A stretch of 36,152 bases of DNA from a virus (taxonomy: Duplodnaviria > Caudoviricetes). The notes below the pieces were generated by a model. That model was not told the DNA's origin and made no database searches. It saw only the letters and a list, made by a program, of their open reading frames with translations. The translations under genes were made by a program, and so were the position numbers. The stretch is taken from IMG/VR virus record IMGVR_UViG_3300032255_000010, positions 1-36,152 of that record; one strand, given 5' to 3'. Of this stretch, positions 1 through 36,152 are shown one piece after another. The first letter of the stretch is position 1. Each line of letters opens with the position of its first letter.

Positions 1-150
1 AATTTGCACACAATCCGCCATCTCATCGCATACAACGGCATCATAATTATCGTGCGGGTCTCTTACTCCAAGGATGAAAAACGGTATAACAATGCCAATC
101 AACTCGGACTGGCCTTCGTCGGCACTTTGTTGTTTTGTTGTGTCATTCAT
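1..150 (-). CDS. Cassette-borne hypothetical protein, runs off the window start (MNDTTKQQSADEGQSELIGIVIP...)
   Basis: ATG at 150 preceded by AAGGA, inside attC 84-207; frame open to position 1; translated by hand. Confidence 0.65.
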   Translation of the reverse strand, partial: MNDTTKQQSADEGQSELIGIVIPFFILGVRDPHDNYDAVVCDEMADCVQI

Positions 151-207
151 GTTCGTTGTTCCTTTTAAGTTCATAGTTAGGCCATCCGGTTATTGGCGCA
201 GTTATGT
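84..207 (+). repeat. attC-like site (124 bp)
   Basis: GTATAAC...GTTATGT; left arm GCCAAT(C)AAC(T)CGGA(C)TGGCC pairs with GGCCATCCGGTTATTGGC leaving three extrahelical bases. Confidence 0.9.
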
Positions 208-321
208 TGCGTTATTCAGAATCATATTCACGGACGAAACACAAAGACGTTCTTGATTCTGCCAAATGTATTCCTTTTCAAAATCAGCAACAGCAGTCTT
301 GGCTTGTTGATATGTCAATAG

Positions 322-633
322 TTAGCGTCTGCCGTTCCATTTCGAGACAACATCTTCTTTTGAGTCGCCATCAATAGTGGCTCCACAACCATCTTTATGG
401 CTTTGGCAGACAAACTGATAGCACTGGTTCGGGTGTGTGTGGTTTCCTCCGTACACCCGGCAAAATTCGCCTTCACGCCAAGTTACCCCGCTCGGATATA
501 AGGCATCCTCTAAGTCCTCTTTAGTCATCTGTTTTCCGCAAAACGGGCAGGGCAACATAACAATGCCTGTCAACTCTGACTGGCCTAACGCGGTGTCTTC
601 TTTTAGTGCCGTGGCTTCGCTATTCTTTGTCAT
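322..633 (-). CDS. Lar-family restriction-alleviation-like Zn-ribbon protein
   Basis: LPCPFCG...C-x5-CGA...WNGRR pattern; GGAG and ATG lie inside attC 555-687. Confidence 0.7.
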   Translation of the reverse strand: MTKNSEATALKEDTALGQSELTGIVMLPCPFCGKQMTKEDLEDALYPSGVTWREGEFCRVYGGNHTHPNQCYQFVCQSHKDGCGATIDGDSKEDVVSKWNGRR

Positions 634-687
634 GTATTTTATCTCCGTGGTTTCTATTCGGCCATCCGGTTACCGGCAACGTTATAT
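555..687 (+). repeat. attC-like site (133 bp)
   Basis: ACATAAC...GTTATAT; arms similar to the 84-207 site; GCAACATAAC is the reverse complement of GTTATGTTGC at 201. Confidence 0.9.
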
Positions 688-894
688 TTTTCTAGCAATT
701 CGGCCTGATTCTACATCCCATGCCGCACCAGGATTTTCAACAAAGTGATTCAATGCCCACGCGCACAAGCAAGATGAACACAAGCATCTTAAATAACCTA
801 AATTTGAAGCATTAGCTCTCAATGCTTCAATTAAAACATCTTTATCTTCCAAGCCAGTGGCATCATCTGGCAGCATTTTAATTTCTAGGCTCAT
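682..894 (-). CDS. Cassette-borne hypothetical protein
   Basis: 70-aa ORF whose TAA stop is the core site at 681-687. Confidence 0.65.
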   Translation of the reverse strand: MSLEIKMLPDDATGLEDKDVLIEALRANASNLGYLRCLCSSCLCAWALNHFVENPGAAWDVESGRIARKI

Positions 895-907
895 ATCAAT
901 CTCAAAA

Positions 908-914
908 ATATAAC
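908..914 (+). repeat. Truncated attC (R'' box only) at the distal end of array A
   Basis: AAAAATATAAC is complementary to GTTATATTTTT at 681 and is followed by AATG like other sites; no convincing right arm. Confidence 0.6.
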
Positions 915-920
915 AATGTT

Positions 921-1064
921 TTAATGACGACCTGATCCATCAACATCACTATGCTCATCATCTGAATTTCCAGAGCATCGCTCATCTTTTCCAAGCCACA
1001 TGAATAGCACTAATGTGAAAACAGCGCCAGTTATTGATATGTCAAGCCAGATATAACCAGTCAT
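921..1064 (-). CDS. Small membrane protein (47 aa, MTGYIWLDISITGAVFTLVLFMWLG...)
   Basis: Hand-translated; ATGA overlap with the upstream ORF; one hydrophobic segment. Confidence 0.5.
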   Translation of the reverse strand: MTGYIWLDISITGAVFTLVLFMWLGKDERCSGNSDDEHSDVDGSGRH

Positions 1065-1165
1065 TTTATTATCCCCAATTTGTATAGAAGTATAAGAATA
1101 ACCGCCTCAATAACTACAAACACAGCTATCACGCCTATTACTGAAAAAAATGCTAACCAATCCAT
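1061..1165 (-). CDS. Small membrane peptide (34 aa, MDWLAFFSVIGVIAVFVVIEAVILILLYKLGIIK)
   Basis: Hand-translated; abuts the stop of the upstream gene and overlaps the next start. Confidence 0.5.
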   Translation of the reverse strand: MDWLAFFSVIGVIAVFVVIEAVILILLYKLGIIK

Positions 1166-1471
1166 TTAGAATGGTATCGTATCGTCAAAATCATCACGCC
1201 CGCTATTATCGTGCTGTTTGACTGGTTGCTGCGCTTGCTGTTGTGAGTCGTCGAAAATAGAAAACATCACCATACTACGAGATTGCTTCCCTTCTGCTAC
1301 TGCTAGCATGTTCTGTTTGGCCAGTACTCCAGCAAGATTTACGCAAGGATCAATTAGCGCATATTCGCCGTTATTGTTGCTGAGGACAACCCCAAGCTTA
1401 ATATAATCGCCGCACTGCTTGCCATCTTTATTTGTATAATTACCAACTTTTGCTTTTAATTGCTTGCTCAT
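1166..1471 (-). CDS. Putative single-stranded DNA-binding protein
   Basis: Q-rich linker and acidic C-terminal tail DDFDDTIPF; follows the exonuclease gene. Confidence 0.65.
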   Translation of the reverse strand: MSKQLKAKVGNYTNKDGKQCGDYIKLGVVLSNNNGEYALIDPCVNLAGVLAKQNMLAVAEGKQSRSMVMFSIFDDSQQQAQQPVKQHDNSGRDDFDDTIPF

Positions 1472-1495
1472 TTGCTTTCCTTTATTTATTACGGT

Positions 1496-2110
1496 CTAAA
1501 TAAACTGCTTAATCTCATCAACCAGCTTAAAAAATTCAACTTCTCTTTTTTCTATCTGCTTGAAATATTCTGTACATTCATTCCGATTAACCCTGAACAC
1601 AAACAGTCTTGTTCGTTCTGGAAAGTCTGCGCAGTAACTTACGAAGTCAATCCACTTTCTCTCTGTCTTTAATAAGTTGAAATAAATCTGCCACTTATAT
1701 GCCGGATCTATATTGTTTCGCTTAATGTTGGCATAGTGCACATAATCTAAAACGGATTTTATTTCAATCAATCCATCATCATAAACAAGCCCATCAGGAG
1801 AGCAGCCAGAGTTGCCGCAGTCAAAAAAACCACCGTTAGATACTTCAACAAAATATTTGCTCTCATAAAGCCCTCTTGCGACTGGTTCCTGTTTGTGGCC
1901 GCGCTCTGTATGTTGATTACTGAATGATTCAGACATTGACCGCTTGCCAGTTACCTGTTCCCTTGCTATTGATACAGCTAGTTTTTTAGCAGGTTCACCA
2001 AACGCCTTACCAAAGTTAGCCATGATTTTAGGACAGCCTGACCCGGTAAGCTTGGCAATCCGCATATCAAGCCATTCATCAGTATTTTGCGAAACATCAT
2101 GAAACTGCAC
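1496..2110 (-). CDS. YqaJ/lambda-exonuclease family protein
   Basis: QNTDEWLDMR, RGHKQEP, SPDGL, IEIK and YKWQ motifs; GTG start after AAGGAG. Confidence 0.9.
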   Translation of the reverse strand: MQFHDVSQNTDEWLDMRIAKLTGSGCPKIMANFGKAFGEPAKKLAVSIAREQVTGKRSMSESFSNQHTERGHKQEPVARGLYESKYFVEVSNGGFFDCGNSGCSPDGLVYDDGLIEIKSVLDYVHYANIKRNNIDPAYKWQIYFNLLKTERKWIDFVSYCADFPERTRLFVFRVNRNECTEYFKQIEKREVEFFKLVDEIKQFI

Positions 2111-2609
2111 TAGCTTGCTCCTTAATGGTCTGCTCATCTTCTTGAGATACATCAACAAACTTTCTTACAGCATCAAGATTTTTATCACGCTTGTAAGCAG
2201 CAATAGCTCTATCCCATGCTTCAGTGCCACTCTGTAACCGTTTGCGGCGTATAGGAGGCTCTGCGCTAATCCTAAGGCCCTCTACAGTGTCACGCCCAAA
2301 TCTGACGTTTGTGTCGACATAAATAGTCACCTGAATATTTTGCCAATCGTCGATAAACGGGGAGTTAACCAGGCCCTTCATGATCTTTGAATTATGCGCG
2401 TTTAGAATCATAGGTTTTAACTTCTCCCCTGGGCGAAGCTCTTTATCAACAAAATAAGCCGTGTTAAAAATATCCTTTGACTTCTTTGTTTGGTCAGGTT
2501 CAAGGCGAACGTGAGAGATTGTTAATACTGTTGGCTCTACAATGTCTGCGCTGCTTAGGTATGGCGAGTTAAACGCCTTCCTGTAATGTGTTTTGTTTTC
2601 TTGATTCAT
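2097..2609 (-). CDS. Phage protein, probable ssDNA-annealing partner of the exonuclease
   Basis: Directly upstream of the exonuclease; GAGGTGG RBS; function from synteny only. Confidence 0.55.
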   Translation of the reverse strand: MNQENKTHYRKAFNSPYLSSADIVEPTVLTISHVRLEPDQTKKSKDIFNTAYFVDKELRPGEKLKPMILNAHNSKIMKGLVNSPFIDDWQNIQVTIYVDTNVRFGRDTVEGLRISAEPPIRRKRLQSGTEAWDRAIAAYKRDKNLDAVRKFVDVSQEDEQTIKEQASAVS

Positions 2610-2772
2610 ATTCCACCTCTTCAAATATTATCTTGTCTGTTTTCCCTTGTTTGCAACATCGCCATTCCCAGCAAGCTCCATGATCAACGTCATTCAATTT
2701 TATGTGTCTTAAGCAACTGTTCTTTTTTTCACAATTAACCCCAACACAACGATGATCTGAAAATGAGATCAT
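2569..2772 (-). CDS. Small Cys-rich hypothetical protein
   Basis: C-x4-C-x5-C-x-R pattern; coupled to neighbouring ORFs. Confidence 0.5.
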   Translation of the reverse strand: MISFSDHRCVGVNCEKKNSCLRHIKLNDVDHGACWEWRCCKQGKTDKIIFEEVEYESRKQNTLQEGV

Positions 2773-2945
2773 ATATCGCCCTGCCTATCTAGCAAGACAG
2801 GCATCGGATTGCAGCCATTACAGGTTCTGTCGCTTCCAGGTATCCCGCAGCCAAAAGCAGCGCAAGAATCAGGATCAAATGCCACTTGTAGGCCGAGATG
2901 CTCTCTTGATTTTTTGATAAATTCATCTGTATGGGTCTCTTTCAT
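2769..2945 (-). CDS. Small Cys-rich hypothetical protein (MKETHTDEF...)
   Basis: Internal ATG of the listed ORF, overlapping the end of the upstream gene. Confidence 0.45.
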   Translation of the reverse strand: MKETHTDEFIKKSREHLGLQVAFDPDSCAAFGCGIPGSDRTCNGCNPMPVLLDRQGDI

Positions 2946-3177
2946 TGTCTTTGATGCTTTCTGCCCGCTCTTTATTGTCAATATACTTCTCCAAATCTTC
3001 CTCCGTCTGTACATTAGCTTTTCTAAGCGGTCGTTGTCTATATCGTAAAGGCGGCTCATCTTCATAACTAAAATTTTTGCTCTTTTCAAACGCATCATTT
3101 TCTTCGCGCTCTTGACGATCACGTATATAATTCGCCAGTTTATTAATATGCTCAACTGTTGCTGTAATAGATTTCAT
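2923..3177 (-). CDS. Hypothetical protein, first gene of the leftward early operon
   Basis: 84-aa charged ORF just downstream of the leftward promoter. Confidence 0.55.
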   Translation of the reverse strand: MKSITATVEHINKLANYIRDRQEREENDAFEKSKNFSYEDEPPLRYRQRPLRKANVQTEEDLEKYIDNKERAESIKDNERDPYR

Positions 3178-3208
3178 TTTAATCGCCTGTTTCGCTTATC
3201 GTGTGACT

Positions 3209-3236
3209 ACTATAGCATTTAAAAAACAAAAAACAA
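3209..3236 (-). promoter_or_regulatory. Leftward sigma70-type promoter
   Basis: TTGTTT-N16-TATAGT with TGn extended -10. Confidence 0.55.
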
Positions 3237-3249
3237 GTATATTATTTGC

Positions 3250-3279
3250 TTGATTTTTGCATTTATTTTGCACTATAAT
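3250..3279 (+). promoter_or_regulatory. Rightward sigma70-type promoter
   Basis: TTGATT-N18-TATAAT upstream of the HTH gene. Confidence 0.6.
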
Positions 3280-3302
3280 AAAGACATGGAAAGGAGATTT
3301 GC

Positions 3303-3494
3303 TTGAACGAAAAAGAATATAAAGAACTACTAAAGAAGGTTAAGCGTAGATTAACATATAGCCATATTCCTGCTGTTGTTAAAGAATCTAGATTGCCTGA
3401 TAGCTGGCTTAGACGTGTATCAAGCGGGGATATAAAAAGGCCACGGCAGGAACGTCTAAAAATACTTGCTAAATATTTCGGGTTAGTAGAATGA
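3303..3494 (+). CDS. Cro-like helix-turn-helix regulator
   Basis: 63 aa; IPAVVKESRLPDSWLRRVSSGDIKRP HTH-like segment; AAGGAG RBS; first gene after the divergence point. Confidence 0.7.
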   Translation: MNEKEYKELLKKVKRRLTYSHIPAVVKESRLPDSWLRRVSSGDIKRPRQERLKILAKYFGLVE

Positions 3495-3517
3495 TATCGC
3501 TTGGCACAAGCATTGCA

Positions 3518-3604
3518 ATATAACGTCATTTATTAAACGGAGAGACACCGCAGTATAGAAAAACACCTAAGTATCTGAGTCCGATTTGAGGAATTTTGTT
3601 ATGT
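3518..3604 (-). repeat. attC-like site (87 bp, partly degenerate)
   Basis: Minus strand ACATAAC...GTTATAT; visibly homologous to 4118-4202. Confidence 0.75.
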
Positions 3605-3626
3605 GCAGCTAACTGAGTAAAACGGT

Positions 3627-3809
3627 ATGACATTTGATGATTGGTGGAAAAAAGAAAGTTGATGGGGTAGCGAGACTTTGGATGAATATCAGTTGGCAAA
3701 AGCAGCATGGAATAAGGCAATAGAGCAAGCCGCTAATGAAGTAAGGGCAAGCCATGGCCATTGTGAGACATGGCTTGAAGTTTCTGACATTGAAGAATTA
3801 AGCGCATAA
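3627..3809 (+). pseudogene. Cassette gene interrupted by in-frame TGA at 3660 (MTFDDWWKKES*WGSETLDEYQLAKAAWNKA...)
   Basis: ATG and core-site TAA are in frame across 61 codons with one internal stop. Confidence 0.6.
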
Positions 3810-3861
3810 CGTTTAATTTCAGCCGCGCGGTTTTTGCGTCGGCTGGAAATTATTGTTATGC
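3804..3861 (-). repeat. attC-like site (58 bp)
   Basis: Minus strand GCATAAC-AATAATTT(C)CAGCCG(A)CGC...GCGGCTGAAATTAAAC-GTTATGC. Confidence 0.92.
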
Positions 3862-3877
3862 GATTTTTGGATGATAT

Positions 3878-4123
3878 ATGATGACACAGGACGAAATACA
3901 AGAGATCAAAGACTTGATCAGTGATGAGTACGACAAATGGCGGCTCGACGCCGGTGACTGGATAGGATATGCCGAGGAATTGGTTGAAGAGGTGGAGCGG
4001 CTTAGAGATGAACTGGATACGATCCGGATGCACGCCAATCCAGACATTATTGATTCGGATTGTTTTGTCTGTATATCAGCAACAGAATTTGGTCAAGTCA
4101 TGAATAGGGTTTTTGGTGCATAA
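3878..4123 (+). CDS. Cassette-borne hypothetical protein
   Basis: 81-aa ORF filling the space between two attC sites; stop in the core site. Confidence 0.7.
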   Translation: MMTQDEIQEIKDLISDEYDKWRLDAGDWIGYAEELVEEVERLRDELDTIRMHANPDIIDSDCFVCISATEFGQVMNRVFGA

Positions 4124-4202
4124 CGTCAATTTTAAGCGGCGAACCACTGAAGTATAAAAGAACGCCGCGTTAACTGAGTCCGCTTGAAAATTTTTGTTAG
4201 GC
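4118..4202 (-). repeat. attC-like site (85 bp)
   Basis: Minus strand GCCTAAC-AAAAATTTT(C)AAGCGG(A)C...GCCGCTTAAAATTGAC-GTTATGC. Confidence 0.92.
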
Positions 4203-4225
4203 GGGCTACGAAGTGAGGAAACACG

Positions 4226-4417
4226 ATGGATTGGACGGATAAAACTTTTTGTAATCACGGGATATCTTTTTCAAATGAATGCGAGAGATGCGAAATAGTT
4301 GGGCTTGAAGAAAGCCTTAAATGGATGAAGCGGAAAGTTTCCCGCGATGAGAAGCGATTAGCTGAACTCGAAGACAAGCACACGCCTGAAATTGTTAAGA
4401 AGATGCGTAACGCCTAA
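4226..4417 (+). CDS. Cassette-borne hypothetical protein (C-x-H...C-x2-C)
   Basis: GAGGA RBS; stop in the core site. Confidence 0.7.
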   Translation: MDWTDKTFCNHGISFSNECERCEIVGLEESLKWMKRKVSRDEKRLAELEDKHTPEIVKKMRNA

Positions 4418-4472
4418 CCGCGCAAAACACCGAGCGAGCAAAGCGAGTCCGAGTGATTTTGCTTTGTTATGT
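4412..4472 (-). repeat. attC-like site (61 bp)
   Basis: Minus strand ACATAAC-AAAGCAAAA(T)CAC(T)CGG...TCGGTGTTTTGCGCG-GTTAGGC. Confidence 0.88.
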
Positions 4473-4498
4473 GGAAACTACAAATGATTAGTTGACAG

Positions 4499-4927
4499 TT
4501 GAAAAACGAAAATTACAAAGATTGGCCACTTTTTGATGATATGCCAAGCGGCTGGACGATAGACAAAACCTGCGGGTCTCCACTGGCTGGATATGTATTT
4601 ATCAGCGATTGGAGGAGCATTCTGCGCGGCGGGAAACGGGCACTGCTTAGGGTGAGAAAGCCGAAACAGCAGTTGTGCCTCGATGCTCAACCCGTTACCA
4701 AAATGGAATCAGCTGCTGACGAAACGGAAGCGGCAAAAATAGAGCAACCATACCCTGTGAGAACCGTAAACGAACTAGCTAGGGAGCGGTTTAAGCTGAG
4801 GCTGTTAAATGATATTCGTTGTGATTTGATGATCTGCGAATTAGAGGGATGGGGGAAAATGGAATACATAAACGAGATTAGGAGGCTGGTAAATGAAATT
4901 GGCAGCCGAGTTACGATAGACACATAA
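4499..4927 (+). CDS. Cassette-borne hypothetical protein
   Basis: 142-aa ORF ending in the core site of the attI-like element; start uncertain. Confidence 0.7.
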   Translation: MKNENYKDWPLFDDMPSGWTIDKTCGSPLAGYVFISDWRSILRGGKRALLRVRKPKQQLCLDAQPVTKMESAADETEAAKIEQPYPVRTVNELARERFKLRLLNDIRCDLMICELEGWGKMEYINEIRRLVNEIGSRVTIDT

Positions 4928-4978
4928 CACTGGGCTATACACACATGATAAGATAGGAGTAATAAAAACAATGGTTTA
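4922..4978 (-). other. attI-like recombination site heading array B
   Basis: Minus strand GTATAGC-CCAGT-GTTATGT (imperfect L box, 5-bp spacer, R box); 45/54 identical to 31009-31062. Confidence 0.75.
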
Positions 4979-5594
4979 CAGCGGCTGACATTCCATTACA
5001 GCTATGCATAAAGCCAGGTGGCGCTATATTTCCAGAAATAATATTGTTAATTATTGAGAAAATAGGCTATAGTTAATTTTTTATAAATTTCTGGCAATAA
5101 TAAGCAAGGCAAATAAAAACCCACCTATTATAGAGCGACGATCTCTAAGGTGGGTTTAAAGTGTCGAGATGACTGAAGAAGTATCGTTTAATTTAATCTT
5201 CTTGTCAACCTCAATACTAAAACTCTATCTAATTATAGAGTTAACCCAAAAAATAAATCGTCCCCGGTCGGGTATACCAACGGCAGCGGGAATCTGTGTA
5301 GACGGCAATAACTAGCCCTTTGAGACCGAGGGAGCCAAGCGTAACCAGCACGTGAAGGCACAAAATCGGGTTAGTGGTGATCTTTAACGATGCAGGGTGA
5401 CACTCCTGTCCAATACCTGGGTAAGTGTGTTCTGTAACAATATAGTTATTGCTGACTAGCGGAAAGGGACAAATTACAATACTCCCTTTTAAATGATTTA
5501 TGATATGACTGTGATTAATATAGATCACCCTAAGGTCAGTGATATGTATTGCCTAAATAAAATTAACAGTTATGAATATAATAAAGGGGATAAT

Positions 5595-6131
5595 ATGAGA
5601 CTACATAAAGACGACATTTCAGACATAGTTGATCAGTTATTCGAAAAGTTAATTGCTGAAAAGAAAAGTAGAAAACAGCAAAATCTAAGAAGTGCAAGAA
5701 AACCAAATTTTAGTGGTTATCCAGATTGGTTTGAGGGTTTATGGGTAGATTATCCAAGACGTAAGGATGGAAATAGTAAGGCAAAAACGTATGCGTGCTG
5801 CATGCGCAGGATTAAAGAAGGGTATAGTGAAAATTATTTGCATGAGAAAACCAGAGTGTATGCAGCCCATTGTGAATCTGAGGGGAAAATTGGGACTAAT
5901 TTTGTATTAATGGGGAGTACGTTTTTTGGTAGCGATTTGAGATTTGATGATATATGGACTATAGCTAAAACTAATAAATCAGATAATCCAGAGTTTAAGA
6001 TTCCAAGAAATAACGAAGAATTATGGAATTTTGCAAAAAAATATAATTACCCATCACCTGGATCACGAACATTCAGCGAATATCGTAAATTATTAGATAA
6101 TGAGGTTGAGAAACGACTAAAATCAAAATAG
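5595..6131 (+). CDS. Putative phage replication initiator-like protein
   Basis: FEGLWVDYPRRK...SKAK motif typical of phage initiator C-terminal domains; AAGGGG RBS before 5595; position before the nin region. Confidence 0.55.
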   Translation: MRLHKDDISDIVDQLFEKLIAEKKSRKQQNLRSARKPNFSGYPDWFEGLWVDYPRRKDGNSKAKTYACCMRRIKEGYSENYLHEKTRVYAAHCESEGKIGTNFVLMGSTFFGSDLRFDDIWTIAKTNKSDNPEFKIPRNNEELWNFAKKYNYPSPGSRTFSEYRKLLDNEVEKRLKSK

Positions 6132-6139
6132 GAGGAACT

Positions 6140-6328
6140 GTGTATAATAAAATACAGGCAGGTGAATTTGTAACGGTAGCGTCTTTTGATGACCCTGACA
6201 AAGTAATGTTTACCGGGATAGTGTTGTCGTATAATCGTACAGACAGGACATACACAATCAATCCAGGCGTGGATCTAAGAAACCGTGATGTAAACGAGTG
6301 TAGAGTTGCGAGAGTTGAAGATGACTAA
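6140..6328 (+). CDS. Hypothetical protein
   Basis: AGGAGG RBS, GTG start. Confidence 0.6.
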   Translation: MYNKIQAGEFVTVASFDDPDKVMFTGIVLSYNRTDRTYTINPGVDLRNRDVNECRVARVEDD

Positions 6329-6482
6329 ACCAAAAAAACATCAGGCATTTTCAATATCTCGATTCAAGGATAGGGTGAAATCATATCCAGAATTAACTAT
6401 TGAAGACCGTAAAAAAGTTGAAAAGCGCAGGCGACTGGAAGAGATTATGGAAAATAAACAACAAGAAAACGACATCTGGTGA
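6321..6482 (+). CDS. Hypothetical protein (53 aa, MTKPKKHQAF...)
   Basis: Hand-translated; overlaps both neighbours, GTGA junction with ninG. Confidence 0.5.
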   Translation: MTKPKKHQAFSISRFKDRVKSYPELTIEDRKKVEKRRRLEEIMENKQQENDIW

Positions 6483-7096
6483 ATGAAAAAACCTGCAAAG
6501 CTTGTTTATCTGAGTTCAAACCTACCAGGTCGTTTCAGAAAGTGTGCTCACCTAAATGCGCGATTAAATTAGTGAATGCTAATAAAGAAGAGAAAAAGGC
6601 AAAGGCGTGGCGTTTAGAGAAGAAAATAAGAAAAGAAAAGCTGAAAAGCAAAAGCGAGTGGGTAAAAGAGGCAGAATATGCCTTCAGACGGTATATAAGG
6701 GCGCGTGACAGGCTTTTTTACGCAAAGCAAGGCAAACCTCATGAATGTATATCTTGTGGCACTACAAGCCCTCACATTCAATATGCCGCTGGACACTACA
6801 AAACAAAAGGCGCCTATCCAGAGCTAAGGCTGGATGAGAGGAATTGTTATTTGCAATGTAACAAACGATGCAACATGGAGTTATCTGGAAATATCAACGG
6901 GACAAAAGATACCCATGGTTACAAAGAAGGCCTAAAGATGCGATTCGGTGATGAAGAAGGGGAAAAGATCATTGATTATCTTGAGTCCCACCATCCAGCT
7001 GAAAATTGGACTATAGACGATCTTTCAAGGATGAAATCTGAATTTAACAAAAAGGCAAATGATATCGAAAAACAACTGTCTGATATACTTACATAA
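6479..7096 (+). CDS. ninG: NinG/Rap-family recombination endonuclease
   Basis: CKAC...QKVCSPKCA, YIRARD, CISCG, AGHY, N-x3-QC-x3-CN motifs. Confidence 0.9.
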   Translation: MNEKTCKACLSEFKPTRSFQKVCSPKCAIKLVNANKEEKKAKAWRLEKKIRKEKLKSKSEWVKEAEYAFRRYIRARDRLFYAKQGKPHECISCGTTSPHIQYAAGHYKTKGAYPELRLDERNCYLQCNKRCNMELSGNINGTKDTHGYKEGLKMRFGDEEGEKIIDYLESHHPAENWTIDDLSRMKSEFNKKANDIEKQLSDILT

Positions 7097-7160
7097 TAAT
7101 CTTAAATAACCTACAATTATGTAACGTTATGGGTGAACTAAAATCATTAACATTAATTTA

Positions 7161-7466
7161 TTGCGGCCGAAAAAGTGTAACTGCCTGTTATGGGCGTGGC
7201 TGATGTGGTTTAATTGCGGTGGTTGTTTGGTTTGGCGCTGGTCTTATGTTGGTTGGTGGCCGCATGTGTTTTGGTCGCCTGATAGTTGCAGGTTGTTTGA
7301 GTATGTGCCCAATGAGTATGAATGCGGACGATGGTTTCCGCCGTTAATATTTAAAGGCCATGTTCAGGAAATGCTAACTGAGGTTGTTTGCAAAAGTGTT
7401 GTGATTGATGGTATGCATAAAAAAACGTGCATGGATCTGACGCAGCATCTAAAGCGACAACTGTGA
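7161..7466 (+). CDS. Trp/Cys-rich hypothetical protein
   Basis: ORF only; start uncertain. Confidence 0.5.
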   Translation: MRPKKCNCLLWAWLMWFNCGGCLVWRWSYVGWWPHVFWSPDSCRLFEYVPNEYECGRWFPPLIFKGHVQEMLTEVVCKSVVIDGMHKKTCMDLTQHLKRQL

Positions 7467-7484
7467 TTATTTAGGTAACTGAAA

Positions 7485-7709
7485 ATGTTCAAAAAATGGG
7501 TAATAAACATACTGATCAGTATTGATCAACTAGCTAATGCTCTGACTGGCGGTGATCCAGATGAGACTATATCTAGCCGTATGGGTAAACGATTGGATAA
7601 CTGTAAGGCGTGCCGGTTTATCTGCAAAATACTTAATAGGTTAGATTGGCGCAATGTTGACCATTGTAGAAATGCTATTGAACTAGACGAGGGTAAAGAT
7701 GGATTATAA
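7485..7709 (+). CDS. Small phage protein (IDQLANALTGGDPDETISSR type)
   Basis: Motif recurrent in phage late regions; function unknown. Confidence 0.7.
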   Translation: MFKKWVINILISIDQLANALTGGDPDETISSRMGKRLDNCKACRFICKILNRLDWRNVDHCRNAIELDEGKDGL

Positions 7710-8136
7710 AAAATTACAATCTGAGATTATTGGTAATCCATCATTATATGGATCAATGACCGATCAGCAAATTGCAGATGAGCTGAATCTAGCAGATAAG
7801 GTTTCTACCCAAGAATACAGAATCACCGCACTAGGCATGATGAAGATTCTCGGTGCTACTAATGGCGCTGCCTACCTGGACGCGCTTACTACGGTCGCTG
7901 CACAGAATAGCGCTGTTAAGTGGGCCATGGGCAATATCTTAACAACTGGGATAGATGTGGGTGACCCTGAGGTGGTAGCAATGCTTAACATGCTGACTGG
8001 TACTGGGGTGTTAGTAGCATCAGATACGACAAAAGTGCTAGATGCTGCAAAGGTAAGCCAATCACGGGCACAGCAACTCGGGTTTAGGTATATTTCGGCG
8101 CAGATGGTCGGAACAGCTTTAGGGGGTAATTGGTAA
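7699..8136 (+). CDS. Hypothetical protein, putative virion accessory module
   Basis: Tightly packed operon. Confidence 0.7.
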   Translation: MDYKKLQSEIIGNPSLYGSMTDQQIADELNLADKVSTQEYRITALGMMKILGATNGAAYLDALTTVAAQNSAVKWAMGNILTTGIDVGDPEVVAMLNMLTGTGVLVASDTTKVLDAAKVSQSRAQQLGFRYISAQMVGTALGGNW

Positions 8137-8573
8137 TGGCTGAAATAAATTGGTCTGCGTTTACAGACAGAGGTAATCTACTTAGTACTGTATTCGACAG
8201 TATCGCAGATGCAACACTGTCAGCCGCAACAACAGCGCTTGATAATGCAGCGAACAAAGATACTCACTGCCTAATTGAGCTGAACTTAGGCTCGCTTAAT
8301 CCTGTTGCTCCAGGTTATGTCGAATTATATATGACTAAAGCCCCTGACGGAATCAACTATGAAGAAGCTCCGATTATTGGCGGTACTGATCGGAATACCC
8401 TTATAGCTACAATCCCAGTTCCAGCTGGGACATCAACCAAACGTATAATGACCGGATTAATCTCGTTGCCACCATGCCCTGTTAAATTTTATTTGGGGAA
8501 TCAGCTAAATGTGACGACTGCTGCATCTGGTAATACTATGGATGTTTATACAGCTAATTTGACGAGCGCATAA
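8136..8573 (+). CDS. Hypothetical beta-rich protein, putative virion accessory
   Basis: TAATG overlap; A/T/G-rich composition. Confidence 0.7.
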   Translation: MAEINWSAFTDRGNLLSTVFDSIADATLSAATTALDNAANKDTHCLIELNLGSLNPVAPGYVELYMTKAPDGINYEEAPIIGGTDRNTLIATIPVPAGTSTKRIMTGLISLPPCPVKFYLGNQLNVTTAASGNTMDVYTANLTSA

Positions 8574-8574
8574 G

Positions 8575-9828
8575 ATGGGTGCTGCGCATCCTGCTTTTGA
8601 TAGGTTATTTTTAGCCCCGGAGCTGTTACGGCCGGGGGTTAAGCCTATCAGTCCTGTCGAGATTGATAGAAGCAATAAGCTAGGCAGTACTATCAGTTAC
8701 TATTTACCATTAAATGGAAGTGGTCTTGAGATTGTAACTGGGAGACGTCTGACCGTTGGCGCTGGAGGCTCCTATGTTACAGATAGCAATGGTCTATCTT
8801 TACGTGGGTCAGGTACTGCGGCCTGCGCATCTATTCCGCTCGATCTTTCTTCCTACACTAGTTGTACGGTCTCATTCTGGATGTACTGGGACGCATACGC
8901 TAATAATGATGATCTAGCGTTGGAGTATGGCGAAAATTTTTTAACTAATTCAGGTTTTTTAATAGACCCAAATTCAGGTTATCCATCTAGCGGTTTTTTT
9001 CAGGCAGGTGTTGGCAGCCCGGGAAAGGCAAATAATCAATACTGGACAAGACCAACATCTGGCGAATGGCATCATTATGCGCTCACATTCGATAGAGCTG
9101 TTGGGACATCTCAATCAACTAATCTATACGTTGATGGTGTTTTTAAAACAAAATCTGGGGTAGCTGGATATCAATCTGATGTAACAAATAATTTCGGCAA
9201 TAATTATCTGTATATATTCTCACGCAATAATACGTCATTGTTTGGCGCTGGAAAAATGTTTGGGCTGACAATACGTGGCCAGCACATAATGACAGCCGAT
9301 GAGGTATTTTATGAATTTATCGACCCATACCAGATATTAAAACCTGCCGGTACGATAGCATTGCCGATTGCTGCGGGTGGCGGCTCATCCGCGCTAACCG
9401 GTACAGTCACCGCCTCAATCACTGAATCAGATATTGTCACTGGCGGTAAGACTATAATTTTAACATTGACAGGGGATACATGGGTGGCTGCTGGAGCGAC
9501 TTTCGATGCTCAAAGACAGAATATCATTGACGGATTGGATTCAGCACAGGCAGAAGCGACAGGATGGGATGCAGTTGTTAAAGCAGGGCTTACCCCATCA
9601 GATGTAGTCAGGACATCAGATACTGTCTGTACAATCACACTACCTGCGTTAGCCACGTATGACATAACAGCTCAAGAGACGATAACGGCTACAATACCAG
9701 CAGCGGTATTAACTGGTGCTAGTCCGATTGTTGCAGCACCTACGTTTACGGTTGATTATACAGCAGGTGGTTTTATGCCACATTGGGGCAGAGTCTCACA
9801 GCAAAGCAGAATTTTAGGAGCAATGTAG
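8575..9828 (+). CDS. LamG/concanavalin A-like domain protein, putative virion fibre or decoration
   Basis: TVSFWMY...GEWHHYALTFD...LYVDG signature; Thr/Ala-rich C-terminal domain. Confidence 0.75.
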   Translation: MGAAHPAFDRLFLAPELLRPGVKPISPVEIDRSNKLGSTISYYLPLNGSGLEIVTGRRLTVGAGGSYVTDSNGLSLRGSGTAACASIPLDLSSYTSCTVSFWMYWDAYANNDDLALEYGENFLTNSGFLIDPNSGYPSSGFFQAGVGSPGKANNQYWTRPTSGEWHHYALTFDRAVGTSQSTNLYVDGVFKTKSGVAGYQSDVTNNFGNNYLYIFSRNNTSLFGAGKMFGLTIRGQHIMTADEVFYEFIDPYQILKPAGTIALPIAAGGGSSALTGTVTASITESDIVTGGKTIILTLTGDTWVAAGATFDAQRQNIIDGLDSAQAEATGWDAVVKAGLTPSDVVRTSDTVCTITLPALATYDITAQETITATIPAAVLTGASPIVAAPTFTVDYTAGGFMPHWGRVSQQSRILGAM

Positions 9829-10998
9829 ATGTATCCACGTAATGCAGTATCACCAGAGAGGCTGGCAATAGGCCAGGTAGTGCTTATTGCTGACGGGACA
9901 GTTCAGACGACTGGCGTATCTATCGTAGTCCGAGGACAAGGAGGTGCAGAGGCAGCCGGGGGCGGAACAACAGCCTACGGGGCTGATGGCACTGTTTATT
10001 ACACTCCAACTCAGGCAGAGACAAACTATACATCTTTCGTGGTTATCGCATATAAAGCTTCATGCTTTTCTGCCTCGCAAACGGTTATTACTACAGCATC
10101 TGCTACACCGGGCAGAGTTGTACTGTCTAGTCAGACTCACACCGGGGCGGTAATTCCAACTGTTTCAACTGTGACAGACGGAGCGAAATCAGCTACAGCA
10201 CTAAGCACAGCAACATGGACAGCAGCAAAAGCCGCTTTCATAGATGCAGCAATCAGTGGCCGATTAGCAACTTCTGGCTATACGGCACCTGACAATGCTG
10301 GTATTGCAACACTGTTAACTCGCATTGTGGGTACACTGGCAGCAGGTACTCACAATCCTGCAACAGCGGCCCAGATAGCTGTATTGAGCGACTGGATTAA
10401 TGGCGGGAGATTGGATCTGATATTGGACATTATTGCAGCAGATACAACAACAGACATTCCTGCTCAGATATCAGCGCTTAATAATGTGGCAGCTACTGAC
10501 ATTGTGTCTGCCGGGCCAATTACTACTCTTTCTGGCGCGGTAGTTAACGTAGACACGGTGGATGTAACGACTACAAATACTGATATGCGCGGCACCGACA
10601 ATGCAGCAACAGCCGTGGAGCTTGCAAAAGTTCCAAAATCAGACGGGACTTCTACTTGGAATTCAACTGCTTTAGCATCAATTAACGCCGAGGTAGATAC
10701 CGCACTTGCAGAATCAACAGCGGTCGGAATTAAGAAAAACACCGCATTTTCAAATTTTGAATTCCTGATGGTGGATGCAACAGACCATGTAACACCTGAA
10801 GTGGGCCTAACAGTAACCGGGCAGAGGAGCATAGACGGCGGAGCTTTCGCAACGATATCCGGTACGATAGCAGAGGTATCTAACGGGATTTACCAAGTCG
10901 ATCTATTGGCTGCCGATACAAATGGAGATGTAATAACGTATAGATTCTCCTCCGCTGGCGCTGCAGACCGATTTGTGACTGTTAAGACAAGGGCATGA
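9829..10998 (+). CDS. Ala/Thr-rich putative structural (fibre-like) protein
   Basis: Composition; N- and C-terminal beta domains with G.Y...T.A.TN-like motifs. Confidence 0.6.
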   Translation: MYPRNAVSPERLAIGQVVLIADGTVQTTGVSIVVRGQGGAEAAGGGTTAYGADGTVYYTPTQAETNYTSFVVIAYKASCFSASQTVITTASATPGRVVLSSQTHTGAVIPTVSTVTDGAKSATALSTATWTAAKAAFIDAAISGRLATSGYTAPDNAGIATLLTRIVGTLAAGTHNPATAAQIAVLSDWINGGRLDLILDIIAADTTTDIPAQISALNNVAATDIVSAGPITTLSGAVVNVDTVDVTTTNTDMRGTDNAATAVELAKVPKSDGTSTWNSTALASINAEVDTALAESTAVGIKKNTAFSNFEFLMVDATDHVTPEVGLTVTGQRSIDGGAFATISGTIAEVSNGIYQVDLLAADTNGDVITYRFSSAGAADRFVTVKTRA

Positions 10999-11771
10999 TT
11001 CAGCACTGGATAAAGTACTCAGATCACCAGTACTTCGGTGACTGGGGTGCTTTAAACACTTTTACTGCGTCGGTAGATACAACCGCGCCGGTATTAACAA
11101 ACCCCACAGGGACGACAACAGGTTCTACCACTGCAAGTGGTTCTGTCGATACAGACGAAGGCAATGGAACGCTTTACTACCTGGCAACAACCAATGCCAG
11201 CGAACTATCTGCAACGATTAAATCTGGCGAATCTCAGGCAGTAACAGCAACTGGACCGCAGAATGTCACAATATCGGGGCTAATACCCGAGACTACATAT
11301 TATTTTCATTACGTTCACGATGATAATTCGTCAAACGAGTCAAATATCGTTTCAAGTAGTTCGTTTATAACGGATTTTACTCCGGTTAGTGATGAACAAC
11401 CTACTGGCGGCTGGTGGTTTTCATACGAGAAAGAAATAGAAAGACAACGTGAAAATCGTAGAAAACGCAATGAGTTAGAAGATAAAGCTAAAGAAATACA
11501 GGAAGAAATTGACCGAGAGCTAGTAAAAGAACTCCAGGCAAAGGAAATTGAAAGGGAACGAATAGAGGACCTCACCCGGTTAAAAAACCTTGCCAAGCAA
11601 CATAGACAGGAATTACGCTCAGTACTAAGTGATCGAGTACTAAAAGCTGCCGAATCGGCTATAATGGTAGGAAACTACTCATCAATGGAGCGATTCGAAA
11701 GAGAATTGTCCAGGGCAAGAGAAGAAGAGATGTTTTTGCTGCAGGCGACTATTATAATTTTAAATGTTTAA
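10995..11771 (+). CDS. Ig/FN3-like domain plus coiled-coil protein
   Basis: DTTAPVL...ISGLIPETTYYFHYV...SN FN3-like pattern; E/R-rich C-terminus. Confidence 0.65.
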   Translation: MIQHWIKYSDHQYFGDWGALNTFTASVDTTAPVLTNPTGTTTGSTTASGSVDTDEGNGTLYYLATTNASELSATIKSGESQAVTATGPQNVTISGLIPETTYYFHYVHDDNSSNESNIVSSSSFITDFTPVSDEQPTGGWWFSYEKEIERQRENRRKRNELEDKAKEIQEEIDRELVKELQAKEIERERIEDLTRLKNLAKQHRQELRSVLSDRVLKAAESAIMVGNYSSMERFERELSRAREEEMFLLQATIIILNV

Positions 11772-11780
11772 GGAGTTCAT

Positions 11781-11822
11781 ATGGGCTGCAAGAAGAAAAA
11801 AGGCGGCGGTAAGCGCAAATGA
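11781..11822 (+). CDS. 13-aa basic micropeptide MGCKKKKGGGKRK
   Basis: AAGGAG RBS; stop overlaps the next ATG (ATGA). Confidence 0.55.
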   Translation: MGCKKKKGGGKRK

Positions 11823-12151
11823 TAGACGTATATCTGCAGATTCAAAGACCAACCGTGCCAGAAGCGTCAAGTTTCGATTTGACCGCTTATTTCCGAACCG
11901 CAAATGTAGGAACAGTGCCAACAACAGCTAGATATCGAATAGACAGTATATCTACAGGAAACAATGTAAGAGCCTGGACGGACTTAACCCCAGCAGAGAG
12001 TATTACTATCCCAATCACACCAGATGACACAGCTATGTCAACATTAGACCGCCAGGAACGCAAACAAATCACTGTAGAGATAAACCAAGGGCTGGATACT
12101 CAGGTAAGGCGCAGTATAGACTTTAAGGTTGATAATATAAGGGCTTTCTAA
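11819..12151 (+). CDS. Hypothetical beta-rich protein
   Basis: 110-aa ORF in operon. Confidence 0.65.
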   Translation: MIDVYLQIQRPTVPEASSFDLTAYFRTANVGTVPTTARYRIDSISTGNNVRAWTDLTPAESITIPITPDDTAMSTLDRQERKQITVEINQGLDTQVRRSIDFKVDNIRAF

Positions 12152-12152
12152 T

Positions 12153-12350
12153 ATGTGCGATAAACATCAAAAAATGATGAGATTAGTATTATCAGGTCAG
12201 GGAAATAAAATACTGGGACACGCAGATGATTCAATGGTTTATATGTCTATATTCGATCAATCAATCATCAAAACAAGCACAAAAAATGGATCATCAGTAA
12301 CAGAATCAATACCTTATACACACTTGTTAATATCTAACATTATCAAATAG
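12153..12350 (+). CDS. Hypothetical protein
   Basis: 65-aa ORF in operon. Confidence 0.5.
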   Translation: MCDKHQKMMRLVLSGQGNKILGHADDSMVYMSIFDQSIIKTSTKNGSSVTESIPYTHLLISNIIK

Positions 12351-12365
12351 ATGGAATTGCATACA

Positions 12366-12638
12366 ATGGCTGGAGCACCAAAAGGAAATACAAACGGGAA
12401 AAAAGAGAATCGGCTAATAACTGACGCGCTAAGACGCGCGGTTGTACAGAGTCCTGAAAAGCTAAGAGCAGCATGTTACAAATTGATTGAGAAGGCCGAG
12501 GAAGGCGACATCGCTGCATTCAATGTGATAGCTGACAGGCTTGACGGGAAGCCAGCCCAGTCTCTAACGGTAGCTGGCGATGATGACCAGCCATTAGTTA
12601 CACGAATTGAGCGCGTAATTGTCAACTCTAAAGATTAA
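12366..12638 (+). CDS. terS: Terminase small subunit (putative)
   Basis: MAGAPKGNTN start, DRLDGKPAQ motif, overlaps terL. Confidence 0.75.
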   Translation: MAGAPKGNTNGKKENRLITDALRRAVVQSPEKLRAACYKLIEKAEEGDIAAFNVIADRLDGKPAQSLTVAGDDDQPLVTRIERVIVNSKD

Positions 12639-13941
12639 TACGTTTGAGGTATTCGCTCCTCTGCTAGAACCTGCAAGATACAAAGGCGCTTGGGGTGGTC
12701 GAGGTTCAGGAAAATCACACTTCTTTGCCGAGCTTTTAATAGAAGATGCTTTGATGGCCCCGTCAACGATGAATGAAGGGCTTTTGTGTGTTTGTTTGCG
12801 TGAGGTACAGAAAACACTAGCGCAATCAGCTAAACGCTTAATAGAGATGAAGCTGATATCATTTGGGCTTGGCGAACGAGATGGTTTCACAGTGTACAAG
12901 GATGTTATAAAGACGCCAGGCGATGGGTTGATAGTATTCCAAGGCTTGCAGGATCACACGGCAGACTCAATCAAGTCTCTTGAAGGTTTTCACAGAGCGT
13001 GGGCAGAGGAATCTCAATCGTTATCGGCTAGATCATTAGCGCTTCTCAGGCCAACAATACGTTGGGAAAATTATAGACTAGGGCTTAAATCAGAGCTTTG
13101 GTTTAGCTGGAATCCAAGACGCAGAACCGATCCGGTAGATGTGATGCTTAGGGGTAATGACTTGCCAACTGACTCAACTGTTATTAGAGCAAATTGGTCT
13201 GACAACCCTAGATTTACATCAGTACTTGAACAAGAGAGACTTGACTGTCTAAGGACAACGCCAGAACAGTACGATCATATTTGGGAGGGCGGATACGCAA
13301 CTGTGTTAGAAGGTGCTTATTACGCAAAATCAATACAAGAGGCAAGGTCTGAAAATAGAATAGGAATTGTTCACGCTGACCCATTAATGACCATTAGACT
13401 GTTTATTGATATTGGTGGCACTGGAGCCAAAGCCGATGCATTCACTATCTGGGCTTGTCAGTTTGTTGGTAGAGAGATCAGAGTTTTGAATTACTACGAG
13501 GCGGTAGGTCAGCCACTTGGTACGCATGTTGCGTGGATGCGGTCAAATAATTACACGCCAGAAAAAGCTCAGATATGGCTGCCACATGATGGAAGCTCAA
13601 ACGATAAGGTTTATGACGTAAGTTATGAATCGGCGCTAAAACAGGCCGGCTACTATGTTACGGTAGTGCCAAACCAGGGTAAAGGCGCTGCGAAGGCAAG
13701 AATTGAATCTGCAAGGCGGACATTCCCGGCGACGTGGTTTAATGAGCCAACAACAGAGCATGGATTATCTGCATTGGGCTGGTATCACGAAAAGAAAGAC
13801 GAAGCACGTAACATAGGTCTTGGCCCGGAGCATGACTGGGCTTCGCATGGGGCAGATGCTTATGGCTTAATGAGTGTGGTTTATGATGAGTTTATTAACC
13901 AATATAAACCTATTGAAGACCCTTACGCAGGTTTTAGATGA
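12619..13941 (+). CDS. terL: Terminase large subunit
   Basis: Walker A GGRGSGKS, Walker B AWAEE, SWNP coupling motif, nuclease DIG and HGADA. Confidence 0.95.
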   Translation: MSTLKINTFEVFAPLLEPARYKGAWGGRGSGKSHFFAELLIEDALMAPSTMNEGLLCVCLREVQKTLAQSAKRLIEMKLISFGLGERDGFTVYKDVIKTPGDGLIVFQGLQDHTADSIKSLEGFHRAWAEESQSLSARSLALLRPTIRWENYRLGLKSELWFSWNPRRRTDPVDVMLRGNDLPTDSTVIRANWSDNPRFTSVLEQERLDCLRTTPEQYDHIWEGGYATVLEGAYYAKSIQEARSENRIGIVHADPLMTIRLFIDIGGTGAKADAFTIWACQFVGREIRVLNYYEAVGQPLGTHVAWMRSNNYTPEKAQIWLPHDGSSNDKVYDVSYESALKQAGYYVTVVPNQGKGAAKARIESARRTFPATWFNEPTTEHGLSALGWYHEKKDEARNIGLGPEHDWASHGADAYGLMSVVYDEFINQYKPIEDPYAGFR

Positions 13942-14678
13942 TGGCTGAAAATGTATTAGCGAAAAAATCTAATTCTTCCAACGCTTTATCTGATGGTTAC
14001 AGACCAGAAAGGCTAAACCGTGAGATGAGCTACGCCTATACAAGGCCAGAGCCAGACAGGTCTTTTGATATTGCGGTTGAGAAGGTTAAAAAGTACGCAA
14101 AAAACCTCAAGGAAGGCAATATACACAGGCAATATGCTGCTGATCTGCTTAAAACAGCGCTGAGTCTGAAGCAAGGCAAGAATGCGCCAGGAATGCCATT
14201 GCAATTACAAATGACCCCAGGTTTTGGAGATGCTTACGACGCGTCTGAGGCAATTAAATATCTTGGCAAAAGTGAGTACGGGAAAGCGGCGCTGTCTGGC
14301 ATTGGTATTTTGCCGTTTATACCTGGGATGGCAGGAATAATAGCGGGGAAAGGCGCTAAAGTTGATAATATCGAATATCATTGGTCAACTGAACCGAATC
14401 TAATCCCTGGAAAGACTTTTGCAGAACAACAACGAACTGTCAGCTCAGTAGGAGAGCGTGGCCTTGGCCCTTCAGGTGAGGGTGATTTTATCTATTCAAC
14501 AAAAGATCCAGAATCATGGATGGATCAGTTCGAAATGGAACTCGGTCAGGATGCTCCGGAGGCAATTCCTCAATATCTGTATAAGGTCGAGGTTAATAAT
14601 ACATCGCCAGACGGCTATCTCGGACAGGCATCAAATGTACCTGCTGACGTTAAAGTATTGAAAAGGGTAAATAGATAA
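13938..14678 (+). CDS. Putative polymorphic-toxin-like protein with possible ADP-ribosyltransferase-fold C-terminus
   Basis: PGFGDAYDA...AALSGIGILPFIPG pre-toxin-like segment, then YHWS...FIYST...YLYKVEV. Confidence 0.45.
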   Translation: MMAENVLAKKSNSSNALSDGYRPERLNREMSYAYTRPEPDRSFDIAVEKVKKYAKNLKEGNIHRQYAADLLKTALSLKQGKNAPGMPLQLQMTPGFGDAYDASEAIKYLGKSEYGKAALSGIGILPFIPGMAGIIAGKGAKVDNIEYHWSTEPNLIPGKTFAEQQRTVSSVGERGLGPSGEGDFIYSTKDPESWMDQFEMELGQDAPEAIPQYLYKVEVNNTSPDGYLGQASNVPADVKVLKRVNR

Positions 14679-14743
14679 TGGAAATATTCAGAAATATAGC
14701 CTAAAATACTGATTAAGCTAAAACACTCGCCGGAAAATGAGGT

Positions 14744-14832
14744 GGTCGTAAGCTAGGTCGTAAGTGAGGCCGAAGATACCCAAAGCAATGTCGTGAGACA
14801 TGGCAACGGTTTTATCAACGTCGTGAGGACGT
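14744..14832 (+). promoter_or_regulatory. Structured portal leader with four GTCGTRAG motifs and two hairpins
   Basis: ATGTC-GTGA-GACAT and ACGTC-GTGAG-GACGT; the second overlaps the GAGGA RBS. Confidence 0.5.
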
Positions 14833-14838
14833 AGAAAT

Positions 14839-17118
14839 ATGGCAGAAGCTGAAGGCAGTAAAAATAAAAAGCTGCTTGAAAAGATAAGAAAACGATATAC
14901 GATCATGACTGAAGCCGACGAATACAATCGTCGTTTGGCTATGGACGACATGAAGTTCGTCAACGTCCCCGGATCACAGTGGGACTATAACATGAAAATA
15001 GAGCGTGGAAATCGCCCATGCTATGAATTCAATAAGCTCAGAATCACATGCAAGCGCATAATTAACGAGATGCGTGCCAATCGCCCGTCCGGGAAAGTTC
15101 GTGGCACAGAAGATGGTGACAAGGAAACTGCCGAAATATACGAAGGGCTAATCCGTAATATCTGGAACGTATCTGATGGCGATACTGTTATCGATACCGC
15201 TGCTGAATATCAGGTGACTAGCGGCATGGGTGCATGGAGGATTATTACTGAATATGCGAACGATAATGCGTTTGATCAAGACATTAAGATCGAGCAGATA
15301 CAGAATCCGTTTTGTCTTTACGCAGACCCATCAGCAAAGGACATCTTAAAACGTGACGCATACGACTGGATACTGACTGAAAAGATATCCAATGAATCTT
15401 TTGAACAAAAATATGGCGATGCTGATAAAGTTGACTGGGAGGGCAGTGAGTTTGATGACGATGTTGAGTGGTCAAGCGATGAGGAAACCCGTGTTTGTGA
15501 GTATTGGTGGAAAGAGCCAGTAGAGAAAGAAATTTGGCAGCTACAAGACGGCAAGGTAATAGACTCAGAAGAAGACGAAGCCGCTTTAATACTTGAGCAA
15601 CAGCCCGAGTTAATAAAAAAACGCAGAACAATCAACACGCATAAGATCATGATGTGCATTGCCTCAGGCGATGCAATTCTCGAAGGCCCGACAGAGTGGG
15701 CAGGGACAGAGCATCCATTTATCATCGTTTACGGTGAGCACATCGTTATAGACGGAAGAATAGAATGGTTTGGCGTCCCACGCTTTGCTAAAGACGCCCA
15801 GCGCTCGTATAACGTTTCCCGGACGGCAATAGCTGAATCCATAGCATCAGCGCCACTAGCGACAACATGGGCTACTGCAGTACAGGCAGCAGGCAATACT
15901 GAGAAATGGGCAGAGGCTCACCAGAAGAACTTTCCGTTCAAATTATACAACCCTGATCCACAGGCGCCAGGCCCGCCACAGAGGACAGGTGGAGCGGATG
16001 TTCCTGTCGCACTAATACAAGAGTCACAACTTGCTTCTGAAGAGATAAAGGCCGTAACGGGAATATTTGCTGCTGATGTTGGTGCGCCGAACCAGGCAAC
16101 GAGCGGTAGACAGGAAATTGCTCGCCAACAGCAAGGCCAGATAGCAACATTTAACTATCAGGACAACCTATCTAAAGGCGTTAGACGTACTTGGGAGATA
16201 TTAATAGACCTCATCCCGAACATTTATGACACAGAGCGGTCTTTACGGATACTTGGAACTGATGGTGCAGAGGATTACGTCAACATCAATACGTTTGTCC
16301 AGGATTTGTCAACGGGGGAATCAGTAAAGGTCAATGATCTCTCCGAGGGCACGTTTGACGTAACTATCACCACAGGCCCAGGATTTGCCACCAAACGCCA
16401 GGAAGCAGTTGAAGCATATATGGGCATTACCCAGGGAAATCCCGAGATTATGGCAATTGCAGGTGACTTGATCATGAAATCGATGGATTTGCCTTACGCC
16501 GAAGACATAGCCGAACGTCTAAAAGTCATGTTGCCACCACCTGTGCAGGAAATGCTTAATAAGGACGCCCCTATCCCACCAGAAGCACAGGCGATCATGC
16601 AGCAAGCGCAACAGGCTATGCAGCAAGTTCAGCAAATGGGGCAGGAAGTTCAACAGGCGGCAATGGATGCCGAGAAAGAAAAGAGCGTTAACGAAAAGGA
16701 CAAGGCTGAAATCCGTACTCTAATTGCTAACCTGAAGACTGAGGAAGCACGTTTCGAGGCAAAGATAGCCAAATCACTCGCCGGACTAGCCGAACGTCAA
16801 TCAAATGTAGCCATGGCTGAGAATAAGATGCAGTCAACGGGTGATATGTCTCAAATGGATCATATGCACGGGAAGATGATGGCTGAATCTGCCCAGGTGA
16901 TTGAGTCAATGAGACAAATGTCTGAACAGTTCACCCGATATGCAGTTGGTGTCATTAACGAAATAACAGAAAAAGTTGAAGAAAAGCCAAAAGTTATCCG
17001 CATTGACTCGTATAGAGAGAATGGAAAGCTTGTGGCTGTACCAGTGTACGAAGAACCCGACCATGCGGATCATGGGCGAGGCGTAGAGTCTCATGAGGAG
17101 ATGTTAGAAAATGAGTGA
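14839..17118 (+). CDS. Portal protein, P22 gp1-like
   Basis: 759 aa; GSQW, RPCYEFNKL, KDAQRSYN, GPGFATKRQE motifs; Q-rich helical C-terminal barrel. Confidence 0.92.
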   Translation: MAEAEGSKNKKLLEKIRKRYTIMTEADEYNRRLAMDDMKFVNVPGSQWDYNMKIERGNRPCYEFNKLRITCKRIINEMRANRPSGKVRGTEDGDKETAEIYEGLIRNIWNVSDGDTVIDTAAEYQVTSGMGAWRIITEYANDNAFDQDIKIEQIQNPFCLYADPSAKDILKRDAYDWILTEKISNESFEQKYGDADKVDWEGSEFDDDVEWSSDEETRVCEYWWKEPVEKEIWQLQDGKVIDSEEDEAALILEQQPELIKKRRTINTHKIMMCIASGDAILEGPTEWAGTEHPFIIVYGEHIVIDGRIEWFGVPRFAKDAQRSYNVSRTAIAESIASAPLATTWATAVQAAGNTEKWAEAHQKNFPFKLYNPDPQAPGPPQRTGGADVPVALIQESQLASEEIKAVTGIFAADVGAPNQATSGRQEIARQQQGQIATFNYQDNLSKGVRRTWEILIDLIPNIYDTERSLRILGTDGAEDYVNINTFVQDLSTGESVKVNDLSEGTFDVTITTGPGFATKRQEAVEAYMGITQGNPEIMAIAGDLIMKSMDLPYAEDIAERLKVMLPPPVQEMLNKDAPIPPEAQAIMQQAQQAMQQVQQMGQEVQQAAMDAEKEKSVNEKDKAEIRTLIANLKTEEARFEAKIAKSLAGLAERQSNVAMAENKMQSTGDMSQMDHMHGKMMAESAQVIESMRQMSEQFTRYAVGVINEITEKVEEKPKVIRIDSYRENGKLVAVPVYEEPDHADHGRGVESHEEMLENE

Positions 17119-17938
17119 AGAAGCAATTCTTGAGGAAGTAACTGATGCACCTGAACCAATCGAAACTACAGAAGCGGATGCGAACGTAGAAGTAGAGGAC
17201 GAACAGAAGGCCGAGCAGGCGTCGGAATCATCAACCGACACAACGGAAGATGCTCAGAAGAAAGATGACGAGCAGAGAAAATTTGACAAGCTAACCAAAA
17301 AGCGCAGAGCAGCAGAACGCGACCGTGACTACTGGCGAGAGCAGGCATTAAAGAGCCAATATCTCAAGCAAGTAGAAAATGTCGAACCGGAACCAGTCAA
17401 AACACTTGAGGATTTTGGCTACGACGAAACCAAATACCAGCAACATCTATTTGATCAGGCACGTAAGGGCGCTATCGAAGAAGCAAAGCGTGTTTTGAAA
17501 GAAGAAATGAAGCAGGAATCTGTTTCAAAGCGTATGTCTGAATTCAACAAGCGTATGGAAAAATACTCTGAGACCGTTGATGATTTTGATGATGTTGTCA
17601 GAAATGAATCATTAAGCATTAGTCAAACAATGGCAGATGTTGCATCTGGCATGGAGAATGGCCCGGAGGTTCTGTATTACCTGGGGAATAATCCCGATCT
17701 TGCCTATGAAATTTCACAGCTACCACCATCAATGACAGGACGTGAAATGGGTCGTATCGAGGCAACCCTGGCAGCAAAAGCAAAGAGCGGAGAAAAGGTT
17801 AGCAAAGCACCTACCCCACCGCCTAAAATCGCCGGTGCAGACGGCAAAGTCAACATTAACCCGTCAACGGTTGATAGCGACAAAATGTCTACCGATGAAT
17901 GGATGAAGCGGAGGAATAAGCAAGTAATGAGGAAATAA
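17111..17938 (+). CDS. Scaffolding protein
   Basis: Acidic N-terminus, GPEVLYYLGNNP, KAPTPPP, MSTDEWMKRRN tail; between portal and coat. Confidence 0.85.
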   Translation: MSEEAILEEVTDAPEPIETTEADANVEVEDEQKAEQASESSTDTTEDAQKKDDEQRKFDKLTKKRRAAERDRDYWREQALKSQYLKQVENVEPEPVKTLEDFGYDETKYQQHLFDQARKGAIEEAKRVLKEEMKQESVSKRMSEFNKRMEKYSETVDDFDDVVRNESLSISQTMADVASGMENGPEVLYYLGNNPDLAYEISQLPPSMTGREMGRIEATLAAKAKSGEKVSKAPTPPPKIAGADGKVNINPSTVDSDKMSTDEWMKRRNKQVMRK

Positions 17939-17941
17939 ACA

Positions 17942-19204
17942 ATGCCAAATACCATTCTTACACCGACCATGATTACACGCGAGGCTCTTCGAGTCTTGCA
18001 TCAAAAGTCTAATTTTATCGGAAACGTAAACCGTCAATATGATGACAAGTTTGCCCAAACCGGAGCAAAGGTTGGCACGTCTGTTAATGTCCGAATGCCT
18101 TCCAAGTATTCAGTCCGTACGGGTGCAACGCTTTCAACTCAAAACCATGTCGAACGGTCAACACCGCTATCGGTTTCCAGCCAATATGGGGTTGATGTGT
18201 CGTTCACTTCTGTTGAGTTAACTATGGACCTTGATTCCTTCTCGGAGCGAATCATTGAACCTGCTATGGCGCAGTTGGCTGCAAAGATTGAAGGCGCTTG
18301 TCTAGCAGACGCTTACAAATTGGTAAACAACTACACCAATGCAACTACAAATGGACTAATGACATACAAAAGGTTCCAGCAGGGCGGTTCAAATATCACA
18401 AAGAACCTTGGCCCACTTAGCCAGCGTTCAGCCATAATGAATCCAGACAGCATAGTTGAATTTATGGATGCAACTAAGGGCTTGTTCCATGCATCAAACA
18501 ACATCGAGAAACAATATCGTGAAGGTATGATGGGTCGTACAGGTGGATTTAATGTATATGAGAATACACTAATACCATCTCATACTACTGGGTCACTATC
18601 TGGCTCACCATTAACTAACGGTGCAAACCTTGGGACAAGCGCTACTACAAACACTTGGGTGTCTGAGACCGCTCTGTCTATTGATGGCGCAACGTCTACC
18701 ACAACGCTCAAGGCTGGCGACATTATTACTATCTCAGGTGTTTACGATGTCCATCCCGAAACCAAGGAGAATACTGGTAAGCTGAAAACTCACGTTGTGC
18801 AATCAGATGTAACGTTCACCAATGCAGCAACAGCATATACTGTAACGGTTAAGCCTGGACTGATGTATGGATCAGGCAATGCATATCAGAATTGCGTACT
18901 GTCAGGTGTATCGGACATGGATGGAAATGCAGTAACTCGCATTGGTGCTGCGTCAAGTGCGTTTGGTCAAGACTTGCAGTTCCACAAAGACGCATTTGTT
19001 TTTGCGACTGCTGACCTCGAGGATGTGTCCCGCTACGGTGCATGGGGTTCAAGACAATCATCTGACGGTATATCAATGCGTATTGCTAGGCAGTATGATA
19101 TTTCCAACGATGCAGTTCCTTGTCGTGTTGATGTTTTGTTCGGCTTTGCAGGGCTTTACCCAGAGCTTGCATCACGCCACTTGTATGAGCAGGATTTGCT
19201 CTAA
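17942..19204 (+). CDS. Major capsid protein, P22 coat-like
   Basis: NTILTPTMITREAL, FHKDAF, RVDVLFGF...PELA motifs. Confidence 0.92.
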   Translation: MPNTILTPTMITREALRVLHQKSNFIGNVNRQYDDKFAQTGAKVGTSVNVRMPSKYSVRTGATLSTQNHVERSTPLSVSSQYGVDVSFTSVELTMDLDSFSERIIEPAMAQLAAKIEGACLADAYKLVNNYTNATTNGLMTYKRFQQGGSNITKNLGPLSQRSAIMNPDSIVEFMDATKGLFHASNNIEKQYREGMMGRTGGFNVYENTLIPSHTTGSLSGSPLTNGANLGTSATTNTWVSETALSIDGATSTTTLKAGDIITISGVYDVHPETKENTGKLKTHVVQSDVTFTNAATAYTVTVKPGLMYGSGNAYQNCVLSGVSDMDGNAVTRIGAASSAFGQDLQFHKDAFVFATADLEDVSRYGAWGSRQSSDGISMRIARQYDISNDAVPCRVDVLFGFAGLYPELASRHLYEQDLL

Positions 19205-19211
19205 TTAATAC

Positions 19212-19233
19212 GGGGGCTTCGGCCCCCTATTTT
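19212..19233 (+). terminator. Rho-independent terminator
   Basis: GGGGGC-TTCG-GCCCCC followed by TATTTT. Confidence 0.85.
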
Positions 19234-19245
19234 AAAAGGTGATAA

Positions 19246-20016
19246 ATGACAAAGAAATTAGGCAAAAAGCGGAAAGAAAAGAGACAAGTGGTTCCTGCTA
19301 GCTGGGATGTGTATATCGCAACCCCAGCTTACGACGGCAAAGTAGATTGTGACTATTCCCAATCGTTAGCTGAATCAGCTTTTTGTTCACCGTTGTACCA
19401 GGTCAAAATGACTGCAGGAGTTATGGGAAACGGCGCGTTTATTGACTTGGCAAGAAATATTTTTGTAAAGATTTTTCTTGAAGACTTTCCAGAAGCTACG
19501 CATTTATTCTTTATAGATGCGGATCTCAAGTTCCCACCCAATGCGTTTATAGGACTGATTAGGTCGGGCAAGCCAATTTGTGCTGGCGTTTATCCGCGCA
19601 GACAATCACCACCTGACTATCCAGCCAAGTGGACACCTAACCCAGAGGTTGGCGGGTTATGGATAGAGGACGATTGGTTGATGTGCGACAGAGTACCTAC
19701 TGGCTTTCTGTGTATAACAAGAGAGGTTTTGGAGGAAATGTCGAAAGATGCAATACAGATGAATATTCATGGTCAGGAAGGCAAGGTTCCTCAGTTATTT
19801 TATACAAAGCTTGACGAAGAAGGCCGCTTTGTTGGTGAGGATTACTGTTTCTGTGATGACTATATAAAGAAATACGAGAAGCCTATCCCGGTTTGGCCTG
19901 ATATTGACTTTGTCCATGGGGGATATAAAGGTAACTACAGCAAATGGCTTAGCGAACAAATCGAAGCAGAGGAAAATAGAGTAGTCGAAATCAATCAAGA
20001 CACGAGTGCTGCATAA
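19246..20016 (+). CDS. GT-A fold (family 2-like) glycosyltransferase
   Basis: IATPAY, ARN, THLFFIDADL (DxD), TGFLCI, GEDYCFC. Confidence 0.8.
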   Translation: MTKKLGKKRKEKRQVVPASWDVYIATPAYDGKVDCDYSQSLAESAFCSPLYQVKMTAGVMGNGAFIDLARNIFVKIFLEDFPEATHLFFIDADLKFPPNAFIGLIRSGKPICAGVYPRRQSPPDYPAKWTPNPEVGGLWIEDDWLMCDRVPTGFLCITREVLEEMSKDAIQMNIHGQEGKVPQLFYTKLDEEGRFVGEDYCFCDDYIKKYEKPIPVWPDIDFVHGGYKGNYSKWLSEQIEAEENRVVEINQDTSAA

Positions 20017-20528
20017 TGGAATTGCTTATAGGGTGCGGAAACAACTTAAAGAAAAAGGTAACTTTCAATGAGATACCTTTAGAGTGGTCTGGAGAATTGA
20101 TTACACTTGACAACGACCCTACTGTTGATTGTGATGTACGGCATGACTTGAACCAGATTCCTTACCCGTTTGATGATGATATGTTTGACGAGATTCATGC
20201 CTATGAGGTTCTTGAGCATTGTGGTAGACAAGGAGATTGGAGGTTTTTCTTCGATCAATTCAGCGAATTTCACAGGATTTTAAAACCAGGTGGTTTTTTT
20301 ATAGCAACCTGCCCGATGTGGGACTCACAGTGGGCGTGGGGTGACCCAGGTCATACAAGGTTGATATGTGATGGATCGTTGACATTCTTATCACAGAAAG
20401 AATATGAGAGACAGGTAGGCGTTACAGCGATGACCGATTACCGGGGGTGGTATAAGGCAGACTTTGACCTGTTCGCTAAAGACGAAACTGATGACACGTT
20501 TGGTTTTGTATTGAGGGCTGTTAAATGA
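20016..20528 (+). CDS. Class I SAM-dependent methyltransferase-like protein
   Basis: LLIGCG, PFDDDMFDEI...VLEH, HRILKPGG, DPGH. Confidence 0.85.
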   Translation: MELLIGCGNNLKKKVTFNEIPLEWSGELITLDNDPTVDCDVRHDLNQIPYPFDDDMFDEIHAYEVLEHCGRQGDWRFFFDQFSEFHRILKPGGFFIATCPMWDSQWAWGDPGHTRLICDGSLTFLSQKEYERQVGVTAMTDYRGWYKADFDLFAKDETDDTFGFVLRAVK

Positions 20529-20932
20529 CTAACCAACAAGCAATCGATAAAGCGCTATTTATGGTCGGCATATTATCGGCAGGTGACAGTGCAAATGCGA
20601 CCGATTCAGCCGATATGCTTGATCAGTTAAACCAGATGATGGCTTCATGGACGGTTGATGATAAAGACCTTCAATTCCCGCCACAGGATACGTTAAGTGA
20701 TACTTTCCCGGTTCCTACATGGGCAGAAGAGGGTGTTATCTCTAATTTGGCAATTAGGGCAGCAGCATTATTCGAGGTTGCTGTTCCACAACAAACTGCA
20801 ATGATTGCGATGGATGGACTAAAACTGATCGCAAAAACTATTATTAATGCAAATATGAAGCCCCTTGACATGTGGCACATGCCGAGAGGTATCAGGTCAA
20901 GGTTTGACATAATCACAGGGTTTACGAGATGA
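20525..20932 (+). CDS. Head-to-tail adaptor, P22 gp4-like
   Basis: IDKAL..VGIL...LNQMMASW, NLAIR pattern; synteny. Confidence 0.75.
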   Translation: MTNQQAIDKALFMVGILSAGDSANATDSADMLDQLNQMMASWTVDDKDLQFPPQDTLSDTFPVPTWAEEGVISNLAIRAAALFEVAVPQQTAMIAMDGLKLIAKTIINANMKPLDMWHMPRGIRSRFDIITGFTR

Positions 20933-22446
20933 GAGTCCCTTTAGCAGTTGATTTGCACATTAACAAGTTTAATGGCGCTGCTATCACTGATAAAGACTCT
21001 GGTATTACCAACGGAGTTGTAGAGAAGCGTGGCGATACTTTCTACGTTACTCAAAGGCCATCTATCGATGTATTTGAAGACGCCTCTGTGACTGTCTCAG
21101 ACGCCCGTGGGCGAGCGATTTATTACTGGGATGGTAATAGCGCGTTATATTTTGCAAACAACGACACAATATACAAAACAGCATACGGAACAACAGTTGG
21201 GACAGTTTCTTCCGGGACTAAAAAATGCAAATTTCTAGTCATGGGGACAACTCTACTATTCCTTGATGCTGAAAATGACCAGGGGTTTACAATCTCAACA
21301 GGAGATGTGTTAACAGAGATTACAGATACAAACTTTCCGCCAAAACAAACACCGGCCGTTGGATTGGCATTTGGCGGAGCGGTATTAAACAATTACCTTT
21401 TTGTATTGGGTGAGAACGGTATTATATATAACTCTAATGTTGGCAATCCTACCACATGGGATGCGCTTGACTATCTTGAGGCAGAAAGGGATCCTGACGG
21501 TGGGCAATATCTTGGAAAACATCACGATAACATCGTTGTGTACGGATCAAAGACTATCGAGTTTTTCTATGATTCAGCGAATACAACAGGCAGTCCGTTA
21601 TCTCGCAGGCAGGATATATCATTCCAGATAGGGTGTAACTCAGGAGAGTCTTTATGGGAAGAGGGAGATCGTTCGTTCTTTATTGGGAATAATTTCTCCG
21701 GTGCTTTAGGCGTTTATACAATAGAAAATTTCGGGGTAAGGAAGGTGTCTAATCCGACGATTGATTCATTCCTCACACAAGCAATCATGAAAAGCAATTA
21801 TTTTGCAACTGGGAGTGGAGTAACAGCTCAGGGACATACCTATTACCTTCTGAACTTATATCTAACGCCATCAGATATCACACCATATATCACGTTAGCT
21901 TATGATGACACTACCGGCTTATGGGGTGAGTGGGAAACCACAGTGAATGGATTAACAAAATTCCCATTAATGGACTGGTCGATTAGAACAGGCGTTCTTC
22001 CACGGTATGGCGAAGGTATTATGTTTAACGGCGACATGATTACCTTAAACGATGATTTAAACCCACAAGACACGCTATTGGAATCAACTTATGTAACCAC
22101 CGGATACGTTCAAACTGGATATATATTAACTGCCGGTGAAACAGGGACTCCGATTAGTTTAAGTGTAAGAACTGGCCAATTTGACGGCGGGTCAAACGTC
22201 AAAAAAACAATGCCTGCTATCAAGCATGTTTCTGATACAACGCCAAACTCACAGGATTTAACTATTAAATGGGCGAAAGAAAATAATTCAAATTTTAGTT
22301 CAGGAGTAACGATAGATACATCTAAAAACCAAAAAGTTACCAGAGTTGGAAGTTTCAGACGGATAAATTTCGATATTAACTATGCTGGTACTGATACTAT
22401 CAGGATTGAAGCATTGGAAGGCAATCCAATACCGGGGACTAGCTAA
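20929..22446 (+). CDS. Tail hub/DNA stabilisation protein, P22 gp10-like
   Basis: AERDPD, GSKTIEFF, QIGC, QGHTYY motifs; size and synteny. Confidence 0.8.
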   Translation: MRVPLAVDLHINKFNGAAITDKDSGITNGVVEKRGDTFYVTQRPSIDVFEDASVTVSDARGRAIYYWDGNSALYFANNDTIYKTAYGTTVGTVSSGTKKCKFLVMGTTLLFLDAENDQGFTISTGDVLTEITDTNFPPKQTPAVGLAFGGAVLNNYLFVLGENGIIYNSNVGNPTTWDALDYLEAERDPDGGQYLGKHHDNIVVYGSKTIEFFYDSANTTGSPLSRRQDISFQIGCNSGESLWEEGDRSFFIGNNFSGALGVYTIENFGVRKVSNPTIDSFLTQAIMKSNYFATGSGVTAQGHTYYLLNLYLTPSDITPYITLAYDDTTGLWGEWETTVNGLTKFPLMDWSIRTGVLPRYGEGIMFNGDMITLNDDLNPQDTLLESTYVTTGYVQTGYILTAGETGTPISLSVRTGQFDGGSNVKKTMPAIKHVSDTTPNSQDLTIKWAKENNSNFSSGVTIDTSKNQKVTRVGSFRRINFDINYAGTDTIRIEALEGNPIPGTS

Positions 22447-22706
22447 TGTCATACCAACCACCTCCACAAATAAATGATTTCAACTACATCTGGAAAAAAT
22501 GGCTTTATGGTTTGTGGGATAGAGCCACAAATAGAGGACTAGACGACACAGCTAACACAACTGTTATCCAGCTTGACGATAATAACACTGCTGGTAACAC
22601 AAGATTATTGTTGTATGATGTAGATAACGCAACTGTTGAGCGTGTTTCGGTAGGTGCCCCTGATTCAGGTGGCGCGGGTTATAAAGTTTTGAGGATACCA
22701 AATTGA
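22446..22706 (+). CDS. Small tail-associated protein
   Basis: WKKWL N-terminal pattern; follows the gp10-like gene. Confidence 0.6.
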   Translation: MSYQPPPQINDFNYIWKKWLYGLWDRATNRGLDDTANTTVIQLDDNNTAGNTRLLLYDVDNATVERVSVGAPDSGGAGYKVLRIPN

Positions 22707-24337
22707 GTACATTACGAACAAGGGCAGCAAAAGGGAGTGAACTTACACACGCCGAGCTTGATGCTAATTTCAAACGAATTGTATCCGCAAAGACATCTGC
22801 GTATTCTTGTTTAATTAGTGACAATAGGAATTGGATTGTAGGTAATCATGCAACAACCCCATTTGTTATCACACTTGGCGATGCAGCGACAATGGCGGCG
22901 TCTGAAACAGGAGATTATGAGGTCACAATACATAACGTTGGGGCAGCGGTCGTTACCGTATCCCGTGCTGGAACTGACACCATCGACGGCGCGGCCACGA
23001 GTATTGCTCTCAACCAGTACGAATCAGTCACGCTAAAGGTTAATGCCACAAATAATGGTTATGAATCAATCGCTAGAGGACTTGGCGGACTAACCTCAAC
23101 TGTTGCTGAACTTAATATACTTGATGGAGTTACAGCTACGACATCCGAATTAAACTACGTTGACGGGGTAACAAGCTCTATTCAGACGCAAATCGACGGT
23201 GCCGTGAAAATTGCAGGGGCACAGACAATTACTGGCGCGAAGACGTTTACTAACGCGGTTACTGTTGAAGGAGACGGTCCGCTTATAAAACTTAGTGATA
23301 CAACTGCCGCCGCTGATGATTTTTGGGTTCATGCAAACTCAGACATATTCTACGTCTTAACAGACAGGAATGATGATGGAGCTTGGGAGACGCCGCATCC
23401 TTTGGAATTAAATAACACTACGTCAGTCGGATCATTATACGGCAGTCCGATTATAACATCAGCGTCTATCGGCTCGCAGACGGCTGGTGCTATAACCAGT
23501 CAGGGCACACTAGCAACGATGAATGCTGTGGGTCAGAATGAGTTGAAAACGTCAAACGCTGGTGAAGTATCTACGACGAGCACAAATGGTGCGACTTCTA
23601 TTTTACCTGGAGGAGCCTATGGATTCTACCCTAGACTCAGGTCGAGTTCGTCATCTGGAACTGGTTATTGGGGTAGTAATGCTGTGGCGGATACAAATTA
23701 CGTGGCATATGGTTTCGGCACTAGTTATGTTACGAGCATTCGTATTTATACAAGTAGTGGTAGTACTGCATACGCACAACAAACCTATGTGACTGCATCA
23801 CCTCCATACGATCTTGGTGACGGTGAGGCTCCATTTTTTATATTTGCAAATGTGGACTCACAGGGCAATATCGTTAGTGTATATTCTGCTGATACCCCTC
23901 CATGGATTTATAACGGGCCAACAAAAGTTACTGCTGATCGTCATGCTAAGGACGGTAAGCAATATATCAAACATAAGAATTTCTCTATGCCTGCACCTAT
24001 CAAGTCCAATTCATCAATGGCGCAAAAGGTAGCTTACAAAAAAGCTGTACTCGAAGCAAAACGCTCAGCGGTTGAGGAAGAAATAGAACTTACTCCTTTA
24101 ATGAAAAATGCGGACATGGATCTAATCCCACACCCGTTTGAAGCAAGTCCGGATTTTACACCAATTTTACTTGACCCAATGTCAAAAACCACTATTGACT
24201 TGATGGAATTGTGTGATAATGGTAATGGGGAAAGTGTTAACGAGATCATTCATGATAACTATATCAATGTTGGCAACACACCACTAGCTAGAAGTGGCCC
24301 AGCCGGACTAATGATTGTAGATGCGAAGTGGAAATAA
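22703..24337 (+). CDS. Tail fibre/receptor-binding protein
   Basis: KGSELTHAELDANF anchor, ELNILDGVT/ELNYVDGVT repeats, QTITGAKTF. Confidence 0.75.
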   Translation: MSTLRTRAAKGSELTHAELDANFKRIVSAKTSAYSCLISDNRNWIVGNHATTPFVITLGDAATMAASETGDYEVTIHNVGAAVVTVSRAGTDTIDGAATSIALNQYESVTLKVNATNNGYESIARGLGGLTSTVAELNILDGVTATTSELNYVDGVTSSIQTQIDGAVKIAGAQTITGAKTFTNAVTVEGDGPLIKLSDTTAAADDFWVHANSDIFYVLTDRNDDGAWETPHPLELNNTTSVGSLYGSPIITSASIGSQTAGAITSQGTLATMNAVGQNELKTSNAGEVSTTSTNGATSILPGGAYGFYPRLRSSSSSGTGYWGSNAVADTNYVAYGFGTSYVTSIRIYTSSGSTAYAQQTYVTASPPYDLGDGEAPFFIFANVDSQGNIVSVYSADTPPWIYNGPTKVTADRHAKDGKQYIKHKNFSMPAPIKSNSSMAQKVAYKKAVLEAKRSAVEEEIELTPLMKNADMDLIPHPFEASPDFTPILLDPMSKTTIDLMELCDNGNGESVNEIIHDNYINVGNTPLARSGPAGLMIVDAKWK

Positions 24338-24819
24338 TGGATAACAAATCAGTAACGCTAAAAAACTCAGGAATAGAATATAACATTGAGAAATATTCAT
24401 ATATTGCAGATGAGCTAAATAGCCTTGCTGAGAAGCATTACTATGAAGTTGAAGACGGTCGGATGCCGTTCAAGATTAACAAAGATGCTTACATTGAAAT
24501 TGACAGGAACGATGGTCTTTTATTAATAACTGCTAGGGATAACGGAGAGCTTATAGGGTATATACTTAATTTTATATCAAATAGTTTGCATAACGCTGAT
24601 TCATTGACATCAACTAACGATGCTATATATGTGAAGCCTGGATATAGAGGGATGGGCATATTTAAGCAACTTTTTGAAAGAATGGAGGATGAATTAAAGA
24701 TATCTGGAGTCGAGTACGTTGTTATGACAATCAAGAAGCAATTTGATATAGGTTTATACCTTGAAGAAAAAGGGTTTACTGAAATTGAACATAATTATGA
24801 GAAGTATCTAGGAGAATAA
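24337..24819 (+). CDS. GNAT-family acetyltransferase-like protein
   Basis: IYVKPGYRGMG motif A; sits before the ejection genes as in many podoviruses. Confidence 0.8.
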   Translation: MDNKSVTLKNSGIEYNIEKYSYIADELNSLAEKHYYEVEDGRMPFKINKDAYIEIDRNDGLLLITARDNGELIGYILNFISNSLHNADSLTSTNDAIYVKPGYRGMGIFKQLFERMEDELKISGVEYVVMTIKKQFDIGLYLEEKGFTEIEHNYEKYLGE

Positions 24820-24820
24820 A

Positions 24821-25768
24821 ATGGGTACAGCGGCAGCAATAGTAGGCGGCTCAGTTGTTTCAGGCATTCTAGGAAACAGCGCGGCAAATAGAGCATCAGC
24901 TGCGGCAAGTTCAGCAACTGCAGCTTCAATCGCTGAACAACGTCGTCAGTTTGATTTAAATCGCAGTGACACAGAGCCATATAGACAGTCTGGCGTTAAC
25001 GCGCTAAATGCCTATAACCAGGCTATGGGTCTTCAGGGTGAAACAGGAGTCAGACAGGAAGACGCACCATTGCCTGCGTTTCAAGACAACACAGCGCCAT
25101 TGCCAGAATTTCAATATGGAGGAATTCCATTACCAGAGTTCAACGGTGGTGATAGATTCAAATATAACCTTGAAGGAGATGCCGGGTACAGGTTTGCCCG
25201 TGATGAGGCAATCAAAGCGGCTAATAGAGGAGCTGCAACACAAGGACAATTCAATAGCGGCAATCGCCTAGCAGCAATCGCGGATCGCGTTACAGGAGTG
25301 GCACAACAGTATGCAAACGATGCATTTAACAGGCAGATGGGCGAATCAGTTGCAAACTATGGCCGAGATGTTAATGAATACAACCTTGGATATAATCGAG
25401 CGAATGATTTGTATGGTCGAGAACTAACCAAATACGGCCTTGACTACCAAAAGAATAAAGATGATTACAATAGAAACCTAACAAAATACGGATTGGACTA
25501 CCAGCAGAATCAAGATACATACGGTAGGGGTCAAAACTATCTTAACCGCCTGCAAGGATTGTCTGGCATGGGGCAGACATCAGTTTCACAGTCAGGTGCA
25601 GCAGGTGCAAACATGGCAAATAGTATCGGGAATATTTTATCTGCTAATGCTGCAGCTCAGGGAAGTGCAGCACAGAATAGATACAGCGCTATCAACAACG
25701 CTATCCAGGGCGGGGCTTCGAATTTTATGCTGTATAATTACCTTAATCCGCCAAAACCAGAGACTTAG
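24821..25768 (+). CDS. DNA ejection protein, P22 gp7-like
   Basis: Gly/Ala-rich hydrophobic N-terminus, EQRRQFD...PYRQSG..AL, GYRFA, YLNRLQGLSGMG. Confidence 0.75.
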   Translation: MGTAAAIVGGSVVSGILGNSAANRASAAASSATAASIAEQRRQFDLNRSDTEPYRQSGVNALNAYNQAMGLQGETGVRQEDAPLPAFQDNTAPLPEFQYGGIPLPEFNGGDRFKYNLEGDAGYRFARDEAIKAANRGAATQGQFNSGNRLAAIADRVTGVAQQYANDAFNRQMGESVANYGRDVNEYNLGYNRANDLYGRELTKYGLDYQKNKDDYNRNLTKYGLDYQQNQDTYGRGQNYLNRLQGLSGMGQTSVSQSGAAGANMANSIGNILSANAAAQGSAAQNRYSAINNAIQGGASNFMLYNYLNPPKPET

Positions 25769-25777
25769 GGGTATAAA

Positions 25778-26953
25778 ATGCAGGACTTCAAGCCGTTCAA
25801 TTATGGCAATGTATTAGCTATGGGCGAAAACATCAAAGGTGCCCGCCTACAAAACACCATGAGGCAGCAGCAGTTAGACCCTAACAGCCCTCAGAACCAG
25901 CTTGTACAGGAGCAATTGACCGGGGCAAGGCAAGGTAACGTCTTAGCGCAACAGCAGGGCCAGAGACAACAAACTCAGTTTGATCAACAGCAAAAAGTTG
26001 AAAAACTGAAAATGCTAAACATGGCTGCCGCTGAAAGTCTCCAGAACCCACAAGCGCTATCAAAATGGATCCCTGAACTGCAAAATATCGGTGAGCTTCC
26101 TCAAGACTTTGACGCATCAACAGTGACGCCTCAAATTCTACAGCAGATATATGATGGGACATCTGCAGCGCTTGGTATTAAACAAAAAAACATAGAATCT
26201 TATGGTGATTTTGAGCAAATACCAGGAGCATCTGAAGGAACATTGGGGCAGAAGGACTTATCATCAGGAAAGTATATAAACATACAGACAAAAAAATCGC
26301 CATTAGTAAATATTGATCAGACACAGGAGAAAGAAGAGAGCAAAGCGTGGGGCAAATCACTGGTTGCAAATTTTGATGATGTCGCTAAACGTGCTCAAGG
26401 AGCCGAGGATAGTTTGTCTAATTTGCAAATAGCATCATCTATAGATGTGTCCACAGGCGCTTTCGAGCCATCCAAGGCATGGGCGGCGGCTATTGCACAA
26501 GGGCTAGGGTTTAATCCTGAAAATATTGGGCTAGAAAAAGCTGATAATGCGCAGGCATATAAAGGCATTGTTCAGAATCTTGTCCTCACGAAAATGCAAG
26601 CTCAGAAAGGCCCGCAAACTGAGAATGACGCTAAGAGAATAGAATCAACAATAGCACAACTTGGGAATACACCAGAAGCTAAGCGGTTCTTGCTTGATTC
26701 GGCTATTGCGCTAGAAGAAAGGAAAATAGAGGAAAGGGATTTTTACCTTAATTACAAATCTGAGAACAAAAGCCTTGACGGCGCAAGGAGTGCGTGGAAT
26801 AAGTATAAGGCTAAAACGCCATTACTAGGCGATAACCCTAAAACCGGAAGACCTGTATTCTATAATCAATTCAAGCGCGCAATGCTTGAGGCTAACCCTG
26901 GCGTAACAGTAGATCAAATAAATACTATGTGGCGTAGTAAATATGGCCGATAA
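25778..26953 (+). CDS. Putative DNA ejection protein (gp20 position)
   Basis: Q-rich helical protein, KGPQTEND; synteny. Confidence 0.6.
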   Translation: MQDFKPFNYGNVLAMGENIKGARLQNTMRQQQLDPNSPQNQLVQEQLTGARQGNVLAQQQGQRQQTQFDQQQKVEKLKMLNMAAAESLQNPQALSKWIPELQNIGELPQDFDASTVTPQILQQIYDGTSAALGIKQKNIESYGDFEQIPGASEGTLGQKDLSSGKYINIQTKKSPLVNIDQTQEKEESKAWGKSLVANFDDVAKRAQGAEDSLSNLQIASSIDVSTGAFEPSKAWAAAIAQGLGFNPENIGLEKADNAQAYKGIVQNLVLTKMQAQKGPQTENDAKRIESTIAQLGNTPEAKRFLLDSAIALEERKIEERDFYLNYKSENKSLDGARSAWNKYKAKTPLLGDNPKTGRPVFYNQFKRAMLEANPGVTVDQINTMWRSKYGR

Positions 26954-28571
26954 ATTGATTGATCCGTTCGATAACGAACGACAACAGGCGACTAAAAGCA
27001 AAGTCATTGAGTCTGATATTAGTGGTCTTGTAGACCCTTTCGATACTGAGATGGTTGCTTCAGAACAAAGTCAGCAGAAAAGTCAACTGCCTGATATAAG
27101 GAAGGATGCCAAGTCGATTGTAGGCGCCGGGTTCGAGCCGTTAAGATCAGTCGTTACAGGCATGGCAGCCGAGCCATTAGCCGGTATAGCTGGCTTGGCG
27201 TCACTTCCTTTTGGATCTGGTAGGGCGACTGAGAATATTGCAGCTATTAGAGATAAGCTGACATACAAACCAGAATCTGAAGAGGGGCAAAAGGCACTTA
27301 GTGCATTTGCTGAAACGGTTGAGCCGGTTATTAGCAAGCTTTCACAGGCAGAGGAAGGTTTAGGTGATGCCGGGTATGAATCTGGCGGGCCAATCCTTGG
27401 TGCAATCGGTAAGACAGCACCAACGGCGGCATTAACAGCATTGGGACTACCAAAAGTGCGTTCTGGACTGAAATCTGCCGGAAAGACAGTTCAGAAATCA
27501 CTTGAAAAGACCAAAGTAAAAAAATTATTAGGTGAATCTACACCTTCAACTTCCGAATTAAAACAAACAGCGAGAGGTATATATCGTGAGCTTGATAACT
27601 CTGGTGCTACTATTAATTCTAGCAGCGTTAATAGGTTGGGGGGAGAACTCCAATCATTAGCAAAGAAAGAAGGTTTTAACCGTAGGATACATCCAAAAGT
27701 TAGCGCTGCACTTGATGAAATCAATGATTCAACAATAAGAAGCCTTACAGTTTCTGAAGTTGATATTTTGAGAAAAGTAACTAGAGCGTCAGCAAGGAGC
27801 TTAGACCCAGATGAGGCTCGATTAGGTTCTATACTTGTTGAGAAAATAGACGACTTTATGGACAACCTTGGGCCAAATGATTTTGTTGGCGAGAAAGCAG
27901 CTAATGTCGGCCCAAGATTCAAGGAGGCCAGACAGTTATGGAGCAGAGCTAAAAAGTCCGAGTTAATAGAAGACGCCATTGAAACAGCTAAAAACCAAGC
28001 GTCAGGATTTGAGAATGGAATAAGGGTTCAGTTTAGGTCAATCATTAATAACAAAAAGAAGAGCAGAGGGTTTAGTTCAGAAGAATTAGACGCTATGAAA
28101 AAGGTTGTTAGAGGCGGAACTGCTGAAAACATGGCTAAGGCCATTGGTAAATTTGGATTTTCCGAGGGCCAGGCTAGCGGAATGCTATTAAGCTCTCTTG
28201 GCGTAGCAGGTGGTGCTGCAATTGGCGGTGCGCCTGGAGCGGTTGCTGTTCCGCTTATAGGCCAGGTATCTAAAAGTCTTGCGCAAAAACTTACAAGAAA
28301 TAATGCCGCCGCAGCAAATCTTATTGCAAGAGCTGGTAAAGATGGATCAAAAGTAGTTGATGCTTATATAAAATCTGTTCCAAAAGCTAGCAGAAATGTT
28401 AGTGATTTAACTGAGTTGTTATTAAGACCAGAAGTAAGCATTAAAAAATTAAAAGCACTTAGTATTCCAGAAAATGCGACAGGAAACGCAAAGATTGTTG
28501 CAGATGCTGTTTATTTCGCTGCATTAATAAAATCTCAGCAAAACAAAGAAGATGACAACAGACAACAATAA
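26943..28571 (+). CDS. Putative DNA ejection protein (gp16 position)
   Basis: DPFD repeats at N-terminus; Gly/Ala-rich hydrophobic segments; synteny. Confidence 0.6.
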   Translation: MADKLIDPFDNERQQATKSKVIESDISGLVDPFDTEMVASEQSQQKSQLPDIRKDAKSIVGAGFEPLRSVVTGMAAEPLAGIAGLASLPFGSGRATENIAAIRDKLTYKPESEEGQKALSAFAETVEPVISKLSQAEEGLGDAGYESGGPILGAIGKTAPTAALTALGLPKVRSGLKSAGKTVQKSLEKTKVKKLLGESTPSTSELKQTARGIYRELDNSGATINSSSVNRLGGELQSLAKKEGFNRRIHPKVSAALDEINDSTIRSLTVSEVDILRKVTRASARSLDPDEARLGSILVEKIDDFMDNLGPNDFVGEKAANVGPRFKEARQLWSRAKKSELIEDAIETAKNQASGFENGIRVQFRSIINNKKKSRGFSSEELDAMKKVVRGGTAENMAKAIGKFGFSEGQASGMLLSSLGVAGGAAIGGAPGAVAVPLIGQVSKSLAQKLTRNNAAAANLIARAGKDGSKVVDAYIKSVPKASRNVSDLTELLLRPEVSIKKLKALSIPENATGNAKIVADAVYFAALIKSQQNKEDDNRQQ

Positions 28572-28588
28572 ATAAAAGTTTAATAAAA

Positions 28589-28846
28589 ATGTCCGATAAA
28601 GAAGAAATAAAAGAAGCCATGCGTGAAGCGCTTAATGAGTGGAATAGTATTAATTCTAAAACTCATGAAGAACATCATAAGTTTATAGATATACTAATTG
28701 TTGATGCAGAGGTTAAAAAGGAGCGCGTTGAAAAGATTAAAACTAGCATTATAGGCTGGGGGTTTATTACTGGTATAGGGTCAATTGTGGGTGGGCTGGG
28801 TTATGCAGTTACCCAGTGGGTAAAATCAACCAAAGGGGGCGGTTAG
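28589..28846 (+). CDS. Small membrane protein (possible holin or lysis regulator)
   Basis: One C-terminal hydrophobic helix; upstream of the endolysin. Confidence 0.55.
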   Translation: MSDKEEIKEAMREALNEWNSINSKTHEEHHKFIDILIVDAEVKKERVEKIKTSIIGWGFITGIGSIVGGLGYAVTQWVKSTKGGG

Positions 28847-29179
28847 GTGATTGAACTAGCAGTATTTTCGTATATTTCTGGTGTTGTTCTGTGGGTATTT
28901 TATCTCGCAGCGATGAAGTTAAAGGCCCATAAAGATGAGCTAACCGGCGTAGCTAAATTTTTTGGTTATCAGATCATATTTGTCGGATTGGTTATTGATG
29001 TAGCATTCAATATTGTTGTAGGTTCAATTTTATTTATGGCATTGCCAGTGGGCGGCCTGACATTCACATCAAGATTGATTCATTATAAAAACTCTGGCGG
29101 GTATCGAGGGAAAGTACAAAAATGGTTTTGTGGGAATTTGTTGGACATGTTTGATCCATCTGGACCACATTGTAAATAG
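28847..29179 (+). CDS. Membrane protein
   Basis: Two to three hydrophobic segments; DPSGPHC end. Confidence 0.65.
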   Translation: MIELAVFSYISGVVLWVFYLAAMKLKAHKDELTGVAKFFGYQIIFVGLVIDVAFNIVVGSILFMALPVGGLTFTSRLIHYKNSGGYRGKVQKWFCGNLLDMFDPSGPHCK

Positions 29180-29713
29180 GTGATCAAAATGGCACTTAAT
29201 AGTGATGATATCGCCCTTTTAGACCCAGAAATGCAGGAGCGGGTAGAGGAGTTCATTGCCCATTGTAAATCTGCACAGTTCGGTGTGTTGCTGTATAGCG
29301 GTCGACGATCTTTTGAAGATCAGGCAAGGCTTTTCAGACAGGGCCGTTCGATGGGCTCAATCAAGGCAAAGGCTGCTGAGTTGCGTGATAAGTGGCAGCG
29401 GCCTGACCTGGCTGACATCCTGATTGGCGTAGGCCCACAGAAGGGAAAAAAGATTGTCACAAACGCTGGTCCTGGCCAGTCTGACCATAACTATGGCGGT
29501 GCGGTCGATGGCGTACCTATGGTTGGCGGCAAGCCCGTCTGGGGCACTGACTCATACGAGGATAAGGAAGTTTGGCACCAATACGGAATGATTGCGATAA
29601 GTGCTGGGCTTGAATGGGCGGGTAACTGGACGAGCTTCAGGGAGTATCCACATTTAAAGCTGCCGAGCATGGATTGGCGCGAGCTGATTAAGGATTCTGA
29701 ATATGAGCTATAA
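29180..29713 (+). CDS. Endolysin, M15-family peptidase
   Basis: RSFEDQARL, VTNAGPGQSDHNYGGAVD, LEWAGNW...EYPH. Confidence 0.9.
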   Translation: MIKMALNSDDIALLDPEMQERVEEFIAHCKSAQFGVLLYSGRRSFEDQARLFRQGRSMGSIKAKAAELRDKWQRPDLADILIGVGPQKGKKIVTNAGPGQSDHNYGGAVDGVPMVGGKPVWGTDSYEDKEVWHQYGMIAISAGLEWAGNWTSFREYPHLKLPSMDWRELIKDSEYEL

Positions 29714-29912
29714 CGGAATCATAAAGAAAAGTCGTTCGCTTGACCTAGCCGCATTAAGTCAGTTTGTTGACGCAGGCGCTCTTGCCATATTGGCGTATTC
29801 CCCCGAAGACCTTGGGATTACCGTTCCTACCTATGCAGTTGTGCGGGTAGCAATCAACGTACTGCAGGCGTATTTGCGCTTCAAGACAACAGGCCCTGTA
29901 GGAGATAAATAA
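29703..29912 (+). CDS. Putative holin
   Basis: Hydrophobic segments, LRFKTTGPV end; follows the endolysin. Confidence 0.6.
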   Translation: MSYNGIIKKSRSLDLAALSQFVDAGALAILAYSPEDLGITVPTYAVVRVAINVLQAYLRFKTTGPVGDK

Positions 29913-30121
29913 TGATTAGTAAACTAATGGGTTTGGTAACTGGAATTATGGCGGCTATAGCGCTGTTCTTTAAGGTTAAAGCCGATTCTACTCGTAACAA
30001 AGCTCAGAAAGAGAAGATCGACAAATATGAGGAGGTTATCGACGATGTGGAAACTGCTAGGCGTACTCGCGCTGATGATAATGAGCGGATGCGCGTTGAA
30101 GACAAATACACCCGTAAGTAA
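29912..30121 (+). CDS. Putative inner-membrane spanin (Rz-like)
   Basis: N-terminal TM helix plus charged helical tail; overlaps a lipoprotein gene. Confidence 0.7.
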   Translation: MISKLMGLVTGIMAAIALFFKVKADSTRNKAQKEKIDKYEEVIDDVETARRTRADDNERMRVEDKYTRK

Positions 30122-30227
30122 TTACTGTCTCCTCTATAATCCTATCTACACGTCACCAGATGACACTAGAGAGACTATAGATCAGGTTGTTGATAACAAT
30201 GTAGTCTACGACAAACTATGCGAATAG
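30045..30227 (+). CDS. Putative outer-membrane spanin lipoprotein (Rz1-like)
   Basis: GAGGAGG RBS, signal peptide with lipobox MSGC, overlapping frame. Confidence 0.75.
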   Translation: MWKLLGVLALMIMSGCALKTNTPVSNYCLLYNPIYTSPDDTRETIDQVVDNNVVYDKLCE

Positions 30228-30288
30228 TTGACAATATTTTGACTAACAATCAATCATATTTAGACATTAGCACATAAGCAATTATCTT

Positions 30289-30331
30289 TTTTACAACCTA
30301 ACTCAAATAAATATTGGGTTAGGTTGTAAAA
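30289..30331. terminator. Inverted repeat between convergent operons (probable bidirectional terminator)
   Basis: TTTTACAACCTAACTCAA / TTGGGTTAGGTTGTAAAA. Confidence 0.55.
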
Positions 30332-30355
30332 GAAACGCACTAGAAAGCACACCAA

Positions 30356-30691
30356 CTATTTTCTATACTCCCTGAGTTCTTCACGTTTAGTAGCCTGCTG
30401 GGTCTGCCATAATCCAGCGCCCATTTTAGCTATTTCAAGGTTCCATCTGCATAGCTCAGACTCCCCCACAGCGTCAGCAAGCGCCGATAATAGCTTGATG
30501 TACTCATCGTCCGCCCTAGCCTCTCTTTCCTGTGCTGCGGCGGTTTTATGCTCAGGCTCATATTTTTTCATTATGATGGCAAGCTTAGACTTTTTGAAAT
30601 CTTCCAGATAAACAGCCTCTCTTTTAGCTTTGGCGTATTTCGCCGCTATCTCTCTCAGCTCGCTTAATCGTCTTTCTATGCTATTGTCCAT
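30356..30691 (-). CDS. Coiled-coil hypothetical phage protein
   Basis: 111-aa helical ORF at the end of the leftward operon. Confidence 0.7.
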   Translation of the reverse strand: MDNSIERRLSELREIAAKYAKAKREAVYLEDFKKSKLAIIMKKYEPEHKTAAAQEREARADDEYIKLLSALADAVGESELCRWNLEIAKMGAGLWQTQQATKREELREYRK

Positions 30692-30710
30692 TTATCACCC
30701 ATTTCACATA

Positions 30711-31016
30711 TTATTCATCAAACCGCTTAAACCTTGGTAATGACTTCCTGATGCTGTTCATTAAAAATGTTATCCCGTGAATCCCAATCGGCTCATCGTT
30801 GCAATAAATGCTGTAGTTATCAATTCTATTTCCTTCAAGACACTCAAATATTGCGACTTCTTTTGTGTGCCTGCGTTCTATTGTGATTTTGATGTAAGGA
30901 TCAATATCTACAAAGTCAGTATGCTGATCCTTTTCAGCGAGTCTTTTTCTTTCTTTTGCGGCGTTTGCTTGTAATGACCACAGTTTTCGTGCTTTTTTAT
31001 TTGCTCTATAAGTCAT
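30711..31016 (-). CDS. Hypothetical protein starting inside the attI-like element (MTYRANKK...)
   Basis: AGGGAG RBS and ATG at 31016. Confidence 0.6.
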   Translation of the reverse strand: MTYRANKKARKLWSLQANAAKERKRLAEKDQHTDFVDIDPYIKITIERRHTKEVAIFECLEGNRIDNYSIYCNDEPIGIHGITFLMNSIRKSLPRFKRFDE

Positions 31017-31065
31017 TGTTTTTACGCTCCCTACCTTATCAGGTGTGTATAGCCCAGTGTTAGGT
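31009..31065 (+). other. attI-like recombination site heading array A
   Basis: GTATAGC-CCAGT-GTTAGGT; inverted copy of 4925-4978. Confidence 0.75.
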
Positions 31066-31083
31066 GACAACGGGGGTTATTAA

Positions 31084-31548
31084 ATGATTGAACATTTGCC
31101 ATTAGCTTTATCATCTCTTAGTACGGCTCTTGATATTGGAAAGAGCTTGGTAGGTATCCGCGATACTGCAAAACTTCAAGACGAGATTGTGAAATTCAAC
31201 AGCATCATAATCGGTGCGCAATCCGAAATAATGGCGTCTCAAAATGAACAAGCGTCTATGGTTAGAAAAATAGGAGAGCTTGAAAAAGAATGTATGCGCC
31301 TTAGTGATTGGGAAGCTGAAAGAAAAAGATACGCGAGAAAGGAAGTCGCTACTGGTGTTTTTGTATACATAGAAAATGACTATGTGGGCAAATTTGAAAA
31401 CGCGCATAAATATTGCTGCAATTGTCTCGATAATTACAAGAAGTCCACACTTCAGCAATTCAATATTACAGAAGGTCGGAAAATTTGGCTTTCGTGTCAT
31501 AACAAATGTCCTGATTTAATATTTCGCCACTACAATGATGTCACCTAA
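31084..31548 (+). CDS. Canonically oriented cassette gene: coiled-coil plus Zn-ribbon hypothetical protein
   Basis: Bounded by GTTAGGTGACA and TGTCACCTAAC; stop in R''; CCNC...CHNKC. Confidence 0.8.
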   Translation: MIEHLPLALSSLSTALDIGKSLVGIRDTAKLQDEIVKFNSIIIGAQSEIMASQNEQASMVRKIGELEKECMRLSDWEAERKRYARKEVATGVFVYIENDYVGKFENAHKYCCNCLDNYKKSTLQQFNITEGRKIWLSCHNKCPDLIFRHYNDVT

Positions 31549-31653
31549 CAAAAGCGGTCAAGAAGGACAGTCCTACGCGGCGTTCGTTTGTGCTGAAAAA
31601 CCTAGCACAAGCCTCTCACCGCTACGGCATGCCTCTTACCGCTGGCGTTATAC
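31543..31653 (+). repeat. attC-like site (111 bp)
   Basis: ACCTAAC-AAAAGCGGT(C)AAGA...TCTTACCGCTGGC-GTTATAC. Confidence 0.9.
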
Positions 31654-32190
31654 CGCACTGCCAAGCTCGGCGGTACATTCAACCTCGTTACCCCATACGT
31701 CCCAGCCTTCGTGAGGATCACGGCAGAATAACTCTACTCTTGGTCTATCTCCGCTCACCTCAACAATCATCTCTCTAAACATATTTGGCTTTTCCGAATG
31801 CTTAAGCCGCTTATGCTCAAAAGCAGTTCTATCAATCCTTTTCTCGGCCTTAAGTGTGCCTCGGCGACAAAACAGTAAATGCTCGGTAGTTTGCACATAT
31901 GTTCCACCGATACCTATTCCGTGAGGTGGCTTCACCCATGTCAACATACAGCTTGGCTTAAAGCCCCACGCCTTAGCAACTTCGTAGCTTTCAGCTATGT
32001 ATTTATTTATCACCCACAGGTAGAGGTGTGCGTTTTTGTCCGCTATCGCCTTTACTGGCAGCGCCTTAATTTCGTCAATGCTCATTGTCGGGTAGGGCAG
32101 TGGCTTCGATGGCCCGTTGCTATTCCAATCTGGTCCGCGCTTAACGTCCCAAGGCGGGTCGGCGTAAATCACTTGGTATTTCTTTGTCAT
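31648..32190 (-). CDS. MT-A70-family adenine methyltransferase
   Basis: YQVIYADPPW, YPTMS, LYLW, TEHLL, HSEKP, RVELFCR...GWDVWGNE; CAGGAG RBS. Confidence 0.92.
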   Translation of the reverse strand: MTKKYQVIYADPPWDVKRGPDWNSNGPSKPLPYPTMSIDEIKALPVKAIADKNAHLYLWVINKYIAESYEVAKAWGFKPSCMLTWVKPPHGIGIGGTYVQTTEHLLFCRRGTLKAEKRIDRTAFEHKRLKHSEKPNMFREMIVEVSGDRPRVELFCRDPHEGWDVWGNEVECTAELGSAV

Positions 32191-32215
32191 AAATTTTAAC
32201 TCCTGTGTATGCGCG

Positions 32216-32294
32216 GTATAACAAGGCAAATTAACAGCGACATTCACCGCGTCGCTTCGCTCCTTGTTCATGCGCGTTATTTGCGATGTTATGC
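32216..32294 (+). repeat. attC-like site (79 bp)
   Basis: GTATAAC-AAGGCAAAT(T)AAC(A)GCG...CGCGTTATTTGCGAT-GTTATGC. Confidence 0.9.
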
Positions 32295-32561
32295 GTCATT
32301 CTCAGCCAGCCAATCAATGCACTTTTGGCGGAATTTCCCCGCAATCTCTAAAGCTTTATCTTTTGTGGTCCATCCTGAAATTCCCTCCCAGCCAACGGTT
32401 TGCCCGTTTACTGTCGGGCACCAATAATTTATTGGCCGCCCATGTGGGTTTTGTTCACTGTCGCTCATGTCTTCAGGCCACGTTCCGGCTTGGTTCCACA
32501 ACATTTCCTGCTTCACTCCAATTTTACCGCTTGCCAGACCTGCAATTTGTTGTCTATCCAT
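32289..32561 (-). CDS. Cassette-borne hypothetical protein
   Basis: GGAGG RBS immediately after attC; stop in the core site. Confidence 0.7.
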   Translation of the reverse strand: MDRQQIAGLASGKIGVKQEMLWNQAGTWPEDMSDSEQNPHGRPINYWCPTVNGQTVGWEGISGWTTKDKALEIAGKFRQKCIDWLAENDA

Positions 32562-32574
32562 TATCAATCCTCCC

Positions 32575-32649
32575 GCATAACAATGCGCTTAAGTTCGCTT
32601 CACTTCGTTCCGCCGGACGGCTTCGCCACCGCTTAGCTTGGCGTTAGGT
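32575..32649 (+). repeat. attC-like site (75 bp)
   Basis: GCATAAC-AATGCGCTTAAG...CTTAGCTTGGC-GTTAGGT. Confidence 0.88.
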
Positions 32650-32799
32650 GGACTTAATGTCCGAGTGTATCCAGCAAAGCTTTCCTAAAATTGCCCACGC
32701 TATACCGTTGGTTAAGCTCCGCTCCTCTATCCCAATTCCTAGAGTTCTGGCAATAGCAAATCCTAGGAAGCCCCAGCCCATTAGTTCATTTGCGCTCAT
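32644..32799 (-). CDS. Small hydrophobic protein, second gene of a two-gene cassette
   Basis: ATGA overlap with the upstream gene; stop in the core site. Confidence 0.5.
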   Translation of the reverse strand: MSANELMGWGFLGFAIARTLGIGIEERSLTNGIAWAILGKLCWIHSDIKST

Positions 32800-33056
32800 C
32801 TCCATGGCCAAATCATAGCGAGCCGATAGAATCGATGTTTCATAAGCCAGTAAGTTATCGGTCCGCATTCAATCCAATCAAAGTTTGGCGTCGCTTCAAT
32901 TATCCGATCAAGGTCTTCTTGCTTTGTGCATTTAACGCTGGCTGTGCATCCGTTCCAATCCGTATAAACAGCATAAAAGCGTGGAGTAAAAAGCCACCTA
33001 ACAACAGGCTCTAAGGGACCACTGGCCGCGACGTTCGTTGCATTCTGCTTGTTCAT
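32796..33056 (-). CDS. Cassette-borne hypothetical protein starting inside attC
   Basis: ATG in the loop of attC 32996-33118. Confidence 0.65.
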   Translation of the reverse strand: MNKQNATNVAASGPLEPVVRWLFTPRFYAVYTDWNGCTASVKCTKQEDLDRIIEATPNFDWIECGPITYWLMKHRFYRLAMIWPWR

Positions 33057-33118
33057 AGTCTCAATACTCTTCGTTTTAATTCAGCGTGGCCAGTGGCCCC
33101 TAAGCCTTACCGTTATAC
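32996..33118 (+). repeat. attC-like site (123 bp)
   Basis: ACCTAAC-AACAGGCTCTAAGGGACCACTGGCC...GGCCAGTGGCCCCTAAGCCTTACC-GTTATAC. Confidence 0.88.
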
Positions 33119-33424
33119 ATCTAATTCTGTTACAGTCTTTCTGGCTCTCGCGCCAGGTTTAGGGTAGTCATAATCATCGTTATCGGCAAAATCAGTCATA
33201 AACTCACCTGCAGGGTTATCGGGTAAAAATGCAATAGCGTGGTAGTGTTCTGGGTCTGCGTAAAACCACACGGTATTAACAAGTTTGTTTAAGTAGATTA
33301 CTATTTCGTCGGGCGTTAGCGGCTTCCCATGCTTTAATATTGCCGGACCATTAGCCGTAACACATTGAGAGAAAACACTATAGTCATGTATAACAAGTGC
33401 ATTAACATCGTTCGTTTCACTCAC
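33113..33424 (-). CDS. Cassette-borne hypothetical protein starting inside attC
   Basis: AAGGAGGT SD and GTG within attC 33388-33463; stop in the core site. Confidence 0.7.
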   Translation of the reverse strand: MSETNDVNALVIHDYSVFSQCVTANGPAILKHGKPLTPDEIVIYLNKLVNTVWFYADPEHYHAIAFLPDNPAGEFMTDFADNDDYDYPKPGARARKTVTELDV

Positions 33425-33463
33425 TGCGACCTCCTTCGTCGGCGCGTTATGCAGGCGTTATGT
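33388..33463 (+). repeat. attC-like site (76 bp)
   Basis: GTATAAC-AAGTGCAT(T)AAC...GTTATGCAGGC-GTTATGT. Confidence 0.88.
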
Positions 33464-34111
33464 TGCACTAATACGCTCTTGTGCAATCTTAAAGTATTCT
33501 TCGTCTAGCTCTATACCGATAAATTTGCGGTTTAAGTTTTTACATGCAACGCCTGTTGAACCGCTGCCCATAAACGGGTCTAAAATTATCCCGTCCTTAT
33601 TAGATAGTCCGCTAATCAATGTACTTAATAAATCAACGGGCTTTTCAGCTCCGTGGTGCTCTTTTTTTAATGGGGCTTTTATTATCGTTGGAATATGGGT
33701 TAGTTTTTCTTTATTCAGCTTTAAACTGTCTCTATTTGCGTAAAAAATAATCTCATGCTGCTTTCGAAAAGGGTTTCCCATTCCTATTCTGCCCTTATCC
33801 CATACCACTATATTTTTTTGCTTCCATTCATAAAATAAGCCCATTAACACAGCGCTATAAACATCATCACAAAACACAAGAATAGGCGCATTTGGCTTTA
33901 ATAAGCGTCCCCACTCTTTCTTTATTGCTGAAAAATAAAACTCCTGTATAGCTAAATCAGAAAGCCGGTTTACAACTTTTCGCCCGAATGCGTGGACGGT
34001 TGGGCTTGTGTAAGGCGGGTCGGTTAAAATCATATCAACCGAACCATCTGGTATTTCTTTCATCATCTCAAGGCAATCGCCTTGCATCAGTGTAATCATA
34101 GTGGTTTCCAT
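33458..34111 (-). CDS. N6-adenine/N4-cytosine DNA methyltransferase (beta class)
   Basis: GDCLE, TDPPY, H.AEKP, LDPFMGSGSTG, FIGIEL. Confidence 0.93.
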   Translation of the reverse strand: METTMITLMQGDCLEMMKEIPDGSVDMILTDPPYTSPTVHAFGRKVVNRLSDLAIQEFYFSAIKKEWGRLLKPNAPILVFCDDVYSAVLMGLFYEWKQKNIVVWDKGRIGMGNPFRKQHEIIFYANRDSLKLNKEKLTHIPTIIKAPLKKEHHGAEKPVDLLSTLISGLSNKDGIILDPFMGSGSTGVACKNLNRKFIGIELDEEYFKIAQERISAT

Positions 34112-34128
34112 AGTTCAGTGTAGGTGCA

Positions 34129-34188
34129 GCCTAACAATGGCATTAACGCGGACAACAAAAAGCGTTGCCTGTTATGCGGGCGTTATGC
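34129..34188 (+). repeat. attC-like site (60 bp)
   Basis: GCCTAAC-AATGGCAT(T)AACGCGGACAAC...GTTGCCTGTTATGCGGGC-GTTATGC. Confidence 0.88.
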
Positions 34189-34593
34189 GTCAATTTCAGC
34201 TATCTGTTCTAACGCATTCCTAATGTTCAAGGCTGTGCCAAACAAGTGGTTATTTCCGTCCGGCGCACCATCGTAGTTGTCATGCCAAAAATCCCAGTCG
34301 TATGCACTTCTTGGCATGGGTTTTGGGTTGTACTCAATATGCCACCCGTCCGGGGCTAGACCATCAATAAACGAAGTCAGTACATTTATCCTGCCTTTGG
34401 CGGCAACTAGCGATTCTATGGAGGCAATAGCAGCGTCAATATCAAGCCCTAAGCTTTTCGGTTCTGGCTGCTCACCATCTCCACCCCTACGCCATTCGTT
34501 GTAGCGTTTTAAACGCATAACAAGGCAATTTAACTCGGACCCAACTACCGCAGTGGTCGCTTCAAGTTTTATGGTTTCTGATAAGTTCATCAT
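34183..34593 (-). CDS. Cassette-borne hypothetical protein starting inside attC
   Basis: AGGA and ATG in the loop of attC 34515-34647; stop in the core site. Confidence 0.7.
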   Translation of the reverse strand: MMNLSETIKLEATTAVVGSELNCLVMRLKRYNEWRRGGDGEQPEPKSLGLDIDAAIASIESLVAAKGRINVLTSFIDGLAPDGWHIEYNPKPMPRSAYDWDFWHDNYDGAPDGNNHLFGTALNIRNALEQIAEIDA

Positions 34594-34647
34594 TCGCTTA
34601 GTCCTGTGGTTTTGTTCCCGTTGGTCCGGTTAATTGCAACGTTATGT
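34515..34647 (+). repeat. attC-like site (133 bp)
   Basis: GCATAAC-AAGGCAATT(T)AAC(T)CGGAC(C)CAAC...GTTGGTCCGGTTAATTGCAAC-GTTATGT. Confidence 0.9.
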
Positions 34648-34656
34648 GCCTAGGTG

Positions 34657-34911
34657 CTAATCATCTAGCGATAGCATCGACAGCACCATTTTTAAAGCCT
34701 TGCCAGCGCCTGGCGTTTTCATGTCCTCTGCCATTTTCAGCGTTAGAATTATTTTAAAAAGTGCGTCGGCAGGTTTTGGCCAGTTTCCAGTTCGCTCCCA
34801 CCGGCCCCATGTGTCGCTGGCGTTTTGTCCTGTCTGTCCAGCAAACAGCTCACCGGCCTCACGTTGCGTGAGCCCCATCGTCTCACGCACTTCTATTGCT
34901 TTATTTCTCAT
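34657..34911 (-). CDS. XRE-family HTH regulator
   Basis: EVRETMGLTQREAGELF...TWGRWERTG. Confidence 0.8.
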   Translation of the reverse strand: MRNKAIEVRETMGLTQREAGELFAGQTGQNASDTWGRWERTGNWPKPADALFKIILTLKMAEDMKTPGAGKALKMVLSMLSLDD

Positions 34912-35155
34912 ACGACCCGATTTTATTTTTATTATCAACAGACCCGTTATTAATTATGCTCATTACGTTTTCTGGAGCAATGATGCGCGATTCGTTGCCT
35001 CCAAATTTTGCTTGATACTGCACTGCATAAGCTGCTGCATTCCATGGGTCTTCACCTAGGGACTTATTTCTTGCGATTATTTTTTTGCCACTGCTTGCTG
35101 TTATCTCGTAGCCGCCGCCTTGCCGTCTGTTGTATATCACTGAAATCATTATCAT
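34901..35155 (-). CDS. Hypothetical protein
   Basis: Coupled ORF in the 4-gene cassette. Confidence 0.6.
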   Translation of the reverse strand: MIMISVIYNRRQGGGYEITASSGKKIIARNKSLGEDPWNAAAYAVQYQAKFGGNESRIIAPENVMSIINNGSVDNKNKIGSYEK

Positions 35156-35484
35156 GATTGCGCCCTCTTTTCTAATGCTCTTGATATAAAGCTGTACCCG
35201 TTATTTTCATCAAAAAGAGAGTATACGAAATGAAGTTTTTTCCATCCGAGCGCTATATACAATTCTTGAATCTCTTTTATATCAGAAGCAAGGTTGCCAG
35301 TATTTTTATATATTTCATTCCCTGCATGATCTTTAATCGAGGCTACACTGCACTCGTAGCCATATTCGTTGCATTCGCCAATATTTACTTCTGCTGTTAA
35401 AACCGCTGACGGCATAATAAATTCGTGCATATCGCTTGGCGTACATGCGGGATAAATATTTATTGATACTGATTCAATTCTCAT
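35152..35484 (-). CDS. Hypothetical protein
   Basis: AGGA RBS; ATGA overlap downstream. Confidence 0.65.
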   Translation of the reverse strand: MRIESVSINIYPACTPSDMHEFIMPSAVLTAEVNIGECNEYGYECSVASIKDHAGNEIYKNTGNLASDIKEIQELYIALGWKKLHFVYSLFDENNGYSFISRALEKRAQS

Positions 35485-35496
35485 TTTGCTGTCCTG

Positions 35497-35859
35497 TTAT
35501 TTTTGTGAGTTGATGAAACGGCTAACTTCGCTGTTCAATGTGATTAGTTCAAGTAAGTCAGTTTTCTTTGTTTTTGCGCTTAGCGCTGCTTCAGCTTTTG
35601 CTATGTAAGCCTTTGCTGTTGAAAGATCGCTTACTTCTGCACGTTCAACATTGATTTTTTGACTAGCAACTAAGCGAGCGACTTTAGATTTCAGCGCGTC
35701 TAGCTTCATTCCAGCATCTGCATGCTTCGCAACTTTTTTTACTGTTACGAACAGAGCGTTATAACCGGCTTTAGCAGTTGCAAGCTCAGCGTCAGACATA
35801 AGGCCGATGTGTTGATCTAGGAAATCTTCGCAGTATTCGTTGAAAGTAAGCTTGCTCAT
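35497..35859 (-). CDS. Hypothetical protein
   Basis: AAGGAG RBS; first gene after the cassette promoter. Confidence 0.75.
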   Translation of the reverse strand: MSKLTFNEYCEDFLDQHIGLMSDAELATAKAGYNALFVTVKKVAKHADAGMKLDALKSKVARLVASQKINVERAEVSDLSTAKAYIAKAEAALSAKTKKTDLLELITLNSEVSRFINSQK

Positions 35860-35909
35860 TTTCTTTCTCCTTGCTTGGCTTCTGGTTTATTCCGTCTGCC
35901 TATGATTTA

Positions 35910-35938
35910 AATATACACGACACAGTGTCGTATTGCAA
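35910..35938 (-). promoter_or_regulatory. sigma70 promoter with palindromic operator in the spacer
   Basis: TTGCAA-N17-TATATT; ACGACAC-A-GTGTCGT at 35917-35931. Confidence 0.8.
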
Positions 35939-35973
35939 GGGCTTTTTTAATCATTAGCAAAAATAATCACGGC

Positions 35974-36033
35974 ACATAACAAACGCATACAGCGGACTCA
36001 GCTACGCTACGCCGTTGATGCGCAACGTTAGAT
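35974..36033 (+). repeat. attC-like site (60 bp)
   Basis: ACATAAC-AAACGCATACAGCGG...CCGTTGATGCGCAAC-GTTAGAT; GGCACATAAC matches GTTATGTGCC at 34641. Confidence 0.9.
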
Positions 36034-36037
36034 TGCT

Positions 36038-36152
36038 TATCGGTGTCCCCACTGATATCCGCAATCGCCGCATATTTCTAGTGTTGTATCTGGCATGGCT
36101 CCATTCGTTTCCCAAAATGCCGTCTTCCAGTCTTCGCTTTCACATTCCGGGC
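36038..36152 (-). CDS. 3' end of a Zn-ribbon protein gene (...PECESEDWK...CGDCGYQWGHR), cut by the window end
   Basis: Hand-translated; stops just before the core site. Confidence 0.55.

Follow-up and report, generated by a model that had tools for sequence, protein, structure and literature searches.

The viral record IMGVR_UViG_3300032255_000010 is a linear genome of 36,152 nt from a P22-like phage (97% complete), and the whole stretch, referred to here as the window, was analyzed. It encodes an exonuclease and NinG and carries 14 attC sites in two arrays, each of which is closed by an attI-like site (table 1). All 14 sites have the typical attC anatomy, i.e., an R'' core (RYYYAAC), an R' core (GTTRRRY), L''/L' boxes with an extra base in the left arm, and a variable loop, and the cassette units are bounded by G^TT crossover points with complementary R'/R'' cores. 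The attI-like site of array A is located in the 5' leader of the ORF at 30711–31019 (−) and is an 82% inverted copy of 4921–4981. No match to PF00589 or IntI was found in this 97% complete record, whose assembly gap lies inside array A. Clusters of at least two attC sites that lack intI correspond to CALINs, and the intI gene that defines a complete integron is missing from the window. The canonical arrangement, a top-strand gene followed by its attC, was found in only one of the 14 cassettes. An Rfam search of the window returned no match.

Table 1. Coordinates of array features in the window
Feature	Coordinates	Strand	Remarks
attI-like site A	31006..31066	+	Simple site: L GTATAGC 31047-31053, 5-nt spacer, R GTTAGGT 31059-31065
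A1: 154-aa gene, phrog_1244	31084..31548	+	Canonical orientation, bacterial-type; antisense to phage genes
attC of A1	31543..31653	+	R1; family in canonical cassettes of gammaproteobacterial genomes
A2: MT-A70 DNA methyltransferase	31648..32271	-	Reversed; likely start 32190
attC	32216..32294	+	R1
A3: 92-aa ORF	32289..32567	-	Reversed; junction stop
attC	32575..32649	+	R1
A4: overlapping ORFs	32644..33056	-	32796-33056 (start inside attC), 32644-32868 (junction stop)
attC	32996..33118	+	R1, lowest score (18.5 bits)
A5: 103-aa ORF	33113..33424	-	RBS and GTG start inside attC
attC	33388..33463	+	R1
A6: N6/N4 DNA methyltransferase	33458..34111	-	Reversed
attC	34129..34188	+	R1
A7: 136-aa ORF	34183..34593	-	Start inside attC
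attC	34515..34647	+	R1
A8: 1.3-kb cassette	34641..35976	-	Four ORFs
A8 ORFs	34657-34938, 34901-35155, 35152-35484, 35497-35859	-	34657-34938 weakly MqsA/HTH-like
A8 candidate promoter	35910-35938	-	Palindrome between hexamers
attC	35974..36033	+	R1; next cassette leaves contig end
attC	84..207	+	R1; holds RBS and ATG (150) of ORF leaving contig start
Lar-like cassette	202..633	-	Gene 322-633, starting inside attC 555-687
Possible 38-aa ORF of Lar-like cassette	202-318	-	Ends at junction
attC	555..687	+	R1
70-aa ORF, final array A cassette	682..894	-	Junction stop
Decayed distal attC	907..948	+	Left arm only; core match 4/4; array boundary near 949
attI-like site B	4921..4981	-	
B1: 142-aa ORF	4499..4927	+	Reversed; stop at attI junction
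attC	4412..4472	-	R1
B2: 63-aa ORF	4226..4417	+	Reversed
attC	4118..4202	-	R1
B3: 81-aa ORF	3878..4123	+	Reversed
attC	3804..3861	-	R1
B4: interrupted ORF	3627..3809	+	In-frame TGA 3660-3662
Distal attC of array B	3518..3604	-	R1

Array A is split across the two ends of the contig. Direct adjacency of these ends was rejected, as the joined sequence contains no continuous ORF and its core match is 1/4. Contigs of run X1 also extend past the window ends by 363 and 477 nt. Because the ends do not join and the X1 contigs overrun both of them, cassettes must be missing within array A. At the boundary of the array, a loose end in run X2 resumes at 949. No relatives of the cassette proteins at 34183 and 4499 were found in viral contigs, and the DNA of array B has no match among GenBank phages. 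The recognizable cargo (two orphan DNA methyltransferases, a Lar-like gene, and small proteins of unknown function) suggests counter-defense and host-adaptation genes.

The strand of each attC was assigned with a covariance model (R1) trained solely on 22 canonical attCs from Vibrio anguillarum and Shewanella integrons and phage TJE1. When run on the 36,152-nt window (E ≤ 1, filters off), R1 gave exactly 14 matches and no others, all on the + strand in array A and all on the − strand in array B (table 1), the polarity proposed in the earlier note. TAACAA occurs in the left arm called by R1 at 14/14 sites and in the other arm at 0/14, and top-strand GC skew is negative at 12/14. A position-weight test, correct in 20/20 leave-one-out trials, agrees with the calls at all 11 window sites counted (three sites were left out). 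Folding energy did not separate the strands at the six sites analyzed (the bottom strand was lower in 3/6 and the others were within 0.2 kcal/mol), and two of these six sites folded better than shuffled sequences.

Comparison of these calls with ORF strand, the check suggested in the earlier note, showed the two to be opposite in 13 of the 14 cassettes, whose genes lie on the recombinogenic (bottom) strand. The claim that reversal is systematic therefore holds for these 13 and fails for the attI-proximal cassette of array A (ORF 31084–31548, +), which is canonical. All eleven ORFs said to take their TAA stop from the junction GTTA do so (682, 3809, 4123, 4417, 4927, 31648, 32289, 32644, 33113, 33458, and 34183), and the interrupted one among them is that at 3809, with an in-frame TGA at 3660–3662. 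Reverse frames that end at the junction and cover at least 60% of the cassette were present in 11/14 window cassettes versus 1/18 control cassettes (Vibrio 1/8, Shewanella 0/10; Fisher P-value = 2.9e-5, chance expectation 0.34). The Lar-like cassette (201–557) and the four-ORF cassette (34641–35976) are also reversed, with main ORFs that do not end at a junction. An explanation in which orientation tracks replication was rejected on map layout, since the arrays are opposite on the map and alike relative to gene direction.

The four nucleotides following the cassette-start GTTA match the R'' of the same cassette at 53/60 positions, whereas the corresponding match within sites is 25/56; the same core test gave 25/28 in another phage (G001, see below). 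This R'/R'' match is the mark of circular intermediates, and the window cassettes were once circular. Core complementarity is symmetric and shows circular units only; as a proof of polarity on its own it was rejected. Five, possibly six, ORFs have their start in the attC loop and continue through L''/R''. Recombination leaves such ORFs intact only when the opposite arm is cut, and they therefore support the called polarity. In each reversed cassette the hairpin comes first and the bottom strand is mRNA-like; the RBS and the first codons often lie in the hairpin loop, and the junction TTA provides the stop. Judging from the ORF layout, transcription in the window would run in the same direction as these genes, which makes a Pc useless for 13/14 cassettes. 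Promoter and terminator scans of the window gave counts at chance level. Besides the divergent promoters assumed in the earlier note, a candidate promoter lies inside a cassette, at 35910–35938 (−) in A8.

We compared the window with G001, a different virus (primase, siphovirus-like tail) whose record has no IntI match. Its attI and downstream gene are 95% identical to the window over 353 nt, and identity stops at GTTA; beyond this point its array is wholly unlike that of the window, with a junction-ending reverse frame in 6/7 cassettes. In run X2, from a separate study, one contig joins attI (31058) to 33457, so that A6 comes directly after attI, and another joins 32292 to 33110, both at GTTA (single contigs with depth 7.4 and 4.9, sides of 50 and 31 nt, and 85% likeness). 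Run X5 contains contigs of single cassettes with starts or ends at junctions, and A5 is present in other contexts in both X2 and X5. Such variation has both of its limits precisely at the G^TT crossover. The attI-like site resembles attI in its simple-site layout and breakpoint behavior, and no identical site was found beside a known intI. The G001 breakpoint and the contig joining attI to the sixth cassette support the earlier proposal that new cassettes are added at attI, in a promoter-distal position.

Genes also move together with the hairpin that precedes them. Two viral loci with MT-A70 cassettes (L045 and L047) are 86% identical starting at the TAAC in the hairpin upstream, and the likeness is lost at the TAAC after the stop codon. 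The hairpin before the window MT-A70 gene is unlike that in L045/L047, and two junctions fail the core test (2/4 at A6 and 1/4 at the contig end), which together indicate that other recombination is at work, too. The homologs of cassette genes are mostly ordinary phage genes that lack attC (MT-A70, 12/14 loci; radical-SAM, 11/12 loci). No attC was found near the methyltransferase matching A6 in cultured Vibrio phages (4/4 N6/N4 loci), no array near the exonuclease gene in seven exonuclease-related phages, and no R1 match in three whole records of these.

Several observations connect the window with bacterial integrons. Bacterial homologs of the A1 gene are carried in canonical cassettes, also in a Scalindua integron that has intI; ten loci were detected in genome contigs by alignment search and none by single-protein search. 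The attC family of A1 was found in 13/401 gammaproteobacterial genomes, 9/13 of which have IntI above the cut-off, and was absent from the plasmids searched and from five genomes with A1 homologs. In the opposite direction, the first two cassettes of the Scalindua chromosomal integron (L041), located at attI, are reversed and match PHROGs families; the first gene shares 85% identity with a viral gene and 64% with one from a reversed viral array. Each of two predictions of the earlier note, host cassettes antisense in the phage and phage cassettes antisense in a host integron, is therefore borne out by one case (A1 and L041, respectively). The phage-specific pool it envisaged is phage-biased but not sealed, as cassettes cross both ways.

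The phage of the window probably infects a gammaproteobacterium that has a chromosomal integron. NinG and capsid searches indicated no host. The phage attI pattern had 16 matches in metagenomes, 13 of which were unrelated (no IntI or attC) and three of which were the window phage and G001. None was found within four mismatches upstream of 16 intI loci (ten genomes), or in the genomes of two small orders (0/7 and 0/17). One gammaproteobacterial intI locus (L081) has the box layout GTATAG-N-5nt-GTT, as in the phage attI. As attI sites are described as integrase-specific in the covered text of PMC8946536, the lack of a matching bacterial attI in these searches counts against a host integrase.

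Considering these data, our main reading, to which we assign a probability of approximately 0.7, is that the window contains two integron-type arrays, which hold small early genes, have attI-like docking sites, and lack an integrase gene; that 13/14 of their cassettes are coded on the bottom strand; and that a host integron integrase acting in trans probably inserts and excises the cassettes. IntI would recombine the folded bottom strand as usual, and new cassettes would enter at attI, where each early transcription unit has its distal end. Upstream phage promoters, one of which may be located inside A8, would read phage-type cassettes. A captured host cassette would land antisense and be silent in the phage; in a chromosomal integron, a captured phage cassette would run antisense to Pc.

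It is most improbable, and already largely refuted, that the strand call is wrong and that the sites recombine via the other strand, with canonical genes. The nearly equal folding energies of both strands at 3/6 sites would allow this; however, the canonical A1 cassette shares this array and its polarity, attI lies at the array end that the called polarity predicts, and the reversed polarity is supported by R1, by ORF starts inside hairpins, by the co-travel of genes with the hairpins in front of them, and by published strand assays of phage PH101 sites. By analogy with the latter, the window attCs would be recombined by IntI as folded bottom strands.

Two other alternatives keep the polarity and differ in the recombination machinery. 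The same reversed cassettes might be moved by an integrase supplied by another mobile element (a co-infecting phage, a satellite, or a gene in the assembly gap) instead of the host chromosome. Such a source would fit the lack of a matching host attI and the occurrence of one attI in two unrelated phages, but we consider it unlikely: neither the window record nor G001 has an IntI match, the assembly gap has array A cassettes on both sides, A1 and its attC belong to the chromosomal type, and the L081 intI locus has the GTATAG-N-5nt-GTT layout. Slightly less probable still, the arrays could be relics that phage homologous recombination now reshuffles via similar hairpins, with no integrase today. 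The phage does encode an exonuclease and NinG, one cassette gene is interrupted, half of a distal attC is lost, and hybrid hairpins occur. Against this, breakpoints share only the 4-nt GTTA and recur exactly there across runs, the R'/R'' cores are still matched (53/60 positions), and attI is a breakpoint although it has no hairpin homology to attC.

Integrons have come to be known as anti-phage libraries of bacteria. With attI sites and a mirror-image pool of cassettes, a phage would employ the same enzyme for shuffling counter-defense genes, and such site-specific recombination would explain part of the mosaicism of phage early regions. A broader and more tentative view is that of a mirror-image integron economy run on the host integrase. 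Hairpin-first cassettes with their own translation starts would function only within phage arrays and stay silent downstream of a bacterial Pc; host cassettes, those against phages among them, would be silent once captured by the phage. The flip in polarity might then serve as a firewall in two-way exchange, and reversed cassettes heading chromosomal integrons might form a dated record of infection. Phages are also a possible origin of the reversed cassettes that form a minority in bacterial arrays, and ordinary phage genes, which occur with a preceding hairpin as well as without one, bear on the question of how cassettes arise. The proposal is directly testable, as the attC × attI assay is standard and PH101 is a cultured phage with the same layout.

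CALINs in virulent phages are already published (Qi, Rajabal, Ghaly, Tetu, and Gillings 2023, PMC9892861); no paper on reversed phage cassettes was found in a search limited to open-access article texts. In the covered text of that study, TJE1 and PH101 are called typical, top strands of the phage attCs assayed with IntI1 recombined less than bottom strands, and gene-versus-attC polarity is not reported. In our analysis, TJE1 cassettes are canonical, and the top strands of PH101 attC1 and attC2 are on + with all surrounding annotated genes on −, i.e., reversed. Those CALINs resemble the window in being intI-less attC clusters with orphan DNA methyltransferase cargo. The window differs in having 14 sites and a pair of attI-like sites, together with comparative evidence that cassettes insert at attI.

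As described in the portions consulted of PMC3607928 and PMC4889954, the Treponema integrons termed "reverse" or with inverted integrase are alike in name only, with intI transcribed toward attI and intI, cassette genes, and attC all in the same direction. An assignment of the window to this type was rejected; it has no intI, and its reversal is that of genes against attC. SALINs and attG insertions (bioRxiv 10.1101/2022.09.11.507474, as far as covered) are similar in that IntI acts on cassettes off the integron platform, but these are isolated cassettes at short genomic GWT sites, whereas the window has ordered arrays, a conserved attI, and mirrored genes. With sedentary chromosomal and class 1 integrons, as presented in the covered text of PMC5027507 and PMC8946536, the window shares attC anatomy, circular cassette cores, probable insertion at attI, and the simple-site attI layout (L box, 5 nt, GTT). 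Unlike them, it has no intI, no evident Pc, and 13/14 cassettes coded on the bottom strand, so that the newest cassette would be the last in the transcript and the hairpin gives the translation start.

To determine attC polarity, we used a covariance model trained on 22 attCs whose orientation was set by annotated canonical arrays (7 from Vibrio anguillarum, 13 from Shewanella and 2 from phage TJE1). At E<=1 it matched exactly 14 attCs in the window (table below). TAACAA opens the called left arm in 14/14 window sites, as it does in 22/22 training sites, and the extra L-box base is on the called left arm in every window attC. At 12 of the 14 sites the GC skew of the top strand is negative, as has been reported for attCs of mobile integrons (PMC5027507). 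Comparison of strand calls with ORFs placed genes opposite to the attC strand in 13/14 bounded cassettes; the reversal claimed in an earlier note thus holds except for the cassette adjoining attI-A, which is canonical. In 11/14 window versus 1/18 control-array cassettes (P = 2.9e-5), at least 60% of the cassette is covered by a reverse frame that stops at the junction (G^TT crossover, GTTA), and 0.34 window cassettes with junction-ending reverse frames are expected by chance. All eleven junction stops listed in that note were found at the positions named. The sole such case among the 18 controls is a reversed methyltransferase cassette in a Vibrio anguillarum array (L001:29527-30195), with its stop at the junction.

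attC sites and reversed cassettes located in this analysis
Feature	Position	Strand	Remark
Array A attCs	31543-36033 and 84-687	+	n=10, covariance model
Array B attCs	3518-4472	-	n=4, covariance model
Reversed phage-type cassettes of L041 (radical SAM; phrog_29525)	L041:5112-6336		contig JAIQZU010000081.1, Ca. Scalindua

The loop of the preceding attC holds the start codon of five ORFs (150, 633, 33056, 33424 and 34593), which traverse L'' and R''; a purine-rich leader precedes most of these starts, and a possible sixth start (32271) lacks one. Because such genes read through L''/R'', recombination leaves them intact only when the far arm is the one cut. Similarity between two viral MT-A70 cassettes sets in at the upstream hairpin's TAAC and ceases at the TAAC following the stop codon, and gene and upstream hairpin also remain joined in contig pieces from runs X2 and X5. 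In PH101, a virulent phage studied by Qi et al. (PMC9892861), both assayed attCs have their top strand on + and all annotated genes of the region are on -. Qi et al. reported that top strands recombine at lower frequency than bottom strands; the forward primers of their supplement were taken as bottom strands, since the aadA7 control reads so. Thus, the polarity call is supported independently of the covariance model by in-loop starts, by the hairpin travelling with its gene and by the PH101 assay. TJE1, from the same study, is canonical.

In all, the PH101 region (Pseudoalteromonas phage H101, KR534323, L013:1920-3988) has four attCs on + and all genes on -, two of the four sites being identical copies; two of the four are those assayed in PMC9892861, the accessible part of which does not remark on the reversal. 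A viral contig (L087:49-3118) has seven attCs on - and genes on +, making another reversed array, and a published phage CALIN (MW202573, L005:2072-2703), with attC matches on - amid + genes, also looks reversed.

The four nucleotides after the cassette-start GTTA are complementary to the R'' of their own cassette at 53/60 positions in the window, versus 25/56 within sites, and at 25/28 positions in G001, another IMG/VR phage record. This core complementarity reveals circular cassette intermediates but says nothing about polarity. Run X2 belongs to a different study from the one that may have supplied the window. It gave three joints, each a single low-depth contig: 31058 joined to 33457, which places attI directly before the N6/N4 methyltransferase cassette with five cassettes missing; 32292 joined to 33110, with two missing; and attC 33388-33463 followed by the sequence found at window 949, where array A has its distal boundary. 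X5 contigs carry cassettes 33111-33435, 34182-34410 and 298-686 in foreign flanks, with ends at junctions. Run X1 may be the source of the window record and is not independent of it. In X1 the window contig is seen to stop at repeated cassettes at both ends, and the gap between these ends holds further cassettes. X1 also contains another, slightly divergent version of the Lar-like cassette (window 234-684), and depth is doubled at contig end 36051-36152; duplicated cassettes probably broke the assembly there. Homologs of cassette genes are mostly ordinary phage genes that lack a hairpin (12/14, 4/4 and 11/12 loci), so genes take on the cassette format one at a time.

Both arrays are closed by a 61-nt inverted repeat (4921-4981/31006-31066, 82% identical). 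These attI-like sites form no hairpin and have a simple-site layout: GTATAGC, five bases and GTTRRRY. A scan of IMG/VR for the repeat found one other record with such a site, G001, a different phage with primase and long-tail genes that shares with the window only the attI region and one structural stretch. The two are 95% identical over 353 nt, spanning the gene behind attI and stopping at GTTA. Past attI the G001 array differs from that of the window, and 6/7 of its cassettes have a junction-ending reverse frame. attI-A (31006-31063) lies within the leader of ORF 30711-31019 and thus carries the ribosome-binding site of that gene; the two moved as one between unrelated phages. A different attI-like simple site (L045:4020-4060) seems to close a reversed MT-A70 array, shortly before a gene resembling window 1166-1471. 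Searches for the attI pattern in metagenomes, bacterial intI loci and sampled genomes did not find the host or its integrase; one intI locus, L081, has an attI box layout like the phage site and is a lead only.

The canonical cassette next to attI-A, A1, encodes a 154-aa protein on +; the gene stops within the TAAC of the attC that belongs to it. The protein has 67 homologs besides itself. An alignment search turned up ten bacterial loci, and at least five of them have a canonical attC context, by the model at L034, L037 and L041 and by flanks at L042 and L043; L041 carries intI. Of 401 gammaproteobacterial genomes sampled, 13 contain the attC family of A1, in most cases next to genes on the same strand; IntI is encoded by 9 of these 13. 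Many further contigs of the examined runs also carry A1-like attCs. From these homolog contexts and the attC family, A1 is a cassette of bacterial type. It occupies the newest position and runs antisense to the genes of the phage, one case of the antisense host cassettes that had been predicted. The reverse exchange was found by chance in one genome: L041 is a Scalindua chromosomal integron in which intI lies beside miaA and two reversed cassettes precede three canonical ones. The first, whose stop is the TAA of the attI junction, encodes a radical-SAM protein (phrog_9298) and is 85% identical to a viral-contig gene and 64% to a gene in a seven-site reversed viral array; the second matches phrog_29525. 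The predicted phage cassettes antisense in a host integron are therefore represented by these two.

The window is an entire virus record (36,152 nt), linear and estimated to be 97% complete. By PHROGs annotation its head, tail and lysis module is that of a P22-like podovirus; an exonuclease, a replication protein and NinG were also assigned, but none of the assignments is an integrase. A six-frame search of the window gave no match to PF00589 (14/14 control genomes were positive), and the best tblastn hit of two IntI protein queries in the window had an E-value of 0.14. Early genes diverge between 3177 (-) and 3303 (+), and promoter-like sites occur in the window at chance frequency. Between NinG and the late genes, a GT-skewed stretch of ~330 nt (7140-7470) matches no protein family or Rfam entry. 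Cassette A8 (34641-35976, 1.3 kb) contains four ORFs, including a weak HTH/MqsA-like gene. Its candidate promoter (35910-35938) has a perfect palindrome between -35 and -10, and A8 may be a module that regulates itself and drives the cassettes downstream of it as well.

The record thus shows attC anatomy, polarity and junction-exact variation, and holds no recombinase. In established integron biology, IntI acts on the folded bottom strand of attC, recombining it with double-stranded attI, and it can work in trans (PMC5027507, PMC8946536). A host IntI probably inserts cassettes at both phage attIs, which are sited at the ends of early gene runs; hairpin-first cassettes would then be expressed and host cassettes would be antisense. 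The interpretation of the earlier note is supported by the strand model, in-loop starts, hairpin-gene linkage, PH101 and the cases of two-way exchange. It is speculative that the polarity flip was selected as a firewall.

The window arrays are CALINs by definition and probably work like an integron platform, but differ from a complete integron in two defining features, intI and gene orientation. Clusters of attCs in phages have already been published (PMC9892861), although neither reversal nor attI is described for those virulent-phage CALINs in the accessible part of that paper, and no paper on reversed phage cassettes was found in the literature searched. What the window adds is a shared attI with differing arrays, population joints, two-way exchange and a rereading of the PH101 assay for polarity.

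Follow-up and report, generated by a model that had tools for sequence, protein, structure and literature searches.

attC arrays of an integrase-less phage

The window (the whole stretch of 36,152 nucleotides that was analysed) is the complete 36-kb contig of a podovirus-like phage. It carries about 14 attC sites, split into an array of 10 (array 1, 31543-36033 plus 84-687) and an array of 4 (array 2, 3518-4472). A search with the PF00589 profile found no tyrosine recombinase in the phage, the record of which is estimated to be 97% complete; both arrays have the form of CALINs, with at least two attC sites close together and no integron integrase nearby. Among the cassette genes are two for DNA methylases and one for a Lar-like protein. 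The sites and adjacent genes are as follows.

84..207, top strand +: attC S9, leader type; 62-nt unstructured loop with AAGGA and ATG 150 (also ATG 174) on the - strand
1..150, -: S9 cassette gene, 5' portion only, truncated by the contig end (complete 92-aa form in L036); no start codon downstream of R''
555..687, top strand +: attC S10, leader type; loop with GGAG and ATG 633, in-frame ATG 558 in the R'' box
322..633, -: Lar-like (restriction-alleviation-like) gene, putative start in the S10 loop; in-frame TAA at 322-324, where L053 continues to 143 aa
31543..31653, top strand +: attC S1, bacterial type with a structured loop, after the sole top-strand (canonical) cassette gene, 31084-31548
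32216..32294, top strand +: attC S2, short; the MT-A70 methylase gene 31648-32190 (-) begins 28 nt past the site with its own AGGAG
32575..32649, top strand +: attC S3, short; gene 32289-32561 (-) begins 16 nt past the site, anti-SD duplex -10.3 kcal/mol
32996..33118, top strand +: attC S4, leader type; loop with ATG 33056 and a weak Shine–Dalgarno (SD) sequence
32796..33056, -: S4 86-aa ORF, putative start in the S4 loop, no alternative; overlaps ORF 32644-32868, which stops on the S3 R' TAA
33388..33463, top strand +: attC S5, 76 bp; contains AAGGAGGT and GTG 33424
33113..33424, -: S5 103-aa gene, putative start within attC S5, no alternative start
34129..34188, top strand +: attC S6, short; the N6_N4 DNA methylase gene 33458-34111 (-) begins 20 nt past the site
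34515..34647, top strand +: attC S7, leader type; loop with AGGA and ATG 34593/34590, in-frame ATG 34518 in the R'' box
34183..34593, -: S7 136-aa gene with an RLKRYNEWRRG domain, putative start in the S7 loop
35974..36033, top strand +: attC S8, short; adjacent gene 35497-35859 (-) begins about 118 nt past the site
3518-3606, 3804-3861, 4118-4202 and 4412-4472, top strand -: array 2 attC sites T0 (weak), T1, T2 and T3; genes on +, each starting after its site

A scanner that looks for the pattern TAACAA...GTTA with a stem found 9 attC sites in the window, against 0-2 (mean 0.45) over 20 shuffles. Five further sites (S3, S5, S6, S10 and the weak T0) lie under the scanner thresholds and were picked by eye. 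All 14 start with TAAC and finish with GTTA on the top strand and have R''/R' core boxes of the form RYYYAAC/GTTRRRY, several of them being ATAAC/GTTAT, one base from the consensus. DNA folds give an unpaired spacer (an internal loop of 2-3 nt) and then a stem of 12-19 pairs, with the S10 stem seen in the RNA fold only. Two or three extrahelical bases bulge from one arm of the L stem only, the 5' arm of the + strand, which is the 3' arm of the - strand. The four long sites (123-133 bp, counting the 7-bp R boxes) are the only ones above 120 bp and, as had been described from the sequence-only reading, are all of the leader type. The structured S1 is 75-85% identical to attC sites of gammaproteobacterial chromosomal integrons.

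The window sites are real attC sites. It is scarcely credible that the hairpins belong to some other class of repeat, such as terminators or REP/MITE-like elements; the absence of an integrase from the phage and the lack of any match to Rfam families fit such a reading, but the anatomy is that of a complete attC down to the one-sided bulges, no T-runs were seen after the stems, homology breaks at the crossover, and members of the same sub-family stand beside intI in bacterial arrays of canonical cassettes.

Cassettes of reversed polarity

Integron cassettes are classically described as a promoterless gene followed by a non-coding attC, both read on the top strand. In the window, genes lie on the attC bottom strand at 13 sites, and only the S1 cassette (31084-31548, +) has a top-strand ORF upstream of its own attC. 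Three orientation tests place the window gene strand on the attC bottom strand. The top strand of a reference Vibrio integron with intIA (L003) is marked by 5' TAACAAA and by bulges in the 5' arm, and the window + strand is alike; extrahelical bases have been located near L'' (Nivina 2016, consulted in part). The attC sub-family of the window also includes 64 unique sites of bacterial type: 55 have an ORF of at least 60 codons within 700 nt on the R'' side, and 53 of these ORFs share the strand of the pattern, the top strand. In G003 such a site is found about 19 kb away from intI, which runs divergently to the top strand of the site; an integron integrase scores above the curated cut-off in four of the five bacterial genomes that bear these sites. 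The phage genes are thus carried in the reverse of the bacterial arrangement. It follows that every attC forms the 5' end of the cassette to which it belongs, with the crossover (R') upstream of the loop and with attC and gene in the same cassette, which in the direction of the gene reads C, L' arm, loop, L'' arm, R'', gene, TAA.

The cassette stop codon is formed by the final three bases ahead of the crossover: an ORF of at least 40 codons stops on the R' TAA at 10 of the 14 window sites and at all four sites of G001. Comparison with other contigs gives the same boundaries. From TAAC to TAAC, window 684..201 matches L053 at 469 of 484 positions between unrelated flanks, and homology to L036 and L034 likewise starts at the R' TAAC. 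Contigs of other runs cover 33111-33463, 3-204 and 298-686 and then diverge. Against L053, L036 and L034 and contigs of runs X3, X4 and X5, the breaks fall within 0-3 nt of R' boxes, at the expected G|TT boundary. The R' boundary of the S9 cassette is seen against both L036 and run X4, and the whole S5 cassette (33111-33463) is found in an unrelated context in run X3. Cassettes of the whole reversed form are present in different arrays of other contigs, which is indirect evidence that an integron integrase may recombine them. The arms of S7 also recur with an 18-nt loop in run X5.

With normal polarity, as the sequence-only reading would imply, the attC of an upstream cassette would donate a ribosome-binding site (RBS), start and leader to whatever cassette follows. 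Every leader-type ORF does cross R'' in a single frame, some leaderless sites show a homology break at R'' (the S2 attC alone, without its cassette, is common to contigs of runs X3 and X5), and one gene follows different attC sites in L053 and G001. However, the single frame stems largely from stop codons: frame 1 is shut within the arm by TGA or TAA, and frame 2 closes either at the R'' end (S4, S5, S9) or ahead of its own start codon (S7, S10). Together with the orientation tests, the finding that leader and gene travel together and break at R' in every leader-type comparison available already disfavours donation, which we regard as very improbable. The idea of a 'portable' leader was for the same reason only partly right, in that RBS, start and leader do lie in the site but are not handed from site to gene, both being in one cassette. 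That reading had overlooked the array at 3518-4472, five further short sites of array 1 and the placement of genes on the bottom strand.

Candidate start codons inside attC loops

At five sites (S4, S5, S7, S9 and S10) a start codon lies within the loop, with an SD sequence at four, and the frame that opens there crosses the L''/R'' arm and enters the gene. The starts, SD strings and leader peptides are all in the sequence as first described:

S9: ...GQSELIGIVIP, from ATG 150 or ATG 174, with AAGGA
S10: ...GQSELTGIVML, from ATG 633, with GGAG
S4: ...GPLEPVVRW, from ATG 33056, anti-SD duplex just -2.4 kcal/mol
S5: ...DVNALVIH, from GTG 33424, with the near-perfect SD AAGGAGGT 5 nt before the GTG (-12.4 kcal/mol)
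S7: ...GSELNCLVMR, from ATG 34593, with AGGA

The similar leader tails (G-x-S-E-L-x-x-x-V) arise because homologous L''/R'' arms are read in frame 0. For the S4, S5 and S9 genes the loop start is the sole start, with none at or after R'', whereas in S10 and S7 the R'' box offers an in-frame ATG as a possible alternative. S4 lacks a real SD, and a homologue search with its ORF found none.

When the loops were shuffled as a chance control, a start with an open frame, seen at 6 of 14 sites, was expected at 3.0 (p ~0.09, not significant alone). Adding an SD of -4 kcal/mol or better left 4 sites against 0.86 expected (p ~0.011), and adding the frame of the cassette gene gave p ~2e-4, with a frame factor of 1/3 assumed. 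Loop structure divides 72 unique sites into 64 with structured loops (-0.14 to -0.55 kcal/mol per nt) and 8 with unstructured loops (-0.002 to -0.022). Seven of the eight unstructured loops have an ATG 22-28 codons ahead of R'', and in the five of those not truncated by a contig end the frame extends 32-117 codons past the site. At short sites, in the window and in G001, genes start 10-30 nt past R''. Predicted RNA folds leave the loop initiation regions unpaired with a probability of 0.52-0.88, against 0.20-0.21 for the R-box AUGs, which lie in the predicted stem without an SD. Among relatives of the leader-type loops, SD, ATG and frame are kept, with leader lengths of 25, 25, 25, 23 and 21 codons; the exception is L034, one of three S10-type variants, in which ATA replaces the loop ATG. 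Changes in the leader peptide between relatives are mostly non-synonymous, and there is therefore no sign of selection on the peptide.

From these features we infer that the attC loops are translation-initiation regions and that the L''/R'' arm encodes the N-terminus; with RBS and start codon in the loop, the attC is therefore likely, at these five sites, to encode the N-terminal 12 to 26 residues of the protein. The corresponding claim of the sequence-only reading gains indirect support from the three genes with no other start, the unstructured loops, the conserved SD, ATG and frame, the mostly unpaired starts and the lack of a leader in homologues outside cassettes.

Homologues with and without the leader

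If the loop frames were by-products, the true starts would be the R''-box ATG or codons further downstream, and the leaders would be untranslated 5' regions. We consider this unlikely. It would accommodate the in-frame R''-box ATGs of S10 and S7, the missing loop ATG of L034, the gene call for P0003, which starts at the R-box Met, and the non-significance in the window of start and open frame alone. The Lar-like protein also fits: its match to the Lar profile PF14354 (21.4 bits against a curated cut-off of 28.6, hence below it, E 3.1e-4; PHROG 599, E 1.2e-6) begins at M26, and the Lar domain needs nothing upstream. Against it stand S5, S9 and S4, which have no start at or after R'' (S5 with its near-perfect SD), the R-box AUGs, which have no SD and are predicted to lie in the stem, and the unstructured loops with their conserved frame.

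The family of the S7 protein adds to this. The motif is carried by 107 family proteins, and in 25 of these a long N-terminus precedes [LCR]V-x-[RQ][LM], with a median of 27 residues against 12 in the remaining family proteins. In 13 of the 25 the R-box position is not Met, and an upstream start is therefore needed. The L-V-(R/K/E/M) signature suggests that the leaders of these leader-bearing proteins may be attC-encoded.

The sequence-only reading had also proposed to check whether non-cassette homologues lack the leader, and they do. Besides the Lar match from M26, P0002, a homologue of the S5 gene, is without the 14 leader residues, and L087 and L088, which lie outside cassettes, start 6-16 residues before RLRRYNEW. 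The attC-encoded L-V-x of the S7 family aligns with the native L-I-x of non-cassette homologues, and an AlphaFold model of the S7 protein has residues 4-35 as one helix (pLDDT 82-95), with L-V-x inside this helix 1.

A further alternative takes the loop ORF as a coupling device that opens the hairpin, with the working protein made by re-initiation at the R-box ATG or downstream and the fusion incidental; both forms may coexist. Such a role has been reported for ORF-11, ORF-17 and ORF-18 of attI1 and for short ORFs in attC, according to the parts consulted of a review (PMC8876359). Two observations fit: in L001 the loop ORF stops 33 codons past the site, on a TGA overlapping the GAGGAG that belongs to the following gene, and the leaders show no conservation at the peptide level. 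In the window, however, no stop separates leader from gene in any of the five cases, and re-initiation is therefore not needed; three of the five genes have no internal start, and the alignment of L-V-x with native L-I-x, together with its modelled place inside helix 1, is at odds with an incidental fusion. Coupling of this kind appears unlikely.

Proposed mechanism and implications

The reading that we favour, and consider likely on these patterns, is that the phage, which has no integrase, carries integron cassettes of reversed polarity, and that at five of them translation probably starts in the attC loop, with the arm encoding the first residues. In the early-operon mRNA each attC would fold up as a hairpin. 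Where the site is short and structured, the gene would retain a ribosome-binding site of its own, 10-30 nt behind this hairpin; where the site is long, the variable loop would have been recoded into an unstructured, A-rich stretch with SD and start codon. Ribosomes would load in the loop and cross the 3' arm in the sole frame open throughout it, melting the stem as they proceed into the gene. The leader would be an add-on, selected chiefly for its translatability and not for its own sequence, and cassette shuffling would depend on a host integron integrase.

More tentatively, phages might hold their own pool of reverse-polarity cassettes, in which attC serves as a 5' expression module (RBS, start and disposable leader in the loop) and the crossover gives the stop. 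Host integrases could then shuffle packed anti-defence genes between phages, and exchange at R'' in the open frame would allow leaders and genes to be re-paired. We see this wider scheme as possible, with the balance somewhat against it.

The recombination site is used here in the opposite direction and likely doubles as coding sequence, so that recombination structure and protein N-terminus would constrain each other. Cassettes of this kind will be mis-annotated by gene callers and attC finders, with starts possibly misplaced or the sites taken for intergenic sequence. The arrangement also suggests a phage-side route for exchanging accessory genes.

Relation to known systems

Our literature search found no paper describing reversed phage cassettes with starts in the attC loop. 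The consulted parts of Qi et al. 2023 (PMC9892861) describe 17 phage CALINs with as few as two sites each, in typical co-oriented arrays, and report that IntI1 recombined phage attC sites. These CALINs resemble the window in having a phage-borne row of attC without intI and cassettes of orphan DNA methyltransferases; the window differs in its roughly 14 sites, 13 with bottom-strand genes and 5 with a start inside the site. The term 'start codon' does not occur in that paper, and its sections consulted mention neither reversed polarity nor coding loops.

ORF-11, ORF-17 and ORF-18 in attI1 and a short ORF in attC (Hanau-Bercot 2002 and Jacquier 2009, via the consulted parts of PMC8876359) likewise place an SD and a start codon inside an integron recombination site; in the window, SD and candidate start are present at 4-5 sites. 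According to that review, translation of such ORFs is said to help the following gene to be expressed and to relieve the hairpin of the attC; the hairpin may, however, matter less than Jacquier 2009, as known through the review, reported. As described there, those are short ORFs of the top-strand mRNA that stop ahead of the gene and work through coupling, and ORF-11 spans the crossover point. Here, by contrast, the ORFs lie on the bottom-strand mRNA, are fused in frame to the gene and are wholly within their own cassette.

Gammaproteobacterial chromosomal attC sites (L004-L081) share the R'', L'', L' and R' arms (AACTCNGAC...TCCGGTTA) and the bulges of the window sites, but have loops of 49-59 nt, a long extra stem and genes on the top strand. 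Reverse-oriented cassettes of chromosomal integrons (the L003 methyltransferase at 29527-30195, and toxin-antitoxin cassettes) also have genes that run antisense to the top strand of the attC. Such cassettes are exceptional within a bacterial array and come with a promoter and 5' region of their own, the start of the L003 gene being about 100 nt from its attC, whereas in the phage reversal is the rule and the attC carries the putative start.

attC arrays in a podovirus-like genome

The window is an entire record of 36,152 bases with an estimated completeness of 97%. PHROG matches on its + strand form a P22-like set (replication protein, NinG, large terminase, portal, scaffold, major head protein, ejection protein and endolysin), and an early-left block with a YqaJ-type exonuclease lies on the − strand. 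We found no tyrosine recombinase in the window, and Megablast of positions 1–12000 against known phages returned no match.

By reading the sequence and pairing TAAC with GTTA, we listed the following integron attC sites:

31543–31653, top strand +, attC site S1
32216–32294, top strand +, attC site S2
32575–32649, top strand +, attC site S3
32996–33118, top strand +, attC site S4
33388–33463, top strand +, attC site S5
34129–34188, top strand +, attC site S6
34515–34647, top strand +, attC site S7
35974–36033, top strand +, attC site S8
84–207, top strand +, attC site S9
555–687, top strand +, attC site S10
within 3518–4472, top strand −, attC sites T0 (weak), T1, T2 and T3

Single-strand folds have the attC plan: the R boxes pair, a spacer of 2–3 nt stays unpaired, and an L stem bulged on one side leads to a variable loop. 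Scanning for TAACAA...GTTA together with a stem recovered nine sites, compared with 0–2 in 20 shuffles; the remaining five fall under the thresholds of the scan. No Rfam family matched at gathering thresholds. A gapless repeat search found only the arms of S4, because bulges interrupt the other arms. An inverted repeat at 830–848/907–925 (TAACAATG at 911) was rejected as an eleventh site, given that the bases resembling a box are on the loop side of its stem.

The sole canonical cassette spans 31059–31653: GTTAGGT at 31059 precedes a top-strand open reading frame (ORF; PHROG 1244) with its TAA inside R'' of S1. S1 is of the bacterial type, with a structured loop, and shares 75–85% identity with attC sites from gammaproteobacterial MAGs (labelled Chromatiales, Sedimenticola and Psychromonas), a likeness that hints at the host group.

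Most cassette genes lie on the attC bottom strand

As a reference integron we used the Vibrio phage record MK672802, which has intIA and a cassette array according to table 1 of Qi 2023. The strand that carries its cassette genes reads 5' TAACAAA, with the extra bases placed in the 5' arm and GGCGTTATG at the end; the + strand of the window reads in the same way. Extrahelical bases lie near L'' and define the bottom strand, according to the accessible part of Nivina 2016. A pattern built from the arms of S7, S9 and S10 retrieved 66 metagenome and 12 genome loci, yielding 72 unique sites. An ORF of at least 60 codons occurs within 700 nt on the R'' side at 55 of 64 bacterial-type sites, and in 53 of these 55 it is carried by the pattern strand and ends at R''. 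Of the five bacterial genomes with such sites, four encode an integron integrase that scores above the curated cut-off; in one of the genomes recovered (G003), intI (431762–432706, +) is divergent from the top strand of a site near 411.7 kb. The three orientation tests agree, and the − strand genes of the window are therefore on the attC bottom strand. The second array is likewise bottom-strand, with the strands exchanged.

This second array (3518–4472) sits in the early-right operon, with genes on the + strand and attC top strands on the − strand; all of these genes begin 10–30 nt past their own site and have the R' TAA as stop codon. T2 shares 93% identity with a site that adjoins the S9-type cassette in the related locus L036. 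The ORF of the T0–T1 cassette (3627–3808) has an in-frame TGA after 11 codons (MTFDDWWKKES*), immediately after an A run; a short gene starting at TTG, a slip and a broken gene are the possible readings.

Five genes likely start within attC loops

All in-frame starts were listed with their anti-Shine–Dalgarno (SD) duplex energy. At S2, S3, S6, S8 and T0–T3, the gene starts past the site (for example, ATG 32190 behind AGGAG, and ATG 32561 at −10.3 kcal/mol). The proposal made from the sequence alone, that some genes begin inside the attC loop, agrees with the sequence at S4, S5, S7, S9 and S10, where a start codon in the loop opens a frame that continues across R'' into the cassette ORF. This loop start is the only one at S5 (GTG 33424, AAGGAGGT, −12.4), S9 and S4; S10 and S7 have an additional ATG in the R'' box, without an SD. 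Frame 0 is used at all five sites; a TGA or TAA in the arm closes frame 1, and frame 2 is blocked at the end of R'' in S4, S5 and S9, and ahead of its own start codon in S7 and S10. A related phage (G001) has the same split: at three short sites the start lies 20–25 nt behind R'', and at a fourth, of 128 nt, it lies in the loop.

Within the window, a start plus an open frame occurs at six sites (3.0 expected), and a start, an open frame and an SD at four (0.86 expected); adding the frame match gives p ~2e-4, on an assumed factor of 1/3. This within-window case against chance is modest, and the comparative evidence is stronger. Folding energies of the 64 bacterial-type loops range from −0.14 to −0.55 kcal/mol per nt, compared with −0.002 to −0.022 for eight leader-type loops, in which translation would run from a loop start through the L''/R'' arm into the gene (S7, S9 and S10 of the window, and related loci L001, L034, L036, L047 and L053). 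Seven of these eight have an ATG 22–28 codons before R'', and the leader frame extends 32–117 codons past the site in the five that are not cut by a contig end. The leaders measure 25, 25, 25, 23 and 21 codons, and in three lineages their SD and ATG align. In predicted RNA folds, the initiation regions of the loops are mostly unpaired (0.52–0.88) and the R-box AUGs mostly paired (0.20 and 0.21 unpaired).

Several observations count against loop starts. Locus L034 has ATA in place of the loop ATG, the gene call of a protein homologue (P0003) begins at the R-box Met, and leader peptide sequences are not conserved. S4 lacks an SD and a relative and is overlapped by a second ORF. The S4 cassette (32644–33056) comprises two overlapping ORFs, one starting in the loop and a second that stops at the R' TAA of S3; together they may be one gene with a frameshift, and neither has a tblastn match in known phages.

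Homologues of the cassette proteins

The S7 protein is a member of a large family (1,076 proteins at E 0.001 or better). Two DNA loci of this family were recovered, L087 and L088; both are outside cassettes, start 6–16 residues before the motif RLRRYNEW and lack the leader. The motif is present in 107 of 154 family proteins examined. In 25 of the 107, [LCR]V-x-[RQ][LM] follows a long N terminus (median of 27 residues, compared with 12 in the rest); x is Met in 12 of these proteins and differs in the other 13 (R in four, A in three, V in two, and Q, E, K and I in one each). A residue other than Met would fit a GTT-RRR box and need an upstream start. A structural model of the S7 protein has residues 4–35 as one helix (pLDDT 82–95), weakly backing the leader as part of the protein. 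The Lar profile begins at M26 of the S10 protein, and the 14 leader residues are absent from a relative of the S5 protein (57% identity). When the S5 and S7 proteins were each searched singly against viral contigs, no relatives were found, and the S9 cassette protein matched only itself.

The RLRRYNEWRRG...DIDAA N-terminal domain (34183–34593) defines this large family of small proteins, which has no Pfam or PHROG name, and occurs fused to a wide variety of C-terminal parts. At 322–324 the Lar-like gene is interrupted by an in-frame TAA; L053 carries a sense codon there and continues to 143 amino acids, ending on the R' TAA. The copy in the window is thus shortened to 103 amino acids, and this truncation accounts for the 117-nt gap before S9 (205–321).

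Cassette boundaries and the origin of the leader

Given this polarity, a cassette would run, in the direction of its gene, C, L' arm, loop, L'' arm, R'', gene, TAA, and the homology data fit. Window positions 684..201 match L053 from TAAC to TAAC (469 of 484 identical) between unrelated flanks. Homology to L034 begins at the same TAAC, and homology to L036 begins at the TAAC of S9. Contigs from other sequencing runs span 33111–33463 (the S5 cassette, with one difference), 3–204 and 298–686 and then diverge from the window; run X8 has no match on window positions 1–1000, and none of the runs listed for this DNA is an RNA run. The R' TAA is the exact end of an ORF of at least 40 codons at 10 of 14 window sites and at all four sites of G001. 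Other breaks fall at R'' instead: the S2 site alone (32218–32291) lies between unrelated flanks in contigs of runs X3 and X5, different attC sites precede the same gene in L053 and G001, and in X5 the S7 arms enclose a loop of 18 nt in place of 84 nt.

The attC had been read as a portable source of ribosome-binding site, start and N terminus for the gene behind it. It does look like a translation-initiation region encoding an N-terminal add-on; judged from the cassette boundaries, the leader is part of the cassette's own 5' portion and is not donated across the crossover. Translation would melt the mRNA hairpin of the attC, consistent with Jacquier 2009 as reported in PMC8876359 and tempered by Carvalho 2024, as far as the accessible parts of these sources go. 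Start codons within attI1, and short ORFs in attC, are already known (accessible text of PMC8876359), as are phage CALINs that carry methylase cassettes (Qi 2023, in the part available). In the literature searched, which was that outside subscription journals, neither reversed phage cassettes nor starts within attC loops were described.

Variation at the array edges

One X5 contig retains the S5 gene with its GTG and SD and diverges 1 nt upstream of the SD (33429–33436). At 844–948, related phages in seawater runs have an attC R'' joined at 844 (X3) or an S5-type R' joined at 948 (X4), so the right-hand edge of the variable array differs among relatives; the ORF at 682–894 may itself be accessory.

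Cassette genes are cut at both contig ends (1; 36040–36152), and the end of a zinc-ribbon-like ORF (CPEC...CGDC) at 36040–36152 leaves the contig at 36152. A circular junction of the two ends was ruled out by L036, in which the S9 gene continues differently. Together with the ORF cut at 36152, this makes the array an assembly break rather than a closed circle, perhaps caused by cassette variation within the population.

Follow-up and report, generated by a model that had tools for sequence, protein, structure and literature searches.

Clusters with a minimum of two attC sites without a nearby intI gene are referred to as CALINs (PMC4889954), and CALINs in phages have already been published: Qi et al. 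2023 (PMC9892861) described phage attC arrays, often containing DNA methyltransferases, and reported that IntI1 recombines phage attC with attI1. In the Shewanella prophage M16-3 an attI is located at the start of a CALIN (PMC9892861). Two other systems are relevant. IntI inserts cassettes at any GWT, in double-stranded targets designated attG (Loot et al., 10.1101/2022.09.11.507474), and TLC-phi, a phage, encodes XafT, which activates a recombinase of its host (PMC6744903). The main-text portions of PMC9892861 mention neither an attI family specific to phages nor accessory motifs or a gene linked to the site; in the literature, subscription journals and the bioRxiv and Qi et al. supplements aside, we found neither such a family, nor IHF in attI recombination, nor the gene described here.

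The window, the whole 36,152-nucleotide stretch of DNA analysed here, is from a P22-like phage without a tyrosine recombinase, and contains two attC arrays, of 11 (array A) and 4 (array B) sites, each started by one copy of an attI-like element, or head. The features are as follows.

84..1036, + strand: presumed continuation of array A over the contig end, with attC at 84-207, 555-687 and 908-1036 (the last weak)
3518..4928, - strand: array B, with attC at 4412-4472, 4118-4202, 3804-3861 and 3518-3604
4922..4978, - strand (the cassette top strand): head B, the gene-less second copy, crossover 4928/4927
4934-4940: L box of head B
4943-4954: palindrome of head B (degenerate)
4966-4978, + strand: IHF box of head B
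4971-4988: relic of the small-gene start in head B, with a stop after five codons
30711..31016, - strand: small gene, 101 aa, of no known family, with its start codon inside the IHF box
31009..31065, + strand (the cassette top strand): head A, attI-like platform, crossover G/TT at 31059/31060
31009..31021, - strand: IHF-consensus box in head A, with a single mismatch; it overlaps the start codon of the small gene
31033..31044, no strand assigned: 12-bp imperfect palindrome ACCT-N4-AGGT of head A, at a fixed distance from the crossover, a candidate accessory-protein operator
31047..31065, + strand: simple site of head A, with L box 31047-31053, spacer 31054-31058 and R core 31059-31065
31059..36152, + strand: array A, first part, with attC at 31543-31653, 32216-32294, 32575-32649, 32996-33118, 33388-33463, 34129-34188, 34515-34647 and 35974-36033

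By the counts of a home-made heuristic finder (not IntegronFinder), 11 and 4 attC with integrase absent, both arrays are CALINs; the join of array A over the contig end is presumptive. The R''-L''...L'-R' hairpin with extrahelical bases is seen, to varying degree, in the 15 array sites, which carry the 8-nt L'' and extrahelical base typical of IntI substrates, and over 14 cassettes R' and R'' are complementary at 68/84, against a mean of 39.9 on permutation (68 was reached by 0 of 100,000 permutations). Judged by the position of the extrahelical base, the top strand of the attC sites is + in array A and - in array B, and the head is therefore upstream of cassette 1 in both, as the initial annotation had proposed. 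Two DNA methyltransferase cassettes are present in array A, in which the cassette 1 ORF is on the top strand and the remaining ORFs are inverted; in array B, too, the ORFs run against the top strand of the attC sites. The proposed detachment from intI also stands: G000 lacks a tyrosine recombinase, as do the other two records that are at least 90% complete, although G000 is linear and 97% complete, such that a gene could be missing. No IntI scored above the cut-off in 30 clade-B records (see below).

The two heads are copies of one another. Realignment of 4925-4978 with the reverse complement of 31009-31062 reproduces the reported 45/54 ungapped identities and the identity of the first 20 nt; this is the longest inverted pair of the window, there is no further head in the whole record, and an exact inverted 20-mer arose in 1 of 20 Markov-resampled control windows. 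The other reported details also hold: the L box, 5-bp spacer and core are in the same register as in attI1 read from a plasmid, the sequence beyond the crossover matches the cassette 1 R'' over 11 nt in array A and 8 nt in array B, and each copy of the IHF-like 13-mer carries a single mismatch, the copies differing only at its N positions. Two things had been missed: the 31062 copy also serves as leader of the 101-codon gene (30711-31016, - strand), the 4925 copy being gene-less, and a conserved palindrome is present 16-27 bp from the crossover.

The R core has the crossover between G and TT, with a loose RRRY fit such as is also seen in the array attC cores, and in head A the bases past the G are those of cassette 1; a degenerate inverse L box is present 5 bp from the core. 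Neither head has an R''/L'' partner with which to pair, and as 60-nt stretches they fold at -1.5 and -2.7 kcal/mol; we rejected a folded attC on these grounds. The missing partner also speaks against the element being the decayed right arm of an attC (L'-spacer-R'), duplicated and nonfunctional. The attC L'-5 bp-R' layout is that of the attI simple site, and the 4925 copy retains the relic of a gene start, indicating that it arose by duplication, but this explanation is largely refuted and we regard it as very improbable in view of both the missing partner and the family and cassette data below.

The site resembles attI1 (NZ_CP029446.1; PMC12901181) in its G/TT R core, L-box register and TA positions, its location at the head of an array, the lack of a hairpin, and its length of about 55 bp. 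Whereas attI1 has DR1 and DR2, the phage sites are without DR cores (AAC at either register in 0/23) and have the palindrome and IHF consensus instead; DRs are, in any case, missing from most attI sites (PMC8191803). attI1 adjoins intI and the phage site adjoins the 101-aa gene, which thus occupies the place of intI in an integron. Also in contrast to attI1, there is no Pc-like promoter inside the phage site (no sigma-70 match within either head), and most cassette ORFs face the site, such that they would be read from phage early operons rather than from a Pc promoter. The M16-3 site differs in being a host-type Shewanella attI in a prophage that carries intI (PMC9892861), which the window phage lacks.

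Other phages, which it had been suggested to search for copies, do contain them: at about 70 loci, partly redundant and set in phage backbones of various kinds, the site stands before an unannotated gene of about 100 aa. Near-duplicates are numerous, with 23 distinct cores in clade A, to which the window belongs; clade B has 47 loci, of which 4 are 5'-truncated and 3 have no start found. The family shares the R core, the L box in attI1 register and the 12-bp imperfect palindrome, with the IHF consensus confined to clade A. The palindrome pattern at correct spacing is found in 28/30 records, a circular count as the pattern was derived from those loci. The distance from TAAC to ATG is 46 nt in 31 of the 33 scored clade-A loci, and 45 and 44 nt in the remaining two; the start picker left L033 and L034 out of this count, with the same spacing in its listing, and L025, L026, L029, L041 and L045-L048 are unscored duplicates or partial loci. 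The two protein clades are merely 20-30% identical, yet the exact spacing and two motifs are kept, as would not be expected of a decayed attC. Neither the small protein nor the site was matched in a GenBank phage set, a plasmid search gave chance matches only, and extra pattern matches in G001, G002 and G492 were set aside as chance, having neither attC nor gene.

attC sites are found on the cassette side only. In clade A (30 loci) there are 57 head-oriented and 3 opposite sites in 51 kb upstream and none in 86 kb downstream, and in clade B (40 loci) 65 and 4 upstream and none downstream, for a total of 122 head-oriented, 7 opposite, and 0 downstream. Complementarity between the first-cassette R'' and the core in 20 relatives is 78/120, compared with 43.7 when permuted.

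The IHF consensus scored was WATCAANNNNTTR, as in the initial annotation and also in the literature. Among the 23 distinct clade-A sites, 13 match it perfectly, 9 have one mismatch and 1 has two; a perfect match is expected at 0.017% of random positions, and none of 39 other start codons in the window comes within one mismatch. These counts point to selection on the consensus, in clade A only, and IHF may bind the box, although both of the window's own boxes are mismatched and its 4925 palindrome is degenerate. The box is lacking in all 34 clade-B rows, and it cannot therefore be essential to the family.

Could the conserved DNA simply be a leader that regulates the small gene, comprising an autoregulatory operator and an IHF box, with IntI using its edge as an attG-type hotspot? 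The element always adjoins the gene start, the ATG lies within the IHF box, many copies have SD-like purine runs, and IntI inserts at any GWT (10.1101/2022.09.11.507474), a GWT being present here. However, in clade B the right half of the palindrome begins at position 24 or 25 in 33/37 loci, with the ATG at a distance of 29-48 nt, so that it is the crossover, and not the start codon, to which the motif is tied. Moreover, gene-less copies (three from one genome) have lost the ATG and retain the palindrome and IHF box (the latter in 6/7), showing that the site is more than a leader for ribosome binding; of the seven, six stand at the head of attC cassettes and the seventh is at a contig end. Together with the lack of a sigma-70 match, these copies dispose of the concern that the element behaves only as a promoter/RBS module. 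The L-box TA is also invariant (23/23 distinct clade-A sites). attG sites, like that proposed here, are double-stranded IntI targets away from intI, but they consist of GWT with short motifs flanking the cut on both sides (10.1101/2022.09.11.507474), whereas the phage site is long, conserved across phages, reused, and has its information on the non-cassette side. The leader explanation is thus unlikely.

Sequences upstream of TAAC differ among relatives, and in four sets, within each of which the sites agree over all of 32 nt, there are 2, 2, 2, and 4 different first cassettes. One contig from run X2 joins 31058 straight to 33457, which is the G/TT of cassette 6, and contigs from runs X3, X4 and X5 diverge from the window at the same head, the exchange contigs coming from two further studies. 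At the level of assembled sequence, this shows that cassettes are exchanged exactly at the G/TT of the site. Repeated acquisition of different first cassettes would not be expected of a decayed attC, and variation of first cassettes at this fixed point supports the original proposal of a phage-borne attI mimic that makes the arrays more than passive CALINs. There is no recombinant contig at 4925 indicative of inversion between the heads, in assemblies that drop rare variants, and for a bacterial source of cassette 1 there is one weak homolog in 400 genomes, without a clear attC.

Our preferred interpretation, to which we assign a probability of roughly 70%, is that cassettes enter the two attC arrays at a fixed point, the twin element, which is likely a double-stranded attI-type site recombined by a host IntI in trans. 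IntI would bind the R and L boxes, and the folded attC bottom strand of a cassette would be joined at the G/TT; IHF would act about 45 bp out, by bending the arm, and a dimeric protein on the palindrome would take the place of the attI1 DR1/DR2 sites. The small gene's own product is the most likely candidate for binding the palindrome, at a little under even odds, because there is one gene per genome and up to four sites (a single gene with 2, 2, and 4 sites in G000, G019, and G017, respectively). The predicted fold has a basic N-terminal helix followed by a four-strand/helix domain (AlphaFold pLDDT 70 and 81 for two models). The window protein has no Pfam or PHROG family, no usable Atlas match and no PDB sequence match, and no longer or fused form was among the candidates scored, a weak check. 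Foldseek with both models returned nothing at E<=0.001, and the best VIA-align Z scores are 5.1 and 3.8; these structure searches of a modelled protein show neither novelty nor absence.

General Xer geometry has a TAA, a 6-7 bp centre and a TA-containing arm, and the site core fits this also. A true cassette entry point might therefore be served by an enzyme other than IntI, either host XerC/D activated by the small protein, for which XafT provides a precedent (PMC6744903), or an Xer-like recombinase from another element. We consider this improbable: the 8-nt L'' with its extrahelical base is typical of IntI substrates, IntI1 has recombined phage attC (PMC9892861), and the simple sites of clade B agree at up to 15/16 nt with candidate attI located next to real intI genes (best of set, with no random control).

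With regard to a host, the 16-nt simple sites of gammaproteobacterial chromosomal attI (16 candidates upstream of intI) are very similar to those of the phages, especially clade B, and several have a palindrome of their own and some an IHF-like box at about +63 to +76 (by eye). They differ in palindrome sequence and spacing and in their intI linkage, and none scores on the phage profile. The attI beside one Cellvibrio-bin intI, considered as a source, has a different palindrome. Copies had been predicted in bacteria, between intI and the first cassette, as a means of identifying the host. None of 31 regions upstream of bacterial intI genes, three of them <150 bp, yielded the accessory module (their best profile score is 5.4, compared with at least 15.3 for left-out phage sites), nor was it seen next to intI when two samples of 401 genomes were searched. 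The prediction thus fails, and the family appears to be phage-specific and does not name the host. The module is present in three bacterial genomes (G001, G002 and G835), at least two of them metagenome bins, each with IntI on another contig; with IntI in 112/301 genomes (37%), three of three is weak against this base rate. G835, which is prophage-like, emerged as a new case from a DNA-only search; besides the small gene it has an integrase-like ORF, and three attC there are head-oriented.

Phage attC clusters have so far been read as accidental cargo, and a conserved phage-specific entry site on varied backbones points to a purpose-built gene-capture platform, probably run by a host enzyme. 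For most integrons attI is not known and cannot be searched for (PMC4889954); this site family is a searchable profile, and it found the G835 case blind. Chromosomal attI x attC recombination requires host factors that are still unidentified (PMC8191803); IHF and a palindrome-binding protein, each with a fixed position in the module, are two candidates. More tentatively, the attI-like site, palindromic operator, IHF box and 100-aa protein of a new family may form a portable module that recruits or activates host IntI, with which unrelated phages would take up cassettes, DNA methyltransferases among them, and rearrange their order as needed. The likeness to XafT is one of logic only, a phage site and small factor exploiting a host tyrosine recombinase, and XafT acts with Xer/dif in prophage integration rather than in cassette capture (PMC6744903). 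If the portable-module reading is true, it would be the integron counterpart of the XafT-carrying, Xer-exploiting elements, and its protein would be the first dedicated cofactor of attI x attC recombination.

Both attI-like sites of the window are real: as the initial annotation had it, they match at 45 of 54 nt, and the 20 nt closest to the crossover are identical. A gene for a 101-aa protein has the 31062 copy as its leader; the 4925 copy is gene-less. Cassettes in the arrays pair at their ends beyond the common core (68 of 84 positions complementary versus 39.9 under permutation), and the extrahelical bases place the top strand on plus in one array and on minus in the other, so that the twin element occupies the attI position in both, at the array heads where it had been proposed to lie.

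31009-31065, plus strand: head A (31062 copy)
4922-4978, minus strand: head B (4925 copy), gene-less
30711-31016, minus strand: small gene, 101 aa
31543 to 36033 and, as its presumed continuation over the contig end, 84 to 1036, top strand plus: array A, 11 attC, mapped here
4472 to 3518, top strand minus: array B, 4 attC, mapped here

An attC-type hairpin was sought at the heads, and no left-arm pairing or folding is possible for either. A sigma-70-like match (10/12) at 5180-5208 on the minus strand, which in the top-strand sense lies about 250 bp upstream of head B, is a possible Pc-like or antisense promoter by consensus match. Between convergent genes, about 730 bp upstream of head A, the top strand has a weak attC-like match at 30241-30324 that could be a terminator or a chance resemblance.

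The site has a fixed anatomy, counted on the gene strand from the T of TAAC.

1-4: core
5-9: spacer
10-16: L box, TA at 12-13 invariant
19-30 (18-29 in most of clade B): 12-bp imperfect palindrome
42-54: IHF consensus, clade A only

The same core and L-box register is seen in attI1 read from a plasmid, bearing out the proposed layout, whereas the direct repeats of attI1 are absent from the phage sites examined. In clade B, the distant relatives, 33 of 37 loci have the right half of the palindrome beginning at 24 or 25 while the distance to the ATG ranges from 29 to 48 nt, and the palindrome is therefore tied to the crossover. The IHF-like box, also noted initially, recurs among 23 distinct sites of clade A, the window's own group (perfect in 13, one mismatch in 9, two in 1), against a background rate of 0.017% per position; none of 39 other window start codons lies within one mismatch, and the box is absent from clade B. 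Codon 2 ends in T, at a position inside the box, in 21 of 22 genes, compared with 35 of 156 nearby fourfold sites. Among seven gene-less copies the box is perfect and in place in four and, by eye, perfect but shifted one base in one; the 4925 copy has one mismatch and the remaining copy has lost the box. In five of the seven the ATG is gone yet the box is kept.

Relatives of the small gene, drawn from viral, metagenome and genome collections, and a profile search for distant relatives, which gave 47 further viral loci (40 scored), make the site a recurrent family, with 30 clade-A and 40 clade-B loci scored for attC. The two groups of loci form two clades with support 100/100. The TAAC-to-ATG distance is exactly 46 nt in 31 of 33 scored clade-A loci, in which the sequence upstream of TAAC is unrelated, and the genes downstream vary widely (excisionase/integrase-like, primase-like and terminase-like ORFs included, as read from translations). 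The attC sites are directed away from the head in both clades (57 versus 3 opposite in clade A, 65 versus 4 in clade B), with none downstream in either. One complete phage of 82 kb, G017, has one small gene and four copies of the site on one strand (L071, L085, L087, L089), each of which has one or more attC on its cassette side.

Comparison of related phages indicates that cassettes are swapped exactly at the phage site. Four sets of sites identical over 32 nt bear 2, 2, 2 and 4 different first cassettes, and record G003, a phage whose replication module differs, shares the 46-nt site unchanged and a gene of 95% identity, with a different first cassette. Among public assemblies, a contig from run X2 has the head fused straight to the G|TT of the window's sixth cassette, skipping 2,398 nt, and contigs from runs X3, X4 and X5 part from the window at the same head; these derive from related phages in two studies, not necessarily one population.

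In 5 of 15 attC sites the start codon of the inverted ORF of the left neighbour lies in the hairpin loop, in agreement with strand-based cassette ownership, and the protein is therefore read through the attC arm.

32216-32294, 32996-33118, 33388-33463, 34515-34647 and 555-687: attC with the start codon of an inverted cassette ORF in the loop

Such cassettes look built for phage operons. A bacterial-type capture is possible for the first cassette of array A (31084-31548), the sole one whose ORF (PHROG 1244) lies on the top strand, antisense to the phage operon; this ORF has one bacterial homolog only, a weak one. A 1.3-kb cassette at 34641-35980 holds four ORFs and a perfect 10-nt R'/R'' match.

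No tyrosine recombinase was found in the window, an entire IMG/VR virus record (linear, 97% complete), consistent with a site detached from intI; having neither intI nor direct repeats, it stands outside a complete integron. Tyrosine recombinases are present in 5 of 18 clade-A records (0 of 3 at least 90% complete) and resemble phage integrases, mostly adjoining excisionase-like ORFs, and IntI is found in none of 30 clade-B records. Three bacterial genomes also carry the module (a Cellvibrio bin, a Thioalkalispiraceae bin and G835), all with IntI on another contig, against a base rate of 112/301 for IntI; this tally and one of two partly overlapping 401-genome samples include three unpublished genomes. 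The expected copies next to bacterial intI did not materialize: by profile score the full site matches 0 of 31 regions upstream of intI, and the full clade-A pattern, present in 1/401 and 3/401 genomes, is never beside intI in either sample. Simple sites upstream of real intI share 10-15 of 16 nt with those of clade B (a comparison made without a random control), and therefore the IntI-facing core is common with bacterial attI and the accessory arm phage-specific. Candidate chromosomal attI upstream of intI have palindromes of their own next to the L box (L167, L171, L173, L176, L183, L053) or an IHF-like box at about +75 (L154, L157, L176), and accessory arms may be common at bacterial attI sites.

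In three genomes a single small gene accompanies 2, 2 and 4 sites, as expected for a trans-acting factor; L146 and L153 have the site without the gene, in records of only 28% and 43% completeness. The median net charge of the first 30 residues is +6, and most of this stretch is predicted to form one long helix, with four strands and a further helix after it; family and structure searches gave no family or fold match. Co-occurrence in both clades, charge and symmetry suggest that the protein may bind the palindrome. That it is a dedicated activator of the entry site is a tentative proposal. Autoregulation fits the data as well as a recombination role, and both together may hold.

CALINs are reported from phages, IntI1 acts on phage attC sites, and in one prophage, which has intI as well, a host-type attI heads a CALIN (Qi et al., PMC9892861), whereas the window has a phage-type site and no intI. 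IntI can use minimal targets, the attG sites (10.1101/2022.09.11.507474), direct repeats are missing from most attI sites, and chromosomal IntIA requires unknown host factors (PMC8191803). As judged from sequence, the phage site functions like attI, and we put at roughly 0.7 the probability that it is a cassette entry site for host IntI. No description of the site family or small gene was found in the literature searched.

The window phage has a P22-like terminase, portal, scaffold, coat and ejection proteins, a replication initiator, NinG, an exonuclease and DNA methyltransferases. An ORF of unknown function (PHROG 1574) and methyltransferase-like and acetyltransferase-like ORFs lie inside the structural gene block (19246-20528 and 24328-24819). 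The heads form inverted repeats (4921-4981 and 31006-31066) flanking a 26-kb replication and morphogenesis block. No recombinant contig was seen in public assemblies; recombination between the two heads would invert this block.

Follow-up and report, generated by a model that had tools for sequence, protein, structure and literature searches.

Integron-type cassette arrays headed by an attI-type site in an uncultured P22-like phage

Integrons are bacterial devices for stockpiling and reshuffling genes, and bacterial cassettes are mostly sense-oriented. In lambdoid phages, the ends of the early operons are variable accessory regions that carry small ORFans and anti-restriction cargo. Clusters of attC sites without an integrase (CALINs) have already been published for phages (Qi 2023, PMC9892861), with two to four predicted sites each according to the Figure 2 legend and Table S1 of that paper. 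The phage described here is uncultured and P22-like, and it holds its small accessory genes, anti-restriction DNA methylases included, as integron-style cassettes between folded attC sites; compared with the small attC clusters known from a few phages, its arrays are far richer. The window denotes the whole 36,152-nt stretch of DNA that was analysed, and the positions of its features are collected in Table 1.

Table 1. Elements of the two cassette arrays and of their attI-type heads in the window.
Feature	Position	Strand	Content or remark
P0001, 101 aa	30711..31016	-	conserved neighbour of the attI-type site
attI-type site, array A	31014..31065	+	small palindrome and ATA-rich box, then CAGT|GTTA; crossover G 31059
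Cassette 1	31060..31647	+	only sense-oriented ORF (31084-31548, phrog_1244); attC A1
Cassette 2	31648..32288	+	MT-A70 DNA methyltransferase (minus strand, 31648-32190/32271); attC A2
Cassettes 3 and 4	32289..33112	+	small minus-strand ORFs 32289-32567, 32644-32868, 32796-33056; attC A3, A4
Cassette 5	33113..33457	+	minus-strand ORF 33113-33424; attC A5
Cassette 6	33458..34182	+	N6_N4 DNA methyltransferase (33458-34111, minus strand); attC A6
Cassette 7	from 34183	+	ORF 34183-34593; attC A7
Cassette 8	to 36033	+	four minus-strand ORFs (34657-35859), own promoter-like site (35938->35910); attC A8
Array A, distal end	84..914	+	A9, Lar-like restriction-alleviation ORF 322-633 (-), A10, ORF 682-894 (-), lone R''
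Array B	3518..4973	-	top strand is the minus strand; four plus-strand ORFs between attC sites
attI-type copy, array B	4921-4973	-	crossover G 4928; of P0001, only 5 codons from the start remain
attC A1	31543-31653	+	R''-to-R' span
attC A2	32216-32294	+	R''-to-R' span; 64 bits with model R1
attC A3	32575-32649	+	R''-to-R' span
attC A4	32996-33118	+	R''-to-R' span
attC A5	33388-33463	+	R''-to-R' span
attC A6	34129-34188	+	R''-to-R' span
attC A7	34515-34647	+	R''-to-R' span
attC A8	35974-36033	+	R''-to-R' span
attC A9	84-207	+	distal end of array A
attC A10	555-687	+	distal end of array A
Lone R'' (half site)	908-914	+	terminal element of array A
attC B1	4472->4412	-	array B
attC B2	4202->4118	-	array B
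attC B3	3861->3804	-	array B
attC B4	3604->3518	-	array B

The first-pass annotation of the window had described eight palindromes of 60-133 bp at 31009-36152, together with two further complete sites and a half site at 84-914. All eight were located there, each site being taken to run from its 7-nt R'' through its 7-nt R', and the distal elements are present as A9, A10 and the lone R''. The proposal that these are attC-type sites of an integron is supported by their architecture, orientation and covariation. Every site in the window follows the pattern YTAAC-AAN-L''...L'-NNC-GTTA, with TAACAA and GTTA invariant in 14 of 14, the spacers AAN and NNC unpaired and extra bases on the left arm. The bottom-strand DNA folds into an R box, an internal loop of 2-3 nt and an L box, with the bulges on the '' arm, which is the 3' arm of the bottom strand; the bulged bases of A1 are G and T. 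When the 14 sites were aligned, 81.7% of cells paired, versus 25-44% with the partner slid by 1-3 columns, compensatory changes were present in 10 of 18 pairs, and the covariation score was matched by none of 500 shuffles; for the L-box pairs (n=14), 75.7% were paired, with compensatory changes in 10. The sites form groups of 8, 2 and 4, spaced 0.3-1.4 kb and without intI, and are thus CALINs as defined by at least two clustered attC sites. Their lengths lie within the expected ~55-140 bp, and the central part is variable (in run X2, the A7 arms enclose a different, short loop); A1-type arms occur at a depth of 352-6638 in a microbial-mat run. A search of the phage attC sites against Rfam gave no match.

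A covariance model (R1) was built from the 14 window sites alone. Applied to the 36-kb window, R1 recovered all 14 on the expected strands, the sole extra match being a weak reverse one (E 0.96) overlapping A6, and it gave two weak matches in 606,370 bases of related bacterial prophage DNA. The same model found five sites upstream of intI in a Methylophagaceae MAG contig (L121) and one upstream of intI in a second MAG (L120). On 29 further IntI loci it produced 16 matches in 13 loci, all 16 upstream of intI and on the opposite strand, which is the canonical orientation. The aadA7 attC, as printed in Table S3 of PMC9892861, agrees with this orientation rule.

The start of each cassette had been reported as complementary to the R'' of its own attC rather than to the adjoining R', and this had been taken as the footprint expected from recombination at G/TT. 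The complementarity was borne out over the 6 nt beyond the TAAC/GTTA core, where own pairs in the window scored 6, 6, 4, 5, 5, 4, 5, 6, 6 and 6 of 6, versus 1, 3, 3, 1, 1, 3, 3, 2 and 3 for same-site pairs. At other loci, own complementarity averaged 4.24/6 (n=38) versus 2.41/6 for same-site pairs (n=49; p=9e-9), and these values, together with the window scores, support the footprint. The R' of A8 is not complementary to the R'' of A9, indicating that the two ends of the record are not simply contiguous.

Gene content also changes exactly at G/TT in relatives, a check that the first-pass annotation had proposed, and in independent metagenomes; the metagenomic breakpoints come from assembled contigs rather than reads. 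The window and an otherwise unrelated phage contig (G001) share 95% nucleotide identity over the P0001 gene and the attI-type site, ending at 31063. Eighteen pairs of loci share at least 90% identity in the 100 nt preceding the junction; 12 of these pairs fall to 20-44% identity directly after GTTA, and the remaining 6 are the same phage. In independent runs, homology to the window ends at 31058-31063, 31650, 32291/2, 33111 and 33457-33463, each at most 6 nt from G/TT. A contig from run X4 joins the attI-type site (31058) directly to 33457, the R' of A5, so that cassette 6 adjoins attI, and three independent runs contain the cassette 5 unit (33111-33463), flanked left and right by other neighbours. 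One shared block, attC A2 (32218-32291), begins on the left at R'' rather than at an R', which may reflect attC-family likeness or another kind of recombination.

The attI-type sites of arrays A and B share 85% identity. Beside the former lies P0001, whose start codon is 46 nt from the G/TT crossover. P0001 had no Pfam, NCBIfam or PHROG match and no homologue in 50,697 GenBank phage records, and its predicted structure (pLDDT 72; one helix, a four-stranded sheet and one helix) had no match in the PDB; the family comprises 20 clusters and 26 representatives, the latter all of ~100 aa. Upstream of every P0001 homologue the attI-type site (~50 nt) is conserved, its terminal GTTA always equally far from the start codon, and sequence divergence at these loci begins directly after this GTTA. 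In 38 loci with a P0001 homologue, R1 gave 61 matches, every one of them on the strand opposite the gene and upstream of it. All 27 related loci from metagenomes and viruses whose upstream flank measures at least 600 nt have an R1 match, with the attI-type site heading the array. In G006, which is complete with terminal repeats, two inverted attI-type copies head two arrays, as in the window. The proximal ~15 nt and the upstream palindrome of the phage site resemble attI regions beside real intI genes; the likeness to the flanks of candidate-order intI genes is limited to the ~15 nt next to GTT, and a 34-nt weight matrix of the phage attI reached at most 9.5 bits near those genes, versus 25-47 bits for most phage sites. 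Judged by sequence, the conserved site is an attI-type platform heading each array, and its strict linkage to P0001 may leave room for a phage-encoded factor. The first-pass annotation had mentioned neither the attI-type site with its neighbour gene, nor the inverted array B, nor the ORFs antisense to the attC top strand.

Of the 16 window cassettes, 15 have such antisense ORFs, as do 38 of 52 segments elsewhere. Bottom-strand ORFs stop at the TAA of R' at 62 of 88 sites, versus 4 and 16 in the other two frames; the ORF finds its own stop codon there because the cassette-initial TTA is TAA on the other strand. The methyltransferase of cassette 2 (Pfam MT-A70, 1.5e-23), for example, ends in the TAA complementary to 31648-31650. 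That of cassette 6 belongs to Pfam N6_N4_Mtase (1.1e-33), and 74 of 80 cassette proteins of relatives are without a Pfam family. No promoter-like site at the attI side (the equivalent of Pc) was reported in the window. Since the phage ORFs are mostly antisense and bacterial cassettes mostly sense-oriented, free uptake from bacterial arrays is not what these arrays show.

As the first-pass annotation had stated, the window contains no tyrosine recombinase (no match to TIGR02249 or PF00589). PF00589 was likewise without a match in records G000, G001, G002, G003, G006, G007, G008 and G009, and the serine recombinase family PF00239 in all five records searched; three of the relatives' records in these recombinase searches are rated 90-100% complete, G006 being at 100%. 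IntI above the curated cut-off was present in three of the five bacterial genomes with the closest prophage relatives, and in 32 of 90 genomes of the order containing the closest prophage relative. As far as such genome comparisons can tell, a host IntI acting in trans, which the first-pass annotation had proposed, is likely the best reading for the integrase-less arrays.

We therefore propose, with a probability of roughly 0.6, that the window holds attC-separated integron-type cassette arrays with an attI-type head, in which cassettes are inserted, lost and reordered by a host-supplied IntI, the likely agent because the phage itself encodes no recombinase. A host IntI, probably SOS-induced, would act during infection or induction, recombining the phage attC sites, as folded bottom strands, with one another and with the phage attI. 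Given their bottom-strand location, the cassette ORFs would be transcribed from the divergent early promoters (~3200-3280), reading into the far array ends, and not from a promoter at the attI side. The two orphan DNA methyltransferases, the Lar-like protein and the numerous tiny ORFans that make up the cargo would then act as exchangeable counter-defence genes. A wider reading, possible and decidedly tentative, is that a widespread uncultured lineage of marine and microbial-mat phages would possess a dedicated integrase-less 'phage integron', whose platform of attI and P0001 would be present as inverted copies, at the ends of both early operons; this integron would hijack the SOS-induced IntI of the host and draw on a phage-specific pool of reverse-oriented counter-defence cassettes, with P0001 as a new attI-specific factor directing or licensing the reaction. 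If true, the phage integron would mirror, on the viral side, the role of bacterial integrons as defence-gene banks. If phages borrow the host integrase for attI-headed arrays, phage and bacterium would use the same machinery in their arms race, and their cassette pools could exchange members. Such arrays would in addition offer a ready list of small candidate counter-defence genes, and reverse gene orientation with a stop codon inside the recombination core would give a rule that might improve cassette prediction in viral metagenomes.

It is rather unlikely that the phage depends instead on an unrecognised recombination function of its own, with P0001 or another ORFan cutting and joining at attI and attC, or acting as the specificity factor required to recruit a general host enzyme (for example, XerCD) rather than IntI. 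In all features tested the sites are canonical IntI substrates, the 100-aa P0001 with its predicted helix, sheet and helix would be unlike any known site-specific recombinase, and in G003 an array starts beside another gene, SSB-like by its acidic tail, with no P0001 homologue there. This explanation draws its strength from the place of P0001, which is that of intI in an integron and lies at the fixed 46 nt from the crossover in all loci examined, from a family without a known domain or fold, and from the attI-type site, which holds a small palindrome with changing arms; moreover, the two attI copies of one genome are more alike than copies between genomes, as expected if they match a genome-specific protein. 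However, the P0001 gene points the same way as the cassette ORFs, and one provirus has it immediately ahead of xis-like and int genes; it may therefore be simply the last conserved gene of the early-left operon.

We consider it quite improbable that the arrays are an inactive relic, in which a piece of a bacterial chromosomal integron was gained once by illegitimate recombination and is now only inherited. Captured integron fragments are known in Vibrio anguillarum prophages and in a Shewanella prophage, as described in PMC9892861, and the last site of array A is a half site only. Against a relic, near-identical relatives have the same platform with different cassettes (the 12 of 18 pairs above), the junction of attI to cassette 6 is a variant from another sample, the rule of bottom-strand ORFs stopping at the R' TAA is phage-specific, and the stems are maintained through compensatory changes. 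The palindromes are intergenic, and several have a ribosome-binding site and a start codon in the loop, as could be expected of ordinary hairpins (terminators, REP-like repeats or translational couplers) that are not recombination sites; this we find hardly credible, given that terminator-like sites are not enriched (7 versus 5.9 expected), that R1, built from these palindromes, finds real attC sites beside intI in the correct orientation (16 of 16, plus those of L121 and L120), which already contradicts it, and that the breakpoints fall at G/TT.

Read as cassette arrays served by a host-supplied IntI, the locus can be set beside four known systems. It resembles the ends of lambdoid early operons in genome position, small ORFans and anti-restriction cargo, but its variability is structured by site-specific recombination sites and not by illegitimate or homologous exchange. 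With the sedentary chromosomal integrons of marine Gammaproteobacteria it shares the site architecture, the G/TT crossover and the footprint of cassette circles, and its array is placed in the same way relative to the gene next to attI. Unlike in those integrons, intI is absent, most cassette ORFs occupy the bottom strand and terminate at the R' TAA, transcription of the arrays is proposed to come from early promoters at the far end, and the attC sites are heterogeneous within an array. An integrase-less second array headed by an attI copy is also seen in the cryptic Shewanella prophage M16-3, whose CALIN has its own attI (PMC9892861); as that paper describes it, M16-3 also has a complete integron with an IntI and is thought defective, whereas the phage records that are rated 90-100% complete, G006 among them, are without IntI. 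The phage CALINs covered in the same paper likewise have attC sites between phage genes, no intI and orphan DNA methyltransferases among the cassettes, and the attC sites given there for Pseudoalteromonas phage PH101 look alike (ATAAC-AAG...GGAC...CGTTAT). In contrast to the CALINs as published there, the present phage has 14 sites and a half site in two inverted arrays, each with a conserved attI-type head, and in dozens of uncultured phage contigs this head is coupled to a small gene dedicated to it.

The eight imperfect palindromes that the first-pass annotation had reported in array A (sites A1-A8), together with the two complete sites and the half site that it had described at the start of the record (A9, A10 and a lone R''), proved to be real and correctly placed, and four further attC-type sites (B1-B4) were found in an inverted array, array B. 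The 14 complete sites share an invariant TAACAA left end and GTTA right end and an unpaired, asymmetric spacer (AAN on the left versus NNC on the right); the extra bases ascribed to the left arm are also present, the left arm exceeding the right by 1-2 bases in complete sites. A scan of the window for strict RYYYAAC...GTTRRRY sites recovered none of them because their cores read Y-TAAC/GTTA-Y. When folded with DNA parameters, most bottom strands formed an R box, an internal loop and a bulged L box ending in a variable tip, with the bulges on the 3' ('') arm. Covariation was assessed on a hand-drawn structure of 18 pairs, with slid partners and 500 shuffles as controls: paired cells amounted to 81.7% compared with 25-44% when the partner was slid, ten of the 18 pairs carried two-sided changes, and no shuffle reached the covariation score. 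The orientation rule, which puts the extra bases on the top strand's left arm, also fits the aadA7 attC given by Qi et al. 2023 (PMC9892861, Table S3).

Coordinates of the features discussed, in the window unless another locus is named
Feature	Position	Strand	Remark
A1-A8, array A	31009-36152		eight attC sites
Arms of A1	31545-31654		
A9, A10, lone R'', array A	84-914		
B1-B4, array B	3518-4472	minus (site top strand)	four attC-type sites
attI-type site, array A	31014-31066		53 nt; crossover G at 31059
attI-type copy, array B	4921-4973	inverted	
P0001	30711-31016	minus	
Gene-poor 500 nt	4975-5490		separates the array B attI copy from the replication gene; promoter-like sites on both strands; no Rfam match
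Cassette 5	33113-33457		carries A5
Cassette 6	33458-34182		N6_N4 DNA methyltransferase; carries A6
Cassette with four ORFs	34642-35980	minus (ORFs)	1.3 kb
Sigma70-like promoter of that cassette	35938-35910	minus	TTGCAA-17-TATATT, palindrome in the spacer
Cassette B4	3524-3809		coding sequence looks frameshifted near an A-run; frame from ATG 3628 has 11 codons to a stop, 43-aa frame from TTG 3678 reaches the R' TAA
Methyltransf_11 and GNAT acetyltransferase genes	20016-20525, 24328-24816		within the head/tail/ejection module, outside the attC arrays
Lectin-fold protein ORF	8575-9825		rejected as terminase; no match among GenBank phages
Gene beside array start, G003	L105 11995-12324		109 aa, acidic ...DDEIQF tail
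CTGT-N8-ACAG, bacterial genome G011	L120 2560-2600		LexA-type by reading; immediately precedes a genuine intI

A covariance model built from the 14 sites (R1) returned those sites from the window, each on its expected strand; the one further match, weak and in reverse, lay over A6 (E 0.96). In bacterial prophage loci carrying an early gene in common with this phage (606,370 bases), it gave two weak matches. At two MAG loci whose integrase genes scored 437 and 409 bits on TIGR02249, the integron integrase profile, R1 detected five sites beside the first intI (on a Methylophagaceae MAG contig) and one beside the second. Among 29 further IntI loci with just 1.5 kb of flank, 13 contained a total of 16 matches, every one of them upstream of intI and on the opposite strand. 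By this test the phage sites belong with bacterial attC sites, and their strand assignment is canonical. Cassette starts were also confirmed to be complementary to their own attC's R'' rather than to the adjoining R'. Scored over the six bases past the 4-nt core, complementarity in the window was 4-6 of 6 for a cassette start and its own R'' versus 1-3 of 6 for the two ends of one site, and in other loci the means were 4.24 (n=38) and 2.41 (n=49), respectively (Mann-Whitney p=9e-9). The R' of A8 mismatches the R'' of A9, indicating that at least one cassette boundary is absent between the two ends of the IMG/VR virus record, which makes up the whole window and is linear, 36,152 bp long and 97% complete according to CheckV.

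The sequence preceding the first G/TT of array A recurs, inverted and with 85% identity, before the first G/TT of array B. At array A this attI-type site runs into the start codon of P0001, a 101-aa gene on the other strand, and just five P0001 codons are left at the array B copy. The relative G001 shares the P0001 gene and the site with 95% nucleotide identity, the homology ending at 31063, and is otherwise unrelated to this phage save for one tail gene. P0001 homologues are present in 38 further loci, in which all 61 R1 matches lie upstream of the homologue on the opposite strand, with none elsewhere in 327,727 bases; by our own tally, a match occurs in 27 of 27 P0001 loci with at least 600 nt upstream and in none of the ten with less. 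Upstream of the homologues, in the 37 of 38 loci that were read, lies a common design, of which the doubtful L084 has no trace: the start codon is followed in turn by an AT-rich stretch, a small palindrome, an ATA-rich box, CAGT and GTTA; the distance from start codon to GTTA is fixed at ~46 nt, and the loci diverge right past GTTA. The arrangement is likewise double in the relative G006, a complete genome with terminal repeats: two near-identical inverted copies of the site each head an array.

Breaks of homology at G/TT, which the first-pass annotation had proposed to look for among relatives, were found: of 18 locus pairs with 90% identity or more across the 100 nt ahead of the junction, 12 drop to 20-44% over the following 60 nt, and the other six are same-phage duplicates. 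The indel that separates L086 from L088 proved to be an ordinary gene insertion lacking attC. One metagenome run probably represents the source sample. The other four runs, which come from three studies and cover two microbial-mat and two seawater samples, yielded assembled contigs that match the stretch in parts only, and conclusions from runs X2-X6 are confined to the covered parts of the window. In the other runs these parts are modules. The module of P0001 plus attI ends at 31058-31063 and is followed by differing sequence. Cassette 5 (33111-33463) recurs in three runs, and its neighbours differ on either side. One contig fuses 31058 to 33457 (four bases being ambiguous), so that the attI G/TT meets the A5 G/TT and the N6_N4 methylase cassette becomes the first in the array. 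Differing neighbours on both sides were also seen for A2, with R'' as the left boundary; this boundary, unfit for R' crossover, may reflect only likeness within an attC family. The A7 arms are also present with another, short loop. Contigs matching just the A1 arms in run X6, from a microbial mat, have depths of 352 to 6638, which suggests that an attC family is very abundant there, perhaps as a large chromosomal integron. Since the evidence consists of contigs and not reads, it establishes that variant forms exist and gives no frequencies.

Such rearranged forms speak against the proposal that the arrays are inert relics, which we regard as improbable. Nucleotide-level cassette sharing among 38 array loci was limited to short attC-sized matches and one 136-nt match, too little to place the crossover side. 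As the first-pass annotation had stated, no tyrosine recombinase was found in the window, and neither integron-type, tyrosine nor serine recombinases were detected there or in G001, G003, G006 and G007, G003 and G006 being rated 100% complete. Two relatives, G004 and a provirus, carry an ordinary phage integrase; in the provirus a DUF4224 gene comes after P0001, and then the integrase and host genes. A role of P0001 or another phage factor in recombination is unlikely. The constant position of P0001 at the attI-type site speaks for this alternative, and against it speaks the long array of G003, whose start adjoins a different gene rather than a P0001 homologue; the product of that gene may be SSB-like, judging by its acidic tail. 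A peptide-pattern search of bacterial genomes found no P0001. The protein belongs to a small family in which no known domain or fold was found: the ESM Atlas gave no match, the best PDB sequence hit had E 0.84, and Foldseek against the PDB returned nothing at E<=0.001.

We favour, with a probability of about 0.6, the action of a host IntI in trans on the arrays. IntI is encoded in three of the five bacterial genomes with the closest prophage relatives, and in 32 of the 90 genomes of the order to which the best of these belongs. One such intI has, as we read it, a LexA-type box in its promoter. The attI regions at these bacterial intI genes resemble the phage site in that a palindrome precedes some twelve ATA-rich bases and then GTT. 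A scan of 32 bacterial intI loci with the full phage attI weight matrix found no convincing match. In the bacterial genome G011, the attI region contains the palindrome GCGCATGCGC, which resembles the Shewanella-type attI quoted in PMC9892861.

The ORF lies on the bottom strand in 15 of the 16 window cassettes, the sole sense ORF being in the first cassette of array A, and the cassette genes are therefore co-directional with the phage early genes and P0001. Elsewhere, the longest open stretch is antisense in 38 of 52 inter-site segments, and at 62 of 88 sites a bottom-strand frame with 45 codons or more stops exactly at the TAA opposite the R' TTA, compared with 4 and 16 for the other two frames; the bacterial array read as a contrast has sense ORFs. 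Loops of long attC sites hold a ribosome-binding site and a start codon, and the Pfam match of the Lar-like protein starts at an ATG inside R''. The 1.3-kb cassette with its own promoter resembles a self-regulated module and not a promoterless one, and its ORFs had no family matches except a weak one to phrog_26475.

Window cassettes encode an MT-A70 methyltransferase, the N6_N4 DNA methyltransferase and the Lar-like restriction-alleviation protein. Among 80 cassette proteins from relatives, six had a Pfam family, the families being PAPS reductase, MT-A70, RNA ligase, deoxyribosyltransferase-like and DUF7352. This cargo would fit exchangeable counter-defence genes. Family scans identified a head and ejection module of P22-like type (portal, coat, scaffold, large terminase, ejection protein), a lysis cassette (endolysin, spanin) and lambdoid early genes (YqaJ exonuclease, NinG, replication initiator), and scans of the window found no tRNA gene and no Rfam match. 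The sole match in a search for close GenBank phage relatives was 77 nt of the methylase in a Vibrio phage; an early gene has 15 relatives in Pseudomonas, Klebsiella and other phages.

The general phenomenon is already known from Qi et al. 2023 (PMC9892861), whose screen of 10,705 phage genomes found a few captured integrons as well as 17 attC clusters without integrase (CALINs), each with 2-4 attC sites, and who showed recombination of five of six phage attC sites by IntI1. A full-text search, with subscription journals outside its scope, found only that paper on phage attC arrays, and no attI-plus-small-gene platform or reverse-oriented phage cassettes in print. The combination not found in print comprises the conserved platform, the paired inverted arrays, the array size, the reverse cassettes with a built-in stop and the breakpoints in natural populations. 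Unlike in classical integrons, the ORFs of the phage cassettes are mostly antisense, with their stop codon built into the R' TAA.
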